This document shows, piece after piece, positions 1 to 64,000 of a stretch of 64,000 nucleotides of DNA. This DNA comes from an uncultured Alphaproteobacteria bacterium (GTDB lineage: Bacteria; Pseudomonadota; Alphaproteobacteria; Rhizobiales; Xanthobacteraceae). Within the stretch, counting starts at the first letter, position 1, and every line of letters begins with the position of its first letter. The translations under genes and the position numbers were made by a program. The notes under the pieces were generated by a model, which saw nothing but the letters and a program-made list of their open reading frames with translations, did no database searches and was not told the origin of the DNA. Location of the stretch: the NCBI GenBank assembly GCA_963815955.1, contig CAWFIQ010000025.1, forward strand, positions 57,020-121,019, in the 5' to 3' direction.

Positions 1-125
1 TCGGATGTCTTGATCATCATCTCTTCAGTCACCAGAGCCCTCGTCTGTGCCAGTGCAGGAATTGAAGAAAGTGTTGCGAGAAGAAAGCCTGCCGCCGCGA
101 TCGAAAAATTCAATGTCGCCTCCCA

Positions 126-157
126 AGTGTTCTTTGTTTTGAGTGTTCTTTGTTTTG
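126..157. repeat. Perfect 16-bp tandem duplication (AGTGTTCTTTGTTTTG x2) upstream of a gene that starts near the left edge on the minus strand
   Basis: Read directly: 126-141 and 142-157 are identical. Confidence 0.9.
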
Positions 158-312
158 CCTGACGCAACGTAACGGCAATTCCCGCGATGGTGCACCTAAT
201 TCTCGACGGGTGCAGCAAGCACCCGGCATTCCCTGCTCCCTCTCAGGAGGGACAAGGTTCATGTAAACCTCGGGCAGTGCGCCGCGAGATCGCGAACGCA
301 TATTCAGTCGTC

Positions 313-367
313 GTCACCCGCCTTGTGCGCAATTGCGCACTGGGGCGGGTGACCCAGTATTCCAGAG
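313..367. repeat. Rhizobial REP/RIME-like palindromic intergenic repeat
   Basis: Nested inverted repeats GTCACCCGCC/GGCGGGTGAC and GTGCGC/GCGCAC followed by CCAGTATTCCAGAG; the same core occurs inverted at about 15533-15546. Confidence 0.8.
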
Positions 368-457
368 ACGTTGATGATTGAACCGTTAGGCCGCGGCGTA
401 CTGGGTACCCGCCTTCGCGGGTACGACGGCGTGATTGGCGGCGACGATCGTGCCCCG

Positions 458-796
458 CTATCCCTGCGGCATCACCGAAATCCTCGCGCAATCACGCCGG
501 CCCATCAGCACGCAGTCCTGGGTCTTGCGGAGATCGGCGATGCTCATCGCAAGCCAGATGCCGATCGCGGTCAACGCCACCGTGAAGGCGAGCGCTGCGA
601 CGTTGGCGAGCATCCGATGCCGGAAATCGTCGCCCTCGTCGCGCGGCCGCTCGTAGCGGGACAGGTCGTTCGCCGCTGGCTGCGCCTTGGTTGGGTCGGT
701 TTCTCCCCGTCCGGCGGGTGGATGGTCGGAGGTGCGCGGCCGGAACTTGAGCACGACGTGCTCATCGTCCGAGGTAATGGGCCGCTGGCTTTTCAC
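458..796 (-). CDS. Small membrane-anchored hypothetical protein
   Basis: One hydrophobic helix (ANVAALAFTVALTAIGIWLAMSI) and a C-terminal C-x6-C (DCVLMGRRDC). Confidence 0.65.
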   Translation of the reverse strand: MKSQRPITSDDEHVVLKFRPRTSDHPPAGRGETDPTKAQPAANDLSRYERPRDEGDDFRHRMLANVAALAFTVALTAIGIWLAMSIADLRKTQDCVLMGRRDCARISVMPQG

Positions 797-1082
797 TGCG
801 TTCGTCCGGCGAGAAATCCTGCACCTTTCTTAGCACGCCGGGCGCGCTTCCAACATGAAATGTTGTTGAGTGCGGGGCAGCCATCCCTCCGCGCAACGTC
901 TGATGGAACCTGCTGCGATCGGAGGTCCGTGGCCTTCGGCTTTGGTGGTCCTGGTATGCCTGCCGCGAACTTCGGGTCGCAGCCATGTGAGGGCCCGCAC
1001 CGTCAAGCCATAGTAGACTCCGTTCCGGAGCCATCTGCCGGGTCAGGGCACGAGGCTTGAAGGAAGCAGAGGGGGCAGAACC

Positions 1083-1703
1083 ATGGCCAACACGCGCGAC
1101 CCTATTCTCAAGCCGATCCCGATCCTGTCACTGCGTCCGACCCAGATGACGGTCGGCCTGCGAGAGGTAAAGGAGAAGCGCCAGCGCTGGCGGGAGCACA
1201 AGTCGGAAAAGAAACGCGCCGAACTGCTCGGCAAGCATATGATCCCGGTCGTGCTCGGGCCGGACGAGCACCACTACGTCGTCGACCACCATCATCTGGC
1301 GCGTGCACTGCATGATGAGGGCGTCGAGCATGTCCTGGTCACGGTCATCGGCGATCTCACCATGGTCGAGCGCGAGGCGTTCTGGACCGTGATGGATCAC
1401 AAGCGATGGGCCTATCCCTACGACGCCAAGGGCGAACGCCGGCGGTTCAAGGATCTGCCGAAATCGGTCACCGGCCTCGCAGACGATCCGTTCCGCAGCC
1501 TCGCCGGGGAATTGCGCCGCGTCGGCGGCTTTGCAAAGGACATCACCCCGTTCAGCGAATTCCTGTGGGCGGATTTCCTGCGCCGCAAAATCTCGCGCAA
1601 AAGCGTAGAGGAGAATTTCGAGAAGGCGATGGAGAAGGCGCTCGGCTTTGCCAAGGGCACGGACGCGGTCTATCTGCCGGGCTGGTGCGGGCCGCTCGAT
1701 TAG
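1083..1703 (+). CDS. ParB-like nuclease domain protein (ParBc_2/COG4318 type)
   Basis: LRPTQMTVG, YVVDHHHLARAL and DDPFRSLAG motifs; purine-rich RBS upstream. Confidence 0.85.
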   Translation: MANTRDPILKPIPILSLRPTQMTVGLREVKEKRQRWREHKSEKKRAELLGKHMIPVVLGPDEHHYVVDHHHLARALHDEGVEHVLVTVIGDLTMVEREAFWTVMDHKRWAYPYDAKGERRRFKDLPKSVTGLADDPFRSLAGELRRVGGFAKDITPFSEFLWADFLRRKISRKSVEENFEKAMEKALGFAKGTDAVYLPGWCGPLD

Positions 1704-1717
1704 ACGGCGGCCTACGG

Positions 1718-2203
1718 TCATTTGTCCGATGAAGAGGCCGGAGGCGTTTCCTGCTCGATCTCGACCTTGCCGCCAAGCCGCTGGTGCAGCCAGCGTTCAA
1801 TTCGGCCGCCAACGGTCAAGACCGCGAAGGTGATGACCAATGCGGTGACCACCAATCGCCATTGTCCGAGGCCGCAGACAATTCCGATGCAGGCCGCCAG
1901 CCAGGTGCAGGCGGCACTGGTGAGCCCGCGAACCCTGAAATGACGTCCTGCGTGGACAATGACCCCGGCGCCGAGGAAACCGATCCCGGTCAGGATTCCC
2001 TGAATCACCCGGCTGCCGGCGTCCGAGACGATTTTGACTTCGTCCGAATGGACCATCACCAGCAGCATGGCCGTCGCAAGGCTGACCAGCGCCAGCGTCT
2101 TCAATCCGATCGGCTTGCCGTGCAGATCGCGGTTGAGACCGATCAAGCCGCCCGCGAGCGTGGCGACGCCGAGACGCAATATGATTTCGGTCCAGTCCAG
2201 CAA
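1718..2203 (-). CDS. MgtC/SapB family membrane protein
   Basis: GLIGLNR...GLKT, RVIQGILTGIGFLGAG and GLTSAACTW motifs. Confidence 0.9.
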   Translation of the reverse strand: MLDWTEIILRLGVATLAGGLIGLNRDLHGKPIGLKTLALVSLATAMLLVMVHSDEVKIVSDAGSRVIQGILTGIGFLGAGVIVHAGRHFRVRGLTSAACTWLAACIGIVCGLGQWRLVVTALVITFAVLTVGGRIERWLHQRLGGKVEIEQETPPASSSDK

Positions 2204-2227
2204 CGCGTGAAACCTCCGGGCCTTGAG

Positions 2228-2821
2228 CTACTGTTTCGGCAGCCGCCCCATCATGTAGAACTCGTCGTTCGGGCGCATCGCGGTGACGTTGGCCAGCCGG
2301 TTCGACAGCGCGAAGAACGCCGCGATCGCCGTGATGTCCCAGATGTCGTCGTCGCTGAAGCCGTGGCTTGCGATTTCCGCAAAATCCGCTTCCGAAACCG
2401 TGTTGGCCTCCTGGCTTACCTTCATGGCGAAGTCGAGCATGGCCCGCTGCCGCGGCGTGACGTCGGCCTTGCGGTAGTTGACCGCGATCTGGTCGGCGAT
2501 TTGCGGGTTCTTGGCCCGGATGCGCAGGATCGCGCCATGGGCGATCACGCAGTAATGGCACTGGTTGGCGGCGGACGTCGCCACCACGATCATCTCGCGC
2601 TCGGCCTTGGTCAGCCCGCCGTCCTTTTCCATCAACGCGTCGTGATAGGCGAAGAAGGCGCGAAATTCGTCGGGACGATAAGCCAGCGTCAGGAAGACGT
2701 TCGGGACGAAGCCGGATTTCTCCTGCACCGCGAGGATCCGGGTGCGGATATCCTCCGGCAGCTTGTCGATGGCAGGCGGCTGAAATCGTCTGGGGGCGGG
2801 CTTGGCTGCAGGCTTGGTCAT
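2228..2821 (-). CDS. Peroxidase-related enzyme, AhpD/CMD family
   Basis: EREMIVVATSAANQCHYCVIAHG (CxxC); start moved to the ATG at 2821. Confidence 0.9.
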   Translation of the reverse strand: MTKPAAKPAPRRFQPPAIDKLPEDIRTRILAVQEKSGFVPNVFLTLAYRPDEFRAFFAYHDALMEKDGGLTKAEREMIVVATSAANQCHYCVIAHGAILRIRAKNPQIADQIAVNYRKADVTPRQRAMLDFAMKVSQEANTVSEADFAEIASHGFSDDDIWDITAIAAFFALSNRLANVTAMRPNDEFYMMGRLPKQ

Positions 2822-2931
2822 GGAAGGATTCCGGCTAAAGGCCGCGCGAGGCGGCGTCGCCGGAACCATATCGCTTTTTCAGGCAAAGTGGATACCGGCT
2901 CGCGCGAGCAAATCACGCGAACCTGCCACCC

Positions 2932-4701
2932 TCAGCGCAGCGGCTTCTTCAGGAGCGAGAACCGGTCGGGATCCAGCCCCATCGAGGGCTGCAGCATCGG
3001 CGCTTCCACCGGCGTCATGATGCGCGCGGCCGGCCGGTCACCGCCGATGCCGACAGAGGGATCGTTCGGAACGTCACGATTAGAGGTCGCGCCGCGCCAG
3101 CGGTCCAGCACGGCGGAGACGAAATGCATGTCGTGGCCGGCGGAAACCGACGGCACGGACGCGATGGTGGCTTCGCTGCGCGGCAACTGGTGGACCGGAA
3201 CCTCCTTGAAGCGCAGGCGCGTCGGCAGCGCCACGCCTTCGCCGAAGGCCAGCACCTCGCGGGTGCCGAGCGAGGGCACGAACGACAAGAGGTTTGCAGC
3301 AGCGTCCGAGACCGCCGAGCGCAGCAGCGCCTGGTCGCGGTCGTTGGCAAGGCGCATCGCAAACAGCGTGTTGCACTGGGAGATGATGGTGGCGTCGAGT
3401 TCTGCCGGACGCTGGGTGACGAGGCCGAGAAACACGCCGTACTTGCGGCCTTCCTTGGCGATGCGCGACACCGCCTTGCGGGTTGGGCCGAAACCGATGT
3501 TGCGGTCGGCGGAGGCGTAACGGTGCGCCTCCTCGCAGACGAACAGCAGCGGCGAGACGCCGTCGCTCCACAGGCCGAAATCGAACGCCATGCGGCACAA
3601 CACCGACACCACGGAATCGACGACTTCGGCGGGGAAGCCGGCAAGCTGCATGATGGTCATCGGCCGGCCGTTGGCAGGCAGGCGGAACAGGTGGCTGATC
3701 ACTTCCGCCATGGTGTCGCCGCCGACATTGGCGTTGTCGAACATGAAGGTGTAGCGCGGATCGTTACGCACGGTCTCGATGCGCGAGATCAGCTTGTGAT
3801 AGATGATGCGCGAGGAGCGGTTCTCCAGCTTGCCCATCCGTTCGTCGATCAGCGAGATCAGATCGACCAGGCGGTAGGGCACCGGCGTATCGACGGTGTA
3901 GCCGCCCGTCTTGGGGTCGACGCGCTTGAGCCCGAGCCGGTCGGAGTTCTGATACTGGGTATAGATACCCTTCGCCATCGGAATGATTTCGGCGAGAACG
4001 TCGAGTTCTTCCGGCACGCCGGGACGGCCGCCGAACAGGACGTCGACGATTTCTTCGAAATTGAACAGCCAGAACGGCAGTTTCAGGTTGCGCGGGTTGA
4101 GCACCAGCGCGCGGTCGCCGAAGCAGCGGCCATACTCGTTGTGGACGTCGAGCAGGAATACCCGCAGGTTCGGCCGCGCCTTCAGAATCTCGTTGAGCAG
4201 CAGCGAGACGCTGGTCGATTTGCCGACGCCAGTGGAGCCGAGGACGGCGAAGTGCTTGGAGAGCATTTCCTCGACGTCGACATAGGCGATCACCGACTGG
4301 TCCTGCTGCAGGGTGCCGACATTGATCTGGTCCGACCCGCTCGGCGCATAGACCGTGCGAAGGTCCTGGGCCGTGATGAGTTCAACGGCATCGCCGATCG
4401 TCGGATAATTGGTGACGCCGCGCTGGAATTTGGGGCGTTCGCCGCCGGAAATTTCGCCGAGCAGGTCGACCGACGCACTCGCGATATAGGTATCGTTGGC
4501 CCGCAGATCCTCGCACGATACCTCGGTGATCATCGCGATGATGGTGGAGCCGGCGCAGCGGATGCTGATGAAACGGCCGACGGTGGCGCGCACTTCCGCG
4601 ACGGGCATCGGGCCCGACGGCAGAAGTCCGACCCGGGCGAGGGAGCCGCGCACGGAAATCACACGTCCGAAGGATGTCACAGTGTTGAACCTGGATCTCA
4701 T
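2932..4701 (-). CDS. Stand-alone HerA-like ATPase (DUF87)
   Basis: N-terminal HAS-barrel-like region, Walker A VLGSTGVGKS, Walker B LFVCEEAH, IAKEGRKYG...TQRP. Confidence 0.9.
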   Translation of the reverse strand: MRSRFNTVTSFGRVISVRGSLARVGLLPSGPMPVAEVRATVGRFISIRCAGSTIIAMITEVSCEDLRANDTYIASASVDLLGEISGGERPKFQRGVTNYPTIGDAVELITAQDLRTVYAPSGSDQINVGTLQQDQSVIAYVDVEEMLSKHFAVLGSTGVGKSTSVSLLLNEILKARPNLRVFLLDVHNEYGRCFGDRALVLNPRNLKLPFWLFNFEEIVDVLFGGRPGVPEELDVLAEIIPMAKGIYTQYQNSDRLGLKRVDPKTGGYTVDTPVPYRLVDLISLIDERMGKLENRSSRIIYHKLISRIETVRNDPRYTFMFDNANVGGDTMAEVISHLFRLPANGRPMTIMQLAGFPAEVVDSVVSVLCRMAFDFGLWSDGVSPLLFVCEEAHRYASADRNIGFGPTRKAVSRIAKEGRKYGVFLGLVTQRPAELDATIISQCNTLFAMRLANDRDQALLRSAVSDAAANLLSFVPSLGTREVLAFGEGVALPTRLRFKEVPVHQLPRSEATIASVPSVSAGHDMHFVSAVLDRWRGATSNRDVPNDPSVGIGGDRPAARIMTPVEAPMLQPSMGLDPDRFSLLKKPLR

Positions 4702-4900
4702 GAATGGGTCTGACTCCCATTATGAGCAGCCCCGACTAGCGAAACGGTTAAACAGGCGCGGTTTCGTATCGGCTAAATCTGCGGCATCTCGGTCAGGATT
4801 CGTTTTTGCGGCAGCGCCCAGTCAGCGCCGCCGAGTGTCAGTTACGCTTGAAAATAGCGGCTTTCTTGCATTTCCGGGCGCGCGAGACGCCGGTCTTGGA

Positions 4901-5030
4901 TTAATCATTCATTTACCACACCGCACGAGAGGGCTCGCCCGATGGTCACCGGCGGTAACCTCTGGTTCCGGTTCGCGGAACAGGGCCAGCCCGTGTGGAA
5001 GGTAACCGATTGCTAACCGCAAGTTGTAAC
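4901..5030. promoter_or_regulatory. Putative CtrA boxes in the divergent herA / GGDEF-EAL intergenic region
   Basis: TTAA-N7-TTTAC at 4901-4916 and GTAA-N7-CTAAC at 5002-5017, plus extra TAAC half-sites; consensus TTAA-N7-TTAAC. Confidence 0.4.
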
Positions 5031-5194
5031 GCCCCTTCCATCAGTGCTGCGTAACAATAGCGCAGGTCGCCGTTGTGGCGTCCGATCGAACGCTAACTTT
5101 TCATCTGGCGCAGGACCCGTTGCCGGGCCGGGACATCTTGGCGGGGACATGCGTGGGGGAGCCATTTCGGGTGGACATCGACGGCGGTCAGCAA

Positions 5195-7081
5195 ATGTCA
5201 GGCGGTGCTGCCGGCTCTGCGCAAAGGGCCGGAGCGATCACGCGGCTTGCGGGATGTTGCGTGCTGCTCGCGGCGGCGGTTGTCGGCGACATTGCGACCT
5301 CGGGATGGAGCCTCCGCGAACGCCTGCTGCTGGCGCTCGTCGCCATTTTTGCCGTGGTCGCCGGACTGCTGCTGCGGCGTGACCGACTGACCGACCGGCG
5401 GCTGGCGGCCGAGCGGGGCCAGCTCTCGATTGCCGTGAACAACATCCCGCAAGGCCTTGTTCTCTACGATGCATCCGCGCGGATCATCATTTGCAACCAG
5501 CCCTATCTCGACATGTTCGGACTGTCGCCTGACGTGGCCAAGCCCGGCTGCACCATGCAGCGGCTGATCGCCCACCGGAAGGAAACCGGATCATTCGATG
5601 GCGACATCGACGAATTCTGCGCTGCAATTATAAAGACAGTGTCGCTCGGCAAGGCGACGCGGCAGCTTACGGAAGCGCCCGGTGGCCGGGCGATCGAGAT
5701 CATCAACCGGCCGCTGAAAGGCGGCGGGTGGGTCGCAACGATCGAGGACATCACCGCGCGCCAGCGCGCAGACGAGAAGATCGCACATCTGGCGCATTTC
5801 GACGGGTTGACCGACCTGCCGAACCGGATCCTGTTCCGCGAGCGGCTGGAGCAGTCGCTCAAGGCGATACGGCCGGGCGAGCAACTGGCGGTGCTCTATA
5901 TCGACATCGACGAGTTCAAGAGCGTCAACGACGCACTCGGCCATCCGGTCGGCGATGAGCTGCTCAAGGGTGTCGCCGGGCGTCTGCGCGGTTGTCTCAA
6001 GGAGACTGATGTGGCGGCCCGGCTCGGCGGCGACGAGTTCGCCGTCATTCAAACCGCTATCAAGGACCGCTCGGAAACCAATCAGCTCGTCGATGAAATC
6101 CACTCGGCGATCCGGCAGCCTTTTGACTGCATGGGGCACCAGATCACCACCGATGCCAGCATCGGCATCGCGCTTGCTCCTGGTGACGGGGTGGACCTCG
6201 ACCAGTTGCTGAAGAATGCGGACCTCGCGCTCTACGGCGCCAAGGGCGATGGACGGCGAACCTACCGCTTCTTCGAGGCCGGCATGGACCAGCGCGCCAG
6301 GGCGCGGCGAAGCCTGGAGCTCGATCTGCGTCAGGCGATCAGCGACGGAAGCCTCGAGGCCTACTATCAGCCGGTGGTCAATATCGAGGACGGCAAGATC
6401 AGTTCCTGCGAGGCGCTGTTGCGGTGGCGGCACGCCGAACGTGGCATGATCTCGCCGGCGGAGTTCATTCCGATCGCGGAAGACAGCGGCCTGATCAATC
6501 AGCTCGGCGTCTGGGTGCTCAATACCGCCTGCGCGGAGGCCGCCACCTGGCCGGACCACGTTCGCGTCGCAGTCAATGTTTCGCCGGTGCAGTTCAGGAG
6601 CCCGTCGCTGGCGTTGAACGTGGCGGCGGCGCTCGCGGCTTGCGGCCTTCCGGCAAGCCGGCTGGAGCTCGAGATCACCGAGGCCGTGCTCATTCGCGAC
6701 GACGAGGCGGCGCTCGAGATGCTGCACCAGTTGCGCAAGCTGGGCGTCCGGATCGCGCTGGACGATTTCGGCACCGGCTATTCCTCGCTCAGCTACCTGC
6801 AGCGTTTTCCGTTCGACAAGATCAAGATCGATCGCTCCTTCATCCGGGATATCGCCGGTCCGGGCGCGTCCTCATCCATCGTCCAGGCCGTGGTGAACAT
6901 CGCGGCCGCCAGCGACATGACGACGACGGCGGAGGGTGTCGAAACCGAGCAGCAGAGGAACTTGCTGTACATCCTCGGCTGTACCGAGATGCAGGGCTAT
7001 CTGTTCAGCCCCGCGATACCGGCCGCCGAGGTCAGGCGGCTCTTGATCTCGCACCGCGGCAGGGCCATGTCGGCCGCTTGA
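5195..7081 (+). CDS. Membrane-anchored PAS-GGDEF-EAL diguanylate cyclase/phosphodiesterase
   Basis: Two N-terminal hydrophobic segments, PAS, RLGGDEF, CEALLRW, LDDFGTGYSSL. Confidence 0.92.
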   Translation: MSGGAAGSAQRAGAITRLAGCCVLLAAAVVGDIATSGWSLRERLLLALVAIFAVVAGLLLRRDRLTDRRLAAERGQLSIAVNNIPQGLVLYDASARIIICNQPYLDMFGLSPDVAKPGCTMQRLIAHRKETGSFDGDIDEFCAAIIKTVSLGKATRQLTEAPGGRAIEIINRPLKGGGWVATIEDITARQRADEKIAHLAHFDGLTDLPNRILFRERLEQSLKAIRPGEQLAVLYIDIDEFKSVNDALGHPVGDELLKGVAGRLRGCLKETDVAARLGGDEFAVIQTAIKDRSETNQLVDEIHSAIRQPFDCMGHQITTDASIGIALAPGDGVDLDQLLKNADLALYGAKGDGRRTYRFFEAGMDQRARARRSLELDLRQAISDGSLEAYYQPVVNIEDGKISSCEALLRWRHAERGMISPAEFIPIAEDSGLINQLGVWVLNTACAEAATWPDHVRVAVNVSPVQFRSPSLALNVAAALAACGLPASRLELEITEAVLIRDDEAALEMLHQLRKLGVRIALDDFGTGYSSLSYLQRFPFDKIKIDRSFIRDIAGPGASSSIVQAVVNIAAASDMTTTAEGVETEQQRNLLYILGCTEMQGYLFSPAIPAAEVRRLLISHRGRAMSAA

Positions 7082-7136
7082 AACGCCGGCCGCGGCTTGC
7101 TATCGACGGTGAGGCAAAAATAAGAAACAGGGCAGG

Positions 7137-8426
7137 GTGGACCGCGATGAATCGCGACAACGCATCTTGAGCGGTCCCGCGCGGTCTTCCGCGCTCGCAC
7201 CATTCCGTGTCAGGAACTATCGTTTTCAGTGGCCCGCCGATCTGCTCACCTCATGGGCGTTCGAGATGGAGACGCTGATTCTCGGCTGGTACGTTCTGGT
7301 CGAGACCGGTTCGGTGCTGTTGCTGACCTTGTTCGCCTCGCTCGGCTATGTCGGTACGCTGGTAGCGCCGATGTTCGGCGTCGTCGGCGACCGGATCGGT
7401 CACCGCGACCTGCTGGCGATGATGCGCGCCACCTATGCGGTGCTGGCGGCCGTGCTGATGACGCTGGCGCTGTCGGGCCAGCTTGCACCGGTCTATGTTT
7501 TCATGGTCGCCGCCGTGATGGGCATCGTTCGCCCATCGGACCTCGGCGTGCGCGGCGCCCTGGTCGCGACCACCATGCCGCATGGCCAGTTGATCGGGGC
7601 GATCAGCATCTCGCGAACGACGATGGATACCGCGCGCATCGCCGGCGCGCTGAGCGGCGCCGGATTGTTCGCCTCGCTCGGCATGGGCCCGGCCTATGTG
7701 GCGATCGTCTGCCTCTATCTCGTCGCGACCGCGCTGACGCTGTGCATCGTGGCGCCGGCAAAGCCGCACGCGGCGGGCGAAGCTGCCAGCGAGGCGTTGC
7801 AACGTTCGTCGCTGCGCGATCTCAGGGAGGGCGTTGCCTATGTCTGGACCACGCCGCGGATGCAGGCCGCGCTCTGGGTGGCGTTCCTCGCCAACCTGAC
7901 GGCTTATCCGCTCACAAACGGCCTGCTTCCCTATATCGCCAAGGCGATCTACGGCACCAACCAGACCGGGCTCGGATATCTGTCGGCGAGTTTTGCGATC
8001 GGCTCCCTGGCCGGTTCGATCGTGTTGAGCCTGATCCGCGATCTCCGGGTGGCGCGGCTGATGATCGGCGCCACGCTCGTCTGGTACGTGACCTTGCTGG
8101 TCTTCGTGCAGATGCAGACGGTGCAGACCGCGATCCTGTGCCTGGTGGTGGCAGGCTTTTCGCAAAGCCTCGCCATGATCGCGATCGCCGTCATCCTGAT
8201 GCGGACCGCGAGCGAGAATTTCCGCGGCCGGGTGATGGGGGTGCGCATGATGGTGATCTATGGCCTGCCGATCGGCCTGCTGGCCGCCGGCAGCCTGATC
8301 GATGAAATCGGATTTGCGGCGACCGGAACGCTCTACGCGGCGGCCGGTCTCGCCTTGATGCTGGCGGTCATGCTGCACTGGCGCGCCGATCTGTGGCACG
8401 TGCACGCGCCGGCGAATGCGCGGTAG
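7137..8426 (+). CDS. MFS transporter
   Basis: About 12 hydrophobic segments, GVVGDRIGHR motif A, C-terminal FRGRVMG; exact start uncertain. Confidence 0.88.
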   Translation: MDRDESRQRILSGPARSSALAPFRVRNYRFQWPADLLTSWAFEMETLILGWYVLVETGSVLLLTLFASLGYVGTLVAPMFGVVGDRIGHRDLLAMMRATYAVLAAVLMTLALSGQLAPVYVFMVAAVMGIVRPSDLGVRGALVATTMPHGQLIGAISISRTTMDTARIAGALSGAGLFASLGMGPAYVAIVCLYLVATALTLCIVAPAKPHAAGEAASEALQRSSLRDLREGVAYVWTTPRMQAALWVAFLANLTAYPLTNGLLPYIAKAIYGTNQTGLGYLSASFAIGSLAGSIVLSLIRDLRVARLMIGATLVWYVTLLVFVQMQTVQTAILCLVVAGFSQSLAMIAIAVILMRTASENFRGRVMGVRMMVIYGLPIGLLAAGSLIDEIGFAATGTLYAAAGLALMLAVMLHWRADLWHVHAPANAR

Positions 8427-8486
8427 GTGTCGGCGTACTAACTGAGTTTTTCAGCGATGATGTCGATCGCGCCGGCTCGCCTCATC

Positions 8487-9464
8487 TCAATGCATCTTGA
8501 TGTCAGCCTCTTTCAGCACCGGCTCCCACTTCGCGGCTTCGGCGCGCATGAAGGCGTCGAAATCCTTTGGCGAATTGCCGACCGGTGTGGCGCCCATCTT
8601 TTCCAGCGCGGTCAGAACCACCGGATCTTTCAGGGCGGCGGCAAGATCAGCATGGATCTTGGCGACCAGATCGGGCGCCATGCCGGCGGGGCCGAGAAAA
8701 CCCCACCAGACCGAGGCGTCATAGCCGGGGATGCCTGATTCCGCGACGGTCGGAACGTCGGGCAACGCCTTCGAGCGCTGGGCCGTCGTCACCGCAAGCG
8801 CGCGCACCGCATTGCCTTCGAGCTGGCCGACCACCTCGGGCAGCGGATTGACGCTGATCGGAATCTCGCCGGCGATGACGGCGGTCAGCGCAGGGGCGCC
8901 GCCCTTGTAGGGGATCGACTGGATCTTGACCTTGGCCATGTATTTGAGAAGCTCGCCGGCGAGATGGGCCGAGGTGCCGTTGCCGGACATGCCGTACGAT
9001 AATGACTCCGGTTTTGCGCGCGCGGTCGCCAGCAACTCCTGCAAATTCTTGATTGGGCTGTTTTGGGCCACCACGATCGCGAGCGGCGAATAGGCCACCT
9101 CGCTGATGGCGGTGAAGTCCTTGAAGGTGTCGTAGGGCAATTTTGGATAGAAGAACTGGTTCAGCGGATGGCCGCTTGCCACCAGGATCAGCGTGTAGCC
9201 GTCCGGCGCCGATTGCGTCAGCGCCTGCGACGCGATGATCCCGCCGGCGCCCGGACGGTTTTCAATGACCGGCTGCTGCCCCCAGGTTTTCGACAGCGAT
9301 TGCCCGAGCGTGCGCGCCAGCACGTCGACGGCGCCGCCGGCGGCGTAGGGCACCAGGATGCGCACGGGCTTGCTCGGGAAGGAGTCCGCGTAGACGTTCG
9401 TGCCGGCCAGCGAAAACAGCGCGGCGGCAAGTGTGCAGCGGATGAATGCTCTGCGTGGGATCAT
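8487..9464 (-). CDS. Bug/TctC tripartite tricarboxylate transporter substrate-binding protein
   Basis: Twin-Arg leader, FPSKPVRILVPYAAGGAVDVLAR, ENRPGAGG, PYKGGAPA. Confidence 0.92.
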   Translation of the reverse strand: MIPRRAFIRCTLAAALFSLAGTNVYADSFPSKPVRILVPYAAGGAVDVLARTLGQSLSKTWGQQPVIENRPGAGGIIASQALTQSAPDGYTLILVASGHPLNQFFYPKLPYDTFKDFTAISEVAYSPLAIVVAQNSPIKNLQELLATARAKPESLSYGMSGNGTSAHLAGELLKYMAKVKIQSIPYKGGAPALTAVIAGEIPISVNPLPEVVGQLEGNAVRALAVTTAQRSKALPDVPTVAESGIPGYDASVWWGFLGPAGMAPDLVAKIHADLAAALKDPVVLTALEKMGATPVGNSPKDFDAFMRAEAAKWEPVLKEADIKMH

Positions 9465-9552
9465 GAGAAACGGTCCTTGTTGGTGTGTATGATCTGAGAA
9501 ATGCAGTATCGCGCCCGCTCACGCGGCGGTTGGTTGCGAGACGGCCTGGTTG

Positions 9553-10353
9553 CTAATCCGAGGACGGCGTTGCCGCGCCACGCAGGCCGGCGCGTGCGAC
9601 CGCGGCGTTGATCAGCCCTTCGGACTTCACGTCGTGGGTGAATTGCCGCACGAATGCCATTGCCTGGTCTCTTCCCTTGGGCATGGCGATGGCAAATCGC
9701 TCGACACCCCATCGGCCCTCGAGCACCCTCGATCCCGGCAACTTCTCCGCCATCTCGAACAGGCTGGCCTTGTTGGTCGCATAGGCGCTGATCGCGCCGG
9801 CCGACATCATCTCGATCGCGGCATCGAAGGTGGCGGCGCGGACGACCTCGGCATGCTTGAAGTCGCGCGTCAGCGCGGCGTCGGACGAACTTCCCGCGGT
9901 GACCCCGACACGCTGCCCTGCGGCATCCATCTCGGCCGAATTTGTCAGCGTCGAGCCGCGCGCGACGAGGTAGCCGAGCTCGATCTCGAGATAGGGCGGG
10001 CCGAAATCCATCTCCCGCGCCCGCGCCGCCGTCGCATTGGTGAAGGCGACGTCGACCGCACCGCTTTTGACTGCGGCGAGAACTTCGGCGTTCTTGGCGA
10101 ACACGACAGGCTCATAGGGGACGCCGAGCCGCCGCGCCAACTCCTTGCCGAGTTCATAGCCGACGCCGCGCGGCTCGCCTGATCCGGCATCCGGCAGGAT
10201 CGAGGTCGGCGTGCCCGGATAAAGTCCGGCCCGCAATACGCCTGTTGGCGCCAGTATCAGCCGCGGTTCCGGATCGATCGCGACGGCTGGGCTGATGCTG
10301 CGCCAGGCCAGTGCGCCGGCAACGATCAGAAACGCAACGACGATCCGGCGCAT
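9553..10353 (-). CDS. Periplasmic substrate-binding protein (family 3-like)
   Basis: Signal peptide, ELGKELARRLG, GAVDVAFTNATAAR. Confidence 0.8.
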   Translation of the reverse strand: MRRIVVAFLIVAGALAWRSISPAVAIDPEPRLILAPTGVLRAGLYPGTPTSILPDAGSGEPRGVGYELGKELARRLGVPYEPVVFAKNAEVLAAVKSGAVDVAFTNATAARAREMDFGPPYLEIELGYLVARGSTLTNSAEMDAAGQRVGVTAGSSSDAALTRDFKHAEVVRAATFDAAIEMMSAGAISAYATNKASLFEMAEKLPGSRVLEGRWGVERFAIAMPKGRDQAMAFVRQFTHDVKSEGLINAAVARAGLRGAATPSSD

Positions 10354-10431
10354 CCGGTAACTCTCCCTTTTCGTCCCGTCCAGTCGCGGCCACTACTGGC
10401 CACCCACATGTTTGTTGACTGGACCTGATAA

Positions 10432-10449
10432 TTTGTACAAACGTACAAA
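10432..10449. promoter_or_regulatory. Probable TetR operator
   Basis: Perfect inverted repeat TTTGTAC-aaac-GTACAAA 24 nt before the tetR start, in the divergent intergenic region. Confidence 0.65.
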
Positions 10450-10473
10450 AGTCGAAAGCGGAAAGCAAATGCC

Positions 10474-11199
10474 ATGACGCGAAACCCGAATATGCGGGAA
10501 GCCATCCTGAGCGCGGCGGAGCTGTTGTTCTCGACGCGCGGCTTCAATGCCGTGTCGATCCGCGACATCGCGCTGGAAGCGGGCGCCAATCCGGGCAGCA
10601 TCACCTATCACTTCAAGAGCAAGGACGGGCTGCTGCTGGAAATCTACAAGCGCCATTGCGGGCCGATGAACAAGCGCCGCATCGAGTTGCTGGTGGCGGC
10701 ACGGCGCGTACGCGACGTTCAGGACCGGCTGGAGGCGATCGTGCGGGCCTATGTGCAGCCGGCGTTTTCATCCAGCAGCGACCTCGCCGGCGGCGGAGCG
10801 CGGTTCACGCGGCTGCGGGCCGTGATGTCGGCCGAAGGCAACGCCGTGGTGGGCCGCATCATCGCCGAGATTTTCGACGACACTACCCATGCCTTCATCG
10901 AGGCGATCGAGGAAAGCCTGCCGCATCTGCCGCGGACCACGATCGTGTGGCGGTCGCAATTCCTGCTCGGCGCACTCTATTATACCCTCGTCAGCCCGGA
11001 GCGGGTCACGAGGCTGTCGCGCGGCGAAGCCGATGGCGCCGATATGGCGGAAGCGATCGAGCAACTCGTCTCGGCGACGGTCGCCTCGTTGCAGGCGCCC
11101 GATGTCGATCACATCGGCTCCGCGTCCCCTCGGACGAAGCAAGCCCAGCCTCCGGCAAAAGGCGCCGCTGGCAAGCGGAAAGAAAATTCGGCTTCATGA
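10474..11199 (+). CDS. TetR/AcrR family regulator
   Basis: N-terminal HTH AILSAAELLFSTRGFNAVSIRDIA...ITYHFKSK. Confidence 0.93.
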   Translation: MTRNPNMREAILSAAELLFSTRGFNAVSIRDIALEAGANPGSITYHFKSKDGLLLEIYKRHCGPMNKRRIELLVAARRVRDVQDRLEAIVRAYVQPAFSSSSDLAGGGARFTRLRAVMSAEGNAVVGRIIAEIFDDTTHAFIEAIEESLPHLPRTTIVWRSQFLLGALYYTLVSPERVTRLSRGEADGADMAEAIEQLVSATVASLQAPDVDHIGSASPRTKQAQPPAKGAAGKRKENSAS

Positions 11200-11245
11200 A
11201 GTTCGAGGCGCCGTGAAGCGCAACCAAAACACTGCAGAAGGCACC

Positions 11246-12115
11246 ATGCACAAGCCGACGATCCCCGGACCCGATCCCGATACGCGAACGCCGAAATTCA
11301 AACTTCCGGCGCTGGCGTGTGACGCGCATACCCACATCTTCGGCCCCGGTGACAAATACCCGTACGCGCCGGGGCGGCCCTATACGCCGCCCGATGCGCC
11401 GCTGGAGGATTTCCGGGCGCTGCACAAGAAGATCGGGATCGGCCGCGCCGTCATCGTCAACGCCAGCGTGCACGGCACCGACAACCGCGTGGCGCTCGAT
11501 GCCATCGCCGTGAGCAACGGCACCTTTCGTGCCGTCGCCAATATCGACGATACCATTACCGAGCACGGGCTTCGCGAGCTGCATGAAGGCGGCTTCCGCG
11601 GCTGCCGCTTCAACTTCGTGCGCCATCTCGGCGGGGTGCCCGATATGGCGGTCTTTCACCGCATCGTCGCGATGGTCGCGCCGCTCGGCTGGCATATCGA
11701 TCTGCATTTCGACGCGATCGACCTGCCCGAATATGCCGGGATGCTGGCAAAATTGCCGGTGCGTTACACCATCGATCACATGGGGCGCGTCAAGGCGTCC
11801 GACGGCCTCGACCAGCTACCGTTCCGGACGCTGATTGACCTGATGACCCGGGACGAGAAATGCTGGGTCAAGGTGTGCGGCTGCGAGCGGGTATCGTCGG
11901 GCGGACCGCCGTTCCATGACGCGGTGCCTTTTGCTCGCCGTATCATCGAGACCGCGCCCGATCGCGTGATCTGGGGGACCGACTGGCCGCACCCGAACGT
12001 CAAGGTGATGCCGAACGACGGCGATCTGGTCGACCTCATTCCGCTGTTTGCGCCGGAGCTGGATCTGCAGCAGAAGATCCTGGTCGACAATCCGGCGCGG
12101 CTGTTCGAATTTTGA
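11246..12115 (+). CDS. Amidohydrolase_2, 2-pyrone-4,6-dicarboxylate lactonase (LigI)-like
   Basis: CDAHTHIFGP, IDHMGR, VIWGTDWPHPN, ILVDNPARLF. Confidence 0.82.
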   Translation: MHKPTIPGPDPDTRTPKFKLPALACDAHTHIFGPGDKYPYAPGRPYTPPDAPLEDFRALHKKIGIGRAVIVNASVHGTDNRVALDAIAVSNGTFRAVANIDDTITEHGLRELHEGGFRGCRFNFVRHLGGVPDMAVFHRIVAMVAPLGWHIDLHFDAIDLPEYAGMLAKLPVRYTIDHMGRVKASDGLDQLPFRTLIDLMTRDEKCWVKVCGCERVSSGGPPFHDAVPFARRIIETAPDRVIWGTDWPHPNVKVMPNDGDLVDLIPLFAPELDLQQKILVDNPARLFEF

Positions 12116-12128
12116 GGGAGCGCGTGCG

Positions 12129-13133
12129 ATGGCGGACAAACACGAGCGATACACAATGAGCCGGCGCCGCGCGTCGTTCGCCGGGATGGCTGCGCTGGCG
12201 GCGGCATTGTTGCTGCCGCAAATCGCCCACGCGCAAAACTATCCGAACCGGCCGGTGCGGCTGATCCTGCCGTTCGGCGCCGGCGGTGTCGCCGACGTCA
12301 CCGCGCGGCTCGTCACCGAGAAACTCGGCGAAAAGCTTGGTCAGCGCTTCGTCATCGAGAACATGGCGGGAGCGGGGGGTATCACTGCCGCGCGCGCCGT
12401 GCTTTCCGCACCTCCGGACGGCTACACACTGGCGCTGCTGAGCAATGGCACGGCCATCTCGGTATCGTTGTTCAAGAGCCTTGGCTTCAATCCGGTGACC
12501 GATTTCGTTCCGGTTTCGAGCATGGGCTATTTCGACTTCATCTTCGTGACGCAAGCCGGTTCGCCATATCCGACGCTGGCTGAATTCATCAAGGCGGCCA
12601 AGGCAAAGCCCGGCACGCTCAATGTCGGCACCATCAATGTCGGGTCGACCCAGAACCTTTCGGCGCAATTGTTCAAATCGACCGCCGGTGTCGATGTCAC
12701 CATCGTGCCGTTCCGCAGTTCGCCCGATGTGCTGATCGCGCTGCTGCGCGGCGATATCCAGATGGCGATCGAGAATTACAGCGCGGTGCAGTCGCATGTT
12801 GCCGACAAGGCCGCCATCGCCGTGGCGTCTTCGGGCCCGGTCCGCACTTCGTTCCTGCCGGATGTGCCGACGGTGAAGGAGGCGGGCGGCGGCGACTTCG
12901 AGGCGCGGTCCTGGAATGCGATCTTTGCACCCAAGGGCACGCCGCCCGAAGTGGTCGCGACGCTGAACGCCGCGCTGCGCGAGGTGCTCGAGATGCCGGA
13001 GCTCAAGAAGCGCGCACTCGATCTCGGCATCGAGGCCAAGGCAAGCTCGCCTGAGGAAATCCGCGACCGGTTGAAAGCCGATATCGACAAATGGGTTCAG
13101 GTGATCGATCGCGCAGGAATTGCCCTACAATAG
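12129..13133 (+). CDS. Bug/TctC substrate-binding protein
   Basis: YPNRPVRLILPFGAGGVADVTAR; C-terminal Bug signature. Confidence 0.92.
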   Translation: MADKHERYTMSRRRASFAGMAALAAALLLPQIAHAQNYPNRPVRLILPFGAGGVADVTARLVTEKLGEKLGQRFVIENMAGAGGITAARAVLSAPPDGYTLALLSNGTAISVSLFKSLGFNPVTDFVPVSSMGYFDFIFVTQAGSPYPTLAEFIKAAKAKPGTLNVGTINVGSTQNLSAQLFKSTAGVDVTIVPFRSSPDVLIALLRGDIQMAIENYSAVQSHVADKAAIAVASSGPVRTSFLPDVPTVKEAGGGDFEARSWNAIFAPKGTPPEVVATLNAALREVLEMPELKKRALDLGIEAKASSPEEIRDRLKADIDKWVQVIDRAGIALQ

Positions 13134-13188
13134 TCACGCGGCCGGTGCGGCCGGCCGCGTGCAGCAAACGAAGGAGGAAATCCCGATC

Positions 13189-13914
13189 ATGAGCAATGCT
13201 GGCAAAACGGGCCTGGTCGTTACGGCGCATCCCGGCGACTTCGTCTGGCGCGCGGGCGGCGCGATCGCGCTGCACGCCAAAAAAGGCTACCGCATCAAGA
13301 TCGCCTGCCTGTCGTTCGGCGAGCGCGGCGAGAGCCAGTTCGCCTGGAAGGAGGCGGGCGCGACGATGGAGAAGGTCAAGGCGGGTCGGCGCGACGAGGC
13401 GCAGCGCGCAGCGGAGATGCTGGGCGCAGAGATTGAATTCTTCGACGCCGGCGATTATCCGCTGCGGCTGACGGAGGCGCATTTCGACCGCATGGTCGAT
13501 ATCTACCGCGAACTCAACCCGTCCTTCGTGCTGACCCACGCGCTGGAAGATCCCTATAATTTCGATCATCCGAATGCGGCGCACTTCGCCCAGGAAACCC
13601 GGGTGGTCGCGCAGGCGATGGGCCACAAGCCCGGCGCCAAATACACCTATTCCGCGCCGCCGGTGTTCCTGTTCGAACCGCATCAGCCGGAGATGTGCAA
13701 TTTCAAGCCGCAGGTGATCCTCAACATCGACGAGGTCTGGGAGATCAAGCGCAAGACGTTCGAGATCCTCGCCGCGCAGAAGCATCTGTGGGCTTACTAT
13801 GAGCGGGTCGCGCTGCAGCGGGGCGTGCAGGGCGGTCGCAATACCGGCAAGCCGATGACCTATGGCGAGGCCTATCAGCGGCTGTTCCCGATGGCGATGG
13901 AGGAACTGGCATGA
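13189..13914 (+). CDS. galB: PIG-L family protein, 4-oxalomesaconate hydratase GalB-like
   Basis: VVTAHPGDFVWRAGG, LSFGERGES, DPYNFDHP, FEPHQPE. Confidence 0.8.
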   Translation: MSNAGKTGLVVTAHPGDFVWRAGGAIALHAKKGYRIKIACLSFGERGESQFAWKEAGATMEKVKAGRRDEAQRAAEMLGAEIEFFDAGDYPLRLTEAHFDRMVDIYRELNPSFVLTHALEDPYNFDHPNAAHFAQETRVVAQAMGHKPGAKYTYSAPPVFLFEPHQPEMCNFKPQVILNIDEVWEIKRKTFEILAAQKHLWAYYERVALQRGVQGGRNTGKPMTYGEAYQRLFPMAMEELA

Positions 13915-14603
13915 AGACGGTCGTCGTCCGCAACATCAAGCGCACAGAGGCCGAACTCGTCAAACGGTTAGGCGCGTTCGGCGTCGCCACCGCGCATGAG
14001 GCCTATGGCCGCTTCGGGCTGATGAAGCCGTATCTGCGCCCCGTTTGGAGTGGGGCCGAAACATCGGGCACCGCCGTGACCGTGCTGGCGCAGCCCGGCG
14101 ATAATTGGATGATCCATGTCGCGGTCGAGCAGTGCCAGCCCGGCGACATTCTGGTGGTCGGCTGCACAGCTGACAATACCGACGGCATGTTCGGCGATCT
14201 GCTCGCGACCTCGCTGATGGCGCGCGGCGTTCGCGGCCTCATCATCGATGCCGGCGTTCGCGACGCCAAATCGCTGCGTGAAATGGGCTTTCCGGTGTGG
14301 TCGAAGGCGATCTCGGCCAAGGGCACGGTGAAGGCGACGCTCGGCGCGGTCAACGTGCCCGTGGTCTGCGCCGGGATCAACGTGGTGCCGGGCGATGCGG
14401 TCGTCGCCGACGATGACGGCGTCGTGGTGATCCGCCGCAAGGATGCGGCCGACGTGGTCGCCAAGGGCGAGAAACGCGTTGCCGACGAGGACGGCAAGCG
14501 CAAGCAGTTGGCGGCGGGCGTGCTCGGGCTCGACATGTACAAGATGCGCGAGCCGCTGGCGAAAGCCGGCCTCGTCTATGTCGACAAGCTGGAGGAAGAC
14601 TGA
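13911..14603 (+). CDS. ligK: 4-carboxy-4-hydroxy-2-oxoadipate aldolase (HMG/CHA aldolase, RraA-like)
   Basis: GVATAHEAYGR, PGDNWMIHVA, FGDLLATSL, IDAGVRD; ATGA overlap with galB. Confidence 0.9.
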   Translation: MKTVVVRNIKRTEAELVKRLGAFGVATAHEAYGRFGLMKPYLRPVWSGAETSGTAVTVLAQPGDNWMIHVAVEQCQPGDILVVGCTADNTDGMFGDLLATSLMARGVRGLIIDAGVRDAKSLREMGFPVWSKAISAKGTVKATLGAVNVPVVCAGINVVPGDAVVADDDGVVVIRRKDAADVVAKGEKRVADEDGKRKQLAAGVLGLDMYKMREPLAKAGLVYVDKLEED

Positions 14604-14610
14604 GGTGGCG

Positions 14611-15456
14611 ATGCGTCTGCGCACCTTGCTCGGTGACCATCCCGGTACGTCCGCGCTGAAGAACGGGTCGATCAGGTCGGATCTGGTCGAGTTCGATTTC
14701 GCGCCGTATTCGCCGACCAACAAGGGTTTCAAGCCGATGGTCCGCGAAGGGGCGTTCGACGTCTCGGAGATGGCGATCGTCACCTATCTGATGGCAAGAT
14801 CTTTCGGCAAGCCGATGGTGCTGTTGCCCGATGTCGTGCTGGCGCGGTTCCAGCACGGGCACGCGCTCTACAATGCGAAGACGGGAAAACTCGCGCCGCG
14901 CGATCTCAACGGCAAGCGCGTCGGCATTCGCTCCTTCACCACCACGACCGGTGCTTGGCTGCGCGGCATTCTTGCCAATGATTATGGCGTCGATCTCAAT
15001 TCGATCGACTGGGTGACGTTCGAGGACGCGCATGTCGCCGAATTCGTCGATACGACCAAGCGGGCGCTCGCGGGCAAGCAGATCGTGCAGATGCTGATCG
15101 ACGGCGAGCTTGATGCGGTGCTGGGCGAGAAATCGGACCATCCGGATTTGAAGCCGCTGTTTGCCGATGTCGCGGCCGAAGAGAAGGCCTGGTTCGGGAA
15201 ACACAAGGTGGTGCCGATCAACCACATGGTGGTGGTGAGCGGGACTTTGTCCGACCAGCACCCGGACGTGGTGCGGGAGGTCCATCGGTTGCTCGTCGAA
15301 TCTGCTGCGGCTTCTTCCGCTGCGCCGCGTTTTGACCGGGGCGAGATGCAGCGCTCGCTGGAGCTGATTATCGATTATTCGGCGCAGCAAAAGCTCGTTC
15401 CACGCGCGTTCACCGTCGATGAGCTGTTCGACGATGTAACGCGGGCACTTTGGTAA
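14611..15456 (+). CDS. 4,5-dihydroxyphthalate decarboxylase-like protein (SBP-like fold)
   Basis: FDVSEMAIVTYL, RFQH, LNGKRVG, WLRGIL...YGVD, PINHMVVV. Confidence 0.7.
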   Translation: MRLRTLLGDHPGTSALKNGSIRSDLVEFDFAPYSPTNKGFKPMVREGAFDVSEMAIVTYLMARSFGKPMVLLPDVVLARFQHGHALYNAKTGKLAPRDLNGKRVGIRSFTTTTGAWLRGILANDYGVDLNSIDWVTFEDAHVAEFVDTTKRALAGKQIVQMLIDGELDAVLGEKSDHPDLKPLFADVAAEEKAWFGKHKVVPINHMVVVSGTLSDQHPDVVREVHRLLVESAAASSAAPRFDRGEMQRSLELIIDYSAQQKLVPRAFTVDELFDDVTRALW

Positions 15457-15468
15457 CACCCGCACGGT

Positions 15469-15572
15469 GTCATCATCCGCGAAGGCGGATGATCCAGTAC
15501 CCCGGGGCCTCTCGGGTCGAAGCACGGCGTACTCTGGAATACTGGGTCGCCCGCGCTTTCGCGGAGGATGAC
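15469..15572. repeat. REP/RIME-like palindromic repeat inside the operon
   Basis: Terminal GTCATC/GATGAC, internal hairpins, CTCTGGAATACTGGGTC core shared with the repeat at 313-367. Confidence 0.8.
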
Positions 15573-15602
15573 GAGCCGAGAACTACGGATCAGGAGAACA
15601 AC

Positions 15603-16553
15603 ATGACCCCCGAGCCGATTTTCGATCTCGCCCATCTCGGCCACATGGAATTGCTGACGCCGAAGCCGGACGAGAGCCTGAAATTCTTCGTCGACGTCAT
15701 GGGCATGACGGTCAGCGGCCAGAAGGGTAAGTCGGTCTATCTGCGCGGCTGGGACGATTACGAGCGCTATTCGCTCAAGCTGACGGCCTCGAAAACGTCG
15801 GGCATGGAGCACATGGCGCTACGCGCCCGCAGCCCGCAGGCGCTGGAGCGCCGCGTCGTGGCGCTGAAGGGCTCCGGCTTCGACATCGGCTGGGTTGACG
15901 GCGACATGGGGCAGGGGCCGGCGTTCCGCTGCCGCGACCCCGATGGTCATATCGTCGAACTCTATTACGAGACCGAATGGTATCAGGCCCCGCCTGAGCT
16001 CAAGCCGGCGCTGAAGAACCAGGCGCAGCGGTTTCCGGCGCGCGGCGTCAACGTCCGACGGCTCGACCACCTCAATTGCCTTGCGGTGGACATCAGGGCC
16101 AACCGGCTCTTCTTCGAGAACTATCTGGGCCTGCGCACCACCGAACAGATCGTGCTCAACGACGGCACGGAAGCCGCGATGTGGATGACGATGTCGAACA
16201 AGAGCTACGACTTCGCCTATACCCGCGATCATTATGGCAAGGCCGGCCGCTTCCATCACGTCACCTACGCGCTCGACAGCCGCGAGGAAATCCTGCGCGC
16301 CGCCGATATCTTTCTCGAAAATGGCATCCACATCGAGACCGGTCCGCACAAGCATGCGATCCAGCAGACGTTCTTCCTCTACGTCTACGAGCCCGGCGGC
16401 AACCGCGTCGAGGTCGCCAACGCCGGCGCCCGCCTGATCCTGGCACCCGATTGGAAACCGATCATCTGGACCGAGGAAGAGCGCAAGAAGGGCCAGGCGT
16501 GGGGGCTGAAGACGATCGAGTCGTTCCATACGCACGGCACGCCGCCGGTGTGA
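15603..16553 (+). CDS. Catechol 2,3-dioxygenase-type (VOC) extradiol dioxygenase
   Basis: AHLGHMEL, RRLDHLN, RFHHVTY, GPHKHAIQQTFFLYVYEPGGNRVE. Confidence 0.88.
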   Translation: MTPEPIFDLAHLGHMELLTPKPDESLKFFVDVMGMTVSGQKGKSVYLRGWDDYERYSLKLTASKTSGMEHMALRARSPQALERRVVALKGSGFDIGWVDGDMGQGPAFRCRDPDGHIVELYYETEWYQAPPELKPALKNQAQRFPARGVNVRRLDHLNCLAVDIRANRLFFENYLGLRTTEQIVLNDGTEAAMWMTMSNKSYDFAYTRDHYGKAGRFHHVTYALDSREEILRAADIFLENGIHIETGPHKHAIQQTFFLYVYEPGGNRVEVANAGARLILAPDWKPIIWTEEERKKGQAWGLKTIESFHTHGTPPV

Positions 16554-16680
16554 GAGCCCCGCCGGGATCGTCGATCGCGTTCAAAATACGGCAAGGGTCG
16601 ACCAAAAGTGTGAGCCTTGCAGCTTCACTGTCGCGCACCATCTTGGTCGGGTGGCGAAGTGGACAGTGTGGAACGGCGCG

Positions 16681-17893
16681 ATGGCACAGCGTGTGGATTT
16701 CGATTTCACCAGCGAGTCGTTTTTTCGTGATCCGCAGGCCGGCGTCGCGCAACTGCGGTCGATCGGTCCTGCCGTCGCGACGAAATTCCCGATCGTAGGC
16801 CGCGTCTGGGTGACCACGACCTATGAAGCGACGGCGCGGGTGCTGAAGGAAAGCACGTTGTTCACGCTGCGTAAGGAGGGCGGGGCGCTCGTGAGCCTGC
16901 CCTGGTGGATGCCGAAGGCGATCGGAGCGGTCGCCAATAATATGCTGACGATGGATGAGCCAGACCACACGCGGCTGCGCAACATCGTCGATGAGGCGTT
17001 CCGCCGCCGCGCTGTGCTCGACATGGAACCGCATATCCGCGCCATCGCCGATCGCCTCGCCGATGAATTGTTTCGCGATGGCAGTCCTGCCGACCTCGTG
17101 CAGCGCTATGCGCGGATACTGCCGCTATCCGTAATTTGCGAATTGCTCGGCCTGCCGCCGGCCGACCGGCCGAAATTTATCGCATGGGCCAATTCGATGG
17201 CGCATCTCACCAGCGCATTCGGCTTTCTGCGGCTGATCGGCGGGCTCTTCAGGATGCGCCGCTATCTAAAGGGGCGTCTGCAGGTCGCTCGGGAACAGGG
17301 CGGCGAGGGACTGATCGCCGAACTGGTGCGCGTCGAAAAGGAGGGCGGGCGCATCACGCCGGACGAGATGGTCTCGATGGTGTTTCTGCTGCTCGGCGCC
17401 GGGTCGGAGACCACGACGCACCTGATCAGCGGATCGGTGTTTCGAATTGCTGAAGGACCCGGCTCGGCGCGATTGGCTCGCATCCGACTGGAGCCGCGCC
17501 GGGCTGGCGATCGAAGAATTTTTGCGTTTCGTCTCGCCGGTGCAATTCTCCAAGCCGCGCTACGTGCGCCAGGATGTCGATCTCGAAGGCGTGAAGCTGA
17601 AGAAGGGCGACAGGGTGATGGCGATGATCGTCGCCGCCAATCTGGACGCCGACGCGAACGAGTGTCCCGAACGCCTCGATCTCGAGCGGCGGCCGAACCG
17701 GCATCTCGCGTTCGGTACCGGAATTCATTTCTGCCTCGGCCATCAGCTGGCGCGGATCGAAGGGATCTGCGCGCTGCAGGCGCTGTTCACGCGCTGGCCG
17801 GGATTAAAGCTGGCGGTCGAGCCATCACAAATTCATTGGCGGAGACGGCCCGGCATTCGCATGATTGCGGAGTTGCCGGTAACGGCGGTCTAA
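16681..17893 (+). pseudogene. Cytochrome P450 with a +1 frameshift at 17440-17442 (may be an assembly error)
   Basis: AGSETT, EEFLR (ExxR) and heme motif FGTGIHFCLG lie in two frames; removing one T from GTGTTTCGAA gives GSVFELLKDP. Confidence 0.85.
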
Positions 17894-18288
17894 ACAAGCC
17901 GAAAGACGGGAAGCCCGAGTTCCGGATTGGTGGTCTCGACAAACTCGCAAGTCACGCGAGCGCCGCAGCGCACATCTTGAGGAGGACAATCGATCACATT
18001 GCTTAGAATTCGCCCGCCATCGTCAAGTCTGACGAACGCAACAATATACGGCTCCTTGCCCTTCCATTCGGCCTGAGCCGGCCTTCGTACGATTGAAAAC
18101 GTCTCGATGGCGCCTTTGCCCTCACTCTCGCGCCAGGCAATCGGGCTGCGGCAGGTCGGGCACCGTTCCGCCGGCGGCCAGCAGAAATGGCCTTGCTCAA
18201 CGCAGAAAGGCAACAGCAGCCGGCCTTCGCGCGCGGCCGTCCAGTGCGGGGTGGCTTCGCGGCCGCTTCGGGGGGCAGAGTATTTCAT
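17890..18288 (-). CDS. Zn-ribbon/OB-fold DUF35 protein
   Basis: LPFC...FCWPPAERCPTC, GAIETFSIV, PYIVAFVRLDDG; own ATG at 18288 overlaps the thiolase stop (ATGA). Confidence 0.88.
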   Translation of the reverse strand: MKYSAPRSGREATPHWTAAREGRLLLPFCVEQGHFCWPPAERCPTCRSPIAWRESEGKGAIETFSIVRRPAQAEWKGKEPYIVAFVRLDDGGRILSNVIDCPPQDVRCGARVTCEFVETTNPELGLPVFRLV

Positions 18289-19443
18289 ACGGCCTCCAGC
18301 AAAAGGACGCCGTGTGTTGCAAACAGGCCGCCCATTCCATGTGTCATGGTCATTCGTGCGTTCGGGATCTGGCGCACGCCGGCCTCGCCGCGAAGCTGCA
18401 CGACGGCTTCTATCAGATTTCCAATTCCGGCCGCTCGGCCGGGGTAGCCATGCGATAGCAAGCCGCCGTGCGTATTGATCGGCAATCGTCCATCTCCGTT
18501 TGAATTCACCGCCGCGAAAGGCCGCACCCGCTCGTCCCTTCGCTGCAAAGCCGAGATCCTCGACATTGATGAGCATGGCGATCGAGAAGCAGTCGTAGAC
18601 CAGCGCGACATCGATATCGTCGCGCGAGCGGCTGGCGAACGACAGAGCCCGATCAAGCGCCAGACCGGCGCCATGTTTCGTGAGCGATGATGCCGCTGAA
18701 AGGTGAAGGTGCGTGGTGGAAAATCCCGCTCCGATCACGGCCGCGGGCCTCTTGCCGCCTTTGCCCGAGCGCTCCGCAGTTGTCACTACGACAGCGGCTC
18801 CGCCGTCCGAAACCGGAGAGCAGTCCAGCAGGCGAAGCGGGTCTGCTATCATGTGGCTCGCGGTGTAACCGGCAAAGTCCATCGGCGCGCGCATATGCGA
18901 ATTCGGATGCGTGATAGCGGCTGCCCGGTCGTGCAACGCAACGGCGCCAAGATCGTTTTCGTCCGCGCCAAATTCGTTCATGTAGGCGCGCGCCACCATT
19001 CCGAACAGTGACGGCACAGTCGGGCCGAACGGCCTTTCGATATCGGGATGAACGGGTCCGGAATCGGCAAGCGTATTGACGTAGGAATCACGTGTGTTGA
19101 CGCTAAGAGGCATATCGGCCGAAACGATCAGGACGGTCGTCGCCGAGCCGCCTTCGATCATGTTGCGCGCCATATCGACCATGATGGCCGGCGCCGCGCC
19201 GCCACCTTCCAGGGTAAGCGTGACGGCAGGCGCAATGCCAAGATATTCGGCGAATGCCGCGGCGTGGATGAGATATGAATCCGAGCGCGGCGCAAGCGTG
19301 AGGATGGCGTCAACGTCGCTCAGTTCGAGACCGGCGTCGGCGAGTGCCTGCAAAGCCAGCCGTTCATGAAGCGCCATCGGCGTAACGCCCGGAATCTTGC
19401 CGTGCACCGGCTCTGCGATACCGGCTATCATCACATTGCGCAT
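18285..19443 (-). pseudogene. Thiolase-family protein (SCP2/Ltp2-like) with a +1 frameshift at 18499-18501
   Basis: CSPVSDGGAAVVV and VYDCFS in one frame; INTHGGLLSHGY and GMGG in the next; removing one base gives GEFNGDGRLPIN. Confidence 0.85.
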
Positions 19444-19474
19444 CGGGTCATACCTGTCGTGTCAGCGCTGGTCG

Positions 19475-20854
19475 CTATTCGTTGGTTGCGGAAATCTGGC
19501 TTGCATGTCGATTCGCGGGGCGGCGCAAGCCCAGATGATTGCGAAGGGTGTTACCCGAGTAGTTGGTTCGGAACAATCCGCGGCGCTGCAGCTCCGGAAT
19601 GACGAGGTTGACGAAGTCGTCAAATCCGCCGGGAAGATAAGATGCCTGAATGATGAAGCCGTCCGCGGCCTCGGTCGTAAGCCACTCTTCCATTTGATCC
19701 GCGATGTGAGACGGCGTCCCAACGACGGAGTAGGAGCCGCGGGAGCCGGCATAGCGCTCGTAAAGCTCGCGGATGGTAAGCTTCTCCTGCTGTGCCACGC
19801 CGCCAACCGTCTTCAGGCGGCTCATGCTCGATCTGGTCTTCTCAGGGATCAAGTGATCGGGAATTGGTTCGTCGATCGATAGTCCGGACAGGTCCGCGCC
19901 GCCGAGGTCTACGCTCAGCAATTCCTTGCCGACTTCGGGATGGATAAGGGCTTGAAGCTGGTCGAACTTCGATTGGGCCTCCGCGGCGGTGCGGCCAACG
20001 GTGGGATTGAGGCCGGCAAGCATCTTCAATTGATCGGGAGCGCGGCCAAACTTTGCCATGCGTCCTTTGACGTCGGAATAGAATTCGCGCGCTTTCTCGA
20101 TGCGTTGCTGGGAAAAGAAGATCACGTCGGCAGTTTCCGCGCCGAGTTCCTTGCCATCTTCCGATGCGCCGGCCTGGGCAATGACCGGATATCCCTGGGG
20201 TGGACGCGCCAGATTGAGCGGTCCGCGGACCGAGAAGAATTTTCCCTTGTGATCGAGCCTGTGAAGCTTGGCCGGGTCGAAATAGCGGCGGGTTGTGCGG
20301 TCCCTCAGAAAGGCATCGTCTTCCCAGCTGTCCCACAGCCCAAGCACGACCTGCACAAACTCCCGGGCCCGTTCGTATCGTTCGGCGATGTCATAATGTT
20401 CATCGCGATTGAAATTGAAGCTGGCGGACGCGTTCGCCGAAGTAACCACATTCCAGCCGGCGCGACCGCCGCTGATGTGGTCGAGCGAGCCGAACAGCCG
20501 TGCAACGTTGAATGGTTCATAATAGCTGGTCGAAGCCGTGCACACGAGGCCGATCTGTTCTGTCACGGCTGCCGCCGCCGCCAGCAATGTAACGGGCTCG
20601 AAATGCGCCATGTATTGCGGCCACCTGGACAGCGCTTCCATGTTGCCATCGCGGGTCGCCACCGCGTCGGCCATGAAGACGAAGTCGAATTTGGCTCGCT
20701 CGGCGGCTTGCGCCAATTTGACGAAGTAGGGGAAGTTCTGCCCTGCGTCGATTTGCGATTGCGGATGCAGCCACGCAGCGATGTGCTGTCCCATCGAAGG
20801 GAAGTGGGCTCCCAATACAAGCTGCTGCTTCTCTCCGGGCACTCTTGAACTCAC
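19475..20854 (-). CDS. LLM-class flavin-dependent monooxygenase (NtaA/SnaA/DszA family)
   Basis: AERAKFDFVFMAD, LDHISGGRAGWNVVTS, PVIAQAGAS, VIPELQRRGLFR. Confidence 0.93.
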   Translation of the reverse strand: MSSRVPGEKQQLVLGAHFPSMGQHIAAWLHPQSQIDAGQNFPYFVKLAQAAERAKFDFVFMADAVATRDGNMEALSRWPQYMAHFEPVTLLAAAAAVTEQIGLVCTASTSYYEPFNVARLFGSLDHISGGRAGWNVVTSANASASFNFNRDEHYDIAERYERAREFVQVVLGLWDSWEDDAFLRDRTTRRYFDPAKLHRLDHKGKFFSVRGPLNLARPPQGYPVIAQAGASEDGKELGAETADVIFFSQQRIEKAREFYSDVKGRMAKFGRAPDQLKMLAGLNPTVGRTAAEAQSKFDQLQALIHPEVGKELLSVDLGGADLSGLSIDEPIPDHLIPEKTRSSMSRLKTVGGVAQQEKLTIRELYERYAGSRGSYSVVGTPSHIADQMEEWLTTEAADGFIIQASYLPGGFDDFVNLVIPELQRRGLFRTNYSGNTLRNHLGLRRPANRHASQISATNE

Positions 20855-20949
20855 GTGATGGCCAATGCGAATGCGTATCGCTGATTGTTGTCAGGTTAGG
20901 GTCCGGGCCATTCGCATGTCGAGGGAGAGTGTTCACGATGTGGACGGTG

Positions 20950-21747
20950 CTATCCGCTCGCAAGTTTGGAGGTATCGGCTTTCAGCAGGCGAAGCCGGCT
21001 CTTGATCGCAGCCAACTCGTCGCGCAGCGTGATCAAAACCTCCTGGCGATGTTCCGGTGTCATGCGCTGGGCGATATTGGTGACGCTGATGGCCCCGACG
21101 CAGCGGAGCGATCCGTCAAGCAGCGGAATCCCGATTCCGGAAAGGCGAGGCGGTCCGTAGCCCCGGCTATAGGCATAGCCGTTTTTGCGGGCCTTGCTAA
21201 GTTGGAGGAACAGGCGTTCGGGCCTCACATTGTGCTGTCGCAAGCGCGGCGCATTGTTGTCGATGAAACGCTGTACTTCCTTGTCGGGCATTGCGCCGAG
21301 TATCGCCAACCCTGTAGCACCCACGCCCAGGGGCCTTGGCATGCCGACGTTCAGCGGCATGGCGCGCGCGGGTGTCGTCCCGATTCTGCGATCGATCACC
21401 AGTGCGTCGTCTCCACGTCGGGTTGCCAGGAACACGGTATCCCCGGTAACGGCGGCAATCCGTGTGAGCGCAAGGTCGCAGATTTCGCGCAGATCGAAGC
21501 GGCTGGTTGCCAGCAGGCCAAGGCGATGCAATTGCTCGCCAAGCAAATAGCGCTTGCCGTTGTCGTCGCGGACAATGAGGCCTTCGCTGACAAGGCACGA
21601 AAGAATGCGATGGACGGTGGGACGCTCGATCCGGAGCCGATCGCAAATGTCCACCACGCGCAGGCCGCGGTGCGGCGAGGTGCCTATCGCCTTCATGATC
21701 AGTGAGGCGCGGACGATAGCCTGGGTTCCGGAATATGGTTTCGACAT
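20950..21747 (-). CDS. IclR family regulator
   Basis: wHTH PTVHRILSCLVSEG, TGATGLAIL-like region, RKNGYA, IGIPL...GAISV. Confidence 0.9.
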   Translation of the reverse strand: MSKPYSGTQAIVRASLIMKAIGTSPHRGLRVVDICDRLRIERPTVHRILSCLVSEGLIVRDDNGKRYLLGEQLHRLGLLATSRFDLREICDLALTRIAAVTGDTVFLATRRGDDALVIDRRIGTTPARAMPLNVGMPRPLGVGATGLAILGAMPDKEVQRFIDNNAPRLRQHNVRPERLFLQLSKARKNGYAYSRGYGPPRLSGIGIPLLDGSLRCVGAISVTNIAQRMTPEHRQEVLITLRDELAAIKSRLRLLKADTSKLASG

Positions 21748-21806
21748 TGGGGTTCATGTGGGTTGAATTTCCTGCGGCAATCTAGGTCATCGGGACGCGG
21801 CCAAAC

Positions 21807-21835
21807 AACCACATTGTGGACATATCGCGTGGACA
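21807..21835. promoter_or_regulatory. Putative IclR operator between the divergent iclR and bug genes
   Basis: Palindrome CCACATTGTGG (21809-21819) plus a second GTGGACA half-site 13 nt downstream. Confidence 0.5.
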
Positions 21836-21889
21836 GCCGGCGATCACGCCCATAGGCTTCCGCCGCATTACCAATCGGCGGACCAAACC

Positions 21890-22878
21890 ATGCTGAGCCG
21901 AAGAACACTCCTGACAGCCGCGTTGGCGTCCTCGGCGCTTTCGCTTGGATCACGGCGCGCGGCGGCAGAACGAATACCCCAACCGAGCTGATCCGGCTGA
22001 TCGTGGGCTATGCGACCGGGGGCAACGTCGATGTTCCGGCCAGGCTCTTTGCGCCGGAGCTGCAAAGAATTCTGGGGGCTCCCGTCATCATCGAAAACCG
22101 GCCCGGCGCCAGTGGCATTACCGCCGCTGAAGCCGTCGCCCGTATGCCGCCGGATGGCTACAACATCATCTGGGGTACATCGGCCAGCCACAGCGTTTCG
22201 GTGGTTGCGATGGCTGCGTTGCCGTTCGACCCCGTAAAGGATTTTGCACCGATCACGTTGATCAGTGCGGATCCCAATGTGATCGTGGCCAGCAAGGCGT
22301 TTCCGGCAGCGGACTCGATCGATGCCTTCCTTGCGTACGTGAAGGCCAATCCCGGAACGGCAATCGGGACGTCGGGTCCCGCCACCTCTGGAAGATTTGC
22401 CGTCGAGCTTATGAAGCCGAAAATGGGCGTGGAATTGACCATCGTGCCCTACAAGTCCACCGGGCCGCTGCTGACGGATTTGGCCGGAGGGCATATTCCA
22501 CTCGGGATAATGGGCGCATCGACCGCAGTACCCTTCATCCGCGAAAAAAGTATCCGGGCAATCGCCATGACGAGCCTTCGTCGCTCGATCGTGCTGCCTG
22601 ACGTTCCTACCTTCAACGAAACCGTTTCGAAGGGGTTCGATGCCGTCGCCTGGAGCGCGCTGTTCGCGCCTCCCGGCACGCCCGATGCCATCATCGGCAA
22701 GATCAACGCGGCCATGAAGGAAGCGGCGGAAGTGCCCGCCATCAAGAAGTGGTTCATGGAATCCGGGCTCGAAGTTCCCATGAGTTCACCGGCAGAACTC
22801 ACGGCCTTCATGAAGGCCGACATCGAAAAATGGGTGCAGGTCGCCAAGGACAACAACCTGAAAATCGATATGCAGTAG
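21890..22878 (+). pseudogene. Bug/TctC substrate-binding protein with an N-terminal frame disruption (about 21969-21987)
   Basis: Tat-like leader MLSRRTLL, then YPNR, then LIRLIVGYATGG lie in three different frames. Confidence 0.8.
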
Positions 22879-23139
22879 CCGGGCCGGTCGCGAGCCTCTG
22901 TCGTTTCGCATTCGCAAACTCATGCGCGAAACAGGGATGCCTTGGGATACCCTGACTGGCCGGCTGCGGCGATACTACCCAACGTCAATTGTTGCGGTGC
23001 GGCGCGGCTTTCGACGCTTCGGCATTTTGCGAGCGGTTCGATTTTGACCTTTGCAGCGACCGATTTGGCGTTTTTCGTTTTGAGAACGGCCAGATTTCAT
23101 ATTAGTTCGTTCCAACAAAAAAATTAAGGAGGATGCCAT

Positions 23140-24387
23140 ATGAGCCGGACTTCACTCACGCGCAGGTCCTTGATCGGAGCGGCCGCAGCAACAGCCTTCG
23201 TTCCCTATGTGAAGCGCGCGAATGCGGCCGGGCCCATCCGTGTCATCAGCCATCGTCAGCCAGCCCTGGAATACTATACCGACCAGATGAAGAAGGCCCT
23301 TCCGGAAGGGCAGGTCTCGGTCGAATTGATGCCGATCGACAAGGAAGTCGAGTTGGCTTCGATCACGATGTCGTCCGGCTCCGACGCGATCGATGTCGCC
23401 TATCTGAACGATACCACTTTGCAGAAATTCGCGGCCAGCGGCTGGCTGGAGCCGCTGGATGATCTCTGGGCGAAGTACAAGGGTGAATTCAAACTCGATG
23501 ACTTTCCCAAGTCGGTCATCGACTCGATCAGCTACAACGGTCGCATCTACTCGATGCCGATCCTGACCAACACGGAGATGTTTTTCTACCGTGAGGATCT
23601 CTTCAAGGAGAGCGGCACGGCGCTTCCGAAGACGATGCCGGAATATCTGGAAGCCGCGAAGAAGCTCCATCAGGGGCGCGTCTCCGGCACGATCATGACG
23701 TTGAAACCCGTCGACGGCTGCCTGAATGAATCGCACTGGTACCTCAATGCGGTAGGGGAGGGCTGGTTCGACAAGAGCTGGAAGCCGATCTTCAATCAGC
23801 CGGCCGGTGTGAACGCCATCACCCTGATGAAGCAGATGACGGCATTCGCGCCGCGCGGCTTCACTTCCGCTGCCAACGACGAATCGACCATCAACCTGCA
23901 ACAGGGACTTGCCGCCATGGGCCTGCAATGGTTCACGCGTGCAGCCTCCATGGATGACGAGAAGAAGTCGCGCTTCGTCGGGAAGATAAACTGGATCGCG
24001 CCTCCAGGCGGCGGCCAGCGCATCGCCAATGACGGATATGCCATCTCAAAGTACTCGTCGAAGGACAAGGATGCGATCTTCAGAATGATCGCAACGGCGG
24101 CCAGTCAGAAGAGCATGCAAAAGGGCGCGGAGTTGGCCATGCCGCCGCGTCTTTCCGTGCTTGAAGATCCCGAACTTGCCAAGAAGTATCGCTGGTATCC
24201 AGCCGCCCGCGCTTCCCTCGAGGCTGGAAAGCCGTTTCCCTCGATGCCTGATTTTCTCGACGTTGGCGCCATCGTGACACGATACATCCTGCAAGCCGTC
24301 ACCAACGAAAAGGAAGTCAAGGTCGCGTTGGATATGGCTGCAAAGGAAACCACCGAACTGCTGCAGTCCCGCGGCTATTACAAATAA
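23140..24387 (+). CDS. Sugar ABC transporter substrate-binding protein
   Basis: AAGGAGG RBS, Tat leader (LTRRSLIG), IYSMPILTNTEMFFYREDLF. Confidence 0.9.
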   Translation: MSRTSLTRRSLIGAAAATAFVPYVKRANAAGPIRVISHRQPALEYYTDQMKKALPEGQVSVELMPIDKEVELASITMSSGSDAIDVAYLNDTTLQKFAASGWLEPLDDLWAKYKGEFKLDDFPKSVIDSISYNGRIYSMPILTNTEMFFYREDLFKESGTALPKTMPEYLEAAKKLHQGRVSGTIMTLKPVDGCLNESHWYLNAVGEGWFDKSWKPIFNQPAGVNAITLMKQMTAFAPRGFTSAANDESTINLQQGLAAMGLQWFTRAASMDDEKKSRFVGKINWIAPPGGGQRIANDGYAISKYSSKDKDAIFRMIATAASQKSMQKGAELAMPPRLSVLEDPELAKKYRWYPAARASLEAGKPFPSMPDFLDVGAIVTRYILQAVTNEKEVKVALDMAAKETTELLQSRGYYK

Positions 24388-24459
24388 TTCGCCCGGTGCA
24401 GTTCGGCCGGCGCGAACGCCTGCCGCTCAAGCTGAGCCCGCCTCAAGAGATCTCTCGTC

Positions 24460-25329
24460 ATGCGTTGGCAGCGCGGCCTATGGCTGTTCCTGGTACCGAG
24501 CTTCGGGCTGATGGCGCTCGTCCTGCTGTGGCCCCTGTTATATGCCGCCTACCTGAGCACCTTCGATTACTATCTCGGCTCCCGGGAGGTGCGCTTTGTC
24601 GGGCTTGCGAACTACACGCAACTGCTGAGTGAAGCACGCCTCTGGCATTCGCTATGGACCACGATGGTTATCGCCCTGGGATCCGTCGGCGTCGAATTTG
24701 TATTGGGTTTTGTTCTCGCGTTCGCCCTTTACAAGCTCACGTTCAGCGTGCGCGTATTCATGATCCTGCTCTTCCTGCCGCACATCATTACACCTGTCGT
24801 GGCGACCCTCTTTTTGAAATGGATCCTGACATCGAACTGGGGCCTGATCGACGCCACGCTGTTTACGTTCAACATCAATCCGCCGGATTGGCTCGGCGAT
24901 CCCTTCTGGGCAAAGATTTGCGTCGTTCTTGCCGACGCCTGGATCTTTACGCCTTTCGTGATGCTGGTGCTCTATGCTGCCCTGCAGGCGCTGGACCAGG
25001 CACAACTCGAAGCGGCGAGCATCGACGGCGCCGGTAGCTGGCGCATCATTCGCCACATCATCCTTCCGTCCCTTGTACCGGTGATTGTTTTCACCGTATC
25101 GGTCCGGCTGATGGACGTTTTCCGGTTCTTCGACGCCATCTATGTCCTGACCGGCGGTGGTCCGGGCACCGCCACCGAGACGGTCACGATTTACACCTAT
25201 CAGCTCGGCTTTCAGCTCTTGCAGGTCGGAAAAGCGTCCGCCCTTGGAATTATCACGCTCGTCATCGTCGCCGCGATCATAGCGACGTTCAGCAGCATTT
25301 TGCAGCGCGGGTACGGGAGAGGCGGATGA
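24460..25329 (+). CDS. Carbohydrate ABC permease (MalF-type)
   Basis: EAA motif LEAASIDGAGSW; TGGGPGTATET. Confidence 0.93.
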   Translation: MRWQRGLWLFLVPSFGLMALVLLWPLLYAAYLSTFDYYLGSREVRFVGLANYTQLLSEARLWHSLWTTMVIALGSVGVEFVLGFVLAFALYKLTFSVRVFMILLFLPHIITPVVATLFLKWILTSNWGLIDATLFTFNINPPDWLGDPFWAKICVVLADAWIFTPFVMLVLYAALQALDQAQLEAASIDGAGSWRIIRHIILPSLVPVIVFTVSVRLMDVFRFFDAIYVLTGGGPGTATETVTIYTYQLGFQLLQVGKASALGIITLVIVAAIIATFSSILQRGYGRGG

Positions 25330-26162
25330 AGAGACGCCGAACGACGCGCGTGCGTAACCAGACGCTGCTGTTTGTCGCGCTGGCGATCTTTACCTTCATC
25401 AACCTCGTTCCGCTGATCTGGGCCGGCTTGACGTCGGTCAAGAATCCCGCGGACGCTTTTACGGTCCCGCCAACCATCTTTTTCCAGCCGACCCTCGAGT
25501 ACCATCGTCAAGTCTGGTTCGATCGCGGCTTTCTTCACTACCTGATCAACAGCCTGATCGTCTCGGCGGGCACGGTGCTCATCTCGGTCCCGATCGGCAG
25601 CCTTGCCGCCTACGGGCTGTCGCGCATGCCGCAGCGCCGCGCTTCCCCCATCCTGTTCGGGCTGTTCACGATCCGCATGTTTCCTCACATGCTGCTGGCC
25701 ATTCCATTCTTCGTGATGGGCAGCTTCCTCAATATGATTGATACCTATCCGCTGCTCATCCTGGCGCTGGTGGCGATCAACCAGCCATTCACGATCTGGC
25801 TGATGTACAGCTTCTTCCTGGAGATTCCTCGCGACCTCGACGAGGCCGCCGCCATCGACGGCTGCAATCTCTGGCAGACATTCCGGATCGTGATCCTGCC
25901 CCTGGTTCGCCCGGGCCTCACGGTCGCGGCGCTGTTCAGCCTGCTTCTTTCATACAATGAGTTTCTCTTTGCCCTCGTGCTGACGGGCATTCGGACGAAA
26001 ACGCTGCCGGTCGCGATTGCCTCCTTCGGAGGCGAGGACGTGAGCGATTGGTCGATTTCGGCGGCGGGCGCCATCGGCATCATGCTGCCAATCGTCGTGA
26101 TCATGCTTTTCGTTCAGCGCCATCTCGTGCGTGGGCTCACCATCGGTGCCGTCAAGGGCTAA
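25326..26162 (+). CDS. Carbohydrate ABC permease (MalG-type)
   Basis: DLDEAAAIDG, YNEFLFA, KTLPV, HLVRGLTIGAVKG. Confidence 0.93.
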   Translation: MKRRRTTRVRNQTLLFVALAIFTFINLVPLIWAGLTSVKNPADAFTVPPTIFFQPTLEYHRQVWFDRGFLHYLINSLIVSAGTVLISVPIGSLAAYGLSRMPQRRASPILFGLFTIRMFPHMLLAIPFFVMGSFLNMIDTYPLLILALVAINQPFTIWLMYSFFLEIPRDLDEAAAIDGCNLWQTFRIVILPLVRPGLTVAALFSLLLSYNEFLFALVLTGIRTKTLPVAIASFGGEDVSDWSISAAGAIGIMLPIVVIMLFVQRHLVRGLTIGAVKG

Positions 26163-26194
26163 CCATCCGAATTTCAATCCCGACAGGATAACCC

Positions 26195-27724
26195 ATGGCC
26201 GAAGCTGTCATCGTTCTCGATCCCGCATTCGTGGTGGGAAAGACGGACCCCCGTCTGTTCGGCAGTTTCGTTGAGCATCTCGGACGATGTGTCTACGGAG
26301 GGATATTCGAACCGGGGCACCCGACCGCTGATGCTGACGGTTTCCGGCAAGATGTGTTGGAACTGGTTCGCGAACTCGGCGTCACCGTGATCCGGTATCC
26401 CGGCGGAAATTTCGTGTCAGGCTACAACTGGGAAGACGGTGTCGGTCCACTCGATAAGCGGCCGCGACGTCGAGAGCTGGCCTGGTTCAGCACCGAGACG
26501 AATGCGTTCGGCACCAACGAATTCATGGCCTGGTGCGCGAAGGCCGAAATCGAACCCATGATGGCTGTGAACCTCGGCACAAGAGGCGCTGACGAAGCCC
26601 GGGCGCTGCTGGAGTACTGCAACGTCGAGAGCGGTACCGCGCTCAGCGACCTGCGACATCAGCACGGGCATGCGGCTCCTCATAATGTCAGGCTTTGGTG
26701 CCTGGGCAATGAAATGGATGCGCCGTGGCAGATCGGTGCCAAGACCGCGAAGGAATACGGCGCGCTGGCGCGTGAATCGGCCAAGCTGATGCGTTGGCTC
26801 GATCCCAACATAGAACTGGTTGCATGCGGCTCCTCCAGCCGCAGCATGGCAACATTTGCCGAATGGGAAAGGATCGTTCTGGAAGAGACATTCGACGTGG
26901 TGGAGTACATTTCCCTCCATGGCTATTTTTCCAAACACGGCGACCGGTCCCGCGACTTCATGGCTGAAGCCGATCTGGTCGGACGCTACATCGATGAGAT
27001 CGTCGCTGTCGCCGATGGGGTGGCCGCCCGCCGGCGGTCGCCGAAGCGGATCATGCTTTCGTTCGATGAATGGAATGTCTGGTATCGCACCCGTGACCGC
27101 GCCACGCGAACGAAGCCGGGTTGGCCGGAAGCGCCCGCCATCCTGGAGGAGATCTACACGATGGAGGACGCCCTGGTCTTCGGCGCCGCCCTCCTGATCC
27201 TGATCAACCGATGCCATCGGGTAAAGGCCGCGTGCGTGGCTCAACTCGTCAACGTCATCGGGCTTATCATGACTGAGACAGGAGGGCGGGCGTGGCGGCA
27301 GCCGATCTTCTATCCGTTCCAGCATGCGGCTCGTTGGGCCCGGGGTACGGTGCTGGACATGCGACTGTCATGCGGCACCTTCGCGGCAAGCGATGGCGAA
27401 CTGTTCCCCGATATCGTCAGCGCTGCCGTACTGGCCGAGGACGGCCGGAGTCTTGCCCTTTTCTGCGTCAACCGGAATTTCGACCAGGCGATCGATATCG
27501 GGATCAACCTGCGCGGTTTCGAATTCAGCGAATTCCTCGAGAGCCGCGTCATGAAGGCGGACGACCTGAACGCGACGAACACCGCTGATAATCCGGAACG
27601 CGTACGGGCAGAAGAGGGGCCGGCCGCGACGGTCCGCGACGGTGTTTGGCACGTGACGGTGCCGCCTGCATCCTGGAGTGTATTCCGCTTCGGGTGCGGG
27701 CCCACGGGAATACCTGCCGCCTGA
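26195..27724 (+). CDS. abfA: Alpha-L-arabinofuranosidase, GH51
   Basis: FGSFVEHLGRCVYGG, RYPGGNF, catalytic Glu motifs LGNEMD and FDEWNVW; no signal peptide. Confidence 0.93.
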   Translation: MAEAVIVLDPAFVVGKTDPRLFGSFVEHLGRCVYGGIFEPGHPTADADGFRQDVLELVRELGVTVIRYPGGNFVSGYNWEDGVGPLDKRPRRRELAWFSTETNAFGTNEFMAWCAKAEIEPMMAVNLGTRGADEARALLEYCNVESGTALSDLRHQHGHAAPHNVRLWCLGNEMDAPWQIGAKTAKEYGALARESAKLMRWLDPNIELVACGSSSRSMATFAEWERIVLEETFDVVEYISLHGYFSKHGDRSRDFMAEADLVGRYIDEIVAVADGVAARRRSPKRIMLSFDEWNVWYRTRDRATRTKPGWPEAPAILEEIYTMEDALVFGAALLILINRCHRVKAACVAQLVNVIGLIMTETGGRAWRQPIFYPFQHAARWARGTVLDMRLSCGTFAASDGELFPDIVSAAVLAEDGRSLALFCVNRNFDQAIDIGINLRGFEFSEFLESRVMKADDLNATNTADNPERVRAEEGPAATVRDGVWHVTVPPASWSVFRFGCGPTGIPAA

Positions 27725-27733
27725 CTTGCGGCC

Positions 27734-29797
27734 CTATCGCCACATTCCTCGCATGCGGGCGCCGACATCCAGCTTTGGTCCCTGGCTGGCGGCACGTGCC
27801 GCAGCATCGGCAGATACGATTGGCCAGGACGTTCGCTCGAACAGTCCGAGCAGTTTTTCGGGAATGAAGCGCGTCCTCGACGCATAGAGATGACGATCGC
27901 CCTGCGCGTGCTGGCCGCGGACGAAGAAGCGCTGCGGCACGACGAGATGCAGGTCGTCCTTTGCGCGCGTCATCGCGACATAGAGCAGGCGGCGTTCTTC
28001 CTCGATCTCGGCCGAGGTGCCGGCACCGAGGTCGGACGGCATGCAGCCATCGACGACGTTGAGGAGATAGACCGATTTCCACTCCTGCCCTTTGGCGGAG
28101 TGGATCGTCGACAGGATCAGGTAATCCTCGTCGAGCAGCGGAACGCCGGCCTGGTCGCTGGTCGCGTCGGGCGGATCCAGCGTCAGCTCGGTCAGGAACC
28201 GTTCGCGCGAAGGATAGCCGGAAGCGATCTGTTCCAGTTGCAGCAAGTCTGCGCGCCTCGTCTCGGCGTCCTCATGGATGCGATCGAGATGCGGTTCGTA
28301 CCAGAGGCGGGCGCGCTCCAGATCGACCGGCCATTCCGAATATCGGAGGTTGCCCAATGTCTCGACGAAGCCCGTCCAGTCATCGCCGGCGCGCGGTGGC
28401 GTCGGTATGCCGGCGAGCGCCGCAATCGGGTCGGCGGCCTCCGCCATGCGGTCGAGAACGCGCTGCGCGGTTGCCGATCCGATCCCGCGCAGCAGGTGCA
28501 GCAGACGGAAGCCCGCGACGCGGTCGCGCGGATTTTCGACGAACCGCAGCAACGCCAGCATGTCCTTGATATGAGCGGCGTCGAGAAATTTCAGCCCACC
28601 GAATTTTACGAACGGGATGTTTCGGCGGGTGAGTTCGATTTCAAGCGGACCGCTGTGGCTTGAAGTGCGGAACAGAACGGCCTGCTCTTTCAGGAGCGTG
28701 CCGGATTCGCGATGCGCCAAAATGCGCTCCACAATGAAACGTGCCTGATCGGCCTCGTCGCGGACGGTGACGAGTTGCGGCTTCGCCGTCGAGGTGCGCT
28801 CGGTCCAGAGGTTCTTGGTGAAGCGCTCCCTGGCAAGCCCGATAACGCCATTCGCCGCGGCCAGAACTGTTTGCGTCGAGCGATAGTTGCGGTCGAGCGT
28901 AATGATATGCGCTGATGGTGAGAACTGATCGGGAAAGTCGAGGATGTTCCGCACGGTCGCGGCACGGAACGAATAGATCGATTGAGCGTCGTCGCCGACG
29001 ACCGTCAGGCCCCGGCCTCCGGGCTTGAGCGCCAGCAGGATCGACGACTGCAGGCGATTTGTGTCCTGATACTCGTCGACGAGGACGTGATCGAAGCGGC
29101 CACCGATGTCGTCCGCGAGGCCGGGATCCGCGACCATCTGCGCCCAATAGAGCAGGAGGTCGTCGTAATCGAGCACGTTTTGCTTCTGCTTGGCTTCGAC
29201 ATAGGCCGCGAACAGTTCCTTGAGTTCCGCCGCCCAGCCGGAGCACCACGGATACGACGTGCCGATGACCTGCTCGATCTGCATCTCGGCGTTGACGCAG
29301 CGTGAATAGATGGAAAGGCAGGTGCCTTTGGTCGGGAAGCGGCTTTCCGTCTTCGAGAAGCCTGCCTCATGCCGGACCAGGTTCATAAGATCGGCTGAGT
29401 CTTCGCGGTCGTGTATCGTGAAGGCGGGGTCCAGGCCGATCTGTTCGGCATACTCGCGCAGCAGCCGCGCGCCGATGCCGTGGTAGGTACCGGCCCACGT
29501 CAGCGCGTCCGTCATCACGCCAGCGTTGTCTCCCATCACCTTGCGCGCGATCCGCTCGACCCGCTTGGTCATCTCGAAGGCTGCGCGCCGCGAAAACGTC
29601 ATCAGCAGGATGCGGCGCGGGTCGGCGCCCTGAACGATCAGGTGGGCAACCCGATGGGCGAGGGTATTGGTCTTTCCAGATCCCGCGCCTGCGATCACCA
29701 GCAGTGGCGACGCCGCAAATCCGCCCGCAGCCCCGTGCTCGACCGCTCGCCGCTGTTCGGGATTGAGGGTCTGGAGGTAGTCGGATGCCGTCTGCAC
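27734..29797 (-). CDS. UvrD/Rep-family ATP-dependent DNA helicase
   Basis: AGAGSGKT, VLVDEYQDTN, NYRST, STIHSAKGQEW, EERRLLYVAMTRA; GTG start at 29797 assumed. Confidence 0.93.
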   Translation of the reverse strand: MQTASDYLQTLNPEQRRAVEHGAAGGFAASPLLVIAGAGSGKTNTLAHRVAHLIVQGADPRRILLMTFSRRAAFEMTKRVERIARKVMGDNAGVMTDALTWAGTYHGIGARLLREYAEQIGLDPAFTIHDREDSADLMNLVRHEAGFSKTESRFPTKGTCLSIYSRCVNAEMQIEQVIGTSYPWCSGWAAELKELFAAYVEAKQKQNVLDYDDLLLYWAQMVADPGLADDIGGRFDHVLVDEYQDTNRLQSSILLALKPGGRGLTVVGDDAQSIYSFRAATVRNILDFPDQFSPSAHIITLDRNYRSTQTVLAAANGVIGLARERFTKNLWTERTSTAKPQLVTVRDEADQARFIVERILAHRESGTLLKEQAVLFRTSSHSGPLEIELTRRNIPFVKFGGLKFLDAAHIKDMLALLRFVENPRDRVAGFRLLHLLRGIGSATAQRVLDRMAEAADPIAALAGIPTPPRAGDDWTGFVETLGNLRYSEWPVDLERARLWYEPHLDRIHEDAETRRADLLQLEQIASGYPSRERFLTELTLDPPDATSDQAGVPLLDEDYLILSTIHSAKGQEWKSVYLLNVVDGCMPSDLGAGTSAEIEEERRLLYVAMTRAKDDLHLVVPQRFFVRGQHAQGDRHLYASRTRFIPEKLLGLFERTSWPIVSADAAARAASQGPKLDVGARMRGMWR

Positions 29798-30010
29798 CTT
29801 GGGTGTCCATTCGTTGTCGGAGCAAACGACGGTCGATGATTCCTGCCGGGATCGCAACCTGGACCTCCGCTTGGGGTTGGGTGCGGTTGCCGGGCGAGCT
29901 GACGTTGCCGCCGAGCGCAGCGAAAAGGATCCGCCGGCGTATACCGGCGGGCCTTTTCTTCGCCTGATTCCTGACACCAGTATGGGGGGCTCTTAGAATC
30001 GATGGGGAGA

Positions 30011-30220
30011 ATGGACGTGGCGACAGGTACAGTGAAGTGGTTCAACCCGACGAAGGGTTATGGTTTTATTCAGCCTGACAATGGCGGCAAGGACGTATTC
30101 GTCCATATCTCGGCCGTCGAGAGAGCAGGTCTCAGTAATCTGAATGAAGGCGCGAAGGTGAGCTATGAAGTCGTGGCCAACCGCGGAAAAGAATCTGCCG
30201 AAAACCTCAGGGTAGGTTGA
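30011..30220 (+). CDS. cspA: Cold-shock protein
   Basis: GTVKWFN...GYGFI (RNP1), DVFVHISA (RNP2). Confidence 0.95.
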
Positions 30221-30537
30221 TCGCAGTCGTTCGTCCCAGGAGGCCGCTCCGGTTCACGCTGGCGGGCTTCCCTGGAGATCCGATCGCTGTCTCGAAAAAG
30301 GACGCCGCCGGTTCAAAATGCGTGCCCGGCGGCGCATTGGTTGCAAACTGGGCCACTCAAATCCCCAGCATCCAATCATCAGCAATGTCTGTGCCAAGCA
30401 ATTGGCTCCCAGCCTGGGGACCGAACCACTGGGCTCTCGCTCCAATGCGGCGGGCGTAGCTGAGGCAACCTGACCTGTCGCGAAGCGACCAAGGGTTCGG
30501 CTGGACGGTACTGCCTCCAGCCGAACCCATTATTTGC

Positions 30538-31274
30538 CTAGGCGTTCGCGCCACCGTCGACGGTCAGCGTCGAGCCGGTGATGTACCTGGCCTTGGCGCT
30601 CGCCAGGAACGCCACAGCGTTGGCGATGTCGTCCGCCGTGCCATACCGACCCAATGCCATGAACTGCCGGAGTGTCTCGGCGAACGGGCCGTTCGCCGGA
30701 TTCATGTCGGTGTCGATGGAGCCCGGCTGCACGAGGTTGACCGTGACCTCCTTGGGGCCGAGCTCCCGCGCCAACGCCTTCGTGAACGCGACCAGCGCCG
30801 ACTTCGATGCCGCGTACACGCCGAGGATCGATGCAGGTACGCGGTCAACGAAATAGCTTCCGATGGTGATAATGCGACCGCCCTTGGCAAGGTGGGCCAG
30901 GGCGGCTTTGCTTGCGATGATTTGCGCGCGCACGTTGACGTTCAGGAGCGCGTCGATGTCGGCGAGCGAGATGTCCTTGAGCTCGCCCACGCGAAGAATG
31001 CCTGCATTGTTGACGAGGATGTCAAGCCCGCCCAGCTCGGCGACCGTCTTGATCGATCGATGCCTGAACAGCGGCGGCGTCCGCGCTGTCAGCCCGGATC
31101 GCCACTGCTCTGCGCCCCTTTGCTTTTATGGCGCTGACGACCTCCGCGGCACTCTCCGCGGACTTCTCATAAGTGATCGCCACGTCAGCGCCTTCAGCGG
31201 CGAGCGCCTTTGCGATCGCCGCGCCAATACCTCTGCTTGCCCCTGTCACAAGAGCCCGTTTTCCTGTCAGCGTC
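30538..31274 (-). pseudogene. SDR (3-oxoacyl-ACP reductase-like) with a frameshift near 31052
   Basis: TGASRGIG in the first frame; NNAG and YAASK in the second; removing one base gives ASIDKTVAELGGLDILVNNAG. Confidence 0.88.
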
Positions 31275-31289
31275 ATTGTAATTTCCATT

Positions 31290-31366
31290 TCTGTAATGAT
31301 CGACACAAAATGTATCTAGCGCCTTGATCGATGGCTTCAACTCACTTATGTGTTATTCACTACAGA
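31290..31366. promoter_or_regulatory. Pair of inverted, imperfect TetR operators
   Basis: TCTGTAATGATCGACACA (31290-31307) and, on the other strand, TCTGTAGTGAATAACACA (31349-31366). Confidence 0.55.
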
Positions 31367-31375
31367 AAGACGGTA

Positions 31376-31981
31376 ATGGCAGTGATCGGACGGCCGAGGG
31401 AATTTGATCGCGACGCGGCGCTTGAGGCCGCCATGCTGCTGTTTTGGCGCAAGGGCTTTGCGGCGACCTCGATGAACGATCTATGCGACACGATGGGCGT
31501 TCGCTCGCCAAGTCTCTACGCGGCCTTTGGCAGCAAGGAGGCGCTTTATCTCGAAGCGGCCGAGCATTACGTTCGGACCCAGGGGCCCCGGCTCTGGGAC
31601 CAGCTTGCGGAAGGAGCGACCGCGCGTGCCAGCATTGAGAACCTGCTGATCGCGGGAGCCGGGCATCTGCCGAAATCCCGGTCGACACCGGCAGGCTGCA
31701 TGGCAATGCTGGGGGCCGTCGGCGATGAATGGCCGGCCGCGATCGTCCGCGTCGTCAAGAAGGTCCGGCTCGAAATGCTGGACAAGTTGCGCTCACGATT
31801 GGAAGGGGCGGTGGCCCAAGGCGAACTGCCTGCCTCGACGGATGTCGATGGCCTGAGCCGGTTCTATCTGGGCGTCCTCGAGGGAATGGCCATTCAGGCG
31901 CAAGACGGCGCCACCCAGGCGGAGTTGAGAGGCGTGGTCGCAGCAGCCATGGCTGCCTGGCCGCGCGACGGCCAGCGTTAG
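31376..31981 (+). CDS. TetR family regulator (ComR/YcfQ-like), divergent from the SDR
   Basis: GRPREFDRDAALEAAMLLFWRKG, SLYAAFGSKEAL. Confidence 0.92.
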   Translation: MAVIGRPREFDRDAALEAAMLLFWRKGFAATSMNDLCDTMGVRSPSLYAAFGSKEALYLEAAEHYVRTQGPRLWDQLAEGATARASIENLLIAGAGHLPKSRSTPAGCMAMLGAVGDEWPAAIVRVVKKVRLEMLDKLRSRLEGAVAQGELPASTDVDGLSRFYLGVLEGMAIQAQDGATQAELRGVVAAAMAAWPRDGQR

Positions 31982-32132
31982 CAAGTATCTTCGTTAGGCA
32001 GATCAGGTCTGCAAAGTGCGCGGGAGAAGGCATCGCCCCTTCCGCCTCCTCGCAAGTCAGGTGTAGTCTGTTCCCGCAGGGCGTTCAGATGGATTGCAAA
32101 TCCGCGACGTAGCGCACTGTGGAGGGAGCATC

Positions 32133-33110
32133 ATGAAATTTCCCCGCCGCACATTCTTGCAGCTGGCCATGGGTGCTGCTGCGTTGCCGGCCGTGCCCCG
32201 CATTTCGCGGGCGCAGGCCTATCCGTCTCGCCCGGTGCGTATCGTCGTCGGCTTTGCCGCCGGCGGGGCTACCGACATCCAGGCGCGCCTGATGGGTCAA
32301 TGGCTGTCGGATCGGCTCGGCCAGCAATTCATCGTTGAGAACCGCGCCGGCGCCAGCGGCAACATCGGGACCGAGGCGGTCGCCAAGGCGCCCGCGGACG
32401 GCTACACGCTGCTGCAGATTGTGACCCCGCATGCGATCAATGCCGCGCTCTACAGCAATCTCAATTTCGACTTCATGCGGGATATCGCGCCGGTTATCTG
32501 CGCCGCGCGGCTGGCATATGTCGTCGTGGTGCATCCGTCGGTCCCCGCCAGGACGATCCCTGAATTCATCGCCTACGCCAAGGCCAATCCGGGCAAGATC
32601 AACTACGGATCGGCCGGCCCCGGCACCCCGCAAAACATTGCGTGCGAACTCTTCAAGATGATGGCCGGGGTGGATCTGGTCCACGTCCCGTATCGCGGCG
32701 GCGCCCCTGCGGCCACCGATCTGGTCGGCGGCCAGATACAGGTTATTTTTGCTCCGGTGTCGGAGTCGATCCAGCACATCCAGGCCGGCAAGCTGCGCGC
32801 CCTGGCGGTAACGACCGCGGCCCGTCTGGACGTGTTGCCGGACATTCCAACGGTGGCAGAGTTCGTGCCTGGTTATGAGGCCAGCGGTTTTGCGGGTATC
32901 GGCGCGCCCCGAAATACCCCGGTCGAAATCATCGATATGTTGAACAAGGAGCTCAATGCCGGCCTTGCCGATGCCAAGGTCAAATCCCGGATCGTCGAGT
33001 TGGGCGGCACAGTGGCCGGGGGCTCGCCTGCGGAATTCGGGACGATCCTCTCGGAGGCAACCGACAAGTGGGCGAGGGTGATCAAGGTCGCGGGCATCAA
33101 GGTTGAATAG
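32133..33110 (+). CDS. Bug/TctC substrate-binding protein
   Basis: MKFPRRTFLQLA leader, YPSRPVRIVVGFAAGGATDI. Confidence 0.93.
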   Translation: MKFPRRTFLQLAMGAAALPAVPRISRAQAYPSRPVRIVVGFAAGGATDIQARLMGQWLSDRLGQQFIVENRAGASGNIGTEAVAKAPADGYTLLQIVTPHAINAALYSNLNFDFMRDIAPVICAARLAYVVVVHPSVPARTIPEFIAYAKANPGKINYGSAGPGTPQNIACELFKMMAGVDLVHVPYRGGAPAATDLVGGQIQVIFAPVSESIQHIQAGKLRALAVTTAARLDVLPDIPTVAEFVPGYEASGFAGIGAPRNTPVEIIDMLNKELNAGLADAKVKSRIVELGGTVAGGSPAEFGTILSEATDKWARVIKVAGIKVE

Positions 33111-33278
33111 GGCCGGTCGCACTGGATTCCAGATTATCCGTTTCGCTTGATTTCAAAGGCTGTCCGGATCAGGCACGGCTTCCGCTATAGCGTCTGGGCG
33201 CGTTCCAAAAATGGAACCAAAAGTAGTCGACGCGATTGGAATCAAGTTTCGACCCAACAACCCAATGAAGGAGGACGA

Positions 33279-33719
33279 ATGTCTCGTACACCTGTAGGCG
33301 CCGTCTTGCTGGCCGCGATTGCGCTGGTGTGGCCGCTAGAAGATCTCGCGATGCTCTCTTCGGCCAACGCGGCGGTTGCGACCGACTTTAGCGCCCAGGC
33401 TCGGCGCGGTCAGCGACCGGGTGCCCAGCGACCTCCCGGCGCGCATCGTCCTCGCCCTCCGGCTGCTCGTCCGCCCGGCGCGCATCGTCCCCGTCCGCCG
33501 GGTGCTCACCGGCCGGGGGTCCATCGGCCGCCCCGTGGTCATTGGGCTCGTCCCCCGCGCTACACATGGCGTCCGGGTGGCGCGATTGCGGCTGGCGCCG
33601 CGCTCGGTTTCCTGGCGGCAGGTGCTGCGGCGTGGGCCGGTCCTCCACCGAGAGCAGGTCTGTGCTGGTATTACACAGATTGGACGCAGCGGTCGGGCTT
33701 CTGGGATATCTGCCCGTAG
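33279..33719 (+). CDS. Secreted Pro/Arg-rich repeat protein with a Cys/Trp C-terminal motif
   Basis: Signal peptide, PGAHRPRPP-type repeats, C-terminus CWYYTDWTQRSGFWDICP; GGAAC-N16-GATT at 33213-33237. Confidence 0.75.
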   Translation: MSRTPVGAVLLAAIALVWPLEDLAMLSSANAAVATDFSAQARRGQRPGAQRPPGAHRPRPPAARPPGAHRPRPPGAHRPGVHRPPRGHWARPPRYTWRPGGAIAAGAALGFLAAGAAAWAGPPPRAGLCWYYTDWTQRSGFWDICP

Positions 33720-33743
33720 GCCTGACCCGGCGATTGAAAACAG

Positions 33744-33770
33744 AATGGCGCGGTCTCCCGCGCCATTTTG
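33744..33770 (+). terminator. Rho-independent terminator
   Basis: AATGGCGCGG-tctc-CCGCGCCATT followed by TTG. Confidence 0.75.
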
Positions 33771-34106
33771 CATTTCGACTGCTGTACTCGTCAGTGCAAG
33801 CCGTGTGGTCGATATTGTGCGAAAGCTTGTGGTCGATGACCTTGCGAGTGAAAGGCTAAGCTGGAGATGCAAGGGGCGCGGTGTGATCCGATGCCTCACC
33901 TCAATCAGCGCCCAAGATGGTGAGGGAGAGATCAGTGCACAAAGACGTAGCTCAATGGTTCGGTCGCCTATGTCACCATACCCAAAGCGATTTTGCAGTC
34001 GGGCGTTGGCAGCAGGTCAGAGCGTTGGGGGCAGGCGTTAGGGCCGTCGATTACCCAGCTAAACCAAAGTCAAAAATCTCAAGGGTTTAAGGCAAGCATA
34101 CGAGTT

Positions 34107-34135
34107 TGGCTGGGGTTCTTGGATACGTATCGAAC
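34107..34135 (-). mobile_element. Degenerate att-like relic of a tRNA 3' end
   Basis: TGGCTGGGGTTCTTGGAT...TCGAAC aligns with the cleaner copy at 36626 in the same orientation. Confidence 0.5.
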
Positions 34136-34285
34136 TTTGTGTATTGTACCAAATCGAGAGATTCAATCCATTTACGAAGAGCTTAGACGCAGTGCGCCTG
34201 GCAAAGAGCTAGGTGTGGCTTGCGCCCCCAAGTTGCGATACATTGAACCGCGTTGAAGGCGCCAGAACTACCATCGGTAGAAACC

Positions 34286-36359
34286 ATGACCCGCAATGTA
34301 CTGGCGGTCACAACCCTTTTTCCCTCTACTTATTTGCTGGCCTCGCTTGTCATGTCGGCATTTTGCCTCGAATTCGGATGCCTCAATTTTGCATTGTGCC
34401 AAGAGCGGTACGATGACGCCAAGACTGCAGAAGGTTGGTCGTGGCCCCAGATCAAGCAGGGAAACGTCCTCGACTTCAACGAGCACTGTGGAACCGATCC
34501 GGCGCTCGACCCCCAGAAAGTGGAGGATGCGAAGTGGAAGGACGATTGCCGGAAGCTTTCAAGCCGATTTCTGATGAAGGTTCTGACGGAGTCCAAATGG
34601 GAAGCGATGATTTCCCGCCGTTGGACTTCAGATTAAAGGAGCCCGAATTGTTGGGAACCTCAATGTTGAAGCGGTGAAACTAGGCCGTCCAATCCAGATT
34701 GTCGGTAGTCAGTTCGATGGCGCCATTAATCTGAGCCGCGCGCGAACAGATAACTTGATCTTGATCTCCAATTCGCTGGTGAAGGGAGATTTTGACGCCA
34801 ATGGATTCCGAAGTGAGGGCGATTTGCTTCTGCGAAATGGCTCTGTATTCAAAGGGGCTGTTAGCCTGAATCGTGCAAAGGTGCAGGGCGATATTGACAT
34901 GACCAGCGCGAATCTCGGGCATAAGCTCCAAGCCGAATCCCTTTTCGTTGGTGGCAGCTTCATCCTATCATTCGCGAGACTTAAGGACGTATATTTGTAT
35001 GCCGCTTCGGTCACGAAAAATATCAATATGACCGGCGCTAGTTCTGACGGTTCCTTGAACTTGTCTGGCATGCAGGTTGGCGGTCACATATTCTTGCGAT
35101 CCCAGGACAAACAAAAAGCTACCTTCAAAAATGTGACTTTACGTGGGGCAAAAGTGGCGGCGCACGTCGACCTGAGCGGCGCTATGTTCGGCGAGACACT
35201 TGATGCCGATGGATTGGAAGTGGGGGGCAATTTCTTTGCGCGATCCGATACGGGCAACAAGGCTAGCTTTAATGATGTGGTGTTGAACGGAGCAAGGATT
35301 GCGGGGCAGCTTGGCATGATGGGCGTTAGTGTCGAGGGTACCTTGAGCGCGAACTCCCTGGAGGTCGGCAAACTTCTGACGTTCGGAGCGGATGATGAGA
35401 ACGAGGCGAGTTTTCTTAAGGGTGTAGATTTGACCGACGCAAGGATCAAAGGACCACTCGTGCTGTCCCGGGCTATTTTCGATGGCGAGTTGGACGCCCC
35501 CTATTTGCAATTGGACGGTTTTCTCGCCGTAAATGATGTGAAGTTTTCAAAATCGGTCAGGCTGGCCGATGCGCGGATAGGCCGCGGTGTTGTTCTCCAT
35601 AATGTCACGGCAGCCGAGCTGAATCTTTCCGGCGCGTCGATTGCCGGAGGTCTGCAACTTCGCGAAACACGGGGCAGAGCTGACCCGTCGATCGGTAGAT
35701 TGGACCTGCGCAACACCCACGTCAGCAACTTAGTGGATGACAAGCTTGCTTGGCCAGCTAAGGGACAGCTTCATCTGGGCGGATTCACTTTCAATCGGCT
35801 CGGCGGCAATAAAGATGAGGCCGCTGACATGCGCTTACGTGGGGTGGATTGGTGGGACGATTGGGTAAGGCTTGATCCTACTTACAGCCCGAGTCCATAC
35901 GCTCAACTCGCGGCCGCGTTTACAGGTCAGGGCGATCGCGAGTTAGGAAGTCAGATTCGGTTCCGCGGCCGCGTGCGAGAACGTGAGGAGGCAACTGGGC
36001 TGACATACATGTGGTCTGGTGCGCTTCAGTACGTCGTAGGCTACGGCATTGGCAGCTACACATTTCGGGTTCTCTATTGGGTCCTCGGAATTTCCTTAGT
36101 CGGTGCTTTGTATCTGAGAGGATTTGTGAGAGGGGTGCACACGAGCGGTCATGGGATCATCTGGTGCTTTGGTGCAAGCCTAGCGCGTCTGCTGCCGGTG
36201 ATCGAGATCAATAAAGAATTCACCGAGTTCTTTAACGATCCCAATCGCGAGCGTCTGACCGATATTCAAGCATTTGTTTTCTCTTTGATCGCAATCATCG
36301 GATGGGTGCTGAGCGCGATCCTTGTCGCCGCTGTCGCTGGCCTAACCCAAAGCTCTTGA
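34286..36359 (+). pseudogene. Large repeat (beta-helix-like) protein with a C-terminal membrane module; +1 frameshift at 34621-34622
   Basis: Removing one T joins 34286-34620 to 34674-36359 via RRGLQIKGARIVGNLNVEAVKLG; repeated L(S/N/D)GA-x-(I/V)-x-G units; C-terminal GYG and hydrophobic helices. Confidence 0.75.
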
Positions 36360-36625
36360 CGGAGGGTCCAGCGCTACGATCATCGTTTGCCGGATCGACA
36401 CAATGGTGAATTCGAATGTGCAATGGAGCCGAGCGGAACGCCCCGCAAGACGCGAGTGCACTGCTTGCTCGCCGATTGTTGAGTTCATCAATGCGTAAAG
36501 GTAGGAAGCAAAGCTGTGTTCGAACGGAGAGGGCCACGAACAGGATTCGAACTCAAAGCAGATCGATAAGTCTACGCCACCTGCCACCGGTTAGTTAAGT
36601 ATTTGTTTAAGAACAGCAATTTTTC

Positions 36626-36651
36626 TGGCTGGGGAACTAGGATTCCCAACC
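36626..36651 (-). mobile_element. att site: duplicated 3' end of a tRNA (tRNA-Gln-like)
   Basis: Reverse complement GGTTGGGAATCCTAGTTCCCCAGCCA = near-canonical T-loop (GGTTCGAATCC), acceptor arm and CCA; Gln identity recalled from memory. Confidence 0.75.
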
Positions 36652-36961
36652 ACACACGAAAGCACTGCCAAGATGCTGATATAGCGATCGTTTTTCCGGC
36701 AAACGACGGAATTGTTCGGACATCTTGGACCACATTCTCGGACCCCGCAAGCGGCGCTGCGTCGTTGACCGGCTTCGACCCGGCGCCCGCCAGAGACGTG
36801 ATCGAGGCGGGCAAGCGAGCCGCCGGGGAACGCCTTCTGGCGGCTCGCCTAGCGACGGCGATCGCCACCCCTGAATACCCTCTGGCGATTTGCAGCCGTG
36901 CCGGCGACTATGCGGAGCCGGCGGGAGGTCCCTTATACGTCGGGCGAGTGAGAGCGCGATC

Positions 36962-38440
36962 ATGCCTGGTCATTGCCGCATCAATGGGTTCGTCCTGCAG
37001 CGTTCCAAGCGGCAGTCGGCAATCATGCAGCTGGGGTATCAGATGTGCACCTACGCCGCTGATGAGTGGTCGCACGCTGACTATTCGCGGTTCGCCAGCG
37101 ATCACCTGGGAGGGGTGATCTTGTTGCCGGAAGGGGCGAACTCAAGGTTCGCCGACGAGGGCGATTTTATCATGGCGACGTGTTTCAGGGAGGAACGCAA
37201 AGACGCCCAAGAGGGAAGGGTGATCACCTTTTCGCTTCCGCGAGAGCTACCAGATCAACTCTTGTTACCTGTCTCCGCCTTCGCGATTGCCCATTTTGTC
37301 GAGCAGGGCATGGCCGCCCGCCTGGACGTCGAATGTCCATTGGCGTCGGACGGTGAACGACATCCGCACGCGCACTGCTACCTGGCCCAGCGCGTCTTGG
37401 AGGAAGACGGTTACGGAAGAAAAGCGAGGGAATGGAATGCACAATTTCGGTCGAGCGCGGGGCGCGACTACCGGGCGATCATCGGCGCACGCATAACCAT
37501 TGCCTGCGCACTTCTGGGCATTGCGGCGTTCGCGGATCCCAGGAAAAACGAGGAAAAGGGTCTTGGTGAGCCTGAGGAGCGATATTCGAAGAAGTCATGG
37601 CGCATGTCAGAGAAGGGCTATGTGGCGGAAATCGAAAAATTGAAGACTAAACGCCGGGAACGGAAATCGATGGAGACGATTTCACTCGCGCCCATGCCGG
37701 CCACTGGCCCGTTGGCCATCAAAAGCGCCGTTTCGAGCCGGCCTCCCATGAGCGACTGGAAACGCAACCAGTGCATGAATTCGGTCATTCAGCTGGTGGA
37801 TGAAATAGGGGTCGATGCGCGAGGGACCGGCGGAGCCAACGGCGAAATCGAGCTCATCACGCCCGACGGACCGGTGATTTTCGATGGTGAGACGTTCACG
37901 ATCGCCGACAGCGTCGGGCCTCTGCCGGCAAGATTAGTCGTAAAATTGGCGAAACAGCTCGGCTGGCCGGCCCTCGTGGTCGAAGGAAATTCAAAATCGG
38001 CCGACGAAATCATCCTCGCCGGAATCTCCTTAGGAATCATTCCATTCAACACCTGCGCGAGCGATCACTCACTTTCGCTGATTAAGGAGAAATATGGTTA
38101 CTGGCTTGCAGCGGTAATTGATCCGCTCGATCCTCTTTCCGTTGTCGACACCGCATCCCTCATCGAAACGGCTTCTATCTTGGACCCTGTTTCTACTTTG
38201 GACTTTTCGATTCCGGAGACGGAGACGATTGTCGACACTGCGCCCTCAATTGTGGATTGGGATGTCGAGGATTTCCCCGAGGCGCCAAAACCTTCAGCAG
38301 GAGACGAAGAACAAAGTCGAGCGGAAGCTGCCGAGCTTGCGGCTAGGTTTTTTGCCCGCCAGGAGGAGGGTATCCAACGCTATCGTTTGCGCGGGATGCG
38401 CGACAACGGCGGACCGCCCGGGGAAAATAAAACCCCATAA
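36962..38440 (+). CDS. MobA/MobL (MOBQ) family relaxase, divergent
   Basis: QRSKRQSAIMQLGY (motif I), RKDAQEGRVITFSLPREL, HPHAHCYLAQR, RKAREWN. Confidence 0.75.
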   Translation: MPGHCRINGFVLQRSKRQSAIMQLGYQMCTYAADEWSHADYSRFASDHLGGVILLPEGANSRFADEGDFIMATCFREERKDAQEGRVITFSLPRELPDQLLLPVSAFAIAHFVEQGMAARLDVECPLASDGERHPHAHCYLAQRVLEEDGYGRKAREWNAQFRSSAGRDYRAIIGARITIACALLGIAAFADPRKNEEKGLGEPEERYSKKSWRMSEKGYVAEIEKLKTKRRERKSMETISLAPMPATGPLAIKSAVSSRPPMSDWKRNQCMNSVIQLVDEIGVDARGTGGANGEIELITPDGPVIFDGETFTIADSVGPLPARLVVKLAKQLGWPALVVEGNSKSADEIILAGISLGIIPFNTCASDHSLSLIKEKYGYWLAAVIDPLDPLSVVDTASLIETASILDPVSTLDFSIPETETIVDTAPSIVDWDVEDFPEAPKPSAGDEEQSRAEAAELAARFFARQEEGIQRYRLRGMRDNGGPPGENKTP

Positions 38441-38651
38441 CGTAGTATTTCGAATTTTGTTCGAGAGTTTCTAATTGAGGCGTTGGGAGATTTTATTTCG
38501 TCAACAGCGGGGCGCGGTAAACAATGCGACGCCGCTAATTTCGGCGGAAAGGAGCCAGCGCTCTATTTGCTACCAAACTTCTGTTCACTCCGAGCAACCC
38601 TATGCTCAACTGCGGAAGTGCCAACAGGCACTAACCGAAGGGAGCAGACGA

Positions 38652-38947
38652 ATGTCACAGACCTACTTGGAGAGCGTAAGTCAGGCCGCAGAGCGGCTTG
38701 AGGCGGCAAAAGCCGCTTTGCCTCGTGATTTGGCCAGGCAGCTGACGCGGCGGGTTGGGGGCAGTTTCTGCGCGATAGATATGACGTTTTGGAACTCATT
38801 CAGCGGATTGGCGAGCAACTCGGCGACAACTCCTTTCTTGCGGAGCTGCATGCTGCAGCCGATAAAGTCAGGAACCTTCAACCCAAGGTCGGACGTCCCG
38901 CAAAGGTCATATTAGCCGGCAGGAAAGACGACGAACTCTCCGCCTAA
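38652..38947 (+). pseudogene. About 98-aa helical protein (possible TraC/MobC-like accessory), frameshift near 38744
   Basis: GGAG RBS; MSQTYLESV...RQL continues as DAAGWGQFLRDRY...DELSA in a shifted frame. Confidence 0.45.
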
Positions 38948-39479
38948 CAAAATGGCGGCATGCGAGGGATGGGGCACCGCGAACTCCTAACACGACGTAG
39001 GACATTTCCACTTTTCTCACACATCTGATCGCCCAATTTTAGCAATCGCCTGATAAGTTGGCATAACTCCACCCCGGATATTGAAATGGTGTACGACAAG
39101 CCGAAGCAGATCGCGAACCGTCCAAAAAGGAAAAAACGCTCGTTCGTTCTGCGTGCGCCGCACTCCCCGCCAAATCGGAGCCACTCCCTTGGTCCAAATG
39201 TACACGTTTGGCCAAAAGGCAATCAAATTTATCCCAGTTGAAGTGACGTTCGACGCTGCTCATCAAGGTCTCGACGCGTGCCGCACTTGCGGAATGCATC
39301 TAGAATCTGGCGGTTTCGAGTAGCTCAAGCCTTAGGAGCGGACTGGTCACGTGACCGGGCACGGTCGGAAAGCGTATGGATCGCGGTCGCCTCGGGACCA
39401 CCGTCTTGGGATATGTCTGTGCTCCCTGATGCTCTTCGACATGTCGGAACCAAATCAATACAGAGCGTATTAAGACTTC

Positions 39480-40124
39480 ATGCCCAATACGTACCATCCA
39501 GCCTTTCGAGTTGGGAGGCTTGTCGTTCTTGCGCTCGCAGCAACGGTGGGGCTTGCCTCACCAGGCAATGCCGATTTAGTTTCTAAGAACCCTGCGCTGA
39601 AAAAGCCCGCCGAGTTCTCGTCGATCTCGAGCTCGGCTGAGCGCTCGCAGATGATCTTCGACGAAATTGGGAAAGTGCTTACCCATCCACGCTGCATGAA
39701 TTGCCACCCGACTGGCGATCATCCATTGCAGGGTGACGACCATCACGAGCACATGCCACCTGTGTAGCGCGCAGAGACTGGACATTTCGAGGCGAACTGC
39801 TCCGGCTGCCATACCGGAAAGAACGTCAGGCTTCGCGAGGCGGCTACCTATCAAAGTATTCCCGGTCATCCACGATGGGGCTTTGCGCCATTGTCCATGG
39901 TCTGGGAAGGCAAATCATTGGGCGAGATCTGTCGCCAACTGAAGGATGTCCAACTCTACGGCGGTCGCGACCTTGCCGGGCTGCAGGAGCATATTGCCAA
40001 GGACGATCTCGTGGCCTGGGCATGGAATCCGGGGGAGGGTCGCAAGCCCGCTCCGGGCAGCCAGGAAGCTGCGGGAAAGTTGGTGCAGGACCTGGATCGA
40101 CAGCGGAGCGGAGTGCCCCCACTA
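39480..40124 (+). pseudogene. Di-heme cytochrome c (isoquinoline 1-oxidoreductase-associated type)
   Basis: Signal peptide, CMNCH and CSGCH; in-frame TAG at 39765-39767; frameshift at about 40091. Confidence 0.78.
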
Positions 40125-40246
40125 GTCACATTGAGCCTTCTGCAATCCAGCGATTGAACCGGTGTCTGAACAGGTGGCTGGCTGGCTGACGCATTCGAAG
40201 ATCAAATAGATCGGACGATTCTGGTCGGAAATCCCAAGGAGCAAAC

Positions 40247-40450
40247 ATGGCTAAGAAGGCGAAGAAGAGATCTATTACGACGACCGCCAAAAGCCTGGCA
40301 AAGAATTTTGGCAAGCTGGCTGTTGACGTGCAGCGCGCTGCTCTAAGGGAAATGGTTGCCGTTTACGAGAGAGCCGCCTCCGCAACCACAAAGGCGAAGA
40401 AAGCAAGGAAGACGAAGAAGGCGAGAAAAGCCACCAAAAAGCGGAAGTAA
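40247..40450 (+). CDS. Small Lys/Ala-rich basic (histone-like) protein
   Basis: 24 of 67 residues K/R, 3 acidic; GGAG RBS. Confidence 0.65.
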   Translation: MAKKAKKRSITTTAKSLAKNFGKLAVDVQRAALREMVAVYERAASATTKAKKARKTKKARKATKKRK

Positions 40451-40617
40451 ACCGACGGCCAAAGCCTCCGCAGTTTTGCTTCTAGTGGGTGAGGGATGGC
40501 TGGCCACTTTTGCATCCGCCGGTCGTTCCGATAACACAAAGGAACGTTGCTGATCTTTCTCGGGTTCTGAAAGCCCGTCGGGCGAGCGGGATGAGCTTTC
40601 TACCGACGGAATGCGTG

Positions 40618-40860
40618 ATGGAGCACAAGCTAGTCAGGCGAGACCAATTTAATATTTCCCCGCAAGGTATCGTTCATAAGCCGACCGATGCGGCATTTAC
40701 GCCTGACCCTTCGGACCCCCATTCGGGAATATTCCGGCTGGGCCAACTCGGCAGCAAGCCTCCTAACGGGGGCTACTTCAGGCCTGAAGACGTACAGACT
40801 ATATTGCGCGAGCTTTGGGCCGACTACGTCACCAGCAATCCCGAGCTCTTTAAAGCGTGA
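40618..40860 (+). CDS. Small hypothetical protein
   Basis: Coherent ORF MEHKLVRRDQF...; GGAAC-N17-GGTT at 40541-40566. Confidence 0.6.
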   Translation: MEHKLVRRDQFNISPQGIVHKPTDAAFTPDPSDPHSGIFRLGQLGSKPPNGGYFRPEDVQTILRELWADYVTSNPELFKA

Positions 40861-41245
40861 GAAAAACAAAGGGGTGATCACTCCTGAGATCTGGCTGCAA
40901 ACAGCGGGTGCCCCCGTCTGCAAGTTCCGAAAAGCGGGTAGGTGCTCGGCCTTCGGGGGTGCACAGGAACGGTCTTGGCACCGACCTGGCTTGCAGTCGG
41001 ACCATTCTAGCTAGAGGCAGGTCGAGGCGGGAGCTTCTCTTTGAACCTAATACTTCCACCGGAAGACATATATCTGACCGGGCGATTTCAGGGGCCGCGG
41101 TGACTGACCAACGCCGCCGAGCGATCATACTCCGCTCGGGCGGCGTTGTGCTTTGATCCGTCGTGCGTCGGCCACCTAGAACGTTTCAAACATTGCTAGA
41201 TGAACAATGCTCTGACCTGAACCGTCTTACTTATGGAGACAGTCC

Positions 41246-41518
41246 ATGGATCAGAGCGACGACCCGCGGGAACTAGAACGCAAGATCGAACAAGCGACCC
41301 GGATTGCTTCGCGTGTTGCTGATCAAACGACCGTAGAACGGCTGAGGGCGTGGATTGAGGATCTGAAGCAGAGGTTGTGGCAGCGTCGGGAGGCGAAACG
41401 TCTCAAGCAGCAGATCGCACAACGTGCGCAGGTAATTTGGGAAGAGAGCGGACGCCCCCTCGGCCGCGACCTGGAGTTTTGGCTTCAGGCGGAGTCCGAG
41501 ATCAACGGGCGGGATTAG
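41246..41518 (+). CDS. DUF2934 domain protein
   Basis: IAQRAQVIWEESGRPLGRDLEFWLQAESEI; GGAG RBS. Confidence 0.85.
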   Translation: MDQSDDPRELERKIEQATRIASRVADQTTVERLRAWIEDLKQRLWQRREAKRLKQQIAQRAQVIWEESGRPLGRDLEFWLQAESEINGRD

Positions 41519-41831
41519 GAGTGAATGGCTCGCCCGGACGCCTGGCGCGACCTCAACGTCGTGACATCAACGAACTGTTAAGTAGATGGTCATGGATGTT
41601 TATGACACGCTCGCATCGTCGCTGAGCCATTGAGCTGTTCGTGCAATCGATCATTGCGGCCAGCCTAGCATCGAGAAGAGCGTAACCTGCTTGATGTCCG
41701 CAATTGACCGGGGCCTATTCTGATTTTGGCACAAACTGCCCATGCCAAGCTCCCCGCACGGTTTAATGTGTTTGCCAACAGGCTGCTGAGAACGACTACC
41801 ATGCCGTGGCAGACGACCCTCATATTTGGAT

Positions 41832-42064
41832 ATGCGCGAGCTCGATTCCCGTCGTATTAACGGTAGTTTTTGTGATCCATTGAGTGCTGACCCGTCCAAA
41901 CGCGACTTAGATGCTGAAGCCGAAGAAGCGTTAGAGGCAGCACGATCAATGCCGAGCGGGAACGAGAAGACCGAAGCTTTGAAAAAGGCGGGTCTGCTGC
42001 GTAAAAGGCAGCCGACGCTCAAGGGATTTCGTCCGCTAAGCGTGGAAGGCCACCGAGGCGTTAG
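41832..42064 (+). pseudogene. Small helical protein (AEEALEAARSMP family), frameshift in the A-run at about 42004
   Basis: Corrected tail RKAADAQGISSAKRGRPPRR parallels the paralog at 56143-56328. Confidence 0.5.
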
Positions 42065-42264
42065 CGGCGGTCCACGGTTACCAAGCGAACATTGACTCCT
42101 CGATCAGAGTTGCGGAGGCACGACGGAGAAAAGTTAGGCCATACCTGTTTCGAACAGTCTTCGGTCACGTTGTCAGCCCTGACGGGCTGTTGCACTGCTT
42201 CTTCCGCACTTACGGCGGTTGTTAGTAGCAAAGAAGCCATGACAGCGGGTAAAACGTGCTTCAT
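42061..42264 (-). CDS. Small secreted protein with a Cys pair
   Basis: Signal peptide MKHVLPAVMASLLLTTAVSA; CSKQVWPNFSPSCLR. Confidence 0.7.
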   Translation of the reverse strand: MKHVLPAVMASLLLTTAVSAEEAVQQPVRADNVTEDCSKQVWPNFSPSCLRNSDRGVNVRLVTVDRR

Positions 42265-42432
42265 TTTGCGCCTCGTTTGAGCTGTCATGCCAACGAGTAC
42301 GCTCCCGCGACGCTCCAGATACTCCCGGATTAAGAGAAAAAATTCCGTAGGGACGCTCGGCGGTATCCGGGAAATAATTATCGCTGTTAGCGCGAAGCGG
42401 CCGTTCATAGTCGCCATGTCGAGAACCCGTTT

Positions 42433-44556
42433 CTACGGCATTTTTACATTTGGCTCACGTCCCCAGACGCGTAGCTTTCCAAGGCCAGCTACAAATGACT
42501 TTGCATCCTTTGCGCTGCTTAGGGGGATGCAACCCTCATCGAAATCTTCCGCTGCAACGCCCGACTTCTCGAATAGCGGCAGGGCGGATTCGACGTATCC
42601 GATGAACTTGCAATGAGCGAAGGCGTCGGCAAGGAAGTCCCGTGCCGCGGACTCCTGCAGCAGGTCGTCCATTGCGGTGATCGCCGGCAGAACAGCAACC
42701 GCGTCGTAGAGAACAGAGGGACCCCCATCAATCATTTGGTCCGCGTCGATCCAGCTACCATCGCTCGCTTTCACGCCGGCTACCGTCGGCGCGACTATCT
42801 CAAAGGTCGCTCCGGCCTTGTCGAGGGCGCCCTTGAGTGCTTCGAGTAAGCCGATATCCGATCCTTCGGTGACGAGGATACCTAACTTTCTTCCCTCGAA
42901 GCGATCTGGGCCGTTCTCAACGATGCTTAGTGCGGGGGATGGATCGAGGTCCTGGCGAGGAGGCACGGCTGCGTCTGCCGGTTTTGGCATCTTCGGTAGG
43001 CCCAGTTTGCCGGCGACCTTGCCGGCCAGTGTCTCATCGATATTCAATAGATGAGAGACCATGCGTTCCCGGATTGCCGGCGTTTTGACTTTGCTCAGTT
43101 CGAACGTCAAAGCTGCGGCTATGTGGGCCTGCTCGCCCATGGTCTGACTGATAAAGAACTGGCGCGCTTGGCTGTAGTGGTCGGCGAAGCTTTCGGCGCG
43201 CAGACGACGTTTGGGGCCCTGTTCGACGTCGGCGAAAGGTATGAATCCGCGCTGGGGCGACTTTCTCGGTCCTTCGCCGAACGAATTCGGCTGATAATTG
43301 ACGCGCCCGGCCGGATTCCGCATTGCCATATGGCCGTCCTGCTGAAAGTGAGCGAAGGGACATTTGGGGGCGTTGATAGGAATGTGGGTAAAGTTCGGGC
43401 TCCCTAACCGCTTCAGCTGAGTGTCGAGGTATGAGAAATTGCGACCTTGGAGCAGCGGATCGTTAGAGAAATCGATACCCGGCGGAACGTTCTGGGTCAT
43501 GAAGGCGACCTGTTCGGTTTCCGCGAAGAAATTATCGGGCATGCGATCGAGCACCAGTCGACCTACTGGAATCGGGGACAAAATTTCTTCCGGGATGATC
43601 TTCGTCGGATCGAGTACGTCGAAGTCGAAGGAGTCGGCGAATTCCTGGTCGAAGAGCTGCAATTGCAGTTCCCATTCCGGAAAGTTGCCGCTCTTGATTG
43701 CCGTCCAAAGATCCCGCCGATGGAAATCCGGATCGGCACCGTTGATCTTTACGGCTTCGTTCCAAACGACGGATTGCAGTCCCAGCTTGGGTTTCCAGTG
43801 AAATTTAACGAAGGTGCTCTCATTCTTGGCGTTTACGAGCCGAAAGGTATGGACGCCGAAACCTTCCATGAATCGAAACGAACGGGGGATTGCGCGGTCA
43901 GACATCACCCACATGATCATATGCATGCTTTCGGGGGTGAGACTGATGAAGTCCCAAAAATTGTCGTGGGCCGACTGGGCCTGCGGAAAGGCGCAATCCG
44001 GCTCCTCCTTCACCGCGTGGACCATGTCCGGAAACTTGATCGCGTCCTGGATGAAGAAAACAGGGATGTTATTGCCAACAAGATCCCAATTGCCTTCCTG
44101 CGTATAGAGCTTCACAGCAAAGCCTCGGACATCTCGGGCCAGATCAAAGGAACCCTTGCTGCCGGCCACGGTCGAGAAGCGGACGAACGCAGGTGTTCTT
44201 TCTCCGGCACGCTGGAAAAGATCAGCCCGGGTGTACTTTGAGAGCGACTTGTAGTTTTCGAAAAAGCCGTGCGCCGCATATCCGCGTGCATGCACAACCC
44301 TCTCGGGGATGCGCTCGTGGTCGAAATGGAAGATCTTCTCCCGGAAGTGGAAATCTTCAAGCAACGTGGGCCCCCGGGGACCAATCTTCAGAGAATTCTG
44401 ATCGTCGGAGACTGGTCCTCCTTGCGCTGTGGTTAGAACGGCCGCTTTACCCGACGCGGTTTGATGAAGCTCGCCCCCTTCACCGCGGTCTAGCTTCTGG
44501 TCGTGAATCGTTGCTGTCTCACCAGATGAGCGGCTTGACTTGGTAGATTTCGCCAT
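42433..44556 (-). CDS. katE: Large-subunit monofunctional catalase (HPII)
   Basis: [34 protein letters not shown]-terminal DJ-1-like domain; start MAKSTKS at 44556. Confidence 0.96.
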
Positions 44557-44590
44557 TTTGCGACCCTCATGGATGGAGCTGACGAATCTT

Positions 44591-44615
44591 AATCCGCTTA
44601 AGGCCGCTACGTTCC
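44591..44615 (-). promoter_or_regulatory. sigma-EcfG-type promoter of katE
   Basis: GGAAC-N16-GATT, 34 nt upstream of the ATG. Confidence 0.65.
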
Positions 44616-44702
44616 TGTTGCCCGCCCACGGGCATCCTCCCTCGTTGGAGGGCGGACCGCTAAGACCGGTCGCGTGCGAGCAAAGGTTCCGGGCGTCAAC
44701 GT

Positions 44703-45445
44703 CTATGGGGCTTTGGAGACCCGAACAGTTTGGGCGACCATCTGGCATTGCTTGTTCGAGGTAAGAAACGCAATATCGGAAGCGTCGCGGCCGCTTCCAA
44801 TGCGCACAATGCCTTCGATTGGAGCCAAGCGGGTTGGATCGATGAGCCACCACCCGTTCTCGAGGTAGACTTCGAAGATGGCATGAAAGTCCGGAGGCTC
44901 CAATTGCAGAGCGTAAGCGCTCACCGCCCGAGCGGGAATGCCTAATGCTCTCGCCAGTGTGATCCCCAAGTGGGTAAAATCACGACAAACTCCCGCCCGG
45001 TCCACGAAGGTCCGCTCTGCGGTGGTTTCGCATTGCTCACGCCGACAACGTAATCGACATTGCGGGAAAGCCACCCAAGTATGGCCATGATCCGCGCGAC
45101 CCCGTCGCCCGCCTCTCCGAACTCACGCTGCGCGAACCGCAGAAAGAGGAGTACCTCGCCTGGCAGGTCAGACCACACATGCTGACATCCGGACGGAGGA
45201 AGCAATTGCCGAAGGTTGTTCTCGACAACCGCTCGGTACCTGATGGTGACCTCGCCCGAGAGCGATGCGCGTATCCGCCGATCGCCATAGGGGGTTGTGT
45301 CGGAAAGCGCTTGTACCGAGGGCAGAATGTCGAGCGAGTCCGACAGAATGATTTGATCACACGTCCGCGAAGCCTCCAGGCTGGCGATGATCTGAGTGTC
45401 ATTGGTGAAATTGTAGACGAGTTCAGCCTCGATCGACAGCTTCAT
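44703..45445 (-). pseudogene. Transglutaminase-like protein
   Basis: [18 protein letters not shown]...IDPT; frameshift near 45030; appears to lack the LLPSRFCPSD-type segment recalled from the family. Confidence 0.8.
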
Positions 45446-45932
45446 CTTATCCTCGACAGTGTGAACGGGATCGATGCTTCGTCTCCTTTCACGGACGTGA
45501 CCTTCGCACCACCACCAGCGCGATAAAAGACCGGTCCGCAGAATGTTCACAATGAGATTCCGACCTTGAAACACCGTTATTTTACGGAATCCTCATTCTG
45601 GTAGGATTGCTATAAGCTTGCTCTGCCAGCGTGGTGTTTTCATCCCGAACAAATTTGGGCTGGCGAAGGGCCGCAGAAATGCGGCCCTTTTGCTATCCGA
45701 TGTGCCGACGCTTTGGAGAAAAGTTTCAACATTGCGAAATCACTCTAGTCGGCTCTATTCGCAGCGGTATTGTTTTGTCATGCACGAGAATGCAATCAAT
45801 GCCGTGGCAAGTGTTAGGGCGATTTTCAGTGATTCAATGTGGGAGTGCCTTTAGTGCGTCCCGCGCGATGGTCGCAATGCATGGCATCAGTTCCAGCGAA
45901 GGGAGAATACGCAAGGGGAAATTAGGCGGTAA

Positions 45933-46097
45933 CTACCGCATCGCCGGCAGATGCATCAGGTTCTGCAGGTGCATCACATCATGTTTTTCTGCTTGACGCT
46001 CGATGAACGACTGACCTGCTACCAGCATGACCCCTGAAAAAGCGAGAGCGAGCATCGCGCTTGCAATTTGAGGAATGAGCACGGTCGTCTCCTGCAT
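45933..46097 (-). CDS. Small membrane protein
   Basis: One TM helix; GGAAC-N16-AGTT at 46110-46134. Confidence 0.55.
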   Translation of the reverse strand: MQETTVLIPQIASAMLALAFSGVMLVAGQSFIERQAEKHDVMHLQNLMHLPAMR

Positions 46098-46405
46098 CGT
46101 CCCGTCCATAACTTCGGCCCAAAAGGTTCGTTCCAACTTTTCGGGAAAAAATGGCAAAGAAGCCGCGGCCGCTCAAAAATGCACAGAAGAAAAATGCACA
46201 GAAGAAGTAGGCCGCGCGTTGCCGGCTCTGCGGTTTAAGGAACCGCGCTGTCATCTAGGCGGCGCGGCCATTTTTTGGAGCGAGGCCCGGCGTTTCAATT
46301 GCGGATCGCTTCGAGGCAACCGACCGGATGAATGGCTTCTGCGTGTTCGAGTTCTCCCGGCGATTATCCCCTAGGAACGTATTGGTTGAACGACCGTTTC
46401 TCCGC

Positions 46406-46615
46406 ATGGCCGATATCGAGCTGATAGAGCAGTCCTTCCAGATTGCTTGGGGTGTCCTTGAGAGAACTGGTGAACTCGGGGAGCCGAATTGTTCTGCGAA
46501 TTTTCTTCTTGATGAGATCATCGGTATGTTGCGGTGTGGCGAACGGCGCAGGCTCGTTCTTTCAAATCGCGCAATCGATGCGTACCGAAACCAACCGGTC
46601 AAACTCGCCTCATGA
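46406..46615 (+). CDS. Small hypothetical protein, probably leaderless
   Basis: MADIELIEQSFQIAW...; GGAAC-N16-CGTT ends 7 nt before the ATG; no RBS. Confidence 0.65.
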   Translation: MADIELIEQSFQIAWGVLERTGELGEPNCSANFLLDEIIGMLRCGERRRLVLSNRAIDAYRNQPVKLAS

Positions 46616-46714
46616 TCGACCCTGACAGACTTGGCAGGTCCCGTTACCGTTCAAGATCCCTATGAACCCCTGGAAGGCAAAGTCGATGAGCAATTGGTCG
46701 CGTAGACCCCTGCT

Positions 46715-46960
46715 TCAACGACGCCGAGCCACAGCGACGCCTAGCAAGAAGGCGACTAACAGGGACCCGAGTGGCGCCTCCCGCGCAATGTTGCTCAGGA
46801 TACTTAGCGGCATACCAGGTTTCCGACCGTTTTCGATCGCATCGCCAACGCGACTAGCGGCACTCCTGACAGCATCAGAAACCTCTTCAATCGTAGACTT
46901 TGATGCTGGAACGGGATCCAGGCCTTCGTACACAAACGGCGGGGGTATGTCGTCGGCCAT
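46715..46960 (-). CDS. Small tail-anchored protein (ElaB/DUF883-like C-terminus)
   Basis: REAPLGSLLVAFLLGVAVARRR; GGAAC-N16-GATT at 46986-47010. Confidence 0.7.
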   Translation of the reverse strand: MADDIPPPFVYEGLDPVPASKSTIEEVSDAVRSAASRVGDAIENGRKPGMPLSILSNIAREAPLGSLLVAFLLGVAVARRR

Positions 46961-47045
46961 GGGCGAAACTCCGGATCGATAGGGTAATCGATTAGATCGC
47001 AGCTCGTTCCTGCGGCGCTCTATCCCAGGGTACGCGAAACGGGGA

Positions 47046-47273
47046 TCAGCATATCGGGTGGGTGCGTTTTGGTGCCGCGCGCCGGGGGGCAGGCGTACGA
47101 GGTAGATCTGCGAACTCAGATGAATGGTAGTCCCGTCCTTCAGGCGTGGTGATGTAGATGTCGTAGCAGCCGGTTCGCGACATTTCTCGCGCCTTCTTGA
47201 GCGCAGCTTCGGCGGTCTTCCTGCGATGGACAAGTTCGCCATGCTTGCACATTGCTTTTATCGAGAAGCTCAT
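47046..47273 (-). CDS. Small hypothetical protein
   Basis: Coherent ORF with AALKKAREM...IYITTPEGR. Confidence 0.55.
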   Translation of the reverse strand: MSFSIKAMCKHGELVHRRKTAEAALKKAREMSRTGCYDIYITTPEGRDYHSSEFADLPRTPAPRRAAPKRTHPIC

Positions 47274-47553
47274 TTCTTCTTCTTATTTTCTTTTTTCTTG
47301 ATGATATCGGCCTGGATTCTGAAGGCTTTCGCCAGCGTTCTCATCTGGTTGGCGAACCATACGTGTCGGCCGTATTCACCGCAACCCGCTCTGCGGTAGC
47401 TGCCTGCTGTCGGATAGCTTTGGCCATCTTCATAGGATGGGTAACTTCCTTATCTTTACGCGGTTCCGCTCTAGTACGAGCCGTCTATCGCGGCTTTTGC
47501 GTCAGCATAACCGACTCTGGTCCAGTCTGGCCGACGTGCCCCAGTTAGCCATC

Positions 47554-47613
47554 CGATTAGCGACTCAGTAACGGCGTTGCTCGCGATTAGCGACTCAGTA
47601 ACGGCGTTGCTCG
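47554..47613. repeat. Perfect 30-bp tandem duplication
   Basis: CGATTAGCGACTCAGTAACGGCGTTGCTCG x2, no spacer. Confidence 0.95.
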
Positions 47614-47787
47614 TCCCCCATTCTCGCATCCATGCAGATCTTCGGGCGCATGGGAAAATTCAGTGCCGCTTGGATGACGGGTTTGGAAGGGGTCGCCACG
47701 TTGGCTCATCTATTAGGTTGGCCTATTCCATCGCTAGGTGAACATTTAACGGTCCGGCACGTTGTTCCCGTCCACAGAGGATACGTA

Positions 47788-48021
47788 ATGACCGAGATCA
47801 AAGAGCACATGGAAGTCATCGGAGCCGACGGCGTTCATGTCGGCACCGTCGACGAAGTCGAAGGCAGCCGCATCAAGCTGACGAAGAAGGACAGCGGCGA
47901 GGGCTCTCATAAGGGGCATCATCACTTCATCAATAAAAGTCTGTTTGCCGGCGTTGAAGGCAACAAGGTCAGGCTTTCGGCGAACGCCGATGTCGCGGTG
48001 ACGATGGAAGAAGAAAAGTAA
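47788..48021 (+). CDS. DUF2171 domain protein
   Basis: IKEHMEVIGADGVHVGTVDEVEG...IKLTKKDS; TGAAC-N16-CGTT at 47739-47763. Confidence 0.88.
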   Translation: MTEIKEHMEVIGADGVHVGTVDEVEGSRIKLTKKDSGEGSHKGHHHFINKSLFAGVEGNKVRLSANADVAVTMEEEK

Positions 48022-48096
48022 CTAGGGCGCCAAACGGGTGCTCTGGCAACTAAAACAGTCTCACGCATCATATATCGAAAAAGCTATGCTCATAGG

Positions 48097-48201
48097 CTAA
48101 AAACGGAATACGCCCAGCAAAAAGAGCAGCGCAATGGTTGCGACTGCTGACAGCAACAGTGAACCTAGGCAGCCTAATCGGCTTGAGAAGAAGAAAAACA
48201 T
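48097..48201 (-). CDS. 34-aa membrane peptide (MFFFFSSRLGCLGS...)
   Basis: Hydrophobic; GGAAC-N16-TGTT at 48213-48237. Confidence 0.65.
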   Translation of the reverse strand: MFFFFSSRLGCLGSLLLSAVATIALLFLLGVFRF

Positions 48202-48515
48202 ACTACTGAGCCAACAAACTGAACACAAAAGTGTTCCTCCTTCGGCTGTTAGACCGATGATGGCGCGACACTCTTGATGCGCTACGCGGGCCTGGTGCAG
48301 TAAATCCAGACCTTTCTTATACGACTGCCGCGCCACGCTGACGATGTCCGATGTTGGGGCGACGCGGACCCGCCGCTTGGCCGCATCGGGGTCCGGAAGT
48401 GACCCGGAGCGGACCTCGTGTCGCGACGACAAAGCACGGTTGCATGATTGTTCAGATTGGTCGTCAGAGTATTATGGCTGGGTGCGGCGCTTTTTGCCTT
48501 CATGGGAGGCGAGTG

Positions 48516-49012
48516 ATGAAGGTTACGGGCTTCAACCACCTGTCGATAGGCACCAAGAATTCGCGGAGTTGGTGAAATTCTACGAGACCGTATTGGGCAT
48601 GCAGACCATTCCCAGCTACAATTTTGGCTTCAAAACAAAATATCTCCGCTGCGGCGATCTGCAATTGCACATCTTCGAGCTGGAAGATCAGGTTCCGTTC
48701 TACCAGCACTTCGCGGTAGATGTGGACGATTTCCATGCTGCCTACGATGCTGCAAAGGCGATTGGCGCGCTCAACTCGACGGCGTTTCGCAATCCGGTGA
48801 ACGAACTTCCGGATGGCTGCGTCCAGATGTATTTGCGGGACCCAGCAGGAAATCTGATCGAGATCGACTGGCCTGATGTTGAGACGCTCGATCGCTCGCG
48901 AATTCCTGAGATGAAGCTGTTGACCGAGTTCGCCGCACAAAACGAGGAAGGGCTCGCTGCTTCCCTGTACCTCGATCGGCCGCATCTGAAGACCGCGCGA
49001 CAAGCGAGATAG
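48516..49012 (+). pseudogene. VOC/glyoxalase family protein, one-base deletion near 48558
   Basis: GGAGG RBS, MKVTGFNHLSI then VKFYETVLG, QHFAV, MYLRDPAGNLIEID. Confidence 0.82.
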
Positions 49013-49149
49013 CGAAGAACGGTGAAATGGCGGGTGTTGGTCGGAAGCCGAACGCAAGCATGCCCTGGGGTCGGATCGATGCTTCGGCCTGTCCGAACGA
49101 TCTGGTCTGGAACAAGGACGTCCATGTTCTGACGGCATCCTCGTTCACT

Positions 49150-49254
49150 TTCCGCTTTTGGCACTATTGAGACATGCTCACTGGCCCTGACGACGTCCGT
49201 TTTCTGGAGAAGATCGGAAGTAGTCGGCCGACGCCAAAGTGACGCGATTGACCC
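49150..49254. repeat. Dispersed bradyrhizobial MITE-like repeat
   Basis: TTCCGCTTTTGGCAC...GTCCGTTTT...CGGAAGT...TGACGCGATTGACCC architecture, recalled from this genus. Confidence 0.5.
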
Positions 49255-49341
49255 ATTGCGGCCTGAGGGCCGCTGGGCCAGTGTTTGTCCGGGTGCACCT
49301 TCAGCTTTGGCTGCCGAAAAGACCTCTTTCACTGTTGCTCC

Positions 49342-49694
49342 ATGGCGATTTGGCAATTCGACTTCTATCTTATCCCTCGCAAAGCCATTGAGCGGGTTCA
49401 TGGACCGTCTCCCGTGGTGCTCGGAGCGTTTCGAAGGAGTCGTGTGCAAGAAGCAGATAGCTATCCAGACCCACCCAACTATTGGGCTGGCCGCCAGTGT
49501 TCCTCTTACGAAAACGCCGTGGGAGCGTCGTTGGCGGCTCGAAAGTCATGGGCTCCTGAGGCGCCGATGTTCGGGGACGAGAAAGCCGTGCGATCGGCCT
49601 ATCTCGACGGTGAGACGGACGGTCCTCGTTCCTACGCAGCCACTGCTTGGGTTGTGAGGGGTACGGGCCATAGGTGGACGGTCTGTGGCGCCAG
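49342..49694 (+). pseudogene. Truncated hypothetical protein (MAIWQFDFYLIP...)
   Basis: Protein-like N-terminus that runs into the palindromic repeat at 49695. Confidence 0.4.
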
Positions 49695-49739
49695 GCGGAC
49701 ATTCGCAGGAATGTCCGCTCTTGGCGCCAAGCGGACATT
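49695..49739. repeat. GCGGACATT/AATGTCCGC palindromic repeat
   Basis: GCGGACATT-6-AATGTCCGC-12-GCGGACATT. Confidence 0.8.
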
Positions 49740-49886
49740 GTGCAGATTGCCTATGTCGGCTAAGCGCCAGACAAGACTTGAGCCGCTAGGATTTGGTGGC
49801 CCTTTTTGCGACTGGACTGCCGCCGTCCGGCAAAGACAGCACGCCGCCGCCGAAAACCGGCGGCGCCGTATTCGAGGTCTGTGCTC

Positions 49887-50786
49887 TTACGGCAGCACTT
49901 TCTGATGCCGACTGAACTCATTTGACCGCGCCATCCAGTGCGGCAATGGCGCACCATCACGGTGCCTCCCACCAGCGCACGCGGCAGCCCATGCCGCCAC
50001 AGCGCCGAGCAACACGGCTGTGGCGATCGAGAACGCCACTATAATGCTGCTTCGCCGTGTCCTCGCAATTGCCGTTTTGGCGTTTGTAAGCGCGTTGTCG
50101 ACCCGACGCTCCGAGTCCGCTGGTGACATACCTGTCAGCGCACCCACCTGCTGAACCAGATAGGCGCGATCGTCAGCGGTTACGCCGCTGTGACTTGAAG
50201 TAGTGAGTAGAATGCGGCCGGCTTCAGCTCGTTCCGCACTGAGATCTACGTTGGGCGAGCGGCGACCGGCACGAAACAGTCGATCGAGCTCGTAGCTCAG
50301 CAGCGGCTCCGCCGTGCTTGCTTGTGCGCTGCCCCGCAGGGAGGACGTCCGGCTTACTGTGGCCGCACCGATCAAAGCAGCGATAATCGCGCCCATTACC
50401 ACTGCCAAGGCCCAGGCACCTAGACCGTGAACACCATCGGCTCGTTCGGTCTCCTCGACAACCGTTGCTCTACCGCCGGCCGCAGCTCTGACACGGCCAG
50501 CCAAATATCCGCCGACCCCGAAGCTGACGATTGCCTGCAAGATCAAGTAGACACCGGAGAGGATTGCGAGCGCCGCGGACGCATCGCGCCAAGTAGGCGC
50601 AGTTGACGAGATGCCAAGCCCTACGGTGACCCCGAAACCAACTAACACCGAAGACAGAGCGGTCGCCGCTAATGCGCCAAGCACAACGGGCGACCACTCC
50701 ACGAAGCGCCACCCATTATCTGCTCGTGCCACTGGCGTTATATCATTTCGGGCTGCTGGCGGGATATTTTCCATCGACATTTCCAT
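49887..50786 (-). CDS. Multi-pass membrane hypothetical protein
   Basis: WSPVVLGALAA..., four to five TM helices, DGVHGLGAWALA. Confidence 0.78.
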   Translation of the reverse strand: MEMSMENIPPAARNDITPVARADNGWRFVEWSPVVLGALAATALSSVLVGFGVTVGLGISSTAPTWRDASAALAILSGVYLILQAIVSFGVGGYLAGRVRAAAGGRATVVEETERADGVHGLGAWALAVVMGAIIAALIGAATVSRTSSLRGSAQASTAEPLLSYELDRLFRAGRRSPNVDLSAERAEAGRILLTTSSHSGVTADDRAYLVQQVGALTGMSPADSERRVDNALTNAKTAIARTRRSSIIVAFSIATAVLLGAVAAWAAACAGGRHRDGAPLPHWMARSNEFSRHQKVLP

Positions 50787-50790
50787 GGCC

Positions 50791-50865
50791 TTAGCGAAGG
50801 CCGAAGAAGGAAAGAACTGCCAGAACTACGACGACGAGACCGACGAGATAGATAAGTCCGTTCAT
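50791..50865 (-). CDS. 24-aa membrane peptide MNGLIYLVGLVVVVLAVLSFFGLR (not in the ORF track)
   Basis: GGAG RBS upstream, single TM, ends 4 nt before the next gene; GGAAC-N16-AATT at 50907-50931. Confidence 0.75.
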   Translation of the reverse strand: MNGLIYLVGLVVVVLAVLSFFGLR

Positions 50866-51044
50866 GAGCTTGCTCCCTTGTATACCTGACCCCACTTCTC
50901 ACCGACAATTTACTTGTACCGGCAAAGTTCCCCAGTTCGAGAAAGAACGTGCGATGCTTGGGGGTTAGACCGGTGACAACTCGGTCGCCACATCGATGCA
51001 GCAGCGGCTGAGCTTGAGCCCCGGACGCTGTCATATTCACCGGC

Positions 51045-51254
51045 ATGAAAATGCTTCCCGAGTATCTTGAGCGTGCCCTTAGCCTCGAACGTCTTGCGGC
51101 AGACGAGCAGGATGCGACGTTCAAAAGCGCGTTGCTGCAAGCGGAGGCGTACCGAAAGCTGGCAACGAAGCGCACTTCTCCTCAAGTTGCCCACGTGCTC
51201 GCAACGCGGGGAGGTTCTGTCGTCGAGTGCTTCTGGGCGAAATGGATAGCGTGA
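51045..51254 (+). CDS. Small helical hypothetical protein
   Basis: YLERALSLERLAADE...AYRKLA; tail may be frameshifted. Confidence 0.55.
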   Translation: MKMLPEYLERALSLERLAADEQDATFKSALLQAEAYRKLATKRTSPQVAHVLATRGGSVVECFWAKWIA

Positions 51255-51272
51255 AGGCGTTAGATGATCAGC

Positions 51273-51401
51273 CTAGCCAAAAATGGTCCTGAGCAGGTAT
51301 GTGACGTTCCAAGCGATGAAGCTGGCAATGACGGCCAGTATCAACGTTGGATCTCGGCCATCGAATAGATCGTGCTTCATCTGACGCCAAAACGCTCTCA
51401 T
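51273..51401 (-). CDS. 42-aa membrane peptide
   Basis: GGAG RBS, TM LILAVIASFIAWNVTYLL; GGAAC-N16-CGTT at 51426-51450. Confidence 0.6.
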   Translation of the reverse strand: MRAFWRQMKHDLFDGRDPTLILAVIASFIAWNVTYLLRTIFG

Positions 51402-51425
51402 TTCCGCGTCTCCCGTACCAGCTAG

Positions 51426-51476
51426 AACGGGAAAAAACGGCAAACGTTCCGGAACGAAGGTTATTCGAAAAACATT
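51426..51476. promoter_or_regulatory. Back-to-back divergent sigma-EcfG-type promoters
   Basis: GTTCCGGAAC palindrome provides both -35 boxes; minus strand N16-CGTT, plus strand N17-CATT. Confidence 0.7.
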
Positions 51477-51494
51477 CTGCTCAGAGAGGGATCC

Positions 51495-51956
51495 ATGCAC
51501 CTGTTCCGCTTCTTTGCCTTCCTGTTGTTTGCGACGTTGGCCTCTCCGGCGACGGGTGCGGAATGGCAAAGTTTTGTGATTCCAAGTACTGGGACCAGAG
51601 TCGAAATGCCGGTATCGACATTTACGGAAGAAACCGAACTGCCTGATGGGGGAGTTGGTCGACGCTTCTTCACGTCGGATCGCCGCGCCGATTTGACAAT
51701 ACAGTCTATCGAAAATCCCGGCGAAGTCTCACCTTCCGTGTTCCTCGCGAAAAGAAATCCGCCTCCGGGGATCAGCTATCGGAGGGTAACATCGACCTTC
51801 TTTGTCGTTTCCAGCGTTCGTAAGGACCGCATTTGGTACAACCGCTGTAATCGGTCGCCCGGGCGCATGCACTGCGTCTTGATCAACTATCCCGCTGCAC
51901 AGAAACGCCAGTGGGACAGTATTGTTACCAGGATAAGTCACACGCTGGGACCATAA
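51495..51956 (+). CDS. Secreted hypothetical protein
   Basis: Signal peptide; YRRVTSTFFVVS...IWYNRCN...CVLINYP. Confidence 0.75.
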   Translation: MHLFRFFAFLLFATLASPATGAEWQSFVIPSTGTRVEMPVSTFTEETELPDGGVGRRFFTSDRRADLTIQSIENPGEVSPSVFLAKRNPPPGISYRRVTSTFFVVSSVRKDRIWYNRCNRSPGRMHCVLINYPAAQKRQWDSIVTRISHTLGP

Positions 51957-52149
51957 GCGCGGAGTTTGTACGCGTCGCTAACAGCGTTGGCGACCATGTG
52001 AACGCCGTCCAGCAGCTAGAAGGCGCAGCGTTTAACTCTGACCGTACACGCCAACTGAACAACCGTTCAGAAAAGTCTCCATCCCCCGCAGGAACGTAAG
52101 GTTCGTTGTAGACGTTGTTCACCACAATGTCCTTCCAATGGAGAGACTC

Positions 52150-52419
52150 ATGAAGAAGTTAGTTCTAGCTGGTGCTGCGTTGGCGACGATAGCTTTGGGC
52201 CTTCCAAGTATTGCCACTGCTGAGGAGTTCAGCGTTCGTGTTGGCGGCGACCGGGGTATGCATCGAGATGGCGATTACCGGACGAGCCGTGAGTTCCGTG
52301 GGGCGCGAGCTGAGTATGGCTACGACCGACATGACCGCGGCCTTCACCGTGGTTGGTACAAGGATCGCGGAGAGCGCACGGTGATCATCAAGAAGCGTCA
52401 CCGTCATTGGGACGATTGA
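52150..52419 (+). CDS. Small secreted Arg/His/Gly-rich protein
   Basis: Signal peptide, GGAGAG RBS; GGAAC-N17-CGTT at 52091-52116. Confidence 0.75.
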   Translation: MKKLVLAGAALATIALGLPSIATAEEFSVRVGGDRGMHRDGDYRTSREFRGARAEYGYDRHDRGLHRGWYKDRGERTVIIKKRHRHWDD

Positions 52420-52420
52420 G

Positions 52421-52453
52421 AAAAATGGCCCCTTTACCGGGGCCATTTTTTTT
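52421..52453. terminator. Bidirectional rho-independent terminator
   Basis: AAAAATGGCCCC-tttacc-GGGGCCATTTTTTTT. Confidence 0.88.
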
Positions 52454-52699
52454 GAGGACTGCTCACCTCCGCGACGATGACCTTAGAGATCGTTCGTTCT
52501 GGTTACGTCCACGCGGGATTCGACCGTGAATTGTCGGCGCCTACTCTCATTGCGAAGTGACGTACTGAACGGCTTCCGAACGCAATCGATGGTTCCGGGG
52601 CCAGGCGCAATTCGGCGATCAGCATCCGCTTAAGGTCGCAGTCAAGGAACTAAAGGTTCGACGAGAGATTACGCTCGCTCCTGAACTCTGGAGAAAACG

Positions 52700-53017
52700 A
52701 TGAAACGCTCACTTCTCTTCATTTGTATTGGATTAATAGCGGCGACTACGGCTTCGGCACAAAATCCGCCCGCGCAGTCGGGACCGAACAACAGCGCAGT
52801 CAATAGCCCCGGTCAAAACAACTCAAGCGCTCCTGTCGCCGGCCGCAACAGTTTTACTGAAGGTCAAGCGAAGTCGAAAATCGAGGAAGCCGGCTACACC
52901 AACGTTACGGAACTGAAAAAGGACGACGCGGGTGTTTGGCGTGGGAAGGCCAGCAAAAGCGGTTCTGTCGCTTTGGTAAGCGTCGATTTTCAAGGCAACG
53001 TTAACTCTGCGAAGTAA
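52700..53017 (+). CDS. PepSY-like secreted protein
   Basis: NSFTEGQAKSKIEEAGYTNVTELKKDDAGVWRGKA...VSVDFQGNV; GGAAC-N16-GATT at 52646-52670. Confidence 0.85.
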   Translation: MKRSLLFICIGLIAATTASAQNPPAQSGPNNSAVNSPGQNNSSAPVAGRNSFTEGQAKSKIEEAGYTNVTELKKDDAGVWRGKASKSGSVALVSVDFQGNVNSAK

Positions 53018-53029
53018 GGAAAGCCCGAC

Positions 53030-53650
53030 ATGACCGTTACGATTTCTCGTCTCTACGATACGTACGCCGAAGCCGAGGCTGCCTTTCGGCGGCTGGAGAC
53101 CGCCGGAGTACCGCACGCGGACATCAGCATCCTGGCTAACAATTCCGACAGCTGGTTCAACACCGATAAGAAAGTGGATCGGGACCGTGACGGCCTCGAT
53201 GATCGCGCGGAAGGCGCAGGCAAGGGCGCTGGCATCGGCGCAGGCGTTGGTGGTACCGCCGGTCTTCTAGCCGGCCTTGGCTTGCTTGCGATCCCCGGGT
53301 TGGGGCCTGTTGTCGCAGCTGGCTGGTTGGCGGCGACCGCCGTCGGCGCAGCGGCAGGAGCGGCAACGGGCGGCATCGTGGGAGCTCTCACGCAAGCTGG
53401 GATCTCCGAAGAAGATGCCCATTCGTACGCAGAAGGCGTACGGCGCGGCGGCACGCTGGTAACCGCCAAGGTCGCTGACGGTGACCGCGCGCGCTTCGAT
53501 GCCGCCTTGAATGACTCTGCCGTTAACCTGCGGGACCGCCGCGCCGCTTGGCAGAAGGGGGGGTGGGCATCCTTTGATCCCGCAAGCCAACCTTATGGAG
53601 AGGAAGAGGTGCGTAAGGAGCGACAGCTTTACGATGCCGTACCTCGGTAA
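53030..53650 (+). CDS. General stress protein (YflT/Gsp17M-like with glycine zipper)
   Basis: ISRLYDTY...DISIL, GLGLLAIPGLGPVVAAG, YAEGVRRGGTLV. Confidence 0.88.
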   Translation: MTVTISRLYDTYAEAEAAFRRLETAGVPHADISILANNSDSWFNTDKKVDRDRDGLDDRAEGAGKGAGIGAGVGGTAGLLAGLGLLAIPGLGPVVAAGWLAATAVGAAAGAATGGIVGALTQAGISEEDAHSYAEGVRRGGTLVTAKVADGDRARFDAALNDSAVNLRDRRAAWQKGGWASFDPASQPYGEEEVRKERQLYDAVPR

Positions 53651-53657
53651 AAATCAG

Positions 53658-53686
53658 AAACGGCCCGCTACGGCGGGCCGTTTTAC
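53658..53686. terminator. Rho-independent terminator
   Basis: AAACGGCCCGC-tacg-GCGGGCCGTTT then TACTT. Confidence 0.8.
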
Positions 53687-53811
53687 TTTGTACAAGACTA
53701 AGCGGACCAAAAAAGAACCCCTGACAGGTTCGCGCGGCGGACGGACCCACCTCCCGTCTCACGTCACGACACCCATAACCTCTATTATATCGTTGATGTT
53801 TCGAGCGTTTT

Positions 53812-54939
53812 CTATCGAGCCAAGCCGACCGTGTCAGCCATCTTGGCTCCGCGCACGCCGAGCGGCTTAGGGTTACCGGTTGTCGTGTCGCGGATAGTCT
53901 GATGCTCCATCTCGGCATTTAGCTCGGCGCCCAATAGTACCGCAATTGCGGAGATCCAGAGCCATGTCATGAATCCGATGGCCGCCCCCAGCGAACCGTA
54001 GGTTTCATTGAACGTCCCGAAATTAGATGCGTAGAAGGAGAACAGTGCGGAGGCAGCGATCCAGAGAAACGTTGCCGCGGCGCTGCCCCAGGTGATCCAT
54101 CGCCAGCGCGGCGCCGCGCGGCTGGGTCCAAAGCGGTAGATAAAGGAGAGGCCGATGGCTAGTGCAAGGAACATTGCGGGCCAGCACGCAATCCGGATCA
54201 GGAGATCGACGGCATTCGACAGGGCGAGATATTCCAGCGCAACAGGAATGACAACGACTGCGCCCAGCGCCGACAGGATGAATGCGATCCCTGCGACGGT
54301 GAATCCCAGCGATATCGCGTTGAGCTTCAGGAAGCCGCGCTTTTCCGGTTCGCCGTACACGATGTTGAGCGTGTCGAACAGCGCCTTCATCGCGGCGTTC
54401 GCGCTGAAGAGCGATACGATAAGGCCTATCGCCAACGTAAACCCGAGCGTCTGGCTTCCCTTTGATGCGACCCGCGTCAGCTGTTCGCGAATAACATCAA
54501 CCGCGCCGCTCGGGATGAAGCCCGAGACTTCGTCGAGATGCTTCGCGATGCTGGCGGGGTCGGAAAACAGTCCGTAAATGGCGACAAGGGCCGCGAGCGC
54601 GGGAAAGATCGCGAGGATGCTGTAGTAGGTAATACCTGCCGCCAGCGCGAGAATGCGGTGGTCGCTTATGTTGCCGTACACGCGCCAGAGGATGTCTTTC
54701 CATCCTTTCGCGGGGATGTCCGACGGCGATTTCGCGCCCCGACCGCGGTCACCGTCTTCAGTGGCAAGCCCGGCGGACGATTCATGACGGCTTTCTTTTG
54801 GCTGCAAGGCGGGCTCCGCGCCCTTCGCGGGAGCCGCCCGCTCCATTACGAATGCTACGGCCAGAAGTCCGAGAGTTGCGGCAATGTCCCAGCCGCCAAG
54901 GGAGCCTTCTTCTCCACGCTCGCTTTTTATTTTGCTCAT
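53812..54939 (-). CDS. YihY/virulence factor BrkB family membrane protein
   Basis: LAAGITYYSILAIFP, YGSLGAAIGFMTWLW, LGAELNAE; GGAAC-N17-GATT at 54958-54983. Confidence 0.92.
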   Translation of the reverse strand: MSKIKSERGEEGSLGGWDIAATLGLLAVAFVMERAAPAKGAEPALQPKESRHESSAGLATEDGDRGRGAKSPSDIPAKGWKDILWRVYGNISDHRILALAAGITYYSILAIFPALAALVAIYGLFSDPASIAKHLDEVSGFIPSGAVDVIREQLTRVASKGSQTLGFTLAIGLIVSLFSANAAMKALFDTLNIVYGEPEKRGFLKLNAISLGFTVAGIAFILSALGAVVVIPVALEYLALSNAVDLLIRIACWPAMFLALAIGLSFIYRFGPSRAAPRWRWITWGSAAATFLWIAASALFSFYASNFGTFNETYGSLGAAIGFMTWLWISAIAVLLGAELNAEMEHQTIRDTTTGNPKPLGVRGAKMADTVGLAR

Positions 54940-55086
54940 GAGCATCTCCCCGAAGGTAATCGCGTTGAACGACCACGGGTTCCTTTTATAGGCGCGCGAA
55001 TGGTGCGGTATTTGCAAGGAATCGCGGACTAACGGAGACGAATTGACTAGCCTGCACCGCATGCGAGTGGCGTAGGAATTCGGGGT

Positions 55087-55299
55087 ATGAAAGGTTATCG
55101 AGCCTACATCCTTGGAGAGGACGGTCGCGTTCAAAATCGTGTCGATCCAGTTTGCGACGATGAAGCCGAGGCCATCAGGCTCGCCAAGCAGCTTGTCGAT
55201 GGACACGACGTTGAGCTACGGCAACTGGGTCGACTGGTCGAGACGTTCACTGTTCTCCCGTCCGCTGATCTCGGTTTCGGCTTGAAGCCAAAACTCTAA
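55087..55299 (+). CDS. Small hypothetical protein (YRAYILG family)
   Basis: YRAYILGEDG...DDEAEAIRLAKQLVDGHDVEL. Confidence 0.7.
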   Translation: MKGYRAYILGEDGRVQNRVDPVCDDEAEAIRLAKQLVDGHDVELRQLGRLVETFTVLPSADLGFGLKPKL

Positions 55300-55524
55300 G
55301 TCGCGGTCGGCGGGTCGGCCGTTTTGCTCCCACAGTTCCCGAGCGCGCACCGTGATCTCTTGCTTGGTGCGCCTCGCTCTCCGCCCGTCCCGCAGCTTCT
55401 GCCGCAATTCCTCAATGAAGGCTCTAAGTCGCTCATAAGTCGTCTGGTCCGTAACGCTGGAAGCGATCCGGCTCACCTGTTCGATCTTGCGCTCCAGTTC
55501 CTGGGAGTCTTCCTTGCTCTCCAT
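55216..55524 (-). CDS. DUF2934 domain protein, paralog of 41246-41518
   Basis: ELERKIEQ...DQTT.ERLRA.IE.L; RARELWEQNGRPADRDLEFWLQAE. Confidence 0.85.
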   Translation of the reverse strand: MESKEDSQELERKIEQVSRIASSVTDQTTYERLRAFIEELRQKLRDGRRARRTKQEITVRARELWEQNGRPADRDLEFWLQAETEISGRENSERLDQSTQLP

Positions 55525-55806
55525 GTCTTCCCTCGGCGAACAGAGTCCGCATCCTTGGATTCTATTCCCATCAATTGGGAATGTTCCTCGCGGTTGTGGG
55601 TTCCTGTGTGCCTTTGTGCACTGACGGCTGGCGAGAATGCTGGTTTGATATTTTCATTACCGATCCTTGGAATATATTTGCGATCAGTTCGGCACACGCG
55701 CCGGGCTTTTCGTCTTCCTGCTATTCCACTTTCGGTTGGCAACCGGACAAACGGAAGCGTCAACGGGTGTTACAAAGCCCCAAATTGAACGGCTGCCGAT
55801 TATCGG

Positions 55807-56043
55807 ATGACAAAGTTATATTTTGATTATCAAGATGCCAACGGCATCCTGAAAGACGATGTTGGCGAGGAACTGCCCGACACCGCGGTGGCGCGGAAGG
55901 AAGCACTCGTGACCGCCGGTCAGACACTTCAAGATTTGGCGAATCGCGACTTGGAGGGGCGCGTCGTGATTGAGGTTCGCGACCTCGACGGACCTGTCCT
56001 CAGAGTTTCTGCAACCGTCGAGACAGCTCCGCTCAAGGGTTGA
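55807..56043 (+). CDS. DUF6894-type small protein
   Basis: LYFDYQD...DDVGEELPD...ARKEAL...IEVRD. Confidence 0.75.
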   Translation: MTKLYFDYQDANGILKDDVGEELPDTAVARKEALVTAGQTLQDLANRDLEGRVVIEVRDLDGPVLRVSATVETAPLKG

Positions 56044-56142
56044 AGCGGCGGTTCGTCAAGTGCGAATTACCCTGCTACTTCTGATTGGTCGGCGATGCCT
56101 TCGGGGCGCGAACGTTCAATGATCCCGCACACGATAAAAAGA

Positions 56143-56328
56143 TTATTTGGGGCGGCGACCGCGAGGCGAAAACCTGGGCGCCTGTAATTGGTCGGCGGCA
56201 CTCCTCAGCTTCCCAGCTTCCTTAAATGCCTCAGAACGAGCGGCGCCTGGAGGGAGGCTGCGCGCGCACTTTAGCGCTGCGTGGGCCGCGGCGTCCGCCT
56301 GCTCGAAGTCGTGCTTTTCATCAATCAC
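56143..56328 (-). CDS. Small helical protein, paralog of 41832
   Basis: ARSLPPGAARSEAFKEAGKLRSAAD. Confidence 0.6.
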   Translation of the reverse strand: MIDEKHDFEQADAAAHAALKCARSLPPGAARSEAFKEAGKLRSAADQLQAPRFSPRGRRPK

Positions 56329-56338
56329 TTCTACGCCT

Positions 56339-56557
56339 TCAGCTCTTATAAGCCGCCGATTCGAACAATCTGTCGGTCGATTTATCCAGCCGTCTTTCTC
56401 CGGCTGGGGAGCTAAGGTGACCTACGAATTCGCCCGTCGGTTTATAAATCTTTTGGCCCCGGAGGTCGTAAAGTTTCTTGTCAGATAGATTACAAATTTG
56501 GTTGGCTTGAATGTAAGCGACGTACTGTCCTTCGCTGGTGAGTATTCTACCATCCAT
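56339..56557 (-). CDS. Small beta-rich hypothetical protein
   Basis: MDGRILTSEGQYVAYI...LYDLRGQKIYKPTGEFVGHL. Confidence 0.55.
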   Translation of the reverse strand: MDGRILTSEGQYVAYIQANQICNLSDKKLYDLRGQKIYKPTGEFVGHLSSPAGERRLDKSTDRLFESAAYKS

Positions 56558-56879
56558 CGCGCTCGAGTTCCTCGGGAGGCCCATTCACTGGAGGGCCATC
56601 AGCACCGTGAGGGGAGCGGAGTTGGACTGGGCACGGCGGAGAGCATTGGTCTGCACCTCTCAATACAAAGCGTTCGCGCAACCGGCATGAGCGATGCCGG
56701 GTAATCCGCGGTCTCTTGAACCCGCAATCTACCGCTCCTCCGGCATATTTCGCGTTGAGTTGGAACTTTGCAGATTGCGCAAGCTGATCAGCCGCATGCT
56801 GGGCCGCGGAAGGTTGTTCCGGACCCAGGAACAGGGCTGCCTTTCAACGGTTGGTGTCGTTCAACAGAGGAGTGACCCT

Positions 56880-57395
56880 GTGGCGAAAAAACCTAAGAAG
56901 CTTGAAGACCTTTTTCATGAAACACTGAAGGACATCTACTTCGCTGAGAACAAGATTCTTAAAACCCTTCCGAAAATGGCAAAGGCGGCGCAGTCGAAGG
57001 AGTTGAGGGCCGCTTTCGTCCAGCATGAGCGAGAGACCAAGGGACAGGTTAAGCGTCTCGATCGGGTCTTCAAAATTATCGGCAAGCCTGCCAAGGGGAA
57101 GACCTGCGCTGCCATCAACGGGATCACGGAAGAGGGATCCGAGATCATGAAGGACTTTAAGGGAATGCCAGCCCTCGATGCCGGGCTTCTCGCTGCCGCA
57201 CAGGCCGTCGAACACTATGAGATTTCGCGGTATGGGACGCTCGCCACGTGGGCCGACGAGCTCGGGTACGGAGAGGCGGTCGACCTCCTCAAAGCCACAC
57301 TGCAGGAAGAGAAGAACACGGATAAAACCTTAACTGGCATTGCCAAATCGGTGGTCAATATCGAAGCCGAAGAGGCCGAGAGAGTAGACGCCTAA
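56880..57395 (+). CDS. yciF: Ferritin-like DUF892 protein
   Basis: LKDIYFAE, HERET, AAAQAVEHYEISRYGTL, EEKNTD; GGAAC-N16-GGTT at 56828-56852. Confidence 0.93.
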   Translation: MAKKPKKLEDLFHETLKDIYFAENKILKTLPKMAKAAQSKELRAAFVQHERETKGQVKRLDRVFKIIGKPAKGKTCAAINGITEEGSEIMKDFKGMPALDAGLLAAAQAVEHYEISRYGTLATWADELGYGEAVDLLKATLQEEKNTDKTLTGIAKSVVNIEAEEAERVDA

Positions 57396-57411
57396 TCTAT
57401 CACGTATACTT

Positions 57412-57445
57412 GCAGAAGATCCCGCCTCAGGGAGGGATCTTCTGC
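57412..57445. terminator. Hairpin between the convergent yciF and NUDIX genes
   Basis: GCAGAAGATCCC-N10-GGGATCTTCTGC. Confidence 0.75.
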
Positions 57446-57447
57446 TG

Positions 57448-57930
57448 TTACGAGTTGCTTGCGATCATTGCCGCCAGGCGATCCAGAAAAACAGCTTGCC
57501 CCTTCAAAATCTTCGCGCGGGCCTCGGCAATTCCGAACCACCTTGCACGGTCGAGTTCGGGAAACGGTTGCCTTTGGCCGGACTTCGGTGGCCATTCCAT
57601 CTCGAACGAATTGCCCTTGAGCAAAGTCGCATCCCAGGCGTCTTCGACTGCCCATGCATGGACGATCTTCCCTCCCGGCTGCTTCGCCTCACCGAGGAGT
57701 AGGGACTTTCCACGCGGTCTGTATCCGGTTTCTTCCGCGAACTCGCGCTTTGCGGCGGCGAGAGGGGACTCGCCTTCGCCAATCAGACCTTTGGGGATCG
57801 ACCACGAGGCGAGGTCTTTATTGCGCCAGAACGGGCCTCCGGGATGCCCGAGCAGAACCTCTATATTGCCAGCTGTACAGCGGTAGAGCAAAAGGCCCGC
57901 GCTTCGTCCACTTGCGGCAGCTTTTTTCAA
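57448..57930 (-). CDS. NUDIX hydrolase (COG4119 type)
   Basis: HPGGPFWRNKD...WSIPKG, AAAKREFAEETG, FPELDRARWF. Confidence 0.9.
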   Translation of the reverse strand: MKKAAASGRSAGLLLYRCTAGNIEVLLGHPGGPFWRNKDLASWSIPKGLIGEGESPLAAAKREFAEETGYRPRGKSLLLGEAKQPGGKIVHAWAVEDAWDATLLKGNSFEMEWPPKSGQRQPFPELDRARWFGIAEARAKILKGQAVFLDRLAAMIASNS

Positions 57931-58147
57931 CTTCGCACGCTGTGCCGCATTGCGCGCGGTTTGCCGCCTAATTGTTCTTGATGACTTATAACGATAACTC
58001 GCGAGACATGCCTCATCCTCATTTCGACTTTGGTATTTAGCTGACTTAGCTAACCTACCTTATGGGTGTCTGGCCGACTGCGACCCGCATGGCGGGAAAA
58101 AGCAGCAATGCACTAGCAACTAAACAATCTAGCCTGCGTTTCGGTAG

Positions 58148-58309
58148 ATGCTAGATAGCGACCCAATCAAGTTTCGGGAACAAGCGAGGGAATGTCTCGA
58201 TCAAGCCAACAAGGCCAGAGACCCGCTCGATCAGGAGGCATGGCTCGGCTTGGCCGACGACTTCATAAAGCTCGCAGTAGCTTTGGAGCAAGCACAGCGC
58301 TCGCAATAG
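58148..58309 (+). CDS. 53-aa helical protein (not in the ORF track)
   Basis: FREQARECLDQANKARDPLDQEAWLGLADDFIKLA. Confidence 0.65.
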   Translation: MLDSDPIKFREQARECLDQANKARDPLDQEAWLGLADDFIKLAVALEQAQRSQ

Positions 58310-58812
58310 CGTGGGACAGGTTGATCATCAGCAAACGACCTTAGAGAAAAGAGCGGATGTTGCTTCACCCTTAACGAATTTCCGGTGGCGACCCGAAGTA
58401 GACGTTGTTGCTGCAACGCCTGAACGAACGTCAAACTAGCCTTCGGGCTGAGCTGATGTCGTGAGAATAATGCGAGCATTCCACGATGGCCGATAGCTAC
58501 CTTCAGCGCTATTGGATCGCGTTCCCCATTTGCGGCCGGCGCAAGTATGTGAGACGCAATCTCGCAATTTGCTTTTGATTTCTATCTCACTTCGGGGAGC
58601 GTTTTGCTTGCTGCGCAGCGGGAGGGCAGTCTCGATTTGGCTCTGTTTAATTCGCTTCGGAGCCTGTGGTAGGACCCGATCCCAAGCGTGTCATTCCAGA
58701 GTTTCGGTTGCCGCTCCCGCTCTTGGGCTCGATTGACCGCTTCCTCCCTGCAGAGGAACGCTTGGACATTTGGCCCGTTGAAACGCCACACAGGAAAATT
58801 AGGGAGACATTT

Positions 58813-59097
58813 ATGCAAATCAATCTCAGAACAGTCTGCGTTGCCGCAGCGGTGATTGTTGCCAGCACGACGATGGCTTCTGCACAGGGCAGTACCGATC
58901 GCAACGGCAACGCGATGGGTTCTCAGAATGTTGGTCAGGGAACGACAGGCGGCGCCATAAAGGACAACAAGGCAACGACGGGTATGAGCCCCACCAGTCC
59001 ATCGCAGAATAGTCCCAACGGCTCGCCGAATGCACCTCCCACAACGAAGCAAGGTCCACAGGGCGACCCCTCGAAAGCCAATGACACGCCGAAGTAG
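58813..59097 (+). CDS. Small secreted low-complexity protein
   Basis: GGGAG RBS, signal peptide, S/T/G/P/N-rich; GGAAC-N16-CGTT at 58755-58779. Confidence 0.75.
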   Translation: MQINLRTVCVAAAVIVASTTMASAQGSTDRNGNAMGSQNVGQGTTGGAIKDNKATTGMSPTSPSQNSPNGSPNAPPTTKQGPQGDPSKANDTPK

Positions 59098-59175
59098 GAG
59101 TTGGACCGCGAAGATGAGCCGCCCCGGAGCCACCCTCCGTGGCGGATCTCCTTATTGGTACCTTTGGAGCGTGCG

Positions 59176-59352
59176 ATGCAAAAAGTCATTGATCGGGTGA
59201 CGAAAACCTTCGGAATGACAAGGCCGATTTCCGAAAAAGAGACAGAGCAGACGCGCGAGGTATTGCTCGATTTTCTATCGAAGCGGCCTGGCACGGACGA
59301 CCACGTGGCAACCGTGGAAGGACTGAACTTCTTGAGAAACCTTAAAACGTGA
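59176..59352 (+). CDS. Small hypothetical protein
   Basis: GGAG RBS; MQKVIDRVTKTFG...ATVEGLNFLR. Confidence 0.6.
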   Translation: MQKVIDRVTKTFGMTRPISEKETEQTREVLLDFLSKRPGTDDHVATVEGLNFLRNLKT

Positions 59353-59359
59353 GGACCCC

Positions 59360-59503
59360 ATGGAAATCGTTTACTTCATCGGAGCGATGATACTCCTTAC
59401 AGCGCTGATTTACGGGACCCTGAACTATCGCTATCGGGACAAGTCAAAGAACAAAATCGCCGATCAGGTTGTCCGAGACCGATACCATCGCAACGAGACC
59501 TGA
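59360..59503 (+). CDS. 47-aa membrane peptide (not in the ORF track)
   Basis: GAGG RBS; MEIVYFIGAMILLTALIYGTLNY...VVRDRYHRNET. Confidence 0.7.
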   Translation: MEIVYFIGAMILLTALIYGTLNYRYRDKSKNKIADQVVRDRYHRNET

Positions 59504-59568
59504 GCATTCGACGAAAGTAAAGGCCGCCTCGCATGGCGGCCTCTTACTTTACGTTCTTGATAGGAAGG

Positions 59569-59892
59569 TTAGCAGTCTTTATCAATTATCTTCGCTGAGG
59601 GTTGGCCGCCTTGGGCCTGCTGCGCGGCCGTGGGTTGTCCCTGCATTTGTGCCTGCGAATCTTGCGATGACGTTGCGACGCCGCCTGTTGCGCGGTTCAT
59701 TGTATCTGTTGGCGGATGCTGATTGGAGGATTGCGTACTACCAGTTGTTTGACTGGTAGCTCCGACTGTGGGACCTGAACCGGCGTCGCGGTTCGCGGAC
59801 GTACCACCGGTGCTGCACGGGCCCGCCTGGGCGGTGGCGGCGCTTAAAAGCAATGCAGTGCCCGCTGCGAGAAGCATTCGTTTCGTTTGCAT
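59569..59892 (-). CDS. Small secreted protein with terminal Cys pair (AGPC...DC)
   Basis: Signal peptide, Q/T/G-rich; GGAAC-N16-TGTT at 59959-59983. Confidence 0.75.
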   Translation of the reverse strand: MQTKRMLLAAGTALLLSAATAQAGPCSTGGTSANRDAGSGPTVGATSQTTGSTQSSNQHPPTDTMNRATGGVATSSQDSQAQMQGQPTAAQQAQGGQPSAKIIDKDC

Positions 59893-60076
59893 AGAGTTCT
59901 CTCCCTGGTTTCATCCTTTGGAATGCGTTCATTCGCATTCCGAAGGACTTGCCAGAACAACAAGATCAACTATCGCCAGTTCCTCGATGTCGGGGTGATT
60001 TGGCTTTCTAGTTCAATTCCCGCTTGCAATTGTTAGCCAATTGCCTTGGGATGTAGATCCTCGGCTAGTGGAGTGA

Positions 60077-60286
60077 ATGAGCGTGGCGACAGGCACTGTA
60101 AAGTGGTTCAACCCCACCAAGGGTTATGGATTTATTCAGCCGGACAACGGCGGCAAGGACGTATTTGTCCATATCTCGGCTGTCGAGAAGGCGGGTCTGA
60201 GCGGTCTGAATGAGGGCGCCAAGGTGAGCTATGAGGTAGTGGCGAACCGCGGCAAGGAGTCCGCCGAAAACCTGAGGGTAGGTTGA
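60077..60286 (+). CDS. cspA: Cold-shock protein, second copy
   Basis: RNP1/RNP2; 66 of 69 aa identical to the 30011 copy. Confidence 0.95.
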
Positions 60287-60426
60287 ACCGAGGCCATCGT
60301 CTCGGGAAAACAGTCGGGCCGGCCAGCGCCAAGGCGGAAGATGACAAACCCCGAAGTTCGCAAGGGTTGCTTAGCCGTTCCCTGGTCAGTCTTTGAAACA
60401 CCGGAATAGGTGCGAGCGCGGGCACC

Positions 60427-61089
60427 TTATACGGCAGCTTTGTCTTCCTTGTCCGCGCCGCGCGCTACGATCCCGATCGCATCGTCGGGCAACGGCCGTT
60501 GCAGCGACTTGGCCTCATCCCATGGCGCGCGCATCCAGACATCACGTTCCTCGCTGGTCGACAGGATTACCGGCATGGCCTTCGGATGGATAGGTTCGAC
60601 CACCGCGTTCGGCGAAGTGGTCAGGAAGCCGTAAACAAGGTGGGGGCCCGCGATCGGTTTCGATTTTGTACCGCGGTCGCCCTTGAACTCGGTCCAGATG
60701 CCGGCGTAGCAGGTCAGCGGCCTATCGTCGTTGATCGCGAACCAAACCACGTCCTTTTTCCTTGTTTCCGGGGTCGGCTCAGGCGCGTACTCAGCGAAGC
60801 TGTTGAACGGCACCAGGCAGCGGCTTTCGGGCTTCAACCAGCCGCGCCAGTGCGGCGATGAGGTATTGCGGATGTTGGTGACCGGCGGCCCACCAGTCCG
60901 CGGCGGTGGCGGCATACCCCAGCGCATCAGGACAAGCTCTCGCTCGGTGCCAGCGTTGCGCACAACTGGCGCGGGATAATCTGGAAATACGCCTCGCATG
61001 GGTGGCAGATTGCCAACATAGCGATTCACCACCCGAAACAGCGCGCGAATGGCTTCCTGGTTAGTGGTGATCGAATACAAATTGCACAT
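60427..61089 (-). CDS. SOS response-associated peptidase (SRAP/HMCES/YedK)
   Basis: N-terminal MCNLY (Cys2), [23 protein letters not shown]. Confidence 0.92.
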
Positions 61090-61178
61090 TGACGAAGCCG
61101 TTGTGTAAGCCGGGTGTTCCCGGCCTCTAATCCTAGTGGCGTTGCGAGCGGCTTCAAGAGCCGTTGTAATCGGCAACC

Positions 61179-61661
61179 ATGAGCACAAAATCGCGAGAAG
61201 TAATTTGGGGCGGCCGGATTATGGGAGCCGACATCCAGGCCAAGACCGCAAGAGAGGTCGCCCAGAAGGCCGCTCGCGAGGCCGACCGCGCCGAGGCTCA
61301 TGCGTGGTCACTTCGCATGGAAGGCTACAGCGGGCCAGCTCAGCCTTCTCCAACGATCGGACAATGCATCAGCGGCGGCTTGAGCTGGCTTGAAGTCGAA
61401 TGCAATCGCTGCAAGACACGCGCAAGCCTACCGCTCGACGCTATCCGCCGGCCGCGCAGCACACCGATATGGAAGCTGGAGGCATCGCTGAAATGTCGGT
61501 CATGTCGGAAGGGTCGCTACGCGCCGCCGGTTCGCATGATCAAGCTAACGGAGCAGCGCCAGATCACGCCTTACAAGTGGGTGCATCCGGATGAGGATGC
61601 GGTGAACAACCGCAGCGTCGATCCGTCCCTAGGGACGCGTGATCGGCCGCGGCCTAGGTAG
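61179..61661 (+). CDS. Zn-ribbon hypothetical protein divergent from SRAP
   Basis: [11 protein letters not shown] ... LKCRSCRKG (2x CxxC). Confidence 0.75.
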
Positions 61662-61958
61662 GGGGATAGGGCTCGTAACTGGTGGCTCATTGGCAGATGC
61701 TTGCGCAGTCGGTGCTCGCCGAAGGATCGCCTTGGCGGCTTCCAAGTACGCTGCAGCTGCTTTCTCATCAGCACTTTGATGCTGTCGGTCAGCGTTTGTT
61801 GAGGCCGTGGTATCTGGACCTTTCAAGTTGAGCCTGTCGGGTGGTGATCGCTGACCGACTTCGACCCGAGCGATCGGTGGGCTAACCAAATATGTAAAGC
61901 AGCCTGCTACGGCGGCAGCGGCTAGAACAGCAAGAACAGCGAGGCGCACACTGATCAT
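61629..61958 (-). CDS. Exported/membrane-anchored hypothetical protein
   Basis: N-terminal hydrophobic helix; C-terminal PIPLPRPRP. Confidence 0.6.
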   Translation of the reverse strand: MISVRLAVLAVLAAAAVAGCFTYLVSPPIARVEVGQRSPPDRLNLKGPDTTASTNADRQHQSADEKAAAAYLEAAKAILRRAPTAQASANEPPVTSPIPLPRPRPITRP

Positions 61959-62130
61959 TTCTTAGCCTTCTGCCAGCCCGGCTGCGGTGCGGGAGTACTA
62001 CGAGGCGTCCTTCCATCATCGGAACCGTTGCCGGGAATCACCAGTCACAACAGAACCGCTGCGCTGCTCTCGAATCGCTTTGACTGTGTAGAGAGCAAGT
62101 ATCTTACTTGGGCCATTGAATGAAAACCCC

Positions 62131-62214
62131 ATGTTTGAAGCTCTTTCAGCATTTCTTGTCGTTCTTAGTGTCGGTATTCTTGTCGCCCACACCCTCGATG
62201 CATTTCGGTCGTAG
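62131..62214 (+). CDS. 27-aa membrane peptide MFEALSAFLVVLSVGILVAHTLDAFRS (not in the ORF track)
   Basis: Single TM with polar tail; weak RBS. Confidence 0.55.
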   Translation: MFEALSAFLVVLSVGILVAHTLDAFRS

Positions 62215-62970
62215 GCGACCTTCTTCTACCTTCCCAACTTCATGACCCGGCGCTGGTTCAATTAACTACGGCCGAAGGTACTCTTTAATTCAAACTGAGC
62301 AGGTCCCAAGCCTGTAGATCGCGAGATCCAAAGGTATGGACCTAGGTACTCGATCGGCAAGTAGCCGCAGCGGCTGATATCGCCGGCGATGAGCGTCGAT
62401 AGCCAAATTTGAAAGGACAAGACGGCGCCTCTCGCCCCTCGATTGCCTGCCGGTATCCTAATGGTGGCGCTGTGCCGATATCCATTGAGCTGTCGTCCTA
62501 CGGCGGGATGATGCGCAACAGTGACGTCCTTTCCGGCGGACTATCGGGAGTTTTCAAACCAGGCGTTCCCAACGCTAATGCGGTCACCAGCAGCAGGACG
62601 CTCGCGCAGATAATCTTGAGGTAAACATGCTCCATTGGCTGCTAACCGGCCAAAGTAGTACACGTTCCTGACATAAGGGCGTCAGCAGCTGAAACTTGGT
62701 GTCCGTTGGTCGGCAGAGGCAACGACGGTCGGATCCAGACTATCCTGAAAATGTAAAGTTCGATTGGCCGCTACCAGTTTGGCGGACACGATACAGCTTT
62801 GTACCCAAGCCGTGGAGAGGTCGCCCCGCTCAATTAGGACTGTCGAAGAGCTGGGACGGCAGGCGGTTACCGCATCTGGCGCCGGGAGAACCGGAAAGCG
62901 GCATTGCTCAGAGTGGTCAAATCACCACCACCCAGCCGCAGTGTAGCCCGCCGAATGTTCTCGTCTGGCA

Positions 62971-63381
62971 TCATCGCAAAGCGACTTCGATGGCCTCGGC
63001 AAGCCGCTCGATCAGAAATGGCTTTTGCAGCACCGCATGATCGCTGAATGAGTCAGGGACCCCCGCTGCACCATAGCCGCTCGCAAATATGAACGGGATC
63101 CCGCGGCTGCTGACGATCTCTGCTACGGGATCGATCTTGGAGCCGCTTAGGTTGATGTCAAGAATCGCAAATTCGAAAGTCGCCGTTTGTGCCAAGCGTA
63201 ACGCGTCGGCAATATTGCTCGCTTCTCCCGAGACCGAATGACCTAGCTCTTCAATCATCTCCGCGATCATCATGCGTATCAAGGCTTCATCTTCAACCAA
63301 TAAGACGGACACCAAGCGTCGTTTGATTTCCGTCAAAGGTTGTTCCTCGATGCCCCTAGGAGAGCCCGCCAGGGATGGCAT
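62971..63381 (-). CDS. Single-domain response regulator with FATGUY-type motif
   Basis: VLLVEDE, AILDINL, PFIFASGY, LQKPF. Confidence 0.9.
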   Translation of the reverse strand: MPSLAGSPRGIEEQPLTEIKRRLVSVLLVEDEALIRMMIAEMIEELGHSVSGEASNIADALRLAQTATFEFAILDINLSGSKIDPVAEIVSSRGIPFIFASGYGAAGVPDSFSDHAVLQKPFLIERLAEAIEVALR

Positions 63382-63423
63382 TTAACGGTGCTGGTCTCGC
63401 AGCGTGATCTGGGCTGAAGTCCA

Positions 63424-64000
63424 TTAACGAAGTAGAAGTTCCTTGATGCGCGTAGCAAGGCCATCCATCGCAAATGGTTTGGTGAGGATCGCCATACCGG
63501 AATCTAGTCCACCGGCCCCGATCGCCGCTTTTTCAGCGTAACCTGTAATGAATAGCACCTTTAATTTGGGACGCGCTGTTCGGCCGAAATCCGCTAGTTG
63601 CCGGCCATTCATGCCACCCGGCAAGCCTACGTCGGTGACGAGGAGGTCGATCCGTGTGTCCGAGCGCAAGACCTGAAGCGCGCTGCTGCCATCAGAGGCT
63701 TCAATTGCCGTGTACCCAAGTTCGGCAAGAACCTCGCCGACCAACATGCGGACTGAGGGTTCGTCGTCGACGATAAGTACGGATTCGCCTGCGCCAGCGC
63801 GGGGCGCCGACGTGAAATCGGCGGCCTCGTCTGCGGCCGTTGCCTCCTCGGTGTGTCTGGGAAGAAAAAGGTAGATTGTTGTACCTTTTCCCTCGGCGGA
63901 CTCGATTCGCACCTGGCCACCGGATTGCTTCGCGAACCCGTAGATCATCGATAGGCCCAAGCCAGTGCCCTGGCCGAGAGGCTTAGTCGTATAAAAGGGA
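63424..64000 (-). CDS. Hybrid sensor histidine kinase/receiver (C-terminal part; 5' end outside the window)
   Basis: G2 box GQGTGLGLSMIYGFAKQSGG, receiver VLIVDDE, LLVTDVGLPGG, VLFITGY, TKPF. Confidence 0.92.
   Translation of the reverse strand, partial: PFYTTKPLGQGTGLGLSMIYGFAKQSGGQVRIESAEGKGTTIYLFLPRHTEEATAADEAADFTSAPRAGAGESVLIVDDEPSVRMLVGEVLAELGYTAIEASDGSSALQVLRSDTRIDLLVTDVGLPGGMNGRQLADFGRTARPKLKVLFITGYAEKAAIGAGGLDSGMAILTKPFAMDGLATRIKELLLR

What the first reader, a model, noticed from the sequence alone, without database searches (positions are those of the whole stretch)
10474..17893. Hybrid aromatic operon: lower protocatechuate/gallate pathway fed by a VOC dioxygenase instead of LigAB
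Seen: tetR - LigI-like - bug - galB - ligK - PhtD-like - catechol-2,3-dioxygenase-type, then a P450. No LigAB/GalA, LigC dehydrogenase or LigU/GalD tautomerase is in the window. Established: PDC -> OMA -> CHA -> pyruvate + oxaloacetate uses LigI, LigJ/GalB and LigK; cleavage of 3-O-methylgallate yields PDC without LigC; gallate cleavage yields OMA directly. Inference: a type I (VOC) enzyme may open a gallate, 3-O-methylgallate or dihydroxyphthalate-derived ring, which would be an unusual entry route. The P450 could act as an O-demethylase, but its linkage is uncertain.
Basis: partly seen in the sequence, partly recalled or inferred. Interest (0 to 1): 0.58.

Follow-up and report, generated by a model that had tools for sequence, protein, structure and literature searches.

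The report
Gallate-type operon with VOC-fold ring-cleavage dioxygenase
A soil Bradyrhizobium has the last enzymes for breaking down gallate and related lignin or tannin phenolics next to a ring-opening enzyme of a different protein fold from the textbook one; the genome has no textbook ring-opener or isomerase, so this is probably an undescribed alternative entry to a known pathway, though nothing has been assayed.

Summary
The gene order is real: tetR, LigI-like lactonase, TctC/Bug, GalB, LigK, PhtD-like protein, type I (VOC) extradiol dioxygenase, then a P450 broken by one extra T.

The 95%-complete genome has no LigB-family dioxygenase, no PrpF (LigU/GalD), no LigC orthologue and only one LigK. 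It does have pcaHG for protocatechuate and two VanA-type demethylases.

Of 80 species-level loci around VOC homologues, 37 carry galB and/or ligK within 10 kb. Of those, 34 also carry the PhtD-like gene, often 15-25 nt upstream of the VOC gene. A Rhodospirillales locus reads VOC-galB-ligK-PrpF.

The VOC enzyme keeps the Fe triad but has Tyr where XylE and AphC, aligned here, have the catalytic His. Polar residues replace AphC's alkyl pocket.

Best reading: it cleaves gallate or 3-O-methylgallate to oxalomesaconate/PDC. The PhtD-like protein most likely fills the missing isomerase step. All of this is inferred; there are no assays.

Earlier notes in this scan report the VOC-GalB-GalC pairing on other DNA (Acidobacteria, Actinobacteria, Anaerolineae). 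The PhtD-like replacement and a DUF1932 accessory gene are what this window adds.

I class it as a new variant of a known kind.

The parts
10432..10449 (.). Operator-like site TTTGTACAAACGTACAAA, about 25 nt upstream of tetR. It contains the 10-nt perfect palindrome TTTGTACAAA.
   Evidence: Read from the sequence. The 16-nt core is exactly conserved upstream of tetR in L014, L015, L016, L017, L026, L063 and L080. Function is inferred.
10474..11199 (+). TetR-family repressor (TetR_N plus TetR_C_30), 241 aa
   Evidence: Pfam 60 and 90 bits. It heads the operon in 25 of 37 related loci.
11246..12115 (+). LigI-like lactonase (Amidohydro_2), 289 aa; probable 2-pyrone-4,6-dicarboxylate hydrolase
   Evidence: PDB 4d8l LigI, 217 bits. 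It keeps LigI residues His31, His33, His180, Asp248, Arg124 and Tyr49. Arg130 becomes His (with Arg one residue earlier) and Tyr156 becomes His. NCBIfam sulfomuconolactone hydrolase scores 296 bits, below the 500 cut-off. The gene is an optional module, present in 17 of 37 operon loci.
12156..13133 (+). TctC/Bug periplasmic solute-binding protein, 325 aa
   Evidence: Pfam TctC 188 bits. It is 60% identical to the TctC that heads the canonical LigAB clusters of other Bradyrhizobium (L099:3060-3953). Present in 10 of 37 operon loci.
13189..13914 (+). GalB-type 4-oxalomesaconate / 4-carboxy-2-hydroxymuconate hydratase (PIG-L fold), 241 aa
   Evidence: PDB 5cgz (P. putida GalB), E 3e-87, 295 bits; Pfam PIG-L.
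13911..14603 (+). LigK/GalC 4-carboxy-4-hydroxy-2-oxoadipate aldolase (RraA-like), 230 aa
   Evidence: TIGR02798 351 bits (cut-off 304.5) and NF006731 374 bits (cut-off 179). It is the only copy above the cut-off in the genome. Its start overlaps the galB stop by 4 nt.
14611..15456 (+). PhtD-family protein (cytoplasmic periplasmic-binding-protein-like fold), 281 aa. Proposed CHM/OMA tautomerase-isomerase; the alternative is an aromatic decarboxylase.
   Evidence: AF2 model pLDDT 98. Best PDB match is 9jp7 (C. testosteroni PhtD), TM 0.88, 23% identity. Family profile against 9jp7 gives E 4e-55. His84, Thr112, Trp116, Arg118 and His205 are shared with PhtD; Arg107, His141 and Asn204 are family-specific. 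Present in 34 of 37 operon loci. It starts 7 nt after ligK.
15472..15493 (+). 9-nt perfect inverted repeat (ATCATCCGC / GCGGATGAT) in the 146-nt gap before the dioxygenase gene
   Evidence: Function unknown; there is no T tract.
15603..16553 (+). Two-domain type I (VOC) extradiol-type dioxygenase, 316 aa; proposed gallate / 3-O-methylgallate ring-cleavage enzyme
   Evidence: TIGR03211 362 bits (cut-off 320). PDB 9wgj 404 bits (about 58% identity), AphC 3lm4/7q2a 251 bits, XylE 117 bits. The His/His/Glu triad and the His249 and Tyr258 equivalents are kept. Tyr replaces the catalytic His199/200 (motif KSYDFAY). AphC pocket residues Met205, Leu296 and Phe309 are Thr, Gln and His here.
16651..17893 (+). 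CYP107-like cytochrome P450, split by a +1 frameshift (extra T at about 17439-17441)
   Evidence: The N-terminal part reads in the frame of 16651. The haem-Cys motif FGTGIHFCLG lies in the frame of 17447-17893. Alignment with the intact orthologue L063 shows a single-base insertion. The best PDB match of the orthologue is Vdh, 238 bits.

Best explanation
This is a TetR-controlled operon for meta-cleavage of gallate-type trihydroxybenzoates. The likely substrates are gallate and/or 3-O-methylgallate, arising for example from syringate through the genome's VanA-type demethylases.

Proposed steps:
1. The VOC-fold dioxygenase opens the ring between two oxygen-bearing carbons. The product is therefore an acid, 4-carboxy-2-hydroxymuconate/4-oxalomesaconate (CHM/OMA), not a semialdehyde. 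Part of it forms 2-pyrone-4,6-dicarboxylate (PDC), by cyclisation or by methanol loss from the methyl ester.
2. The LigI-like lactonase reopens PDC.
3. The PhtD-family protein most likely carries out the tautomerisation/isomerisation to 2-keto-4-carboxy-3-hexenedioate, the step that LigU/GalD performs elsewhere.
4. GalB hydrates that product to 4-carboxy-4-hydroxy-2-oxoadipate.
5. LigK splits it into pyruvate and oxaloacetate.

The Bug/TctC protein is the likely uptake receptor.

Shown here: gene identities, the absence of the canonical enzymes, synteny, and the active-site differences.
Inferred: the substrate, the product and the role of the PhtD-like protein. For that last point alone I give about 0.5.
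For: 1. GalB and LigK are secure. The LigI-like protein keeps LigI's catalytic residues.

2. The genome lacks every canonical upstream enzyme: LigB family, PrpF and LigC. It also lacks the DUF1932 accessory gene. It does have pcaHG, 381 bits above the cut-off, so protocatechuate already has a route. It has two VanA-type oxygenases.

3. Linkage. 37 of 80 species loci around VOC homologues carry galB and/or ligK. The gap from the PhtD-like gene to the VOC gene is 15-25 nt in 13 loci. Three loci have the operon divergent from VOC. The Rhodospirillales locus L087 is VOC-galB-ligK-PrpF plus an ABC transporter. L013 is PrpF-galB-ligK-DUF1932-VOC.

4. Genus sample of 121 genomes: VOC in 94, GalB in 83, both in 81. 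34 GalB-positive genomes have no LigB hit, and 33 of those have VOC. 15 of 18 genomes with a strong LigAB lack VOC.

5. The minimal operon (tetR-galB-ligK-PhtD-like-VOC) has only four enzymes. This matches the four-step GalA-D logic and leaves no room for a semialdehyde dehydrogenase.

6. VOC active site: Tyr replaces the His199/200 found in XylE and AphC. AphC's hydrophobic alkyl pocket becomes Thr/Gln/His, next to a conserved WTEEERKKGQAWG segment.

7. PhtD-like as isomerase:
- PrpF and the PhtD-like gene are mutually exclusive in VOC-galB-ligK loci.
- 55 of 83 GalB-positive genomes have no PrpF at all.
- Compared gene for gene with the canonical Bradyrhizobium cluster (bug-lysR-ligU-ligJ-ligK-DUF1932-ligI-ligAB-ligC), the PhtD-like gene is the only unpaired gene and LigU the only unpaired function apart from LigC.
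- Chemically, CHM is an open-chain analogue of 4,5-dihydroxyphthalate, and the first half-reaction of PhtD is the same vinylogous enol-to-keto protonation (my inference).
Against: - No biochemical data exist for any member of this VOC clade that I could find.
- The protein passes NCBI's catechol 2,3-dioxygenase equivalog cut-off.
- In many Bradyrhizobium (for example G005) the VOC gene stands alone, 22-28 kb from the operon, and a DUF1932 gene sits in its place.
- 13 genus genomes have VOC without GalB.
- In this window a 146-nt gap with a hairpin separates VOC from the operon.
- AphC/XylE-type regiochemistry on a 4-carboxycatechol would give 2,3- rather than 4,5-cleavage, so the substrate would have to bind differently.
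- Genus co-occurrence is confounded by shared ancestry.
- The PhtD-like protein keeps both His residues shared with a true decarboxylase, and an earlier scan note describes a PhtD-like gene beside a conventional catechol meta-cleavage pair.
- LigI is present without any known PDC-forming dehydrogenase. This fits 3-O-methylgallate but is not proof.
Confidence: 0.55

Rival explanations
1. The VOC enzyme is a protocatechuate 4,5-type dioxygenase that makes the semialdehyde CHMS. An unidentified dehydrogenase converts CHMS to PDC: the DUF1932/NAD_binding_2 protein in other strains, and something else here. LigI, the PhtD-like protein, GalB and LigK then finish a full protocatechuate meta-pathway.
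For: LigI is present, and PDC is the LigC product in the canonical route. In variant operons LigI and DUF1932 occur together (G005). DUF1932 is paired with VOC in Acidobacteria and in L013. The Bug protein is 60% identical to the one in LigAB clusters.
Against: This genome has neither DUF1932 nor a LigC orthologue, and it already has pcaHG. Canonical LigAB clusters carry both LigC and DUF1932, so DUF1932 is not simply a LigC substitute. Minimal operons lack LigI altogether.
Confidence: 0.15
2. The PhtD-like protein is a true non-oxidative decarboxylase. It feeds the pathway by converting a dicarboxylated dihydroxy- or trihydroxy-aromatic taken up through Bug (such as 4,5-dihydroxyphthalate or a carboxy-gallate) into protocatechuate or gallate. 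No dedicated isomerase is needed, because the VOC product is already the tautomer that GalB accepts. This rival concerns only the role of the PhtD-like protein and is compatible with the VOC part of the best explanation.
For: Full-length homology and fold match to PhtD: TM 0.88 and profile E 4e-55, with both conserved His kept. TctC receptors typically bind di- and tricarboxylates. An earlier scan note (e1-4305096) describes a PhtD-like gene upstream of a catechol meta-cleavage pair.
Against: Identity to PhtD is only 23%. Three family-invariant residues (Arg107, His141, Asn204) are absent from PhtD. The gene is invariably present in the Bradyrhizobium operon (34 of 37 loci), whereas Bug is optional (10 of 37); that pattern suits a core step rather than a feeder. 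It is absent exactly where PrpF is present. No Rieske dioxygenase or dihydrodiol dehydrogenase lies nearby. One distant homologue sits next to an HpcH/HpaI aldolase.
Confidence: 0.25
3. The VOC gene is an ordinary (alkyl)catechol 2,3-dioxygenase that merely lies next to the operon. The lower-pathway genes act on PDC/OMA taken up from the environment, or on the product of an unrecognised ring-cleavage enzyme.
For: TIGR03211 scores above its cut-off. The gene is near-core in the genus and often stands alone. There is a 146-nt gap here. Bug plus LigI could in principle import and hydrolyse PDC.
Against: No HMS dehydrogenase, hydrolase or tautomerase genes accompany it in any locus examined. Linkage to galB-ligK recurs in other orders and with 15-25 nt spacing. 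The catalytic His is replaced and the pocket is polar. Minimal operons have no LigI or Bug, so they need an in-operon ring opener.
Confidence: 0.1

Closest known systems
Gallate (gal) pathway of Pseudomonas putida KT2440: GalA dioxygenase, GalD tautomerase, GalB hydratase, GalC aldolase
   Same: GalB is a close homologue (PDB 5cgz, 295 bits). GalC/LigK scores above the equivalog cut-off. The minimal operon of relatives follows the same four-step logic with no dehydrogenase.
   Different: GalA (LigB superfamily) is replaced by a VOC-fold enzyme. GalD (PrpF family) is absent from the genome, and a PhtD-family protein sits in its place. The regulator is TetR, not GalR (LysR). A TctC receptor replaces GalT/GalP. 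A LigI-like lactonase is added.
Protocatechuate 4,5-cleavage pathway (LigAB-LigC-LigI-LigU-LigJ-LigK of Sphingobium sp. SYK-6), and the canonical cluster of other Bradyrhizobium (L099)
   Same: LigI-like lactonase (44% identity to the Bradyrhizobium LigI, catalytic residues kept), LigK (66% identity), and the same TctC subfamily (60% identity).
   Different: No LigAB, LigC or LigU anywhere in the genome. The hydratase is GalB-type, not LigJ (amidohydrolase). Within the genus the two cluster types are nearly complementary: 15 of 18 genomes with a strong LigAB lack the VOC gene.
AphC of Rhodococcus jostii RHA1 (4-alkylcatechol 2,3-dioxygenase; PDB 3LM4/7Q2A; PMC9062432) and PDB 9WGJ (deposited as 'catechol 1,2-dioxygenase')
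   Same: Same two-domain type I extradiol fold and the same sub-branch: 251 bits to AphC and 404 bits (about 58% identity) to 9WGJ. The Fe triad and the His249 and Tyr258 equivalents are conserved.
   Different: Catalytic His200 is Tyr here and in 9WGJ. AphC's alkyl pocket residues Met205, Leu296 and Phe309 are Thr, Gln and His. The genomic partners are GalB and LigK rather than a hydrolase/hydratase/aldolase meta-pathway. I found no publication for 9WGJ.
4,5-Dihydroxyphthalate decarboxylase PhtD (Comamonas testosteroni KF-1, PDB 9JP7)
   Same: Same fold (TM 0.88), full-length homology, and two shared conserved His plus Thr/Trp/Arg.
   Different: Only 23% identity. Three family-invariant residues are absent from PhtD. 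There is no phthalate dioxygenase or dihydrodiol dehydrogenase context. The gene is always embedded between ligK and the ring-cleavage gene.

Membership tests
Catechol 2,3-dioxygenase (type I extradiol, TIGR03211) | Two-domain VOC fold with a 2-His-1-carboxylate Fe(II) triad | tested here: met
   TIGR03211 362 bits against a 320 cut-off. The His (DHLN), His (FHHV) and Glu (NRVEV) align with the XylE and AphC ligands.
Catechol 2,3-dioxygenase (type I extradiol, TIGR03211) | Second-sphere catalytic His (XylE His199 / HPCD His200 / AphC His200) | tested here: not met
   Tyr occupies this position (KSYDFAY against XylE KAHDVAF and AphC GHEVAC). Tyr is also present in 9wgj and in 102 of the 120 close homologues; in the other 18 a search motif did not match.
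Catechol 2,3-dioxygenase (type I extradiol, TIGR03211) | Operon partners of the catechol meta-pathway (HMS dehydrogenase/hydrolase, 4-OT, hydratase, aldolase) | tested here: not met
   None was found in the window or in any related locus examined.
Gallate / protocatechuate 4,5-dioxygenases (LigB superfamily: GalA, DesB, DesZ, LigAB) | LigB catalytic domain (PF02900) | tested here: not met
   No PF02900 match in the whole genome. The ring-cleavage candidate has a VOC fold.
Gallate pathway (GalA-D) | GalB hydratase and GalC/LigK aldolase | tested here: met
   5cgz at E 3e-87; TIGR02798 and NF006731 above their cut-offs.
Gallate pathway (GalA-D) | GalD/LigU PrpF-family isomerase | tested here: not met
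   No PF04303 match in the genome. 55 of 83 GalB-positive genus genomes also lack it.
Gallate pathway (GalA-D) | Enzymatic conversion of gallate to pyruvate plus oxaloacetate | not testable with these tools
   Needs enzyme assays or growth and mutant experiments.
LigI (2-pyrone-4,6-dicarboxylate hydrolase) | Metal-free amidohydrolase with His31, His33, His180 and Asp248, plus carboxylate-binding Arg124 and Arg130 | tested here: inconclusive
   His31, His33, His180, Asp248, Arg124 and Tyr49 are conserved. Arg130 is His (with Arg at the preceding position) and Tyr156 is His. The residue roles are recalled from the LigI structural literature, not re-read here.
Protocatechuate 4,5-cleavage pathway | LigC CHMS dehydrogenase (Gfo/Idh/MocA plus OxRdtase_C) | tested here: not met
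   The Bradyrhizobium LigC (L099:11109-12068) finds only paralogues of 28-32% identity in the genome.
4,5-Dihydroxyphthalate decarboxylase (PhtD) | Homology and fold | tested here: met
   Profile E 4e-55; Foldseek TM 0.88, E 1e-23.
4,5-Dihydroxyphthalate decarboxylase (PhtD) | Context of phthalate 4,5-dioxygenase and dihydrodiol dehydrogenase; decarboxylase activity | tested here: inconclusive
   No such genes lie in the window or in related operon loci. The two VanA_C-type oxygenases are on other contigs. Activity cannot be tested here.

The most novel reading that the evidence does not exclude
Two non-orthologous displacements operate together. (a) A clade of type I extradiol-fold dioxygenases that has swapped the catalytic His for Tyr is the gallate / 3-O-methylgallate ring-cleavage enzyme of many soil bacteria. 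(b) In Bradyrhizobium, a PhtD-family protein with a periplasmic-binding-protein-like fold has been recruited as a cofactor-free 4-carboxy-2-hydroxymuconate/oxalomesaconate tautomerase in place of LigU/GalD, possibly with decarboxylation towards 4-hydroxy-4-methyl-2-oxoglutarate.
Probability: 0.3. Interest if true: 0.72.

Novelty: new variant of a known kind. Interest (0 to 1): 0.58.

Why it matters
Gallate and syringyl-derived phenolics are major products of tannin and lignin decay. Every published bacterial aerobic route I know of opens these rings with LigB-superfamily enzymes.

If the VOC-fold enzyme does this job, three things follow:
- Databases mislabel a very large protein family as catechol 2,3-dioxygenase. 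About 7,900 of the 8,000 candidates scored had E <= 0.001, and the best 120 are 79-98% identical, from Xanthobacteraceae, Microvirga and Acidobacteria.
- Metagenomic estimates of gallate and syringate turnover are biased.
- An extradiol-fold enzyme working without the canonical acid-base His becomes a useful mechanistic case.

A PhtD-fold isomerase would also be a new activity for that fold. It would fill a real gap: 55 of the 83 GalB-carrying Bradyrhizobium genomes sampled have no PrpF enzyme.

The operon is compact and could be useful for engineering production of PDC or pyruvate from lignin streams.

Tried and rejected
- Paper searches for 9WGJ, 9JP7 and DUF1932 found nothing relevant: no paper holds 9WGJ or 9JP7, and the two DUF1932 hits are unrelated. 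Searches for combinations of gallate, oxalomesaconate and VOC/type I extradiol found no description of this pairing. The library lacks most subscription journals, so this is not proof of novelty.
- Pfam and NCBIfam gave no hit for the PhtD-like protein. The protein atlas returned only 'ABC substrate-binding protein' and PhtD labels.
- Contexts of distant PhtD-like representatives were mostly on contigs too short to be decisive.
- The promoter/terminator scan was at background level.
- The tannase search is uninformative because its control did not ring.
- I considered the P450 as a CYP199- or GcoA-type O-demethylase. Its orthologue is nearest to CYP107/Vdh/PikC-type enzymes, so there is no support for that.
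- I considered DUF1932 as a LigC substitute. Canonical clusters carry both, so I rejected it as a simple swap.
- I did not model the VOC enzyme. Only homologues of 79% identity or more were in hand for an alignment, and the tools give no coordinates for pocket analysis.

Full report
**Observation**

| Gene | Coordinates | Key evidence |
|---|---|---|
| tetR | 10474-11199 | TetR_N plus TetR_C_30 |
| LigI-like Amidohydro_2 | 11246-12115 | PDB LigI 4d8l, 217 bits |
| TctC/Bug | 12156-13133 | Pfam TctC |
| GalB | 13189-13914 | PDB 5cgz, 295 bits |
| LigK | 13911-14603 | TIGR02798 351 bits, cut-off 304.5 |
| PhtD-like | 14611-15456 | No Pfam hit; PDB 9jp7, E 7e-19 |
| VOC dioxygenase | 15603-16553 | TIGR03211 362 bits, cut-off 320 |
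| P450 | 16651-17893 | Split by a frameshift |

The gaps are 46, 40, 55, -4, 7, 146 and 97 nt.

The P450 is split. Its I-helix part reads in one frame and the haem-Cys motif in the next. Alignment with the intact orthologue of a close relative shows one extra T in a T run at about 17439-17441.

Upstream of tetR lies TTTGTACAAACGTACAAA (10432-10449). Its 16-nt core is exactly conserved in seven close relatives.

**What the genome lacks and has**

The window lies on contig 25 of a 6.85 Mb, 31-contig, 95%-complete assembly. Its nearest relatives are Bradyrhizobium genomes and MAGs.

Not found anywhere in it:
- LigB family, PF02900.
- PrpF family, that is LigU/GalD.
- A LigC orthologue, searched with the LigC of another Bradyrhizobium; the best hits are 28-32% identical.
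- A DUF1932 protein.

LigK is single-copy above the cut-off. The genome does have pcaH/pcaG (381 bits, above the cut-off) and two VanA-type oxygenases. Protocatechuate therefore already has an ortho route. A trihydroxybenzoate such as gallate, which could arise by O-demethylation of syringate, is what would need a separate ring opener.

**Linkage of the VOC gene to the lower pathway**

I fetched 80 species-level loci around VOC homologues (80-98% identity) and ran tblastn with the window's proteins against them.

- 37 loci carry galB and/or ligK within 10 kb.
- 34 of these also carry the PhtD-like gene.
- 17 carry ligI, 10 carry bug and 10 carry the P450.

The conserved core is tetR-galB-ligK-PhtD-like-VOC. 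ligI and bug are an optional insert.

The PhtD-like gene ends 15-25 nt before the VOC gene in 13 loci and 100-190 nt before it in 14, including this window's lineage. Three loci have the operon divergent from VOC, and two have it 6-7 kb away.

Outside the genus:
- A Rhodospirillales MAG has VOC-galB-ligK-PrpF followed by an ABC transporter (L087).
- Another genome has PrpF-galB-ligK-DUF1932-VOC (L013).
- Acidobacteria pair DUF1932 with VOC.
- Microvirga pairs a Meth_synt_2 protein with it.

**Genus survey**

I searched 121 genomes. The tallies include one unpublished genome, G016; no conclusion depends on it.

| Feature | Genomes (of 121) |
|---|---|
| VOC | 94 |
| GalB | 83 |
| Both | 81 |
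| GalB only | 2 |
| VOC only | 13 |

- 34 GalB-positive genomes have no LigB-family hit, and 33 of those have VOC.
- 15 of the 18 genomes with a strong (at least 269 bits) LigB lack VOC.
- These genomes are related, so the counts overstate independence. The cross-order synteny is the stronger argument.

**Cluster types**

Many japonicum-like genomes (for example G005) have tetR-ligI-galB-ligK-PhtD-like-DUF1932. Their VOC gene stands alone about 25 kb away, and the P450 with an FNR-like reductase lies about 5 kb upstream of the operon.

The canonical cluster in other Bradyrhizobium is bug-lysR-PrpF-LigJ-LigK-DUF1932-LigI-LigA-LigB-LigC.

Matching the two types function by function gives:

| Canonical (LigAB) cluster | VOC-type cluster |
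|---|---|
| LigAB | VOC |
| LigJ | GalB |
| LigK | LigK |
| LigI | LigI-like |
| DUF1932 | DUF1932 (some strains) |
| Bug | Bug |
| LigU (PrpF) | PhtD-like gene is the only unpaired gene |
| LigC | none |

The lack of any LigC counterpart argues for substrates whose cleavage gives an acid rather than a semialdehyde, that is gallate or 3-O-methylgallate. LigI then makes sense for PDC formed by cyclisation or methanol loss. That step rests on established SYK-6 chemistry, which I recalled and did not re-read.

**The dioxygenase**

Its closest solved relatives:
- 9wgj, deposited as 'catechol 1,2-dioxygenase': 404 bits, about 58% identity. I found no paper for it.
- AphC of RHA1: 251 bits.
- XylE: only 117 bits.

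Alignments to AphC, XylE and a second C23O show the Fe triad and the His249 and Tyr258 equivalents. They also show Tyr in place of the catalytic His199/200 (KSYDFAY). The Tyr is also in 9wgj and in 102 of the 120 close homologues; in the other 18 the search motif did not match.

The AphC paper (PMC9062432) defines the alkyl pocket as Trp192, Met205, Ile251, Leu296, Leu303 and Phe309. Here these positions are Trp, Thr, Ile, Gln, Ile and His. A conserved Arg/Lys-rich segment (WTEEERKKGQAWG) lies nearby. This is consistent with a polar or anionic substituent but proves nothing.

One caution: AphC/XylE regiochemistry on a 4-carboxycatechol would give 2,3-cleavage. OMA formation therefore needs a different binding pose.

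**The PhtD-like protein**

- It models confidently (pLDDT 98). Its best structural match is C. testosteroni PhtD (TM 0.88, 23% identity).
- A 56-sequence family profile hits PhtD at E 4e-55. Shared residues are His84, Thr112, Trp116, Arg118 and His205. Family-specific residues are Arg107, His141 and Asn204.
- The family is sizeable: 317 representatives at E <= 1e-30. It is rare in Pseudomonadota outside this lineage: 7 of 401 genomes.
- It is present in 34 of the 37 operon loci; of the three without it, one has PrpF and the other two show neither within the flank.
- 55 of 83 GalB-positive genomes have no PrpF at all, and where PrpF exists it lies far from galB.

My inference is as follows. 4-Carboxy-2-hydroxymuconate is an open-chain analogue of 4,5-dihydroxyphthalate. 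The first half-reaction of PhtD (protonation para to the hydroxyl) is the same vinylogous enol-to-keto shift that would convert it to 2-keto-4-carboxy-3-hexenedioate, the hydratase substrate. I give this isomerase role about 0.5 and a feeder-decarboxylase role about 0.25.

**Other components**

- The LigI-like protein keeps His31, His33, His180, Asp248, Arg124 and Tyr49. It differs at Arg130 and Tyr156.
- The P450 orthologue is CYP107-like. Its role is unknown.

**Comparison with earlier scan notes**

Notes from other windows report the same VOC plus GalB/GalC (plus GalD) operon in Acidobacteria, Actinobacteria and Anaerolineae. One also notes the missing His. These are AI notes and not independent evidence, but I reached the same points from this window's own data.

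This window adds the PhtD-like gene in the isomerase slot, the LigI/Bug insert, the DUF1932 accessory gene shared with LigAB clusters, and the near-complementary genus distribution.

**Verdict**

The function remains unproven. I class it as a new variant of a known pathway, of moderate interest.

Noticed in passing
window 17439-17441: A single extra T in a T run splits the P450 gene, judged against the intact 428-aa orthologue in L063.
   Followed up: partly
window 17890-19443 (-): One 517-aa ORF joins a thiolase-like N-terminal part (the match stops at about residue 315 of about 390) to a DUF35/ChsH2 OB-fold C-terminus through roughly 120 residues of low-complexity sequence. Most likely this is a frameshift fusing two adjacent genes.
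   Followed up: no
L099:7981-8913, L098:9393-10325, L095:11262-12185: A DUF1932/NAD_binding_2 gene is a conserved, apparently undescribed member of Bradyrhizobium meta-cleavage clusters. It sits between ligK and ligI in canonical LigAB clusters (which also have LigC) and at the end of the VOC-type operon in japonicum-like strains. It is present in 71 of 121 genus genomes and absent from this genome.
   Followed up: partly
genus genomes G008, G009, G019, G042, G077: In five genomes the DUF1932 gene of the VOC-type operon shows one in-frame TAG or TGA within an otherwise full-length match of 92-94% identity. This could be decay, recoding or sequencing error.
   Followed up: no
L011:7981-9966; L012:3574-5745: The same VOC dioxygenase (83% identity) is paired with only a DUF1932 dehydrogenase-like gene in Acidobacteria, and with a Meth_synt_2 (MetE C-terminal-like) gene plus a branched-chain-type ABC transporter in Microvirga. 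No galB or ligK lies nearby in either.
   Followed up: partly
window 8487-9464 (-), 12156-13133 (+), 22003-22878 (+): There are three TctC/Bug receptor genes within 15 kb, and no TctA/TctB was noticed among the ORFs examined. The upstream pair TctC(-)/SBP_bac_3(-) is syntenic with G005.
   Followed up: no
window about 34000: G+C drops from about 0.63 to about 0.55 downstream of 34 kb. This matches the island described in earlier notes on this window.
   Followed up: no
window 19475-20854 (-): A luciferase-like monooxygenase (459 aa) lies just beyond the thiolase/DUF35 pair. It may belong to a separate acyl-CoA-type catabolic unit.
   Followed up: no

Follow-up and report, generated by a model that had tools for sequence, protein, structure and literature searches.

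The closest described regulatory systems are the regulons of the sigma factor EcfG (ECF15; RpoE2/SigT) in Sphingomonas melonis Fr1 (PMC6599016) and in Bradyrhizobium diazoefficiens, where the PhyR-NepR-EcfG general stress regulon comprises more than 100 genes (PMC8092242). The locus described here shares with them the promoter form (a GGAAC -35 box, a 16-17 nt spacer and a CGTT-like -10 element), the promoter position, for the most part no more than 70 nt from the start codon, a cargo of catalase, DUF892, YflT/Gsp and small secreted or membrane proteins, many without a known function, and a host that likewise carries the canonical regulator locus. The arrangement is different: published regulons are described as scattered or clustered around phyR, whereas here about 16 predicted promoters lie within 19 kb of a low-GC insert, away from the regulator locus.

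The insert itself resembles tRNA-integrated genomic (fitness) islands and integrative mobilizable elements in its tRNA 3'-end repeat, the recombinase-like gene beside the tRNA, the relaxase, the atypical composition, a cargo that varies while the recombinase-like gene is conserved, and possible tandem accretion, in that a second, decayed repeat accompanies an islet of a single gene. Unlike such islands, it is not loaded with a self-regulated module for catabolism, symbiosis or resistance; its cargo consists of single-gene units, all with the promoter type predicted for a single sigma factor of the host, and its recombinase-like protein is of a divergent DUF6538 type. A comparable element, by description, is the stress-responsive ICE3 of Sphingopyxis granuli TFA, which is mobile, occupies a tRNA site in an alphaproteobacterial host and carries cargo induced under several stresses (bioRxiv 10.64898/2025.12.11.693706). 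Unlike the island, ICE3 is a full ICE that includes a T4SS, and its cargo is not tied to EcfG promoters in the paper, which mentions EcfG in the reference list only.

We analyzed a window of 64,000 nucleotides on contig C25 of the genome of a soil Bradyrhizobium. Between 40.5 and 60 kb we predict, from sequence, about 13-16 short transcription units, each headed by a promoter of the sigma-EcfG (ECF15) type, GGAAC-N16/17-(C/G/A)NTT. The best explanation, to which we give a probability of roughly 0.75, is that these units are the EcfG-type-promoter-wired cargo of a low-GC, probably mobilizable tRNA-Gln(CTG) island of at least 41 kb in the Bradyrhizobium chromosome (Table 1).

Table 1. Predicted promoters and island features (window coordinates unless a contig is given).
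Feature	Coordinates	Strand	Context
GGAAC-N16-GATT	33213..33237	+	41 nt 5' of 146-aa secreted Pro/Arg-rich protein 33279-33719
Decayed tRNA-Gln 3'-end relic (...GTTCGA...CCCCAGCCA)	34107..34135	-	only partly similar to tRNA 3' end; weak
attR-like direct repeat, 20 nt (GAATCCTAGTTCCCCAGCCA)	36626..36645	-	exact copy of tRNA-Gln(CTG) 3' end
MobA/MobL-family (MOBQ-type) relaxase	36962..38440	+	PF03389, E = 6e-13; first gene inside repeat
Candidate promoter GGAAC-N17-GGTT	40541..40566	+	24 nt 5' of 89-aa ORF 40591-40860; weak
Predicted promoter GGAAC-N16-GATT	44591..44615	-	34 nt 5' of katE (catalase HPII, 44556-42433)
Predicted promoter GGAAC-N16-AGTT	46110..46134	-	directly 5' of 54-58-aa single-TM protein 46109-45933
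Predicted promoter GGAAC-N16-CGTT	46374..46398	+	7 nt 5' of 69-aa protein 46406-46615
Predicted promoter GGAAC-N16-GATT	46986..47010	-	25 nt 5' of 81-aa tail-anchored protein 46960-46715
Candidate promoter TGAAC-N16-CGTT, imperfect -35	47739..47763	+	24 nt 5' of DUF2171 gene 47788-48021
Doubtful site GGAAC-N16-TGTT	48213..48237	-	5' of 34-aa hydrophobic ORF 48201-48097
Candidate promoter GGAAC-N16-AATT	50907..50931	-	126 nt 5' of 297-aa multi-TM protein 50780-49887
Predicted promoter GGAAC-N16-CGTT	51426..51450	-	24 nt 5' of 42-aa TM peptide 51401-51273
Predicted promoter GGAAC-N17-CATT	51451..51476	+	18 nt 5' of 153-aa secreted protein 51495-51956
Predicted promoter GGAAC-N17-CGTT	52091..52116	+	21 nt 5' of 93-aa secreted, highly charged protein 52138-52419
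Predicted promoter GGAAC-N16-GATT	52646..52670	+	29 nt 5' of operon PepSY-like 52700-53017, YflT/Gsp 53030-53650
Predicted promoter GGAAC-N17-GATT	54958..54983	-	12 nt 5' of BrkB/YihY-family membrane protein gene 54945-53812
Extra candidate GGAAC-N16-CATT	55580..55604	-	55 nt 5' of DUF2934 gene 55524-55216
Predicted promoter GGAAC-N16-GGTT	56828..56852	+	27 nt 5' of DUF892/YciF gene 56880-57395
Predicted promoter GGAAC-N16-CGTT	58755..58779	+	33 nt 5' of 94-aa secreted low-complexity protein 58813-59097
Predicted promoter GGAAC-N16-TGTT	59959..59983	-	66 nt 5' of 107-aa secreted protein 59892-59569
Single-domain receiver with PFIFASGY (FAT-GUY type)	62971..63336	-	3' of hybrid kinase fragment 63424-63948
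604-aa ORF, DUF6538 tyrosine-recombinase-like	C26:312-2129	-	beside intact tRNA-Gln

The cargo resembles that of a stress regulon. Pfam bears out the gene annotations first made from the sequence (catalase HPII, DUF2171, PepSY-like and YflT/Gsp, BrkB/YihY, and DUF892/YciF), and most other promoter-linked products are, as had been proposed, mini-proteins bearing a signal peptide or a single transmembrane helix. Beside the named families stand some ten small proteins that are secreted or single-TM. This content agrees with known EcfG regulons (Pfam; PMC6599016). These gene modules also occur in many Bradyrhizobium genomes, so some of the cluster may be of long standing and not a recent acquisition.

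At about 34 kb the GC content drops from 0.63 to 0.55, with values of 0.53-0.58 onward, vs 0.62-0.65 before that point and 0.63 genome-wide. The 20-nt repeat is the sole genomic copy of this sequence besides the intact tRNA-Gln(CTG), which lies outside the window at C26:2223-2296 (minus strand); the two copies have the same orientation on different contigs. That orientation fits an element running from 36626 rightwards to the end of C25 and then through C26:2222..1, and C25 and C26 are presumably adjacent. The decayed relic further left is a weak candidate for the outer boundary of an islet with a single gene (for a pentapeptide-repeat protein, 34674-36359) and for the point of the GC drop. 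Pfam matches the 604-aa recombinase-like ORF to DUF6538 only, not to PF00589, and the protein has no PHROG match and no PDB sequence match; among its homologues at 38-88% identity, several have a PF00589 match or go by the name of tyrosine recombinase or integrase. The element also bears a chemotaxis cluster, and no type IV secretion or mating-pair formation genes were noticed among the annotated ORFs of its 41 kb on the two sides of the contig gap. The original prediction of a horizontally acquired block is supported by the repeat, the recombinase-like gene, the relaxase and the GC drop, but its bounds of 40541-59983 were wrong: the element is larger, starting at 36626 and passing the window end to reach the end of C25 and the start of C26. 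We infer that it was acquired horizontally and is still able to move.

The region might instead be an old, variable chromosomal neighbourhood that gathers general-stress genes, with the tRNA-like 20-mer and the relaxase as remnants of unrelated events. The katE, PepSY-YflT, YihY and DUF892 modules do occur, in shuffled order, in numerous genomes of Bradyrhizobium and other Alphaproteobacteria, and the motif is on average threefold enriched around YflT in 80 genomes. Nor was an empty attB site in relatives or an excised form seen: orthologues of the left-flank gene in metagenome contigs stand in other contexts, none with tRNA-Gln adjacent. We nevertheless consider this history unlikely, given the sharp GC step, the exact repeat, whose orientation is right for the intact tRNA and the recombinase-like gene, and the relaxase directly inside the repeat. 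Same-genus reference genomes, moreover, reach at most 78% nucleotide identity to the 2.5-kb piece 51200-53700, and a recombinase gene 95% identical to that of the island is joined to different cargo in a metagenome contig.

On re-reading the sequence, all 16 motif sites first listed for the island, and the one at 33213, were found at their coordinates and orientations (for minus-strand sites, the coordinate first given is the -10 end); the 33213 site is not enclosed by the att relics and has surroundings of 63% GC. The candidate at 55580 was absent from that list. The -35 box is GGAAC in 15 of the 16 listed sites and TGAAC at 47739. Eleven, 47739 included, have CGTT (five), GATT (four) or GGTT (two) as the -10 element; the other five have TGTT (two), AGTT, AATT or CATT (one each), variants that are only loosely specific. 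The -35 boxes of the sites at 51426 (minus) and 51451 (plus) abut to form the palindrome GTTCC/GGAAC, and the region of the PepSY-like/YflT operon has a bidirectional terminator hairpin at 53658-53683. The mRNA of the 69-aa protein would be leaderless or nearly so. Three of the listed sites are weak. The 89-aa ORF behind 40541 has a poor coding score, no Pfam match and no homologue among the compared loci; the GGAAC at 48213 falls within a hairpin, GAACAC-TTTT-GTGTTC, whose score is terminator-like as well; and 50907 is weak because its -10 element is AATT and the nearest credible gene start is 126 nt downstream.

As originally proposed, the pattern agrees with the published EcfG/ECF15 consensus. 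The host has one canonical phyR/nepR/ecfG locus, on contig C1, with each gene present once in the genome: phyR (270 aa) is divergent from nepR-ecfG, and nepR (Pfam match, 58.8 bits) is flanked by phyR, ecfG (182 aa) and an adjoining HWE-type kinase gene. A genome search placed no sigma factor gene and no EcfG or PhyR paralogue on the island, and the chromosomal EcfG would be the factor that reads the island promoters. If the promoters are real, another host ECF sigma factor could read them instead of EcfG: an AAC-containing -35 box is common to many ECF groups, tblastn finds at least five further ECF-like sigma genes in the genome (30-36% identical to EcfG), and half of the -10 elements are not canonical CGTT. 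We hold this to be quite improbable. GGAAC with CGTT, GGTT or GATT at 16-17 nt is the ECF15 signature, experimentally EcfG-dependent genes of S. melonis show the same range of -10 variants (PMC6599016), the host's own nepR-ecfG operon bears the motif (GGAAC-N16-CATT upstream of nepR), and the cargo is typical of EcfG regulons (catalase, DUF892, YflT, PRC barrel, CsbD and Ku/LigD in the sister region).

Motif matches were counted on both strands of 40541-59983 (19,443 bp) and compared with 300 dinucleotide shuffles and a reversed-pattern control. The strict pattern (GGAAC-N16/17-CGTT) occurs 4 times, vs a shuffle mean of 0.37 (maximum 3). Allowing CGTT, GGTT or GATT as the -10 element (medium) gives 10 matches vs 1.03 (maximum 5), with 1 in the reversed control, and allowing NNTT (loose) gives 18 vs 4.36 (maximum 11), with 8 in the reversed control. 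Motif density had been proposed as a check that could refute the promoters and is well above that of shuffled DNA, and the accompanying estimate of about 6 chance matches was about right, if slightly conservative. Sigma-70-like matches are not enriched in the stretch (5 vs 7.9 expected). Across the 6.85-Mb genome the medium pattern has 316 matches, or 0.92 per 20 kb, and only one 20-kb stretch is denser than that of the island; it is likewise a low-GC region and adjoins tRNA-Ser. The genome-wide comparison of upstream with random placement, also proposed at the outset, likewise favours promoters: 99 of the 316 medium matches are intergenic and at most 150 nt 5' of a same-strand start, vs 20 of 255 in the reversed control. 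A lone match carries little weight, because the strict pattern is no commoner genome-wide than its reversed control (147 vs 149). On the island, 16 of the 18 loose matches are intergenic and aimed at a start codon 0-127 nt downstream. The loose matches at 47443-47467 and 50211-50235 (both minus strand), which have no plausible downstream gene, look like chance; the latter sits within the 297-aa ORF.

The boxes are also conserved between genomes. In 33 of 39 homologous PepSY-YflT operons a GGAAC-N16/17-NNTT motif is kept about 30 nt before the ATG while the spacers diverge, and the motif stands upstream of 13 of 17 DUF892 homologues, of 3 of 8 homologues of the 81-aa tail-anchored protein, and of the one homologue each of the YihY, 69-aa, 153-aa and 107-aa proteins. 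Motif-less neighbours served as negative controls (SRAP, 0/4; Csp, 0/2), and GGAAC is absent upstream of the single DUF2171 homologue examined. In pairwise alignments with orthologous loci, similarity sets in at the -35 box, and both the spacers and the DNA upstream diverge. At katE this is seen against a locus with 86% nucleotide identity (L021), and of the three katE homologues from Mesorhizobium that are covered at the N terminus, two (L091, L093) have GGAAC-N16-CATT. The YihY orthologue of locus L020 (84% aa identity) retains both boxes around a diverged spacer, and the DUF892 locus was also aligned with L020. GGAAC-N17-CGTT lies 11 nt upstream of the B. jicamae homologue of the 69-aa protein (83% aa), GGAAC-N16-CGTT accompanies the L023 homologue of the 153-aa protein, and GGAAC-N16-GGTT lies 63 nt upstream of the L042 homologue of the 107-aa protein. 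That the motifs are functionless chance matches in AT-richer intergenic DNA is a reading we discount almost entirely, for although just seven bases are fixed in the loose pattern and the strict one is genome-wide as common as its reversed control, this reading is contradicted by counts 4- to 10-fold above shuffles, none of which reached the observed value, by the orientation of the loose matches towards starts, and by boxes kept across genomes while spacers diverged.

Transcription data came from low-depth assembled rhizosphere metatranscriptome contigs without strand information. Contigs identical to the window fall on eight motif-linked units, and none falls on the motif-less stretches 48284-49597 and 55511-56824. 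Identical RNA contigs cover 45807-46040 (54-58-aa single-TM protein), 46537-46943 (81-aa tail-anchored protein) and 51219-51405 (42-aa TM peptide); others cover 50036-50775 (297-aa multi-TM protein), 51496-51717 (153-aa secreted protein), 52698-53543 (PepSY-like/YflT operon) and 59502-59879 (107-aa secreted protein). Among the 32 RNA pieces listed, none begins upstream of its own unit's -10 element, and only a read-through piece, 51947-52147, spans a predicted promoter (52091). The RNA contigs are compatible with the predicted starts but do not decide the matter.

The island-borne FAT-GUY receiver, which has one paralogue (52% identical) on contig C13, may feed into the general stress response; near the receiver and the hybrid kinase fragment, 63417-63442 holds a loose motif, GGAAC-N17-ACTT. 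With the block as EcfG-wired island cargo, stress-activated kinases would phosphorylate chromosomal PhyR, PhyR~P would sequester NepR, and the freed chromosomal EcfG would bring RNA polymerase to the island promoters. Because EcfG would serve these promoters, the entire block would be turned on along with the host general stress response. The promoter type is familiar, as are islands of this kind. With about 16 small stress genes each behind a predicted EcfG signature, the block resembles a section of a stress regulon that comes already wired.

Between positions 40541 and 59983 of the window, the original prediction placed 16 promoters of the type read by EcfG, the host general-stress sigma factor (ECF15) that is freed through PhyR and NepR, with one more at 33213, and we found the motif of every one in its predicted place and orientation. 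The -35 box reads GGAAC in 15 of the 16 and TGAAC at 47739, and the -10 box is CGTT in five (47739 included), GATT in four, GGTT and TGTT in two each, and AGTT, AATT and CATT in one each. We counted three forms of the motif on both strands of this stretch (19,443 bp); 300 dinucleotide-preserving shuffles, plus the same patterns read backwards, served as controls. The strict form, GGAAC-N16/17-CGTT, occurs 4 times (shuffle mean 0.37, maximum 3; reversed control 1); the medium form, with CGTT, GGTT or GATT as the -10 box, occurs 10 times (mean 1.03, maximum 5; control 1); and the loose form, with any NNTT, occurs 18 times (mean 4.36, maximum 11; control 8). For the window as a whole, the strict form occurs 4 times (1.14 expected by shuffling the window), and all four matches fall inside this stretch. 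Sigma-70-like matches are not enriched in it (5 vs 7.9 expected).

Sixteen of the 18 loose matches are intergenic, with a start codon 0–127 nt downstream. The other two, at 47443–47467(-) and 50211–50235(-), the second of which lies within a 297-aa ORF, have no plausible downstream gene and look like chance matches. Three sites are weak: the ORF downstream of 40541 scores poorly as coding sequence and lacks homologues, the -35 box at 48213 sits within a hairpin that also scores as terminator-like, and at 50907 the -10 box is AATT and the credible gene begins 126 nt off. A further candidate, absent from the original list, lies at 55580–55604(-), 55 nt upstream of a DUF2934 gene. An Rfam scan of 33–64 kb returned no known RNA family, so no known sRNA accounts for motif sites without good ORFs. 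At 51426–51476, two divergent promoters stand back to back, their abutting -35 boxes forming a perfect palindrome, GTTCC|GGAAC (51446–51455), with a predicted 42-aa transmembrane peptide leftwards and a predicted 153-aa secreted protein rightwards. The predicted promoters at 46374–46406 and 46110–46109 end 0–7 nt before the annotated ATG, so that their mRNAs would have little or no leader unless translation begins at a later start codon.

Pfam searches bear out the annotations proposed for the genes behind these promoters, the PepSY_2-like match being sub-threshold (see the table). The remaining motif-linked products match no Pfam family. Most of them have a predicted signal peptide or one hydrophobic helix, in keeping with their earlier description as secreted or membrane mini-proteins: an N-terminal signal peptide is predicted for the 153-, 93-, 94- and 107-aa proteins, as for the PepSY-like protein, and one hydrophobic helix for the 58-, 81-, 34- and 42-aa products and the 297-aa protein. 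Genes of the same stretch without a motif include those for a glyoxalase-fold protein, a NUDIX hydrolase, DUF6894 and one DUF2934 copy, and a cold-shock protein and an SRAP peptidase, also motif-less, lie just past 59983. The two DUF2934 paralogues have near-identical N-terminal helices (ELERKIEQ..RIAS); only the second is preceded by a GGAAC motif, and similar short genes recur in a second low-GC region of the genome. These calls come from a gene finder retrained on low-GC DNA, which is still crude for ORFs below 40 aa; with whole-genome training, most of the island genes, whose codon usage differs, went undetected.

Features of the window in and around the low-GC island (window positions)
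Feature	Position	Strand	Basis
Bug/TctC-family gene	32007–33146
Exact 20-nt copy of the tRNA-Gln(CTG) 3' end	36626–36645	-
MobA/MobL relaxase	36962–38440
DUF2934 paralogue, first	41246–41518	+
Catalase HPII (katE)	42433–44556	-	Pfam
DUF2171	47788–48021		Pfam
PepSY_2-like (sub-threshold) and YflT/Gsp	52700–53650		Pfam
BrkB/YihY membrane protein	53812–54945	-	Pfam
DUF2934 paralogue, second	55216–55524	-
DUF892/YciF	56880–57395		Pfam
FAT-GUY-type receiver downstream of hybrid kinase C-terminus	62971–63948	-

The genome, a 6.85-Mb draft of 63% GC, is that of a Bradyrhizobium; relatives of the island YflT protein are mostly named Bradyrhizobium (best 84–85% amino acid identity), and reference genomes of the genus span 4.3–9.9 Mb. 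Across this genome the strict pattern is no commoner than its reversed control (147 vs 149), so that a single match is uninformative. Placement is another matter: of 316 medium matches (0.92 per 20 kb), 99 are intergenic and at most 150 nt upstream of a same-strand start, compared with 20 of 255 for the control, which indicates a real regulon of about 80 or more such promoters, in agreement with the more than 100 EcfG-controlled genes of B. diazoefficiens (PMC8092242). In 20-kb sliding windows the stretch studied here ranks second, with 10 medium matches. The densest window (14 matches) belongs to a low-GC region at the end of another contig, C26:660015–732328 (GC 0.54–0.60), which begins beside tRNA-Ser(TGA), runs past the contig end and, at 26 medium matches in 76 kb, is the densest motif cluster of the genome. 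This sister region carries Ku, LigD-like and Mn-catalase-like genes, CsbD, a PRC barrel and DUF892, together with a 77% identical paralogue of the PepSY-YflT operon behind a GGAAC-N16-GGTT promoter of its own. With 1.7% of the genome between them, the two low-GC regions (at tRNA-Gln and beside tRNA-Ser) account for 39 of the 316 medium matches (~12%).

Homologous loci, 11 from same-genus genomes and 80 from named genomes, reveal that the promoters are conserved. Of 39 homologues of the PepSY-YflT operon whose N-terminus could be aligned, 33 have GGAAC-N16/17-NNTT some 30 nt upstream of the ATG, and the motif is kept in 13 of 17 DUF892 homologues, in the one homologue available for each of YihY and the 69-, 153- and 107-aa proteins, and, as GGAAC-N16-CATT, in two of three Mesorhizobium katE genes. 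By the genome-wide rate, the chance of the loose pattern in a 105-nt upstream region is below 1%, and it is missing from the homologues of the motif-less control genes (SRAP 0/4, Csp 0/2). In pairwise alignments upstream of katE, yihY and DUF892, similarity to the orthologous locus starts at the -35 box, and the -10 box and leader are conserved across a diverged spacer, which argues that promoter and gene move as one cassette. The katE, PepSY-YflT, YihY, DUF892 and 81-aa cassettes recur, in differing order and orientation, in the C26 sister region, in two loci of uncultured-alphaproteobacterium MAGs from the named-genome search (L020 and L021) and in a same-genus genome (L006). Among 80 genomes, YflT neighbourhoods average 2.8 medium matches per 20 kb (control 0.9) and a few reach 7–9, so the clustering is recurrent and the window stands at its upper end. 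In four rhizosphere metatranscriptomes, low-depth and unstranded, short contigs identical to the window fall on 8 motif-linked units, with zero depth on the motif-less 48284–49597 and 55511–56824; among the 32 pieces listed, one crosses a predicted promoter (read-through at 51947–52147). These contigs are compatible with the predicted starts.

Horizontal acquisition of the block, as originally proposed, is supported by a direct repeat of a tRNA end, a recombinase-like gene, a relaxase and a drop in GC, but its proposed extent, 40541–59983, is too small. At ~34 kb, GC falls from 0.62–0.65 to 0.53–0.58, and it does not recover before the end of C25, the contig that holds the window (C25:57020–121019). 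The 20-nt repeat has a single other copy in the genome, in the intact tRNA-Gln(CTG) at C26:2223–2296(-), directly downstream of which a 604-aa ORF (C26:312–2129, minus strand) reaches almost to the contig start. Pfam detects only DUF6538 in its product, and PHROGs and PDB sequence searches returned nothing; several homologues, 38–88% identical to it, have the PF00589 integrase domain or bear the name tyrosine recombinase or integrase. All orientations are consistent with one element running from tRNA-Gln through the recombinase-like gene, across the contig gap and along C25 from its end back to 36645, with the relaxase just inside the repeat. On this reading the element is at least 41 kb long. 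Past the window end it includes, at C25:122757–132690, a complete chemotaxis cluster without EcfG-type motifs (a CheX/CheC-like gene, two CheY, CheA, CheR, a HEAT-repeat protein, CheB, CheW and an MCP). Outside the repeat, a one-gene islet (a pentapeptide-repeat protein) and a second decayed tRNA relic at 34107 suggest tandem accretion.

The C25 end shares no overlap of 15 nt or more with either end of C26 or with any other contig end. A metagenome contig (L097, ERZ25039583:contig_58208) has a recombinase-like gene 97% identical (95% in nucleotides) to the one beside tRNA-Gln; its different cargo (NUDIX, cupin, PAP2, pyrophosphatase, TPP enzyme and MOSC genes, parts of which resemble the C26 sister region) rules it out as a bridge between C25 and C26 and is as expected for an island family. 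A known plasmid segment was rejected, megablast of 40–60 kb against plasmids giving only katE homologues at 74–78% identity, as was tRNA-Ser as the integration site, the tRNA-like relics in the window matching tRNA-Gln(CTG) and not the C26 tRNA-Ser. Just left of the island, the Bug/TctC-family gene has 83–91% identical copies in many soil metagenome contigs. An exact look-up of its protein gave no match, and 80 metagenome loci with relatives (58–91% amino acid identity) show other contexts without tRNA-Gln; the flanks of these copies map to other contigs of the genome, so the left-flank neighbourhood is itself variable.

A Pfam search of the genome for NepR gave one clear match, on contig C1, where phyR (270 aa, divergent), nepR (76 aa), ecfG (182 aa) and a histidine kinase lie together and GGAAC-N16-CATT precedes nepR. 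We found no second EcfG or PhyR by tblastn of the genome, and the other ECF sigma genes, at most 36% identical to EcfG, lie outside both low-GC regions; the island would therefore rely on the chromosomal sigma factor. Beyond the observed placement and conservation of the promoters and the presence of their regulators, we infer that the island promoters depend on EcfG. The PhyR-NepR-EcfG partner switch is established knowledge. On this model, stress-activated HWE/HisKA_2 kinases would phosphorylate PhyR, PhyR~P would bind NepR and release EcfG, and free EcfG would guide RNA polymerase to GGAAC-N16/17-CGTT-like promoters, switching on about 13–16 mostly monocistronic island units together. These units would contribute KatE for peroxide removal, stress proteins of the DUF892/YciF and YflT types, the BrkB/YihY membrane protein and small envelope proteins. 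The island also carries a FAT-GUY-type single-domain receiver (PFIFASGY) beside a hybrid kinase, a locus with a loose GGAAC-N17-ACTT match at 63417–63442; the receiver has its only paralogue on contig C13 (52% identity), and the pair could alter input to PhyR and the general stress response.

Promoter type and gene content fit published EcfG regulons, as had been claimed. The experimentally defined EcfG-dependent genes of S. melonis vary over the same range of -10 boxes and distances as the island sites, and ~40% of them are of unknown function, small secreted proteins among them (PMC6599016). Islands integrated at tRNA genes and equipped with a recombinase and a relaxase are likewise a known kind. 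The case is a probable EcfG regulon segment on a tRNA-Gln island, and each half of it is well known. Among the papers searched, we found no description of a mobile island with cargo wired unit by unit to EcfG promoters; the closest of them, a Sphingopyxis granuli preprint that describes a stress-responsive ICE (bioRxiv 10.64898/2025.12.11.693706), has EcfG in its reference list only. The value accordingly lies in the pairing of the two and in a ranking of about 10 conserved small proteins, secreted or in the membrane and so far uncharacterised, as likely stress effectors; the mechanism is not new.

[quoted passage not shown] We give a probability of about 0.4 to the reading that Bradyrhizobium strains exchange EcfG-regulon cassettes of promoter and gene on mobilizable islands that integrate at tRNA genes, and that these cassettes function on arrival, since every alphaproteobacterial host already has EcfG; genes that arrive behind a promoter for a sigma factor present in every host would need no regulatory rewiring. 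If this is true, a sizeable part of the stress regulon, specific to the strain, would be accessory DNA gained by horizontal transfer, not core genome, and one mobile block could bring in much of a regulon in a single step. Such acquisition would help to explain why soil and inoculant Bradyrhizobium strains differ in desiccation, oxidative and osmotic tolerance.

Follow-up and report, generated by a model that had tools for sequence, protein, structure and literature searches.

Genes for a FATGUY-class receiver and a neighbouring HisKA hybrid kinase that end a Che-like operon, with a possible route to the general stress response

FATGUY receivers are regarded as promiscuous hubs of phosphorylation that tie other behaviours to the general stress response. 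To our knowledge, only a small number of the kinases and signals upstream of them have been identified. These receivers act as phosphotransfer intermediaries (PMC9981736) and are without the aromatic switch residue on beta5 (PMC5964349, PMC9981736). In Caulobacter crescentus, the kinase CC2874, which carries a HisKA domain and a C-terminal REC, phosphorylates MrrA, and MrrA~P passes phosphate through the HisKA2 proteins PhyK/LovK to PhyR (PMC5964349). SdrG works within the Pak-SdrG-PhyT-PhyR pathway (PMC5898713), and Sma0114 of Sinorhizobium meliloti has a known role in the catabolite repression exerted by succinate and in PHB production (PMC5964349). Among Che-like systems, the Che3 cluster of Rhodospirillum centenum is a non-motility operon in which an extra PAS sensor kinase phosphorylates a single-domain receiver of the same cluster (CheA3 to CheS3 to CheY3; PMC3868531). 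Here we compare with these systems a kinase-receiver pair encoded at the end of a window of 64,000 nucleotides (the whole stretch of DNA that was analysed), which belongs to contig C25 of an uncultured alphaproteobacterial genome.

We identified the receiver gene at 62971..63381 on the minus strand. The ORF encodes 136 aa from an ATG at 63381, or 121 aa from an in-frame TTG at 63336; the TTG is likely the true start, given a GAGGA 7 nt upstream of it and the same start in the closest homolog, at locus L013. Pfam finds one Response_reg match (residues 26-131 of 136) and no other domain, a receiver-only architecture without an output domain. Residues 95-103 of the translation read IPFIFASGY, and the PFIFASGY codons (63073..63096, minus strand) correspond to the PFxFATG[G/Y] 'FATGUY' motif, with Ser replacing Thr, in beta4 and the following loop. 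The form FxSGY is counted as FATGUY-like (PMC9981736), and the Ser occupies the phosphoryl-coordinating S/T position. PFIFA[ST]GY occurs inside a receiver in only 2 of the 36,688 six-frame ORFs of the genome, this one and one on contig C13, so the motif is not a chance match. The phosphorylation site is intact, with an E30/D31 acidic pocket, D75 and K120-P121 (QKPF). Asp75 (AILDINL; codon at 63157..63159, minus strand) is the predicted phospho-acceptor by alignment to the acceptor region of Sma0114/SdrG. Across a 55-sequence alignment D31, D75, K120 and P121 are invariant and P96, F97, F99, G102 and Y103 unchanged; the prevalence of Ser in that alignment is biased, as the set was partly retrieved using the receiver's own peptide as a pattern.

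The receiver very probably belongs to the FATGUY (MrrA/SdrG/Sma0114) class, a placement that rests on sequence, phylogeny and predicted fold together and sets it apart from CheY and CpdR, the two types that the comparison took in. The best solved relatives in a phmmer search of the PDB are Sma0114 (E 1.5e-26) and SdrG (1.1e-20), with CheY at 3e-06 or weaker, and the best NCBIfam matches are the receiver part of PhyR (2e-18) and PRK13435.1-2 (2e-17). Phylogenetic analysis places the receiver in a clade with 95/95 support that contains Sma0114, SdrG and PhyR-REC, whereas the genome's own CheY, CheB-REC, REC157 and the REC of the adjacent kinase fall outside it. With the AF2 model (pLDDT 88.8) as query, Foldseek returned SdrG first (TM 0.87 normalised to SdrG, rmsd 1.9 A) and PhyR receiver domains next. 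Between beta4 and beta5 the model has just a 4-residue helix (104-107), the lowest-confidence block of the domain, and alpha4 is degenerate in this predicted fold, a degenerate or missing alpha4 being one of the marks of the class. The aromatic switch residue is missing on beta5, with no Y-T coupling: a Val lies three residues before Lys120 (AVLQKPF), and the corresponding stretches are PVLQKPF (Val) in SdrG and PLLTKPF (Leu) in Sma0114. The original reading of a single-domain FATGUY receiver with PFIFASGY is borne out by these data, which group it with SdrG and not with CheY. Two other identities were rejected. The CpdR model gives 26 bits against a cut-off of 180, the genome's real CpdR (contig C10) reaching 188. 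The PhyR model matches through its receiver part only (positions 131-252, 67 bits against a cut-off of 240); the N-terminal sigma-like domain of PhyR is absent, and the true PhyR, on contig C1, scores 360 bits.

Directly upstream of the receiver gene and on the same strand, 63424..64000 encodes the last 191 residues of a hybrid histidine kinase. We identified the ORF (63424-63999) as a kinase C-terminus because it holds the end of a HATPase_c domain and a REC, and the gene runs off the window end. The full gene extends to window-equivalent position 65751 (1444-3771 of locus L002) and encodes 775 aa with three PAS domains, HisKA (H-box LAHDFNNLL), HATPase_c and a C-terminal REC; the sensor domains expected outside the window are thus the three PAS domains. 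The kinase REC is CckA-Rec-like, with FITGY, and for the C-terminal part NCBIfam gives PRK13557 (1.5e-51) and CckA (7e-45). No HWE_HK or HisKA_2 match was found on the full kinase. The spacer (63382..63423, minus strand) measures 42 nt from the kinase stop to the receiver ATG and 87 nt to the TTG. It contains no terminator-like site, which suggests that kinase and receiver genes are probably co-transcribed, and no GGAAC-N15-18-CGTT motif.

The kinase gene closes the conserved part of a Che-like operon of 11 genes, for which Pfam and NCBIfam (locus L002) indicate an MCP, triple CheW, CheB, a HEAT protein, CheR, CheY, CheA, a REC protein, a CheC/X-like phosphatase and the kinase. The core set of MCP, CheW, CheA, CheB and CheR is all within this one operon; in CheA, Hpt, dimerisation, HATPase and CheW domains are present and REC is absent. 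The operon recurs at the 80 best loci, from about 80 alphaproteobacterial species of Bradyrhizobium, Microvirga, Phenylobacterium, Caulobacter, Ancylobacter, Xanthobacter, Rhizomicrobium, Sphingomonas and Novosphingobium, and about 8% of the species sampled from the genus of our genome carry it. It is a self-contained accessory cassette.

The receiver is an optional, sporadic last gene of this operon. A FATGUY gene lies 3' of the kinase, directly after it and on the same strand, at only 6 of the approximately 80 loci (our genome, L013, L014, L097, L098 and L140). About 74 of the 80 operons are without it, so the main output of the cassette does not need the receiver. The divergence of the receivers is at odds with that of the clusters: compared with our genome, the receiver of L014 is 66% identical (blastp) and its kinase 40% (tblastn), and at L097 the values are 60% and 79%. 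That the Che-linked receivers form one clade was rejected by AU testing (p 0.0002 and 0.0005). FATGUY genes have joined, or been lost from, the 3' end of the operon more than once, and this repeated gain or loss of the linkage to the kinase argues for functional coupling. Other add-ons of stress-response type occur at this position after the kinase: at two Sphingomonas loci (L166, L168) an EcfG-like sigma gene that carries a GGAAC...CGTT motif of its own, and at L170 an HWE kinase. The Phenylobacterium operons have a second CheX-like gene there.

The described system nearest in kinase type is CC2874-MrrA, which likewise pairs a FATGUY receiver with a classical HisKA kinase bearing a C-terminal REC. 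Here, unlike in C. crescentus, the genes are adjacent and end a Che-like operon. The MrrA equivalent may be another protein, an orphan FATGUY paralog on contig C13 that is 52% identical to the receiver and likelier than it to be the housekeeping SdrG/MrrA equivalent. SdrG is of the same class (42% identity), and the host HWE kinase beside phyR could play the role of PhyT. The motifs differ (PFIFASGY, with Ser and a terminal Tyr, against PFVFATGG, with Thr and a terminal Gly in SdrG), and SdrG is fed by genome-scattered HWE/HisKA_2 Pak kinases whereas the neighbour here is HisKA-type. Sma0114, the closest solved relative (47% identity), is also receiver-only, encoded beside a kinase, and similarly lacks alpha4 and the beta5 aromatic; unlike in our pair, its partner Sma0113 is an HWE kinase. 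That Sma0114 is known for catabolite repression (PMC5964349) is a point against a stress link. An HWE/HisKA_2 (HRxxN) partner kinase is typical of the class, not defining for it. Of the 80 closest FATGUY homologs, 23 lie beside HWE/HisKA_2 kinases (HRVKN-type), 49 are orphans, and only 8 share the HisKA-type neighbour seen here, which is a further point against that link. The operon resembles R. centenum Che3 in its extra PAS sensor kinase and single-domain receiver. Unlike Che3, it has a CheA without REC, a kinase REC that is C-terminal and not N-terminal, an added HEAT protein, CheC/X-like phosphatase and two further receivers, and a terminal receiver that is FATGUY-class and optional. The Che3 type has a C-terminal REC on CheA and a sensor kinase whose N-terminal REC is phosphorylated by CheA. 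From the CheA without REC and the position of the kinase REC, we regard the locus as analogous to Che3, not as a Che3-type member.

The only PhyR-NepR-EcfG locus of the genome is on contig C1, with a CHASE-HWE kinase alongside, and the host thus supplies PhyR, NepR, EcfG and this kinase as candidate partners. Genes for PhyR, NepR or EcfG were found neither on C25 or in the island described below, nor within 10 kb of the 80 closest FATGUY homologs. We scanned L002 for EcfG-type promoters as GGAAC-N15-18-CGTT and detected none ahead of either gene of the pair or of the operon as a whole. Upstream of the MCP gene no such motif is conserved in the 80 relatives, the corresponding region of our genome being lost at the contig end. 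A relaxed EcfG-type motif, GGAAC-N16-GGTT, lies downstream of the receiver at 62644..62668 (minus strand), some 300 nt from its stop codon, and points away from it. This motif is where a neighbouring block of stress genes with EcfG-type promoters begins, and it lies outside the kinase-receiver unit. Downstream of the six FATGUY-bearing operons, EcfG-type motifs number 3, 0, 0, 2, 2 and 0 against a background mean of 0.42, an enrichment that is not significant.

The pair probably lies inside a composite tRNA-Gln island, for which the joining gap between C25 and contig C26 is unassembled. The GC content around it is 0.55-0.61, low-GC accessory DNA compared with a genome mean of about 0.63. At the start of C26, the contig next in number, are a gene for tRNA-Gln(CTG) and one for a DUF6538 integrase-like protein, and a 20-nt tRNA-3' relic at 36626-36651 of the window has the same orientation as these two genes; with the orientations matching, one att-bounded island could hold the EcfG-promoter block together with the Che cassette. 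We found no sequence overlap of the C25 end with the C26 start. The island's integrase is present in just 2 of 12 operon-carrying genomes, so there is no general association of integrase and operon, and in Bradyrhizobium sp. ma5 no tRNA genes were found within 20 kb on either side of the operon. No conserved downstream flank that might represent an empty site was found among the operon relatives.

Several explanations of the pair can be weighed against this background. One builds on the original proposal that the element may add a sensory channel triggering its own EcfG regulon: the pair would be the island's own stress sensor, acquired with the EcfG-promoter block, and would phosphorylate PhyR directly or via a relay to switch on that block. 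The low-GC setting, the contiguity of the pair with the block (nearest relaxed motif 300 nt from the receiver stop), the orientation shared by the tRNA relic and the tRNA-Gln(CTG) and integrase-like genes of C26, and the CC2874-MrrA-PhyK-PhyR precedent all agree with such a role, as does L097, where EcfG-type motifs, a CsbD-like gene and a small gene rich in Gly/Tyr likewise come after the FATGUY-bearing operon. We nevertheless consider it unlikely. The kinase ends a conserved Che-like operon that occurs with unrelated flanks in about 80 species without this island, which speaks against a sensory channel of the island's own; the synteny shared with L013 and L014 stops exactly at the receiver stop codon (62971), beyond which the flanks have nothing in common with the island; and the sporadic occurrence of the FATGUY gene does not fit a dedicated island input. 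The idea that the pair triggers an EcfG regulon of its own finds neither PhyR, NepR and EcfG on the contig nor an EcfG-type promoter before the pair, and both the unassembled C25-C26 junction and the non-significant motif enrichment weaken the connection to the block.

Alternatively, the receiver may serve the hybrid kinase and the Che-like pathway solely as a sink or buffer of phosphate, comparable to CheY-type sinks or to the action of LovR on MrrA, tuning the kinase-to-REC relay and passing nothing to stress components. It is a single domain without output and dispensable in most operons, and the kinase's own CckA-Rec-like REC (FITGY) suggests a separate multistep relay. The CheC/X-like phosphatase and the two other single-domain receivers indicate that tuning of phosphate flow is a theme of the cassette; the second CheX-like gene in the Phenylobacterium operons points the same way, and LovK with the receiver LovR is known to pull phosphoryl groups away from MrrA (PMC5964349). 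All characterised FATGUY receivers for which phosphotransfer was tested (MrrA, SdrG), however, shuttle phosphate onward, and the fact that recruitment has repeatedly fallen on this class, and not on just any CheY-like receiver, suggests that the partner downstream is a specific one, which makes a sink improbable. It is more improbable still that the cassette is decaying in this genome and the pair a non-functional or orphaned remnant. Compared with intact homologs at L093, L094 and L013, cheR has one 1-nt insertion and cheW two (the three at L002 positions ~8063, ~11487 and ~11695), which may mean a disrupted upstream array in this genome, and the cassette sits in mosaic accessory DNA. Assembly error is the likely cause of these insertions, though, and kinase and receiver are both full-length with all catalytic residues kept; the three PAS domains of the kinase could sense without an array.

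The account that we favour, with slightly more confidence than doubt, is that a FATGUY receiver ending a Che-like operon is fed by the hybrid kinase and serves as a phosphoryl shuttle toward the stress response. By analogy with CC2874-MrrA, the adjacent kinase is likely the phosphodonor of the receiver. Its DHp histidine would phosphorylate the receiver directly, in competition with the kinase's own C-terminal REC. The phosphorylated receiver, without an output domain, would then, as a diffusible phosphoryl shuttle, supply other kinase-like phosphotransferases with phosphate or withdraw it from them. First among the candidates would be the CHASE-HWE kinase beside phyR-nepR-ecfG on C1, and the cassette's PAS and chemoreceptor inputs might thereby reach the host general stress response. 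The precedent of CC2874 and MrrA (PMC5964349) makes a stress-response input through kinase and receiver plausible here. On this point the precedent supports the original reading. The stress-type genes at the same operon position and the host's PhyR, NepR, EcfG and CHASE-HWE kinase also speak for the account. Against it stand the operons that do without the receiver, the HisKA type of the adjacent kinase, the absence of PhyR, NepR and EcfG genes from the contig and from the neighbourhood of the 80 homologs, the lack of an EcfG-type promoter before the pair and of a significant motif enrichment, the catabolite role of Sma0114, the paralog on C13 and the insertions in cheR and cheW. The final step, in which phosphate from the receiver reaches PhyR, is put forward tentatively, and we doubt it somewhat more than we believe it.

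A more elaborate arrangement can be imagined, in which CheA and PAS signals pass to the hybrid kinase, the FATGUY receiver, a PhyT/PhyK-type HWE phosphotransferase and then PhyR; in this Bradyrhizobium the cassette and the EcfG-promoter block would share the tRNA-Gln island as a horizontally transferable 'sensor plus regulon' package, and the sporadic EcfG-like sigma gene of Sphingomonas or the HWE kinase at the same position in other species would be alternative wirings of this link. We regard this as quite unlikely. The locus gives a defined, genetically linked kinase-receiver pair whose kinase comes from a widespread Che-like operon. If the favoured account is true, chemoreceptor-array signalling would be joined to stress-sigma control, and an accessory cassette could connect a new sensory channel to a regulon of its host. 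Should the stress link fail, the pair would still represent repeated FATGUY recruitment by a family of HisKA hybrid kinases, which widens the range of FATGUY partners past HWE/HisKA_2 kinases.

No published work on this type of operon came up in full-text literature searches, and two described systems were set aside. WelA of Sphingomonas was dropped as a homolog of the operon kinase, as the published WelA is membrane-bound, CckA-like and without Che context. By its published description the che3 of B. diazoefficiens lacks a cheY ortholog, and none of the 80 best loci comes from that species, so che3 is probably another cluster.

We identified the receiver gene as an open reading frame (ORF) of 136 aa on the minus strand (62,971-63,381), which contains IPFIFASGY and, according to Pfam, a single receiver domain with no other domain. 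The protein is probably 121 aa long, because an in-frame TTG at 63,336 is preceded by GAGGA and matches the start used in L013, the locus of its closest homolog. The C-terminal part of a kinase, comprising the end of HATPase_c and then a receiver domain, occupies 63,424-63,999 on the same strand and runs off the window. The kinase ORF lies 42 nt upstream of the receiver ORF, and no terminator-like site was found between the two genes. Within a receiver, PFIFA[ST]GY occurs in only one further ORF of the whole 6.85-Mb genome. The ORFs and domains bear out the original prediction of a PFIFASGY receiver directly downstream of a same-strand hybrid kinase, and the motif is no chance match.

The receiver is an added member of the known FATGUY class of single-domain receivers (MrrA, SdrG, Sma0114). 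In NCBIfam it matches the PhyR receiver half (2e-18) and PRK13435.1-2 (2e-17) best, with CheY, CpdR and the remaining models trailing by 8 to 14 orders of magnitude. The best matches among all PDB sequences are Sma0114 (1.5e-26) and SdrG (1.1e-20), followed by Rv1626 (1e-12), PhyR proteins (about 1e-9) and CheY proteins (3e-06 or weaker); pairwise identity is 47% to Sma0114, 42% to SdrG and 32% to the receiver of the genome's own PhyR. A maximum-likelihood tree of 95 sequences places it in a clade with Sma0114, SdrG and PhyR receiver domains (support 95/95), apart from the genome's CheY, the CheB receiver, the 157-aa receiver of the operon described below and the kinase's own receiver. The AF2 model (55 homologs, pLDDT 88.8) predicts a (beta-alpha)5 fold in which just a four-residue helix holds the alpha4 position. 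Foldseek searches of the PDB with this model return SdrG first (E 2e-10, TM 0.87 normalised to SdrG, rmsd 1.9 A) and PhyR receiver domains next. The phosphorylation site is intact (acidic pocket, Asp75, Lys120), and Val occupies the beta5 aromatic switch position, as in SdrG. Of the three types named beforehand as evidence against the class (CheY, DivK and CpdR), the comparison covered CheY and CpdR, and the receiver groups with neither.

Because CckA-Rec and CpdR also carry a FATGUY-like FxSGY motif (PMC9981736), we checked explicitly for CpdR identity, which was ruled out: the receiver scores 26 bits against a model with a 180-bit cut-off, and the genome's real CpdR (contig C10) scores 188. 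A second FATGUY receiver, of 125 aa with PFIFATGY and 52% identity to the first, is encoded on contig C13 (90,259-90,636, minus strand; 7,260-7,637 of the fetched piece L173). It has no kinase near by and is probably the housekeeping SdrG/MrrA-type gene.

The genome consists of 31 contigs, the window being C25:57,020-121,019, and the rest of the kinase lies in the remaining 12 kb of that contig (L002). Sensor domains were expected there, and three PAS domains were found; the complete kinase (775 aa) continues with HisKA (H-box AHDFNN), HATPase_c and a C-terminal receiver with FITGY, and carries no HWE_HK or HisKA_2 signature. Further upstream, on the same strand and with short or overlapping junctions, follow a CheC/CheX-like phosphatase, a 157-aa receiver, CheA (Hpt, dimerisation, HATPase and CheW domains, without a receiver), CheY (129 aa), CheR, a HEAT-repeat protein, CheB, a multi-domain CheW and a soluble-looking MCP extending to the end of the contig. 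The kinase-receiver pair is thus the tail of a Che-like operon. The kinase's own receiver (window 63,424-63,999; L002 1,444-2,000) matches CckA-type models (7e-45) and, with its FITGY, is of the CckA-Rec 'intermediary' kind; this points to a further Hpt/ChpT-like partner, and the operon encodes none.

Two operon genes outside the window are interrupted. Comparison of cheR (L002 7,706-8,561; C25:126,705-127,560) with its intact counterparts in L093, L013 and L094 shows one extra A at about L002 8,063, which breaks the gene into two ORFs through either a real frameshift or an assembly error. The triple-domain cheW (L002 10,236-11,700) has two 1-nt insertions, at about L002 11,695 and 11,487, relative to L093 and L094, each with a single 507-aa frame. 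Together these insertions suggest assembly indel errors or gene decay in the island. Should they be genuine, the pathway is disrupted here in its chemoreceptor part, with kinase and receiver still intact.

Using the CheC/X-like protein as query and one genome per species, we recovered 80 loci (60-97% identity) from Bradyrhizobium, Microvirga, Phenylobacterium, Caulobacter, Ancylobacter, Xanthobacter, Rhizomicrobium, Reyranella, Sphingomonas, Novosphingobium and others. The gene order from MCP to hybrid kinase is the same wherever the contig extends far enough. Within the genus the operon is patchy, occurring in 12 of 151 sampled genomes, and its close type in five, this genome included. The gene 3' of the kinase is highly variable (for example second CheX-like, LysR, GGDEF-EAL, CHASE3 hybrid kinase, hydrolases, transporters and, in one locus, an HWE kinase). 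Among the surveyed loci, a FATGUY receiver holds this position only in this genome, L013, L014, L097, L098 and L140; the closest operon, L093 (proteins 93-97% identical), lacks one in the ~1.8 kb of sequence past the kinase. A second CheC/CheX-like phosphatase gene directly after the kinase is a lineage-specific add-on of Phenylobacterium and relatives (L110, L112, L113, L114, L158). In two Sphingomonas species (L166 12,763-13,485; L168 6,645-7,307), the position is taken by a gene for an ECF sigma factor resembling EcfG (124 and 121 bits against the EcfG of this genome), which has its own GGAAC...CGTT motif, GGAACGGTTTC(T/C)TTTCCGAAACGTT, in front of it.

Divergence of the receiver is, on these sequences, out of step with that of the operon: in L014, identity is 66% for the receiver (blastp) and 40% for the kinase (tblastn), and in L097 it is 60% and 79%, respectively. 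In the tree, the L097 receiver is sister to the orphan C13 paralog of this genome. The AU test rejected a tree in which all six operon-linked receivers form one clade (p 0.0002), and likewise one that unites the five Bradyrhizobium-type receivers (p 0.0005). Taken with the discordant divergence, this indicates that the linkage was gained or lost several times, a pattern hard to explain unless the kinase family and FATGUY receivers function together. The 80 closest receiver homologs comprise 49 orphans, 23 beside HRVKN-type HWE/HisKA_2 kinases and 8 beside HisKA-type hybrid kinases, the last mostly in Bradyrhizobium; none of the 80 has PhyR, NepR or EcfG within 10 kb.

We propose that the hybrid kinase would integrate PAS inputs, perhaps with CheA-derived phosphate on its own receiver, and phosphorylate Asp75 of the FATGUY receiver, which would diffuse to other DHp proteins; the HWE kinase encoded beside phyR is the candidate point of entry into the stress response. 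Phosphotransfer from kinase to receiver is likely. MrrA accepts phosphate from many HWE/HisKA2 kinases as well as from CC2874, which is of the classical HisKA type and does not need its C-terminal receiver for the transfer (PMC5964349), and in Rhodospirillum centenum Che3 the single-domain CheY3 is phosphorylated by an operon-encoded sensor kinase, not by CheA (PMC3868531). Onward passage to PhyR is a more tentative step, somewhat doubtful on our assessment, and the chief rival reading makes the receiver a mere sink. FATGUY receivers are regarded as phosphotransfer intermediaries (PMC9981736): MrrA~P passes phosphate to PhyK and LovK, and PhyK to PhyR (PMC5964349), and PhyT relays it from SdrG~P to PhyR (PMC5898713). 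A full-text literature search found no description of a FATGUY receiver placed, as an optional last gene, behind the terminal HisKA hybrid kinase of a conserved Che-like operon. It is this arrangement that appears to be new, the receiver itself being in a known class; we infer all functional steps, and the locus yields a clean, testable hypothesis.

The pair had been predicted to be the island's own stress sensor, and it probably does lie within a composite island. Operon GC (0.56-0.615) is below the genome mean (~0.63), as is that of the rest of the window past 34 kb. The next-numbered contig, C26, begins with a DUF6538 integrase-like gene (L176, C26:1-8,000, at 312-2,129, minus strand; a 606-aa stop-to-stop frame) adjoining tRNA-Gln(CTG) (2,223-2,296, minus strand), whose last 20 nt recur as a relic at window 36,626-36,651 in the same orientation. 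Given this match, a single element bounded by att sites, at least 41 kb long and crossing the unassembled C25-C26 junction, could include the MOBQ gene, the block of EcfG promoters and the Che cassette. The sensor part of the prediction fared less well. Synteny with L013 and L014, two further carriers of the arrangement, stops exactly at the receiver stop codon (62,971), and the downstream flanks of the Bradyrhizobium operons have nothing in common with the window. In our reading, the pair arrived within a cassette that is independent and widely distributed, and not as a dedicated sensor for the stress genes next to it. The sole PhyR-NepR-EcfG locus of the genome is on contig C1, beside a CHASE-HWE kinase. 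The strict EcfG motif has four copies in the window, which all fall at 46-59 kb, and is absent from L002. A relaxed motif lies 300 nt past the receiver stop, facing away from the receiver.

In L097 (Bradyrhizobium sp. SZCCT0428, 13,641-20,357), three strict EcfG-type motifs lie downstream of the operon-linked FATGUY gene, along with a CsbD-like gene and a gene for a small secreted protein rich in Gly and Tyr. This layout resembles the window and is statistically indistinguishable from background. In L013, the closest carrier (10,548-12,684), an alpha/beta hydrolase, RsbQ-like by eye and matching only generic hydrolase folds in Pfam, follows the receiver, and a PAS-HisKA kinase comes next. Further on are ORFs for an IS-like transposase, an Hsp20-like protein and a small protein rich in Gly and Tyr, all three judged from sequence only; the flank is again mosaic and stress-flavoured.
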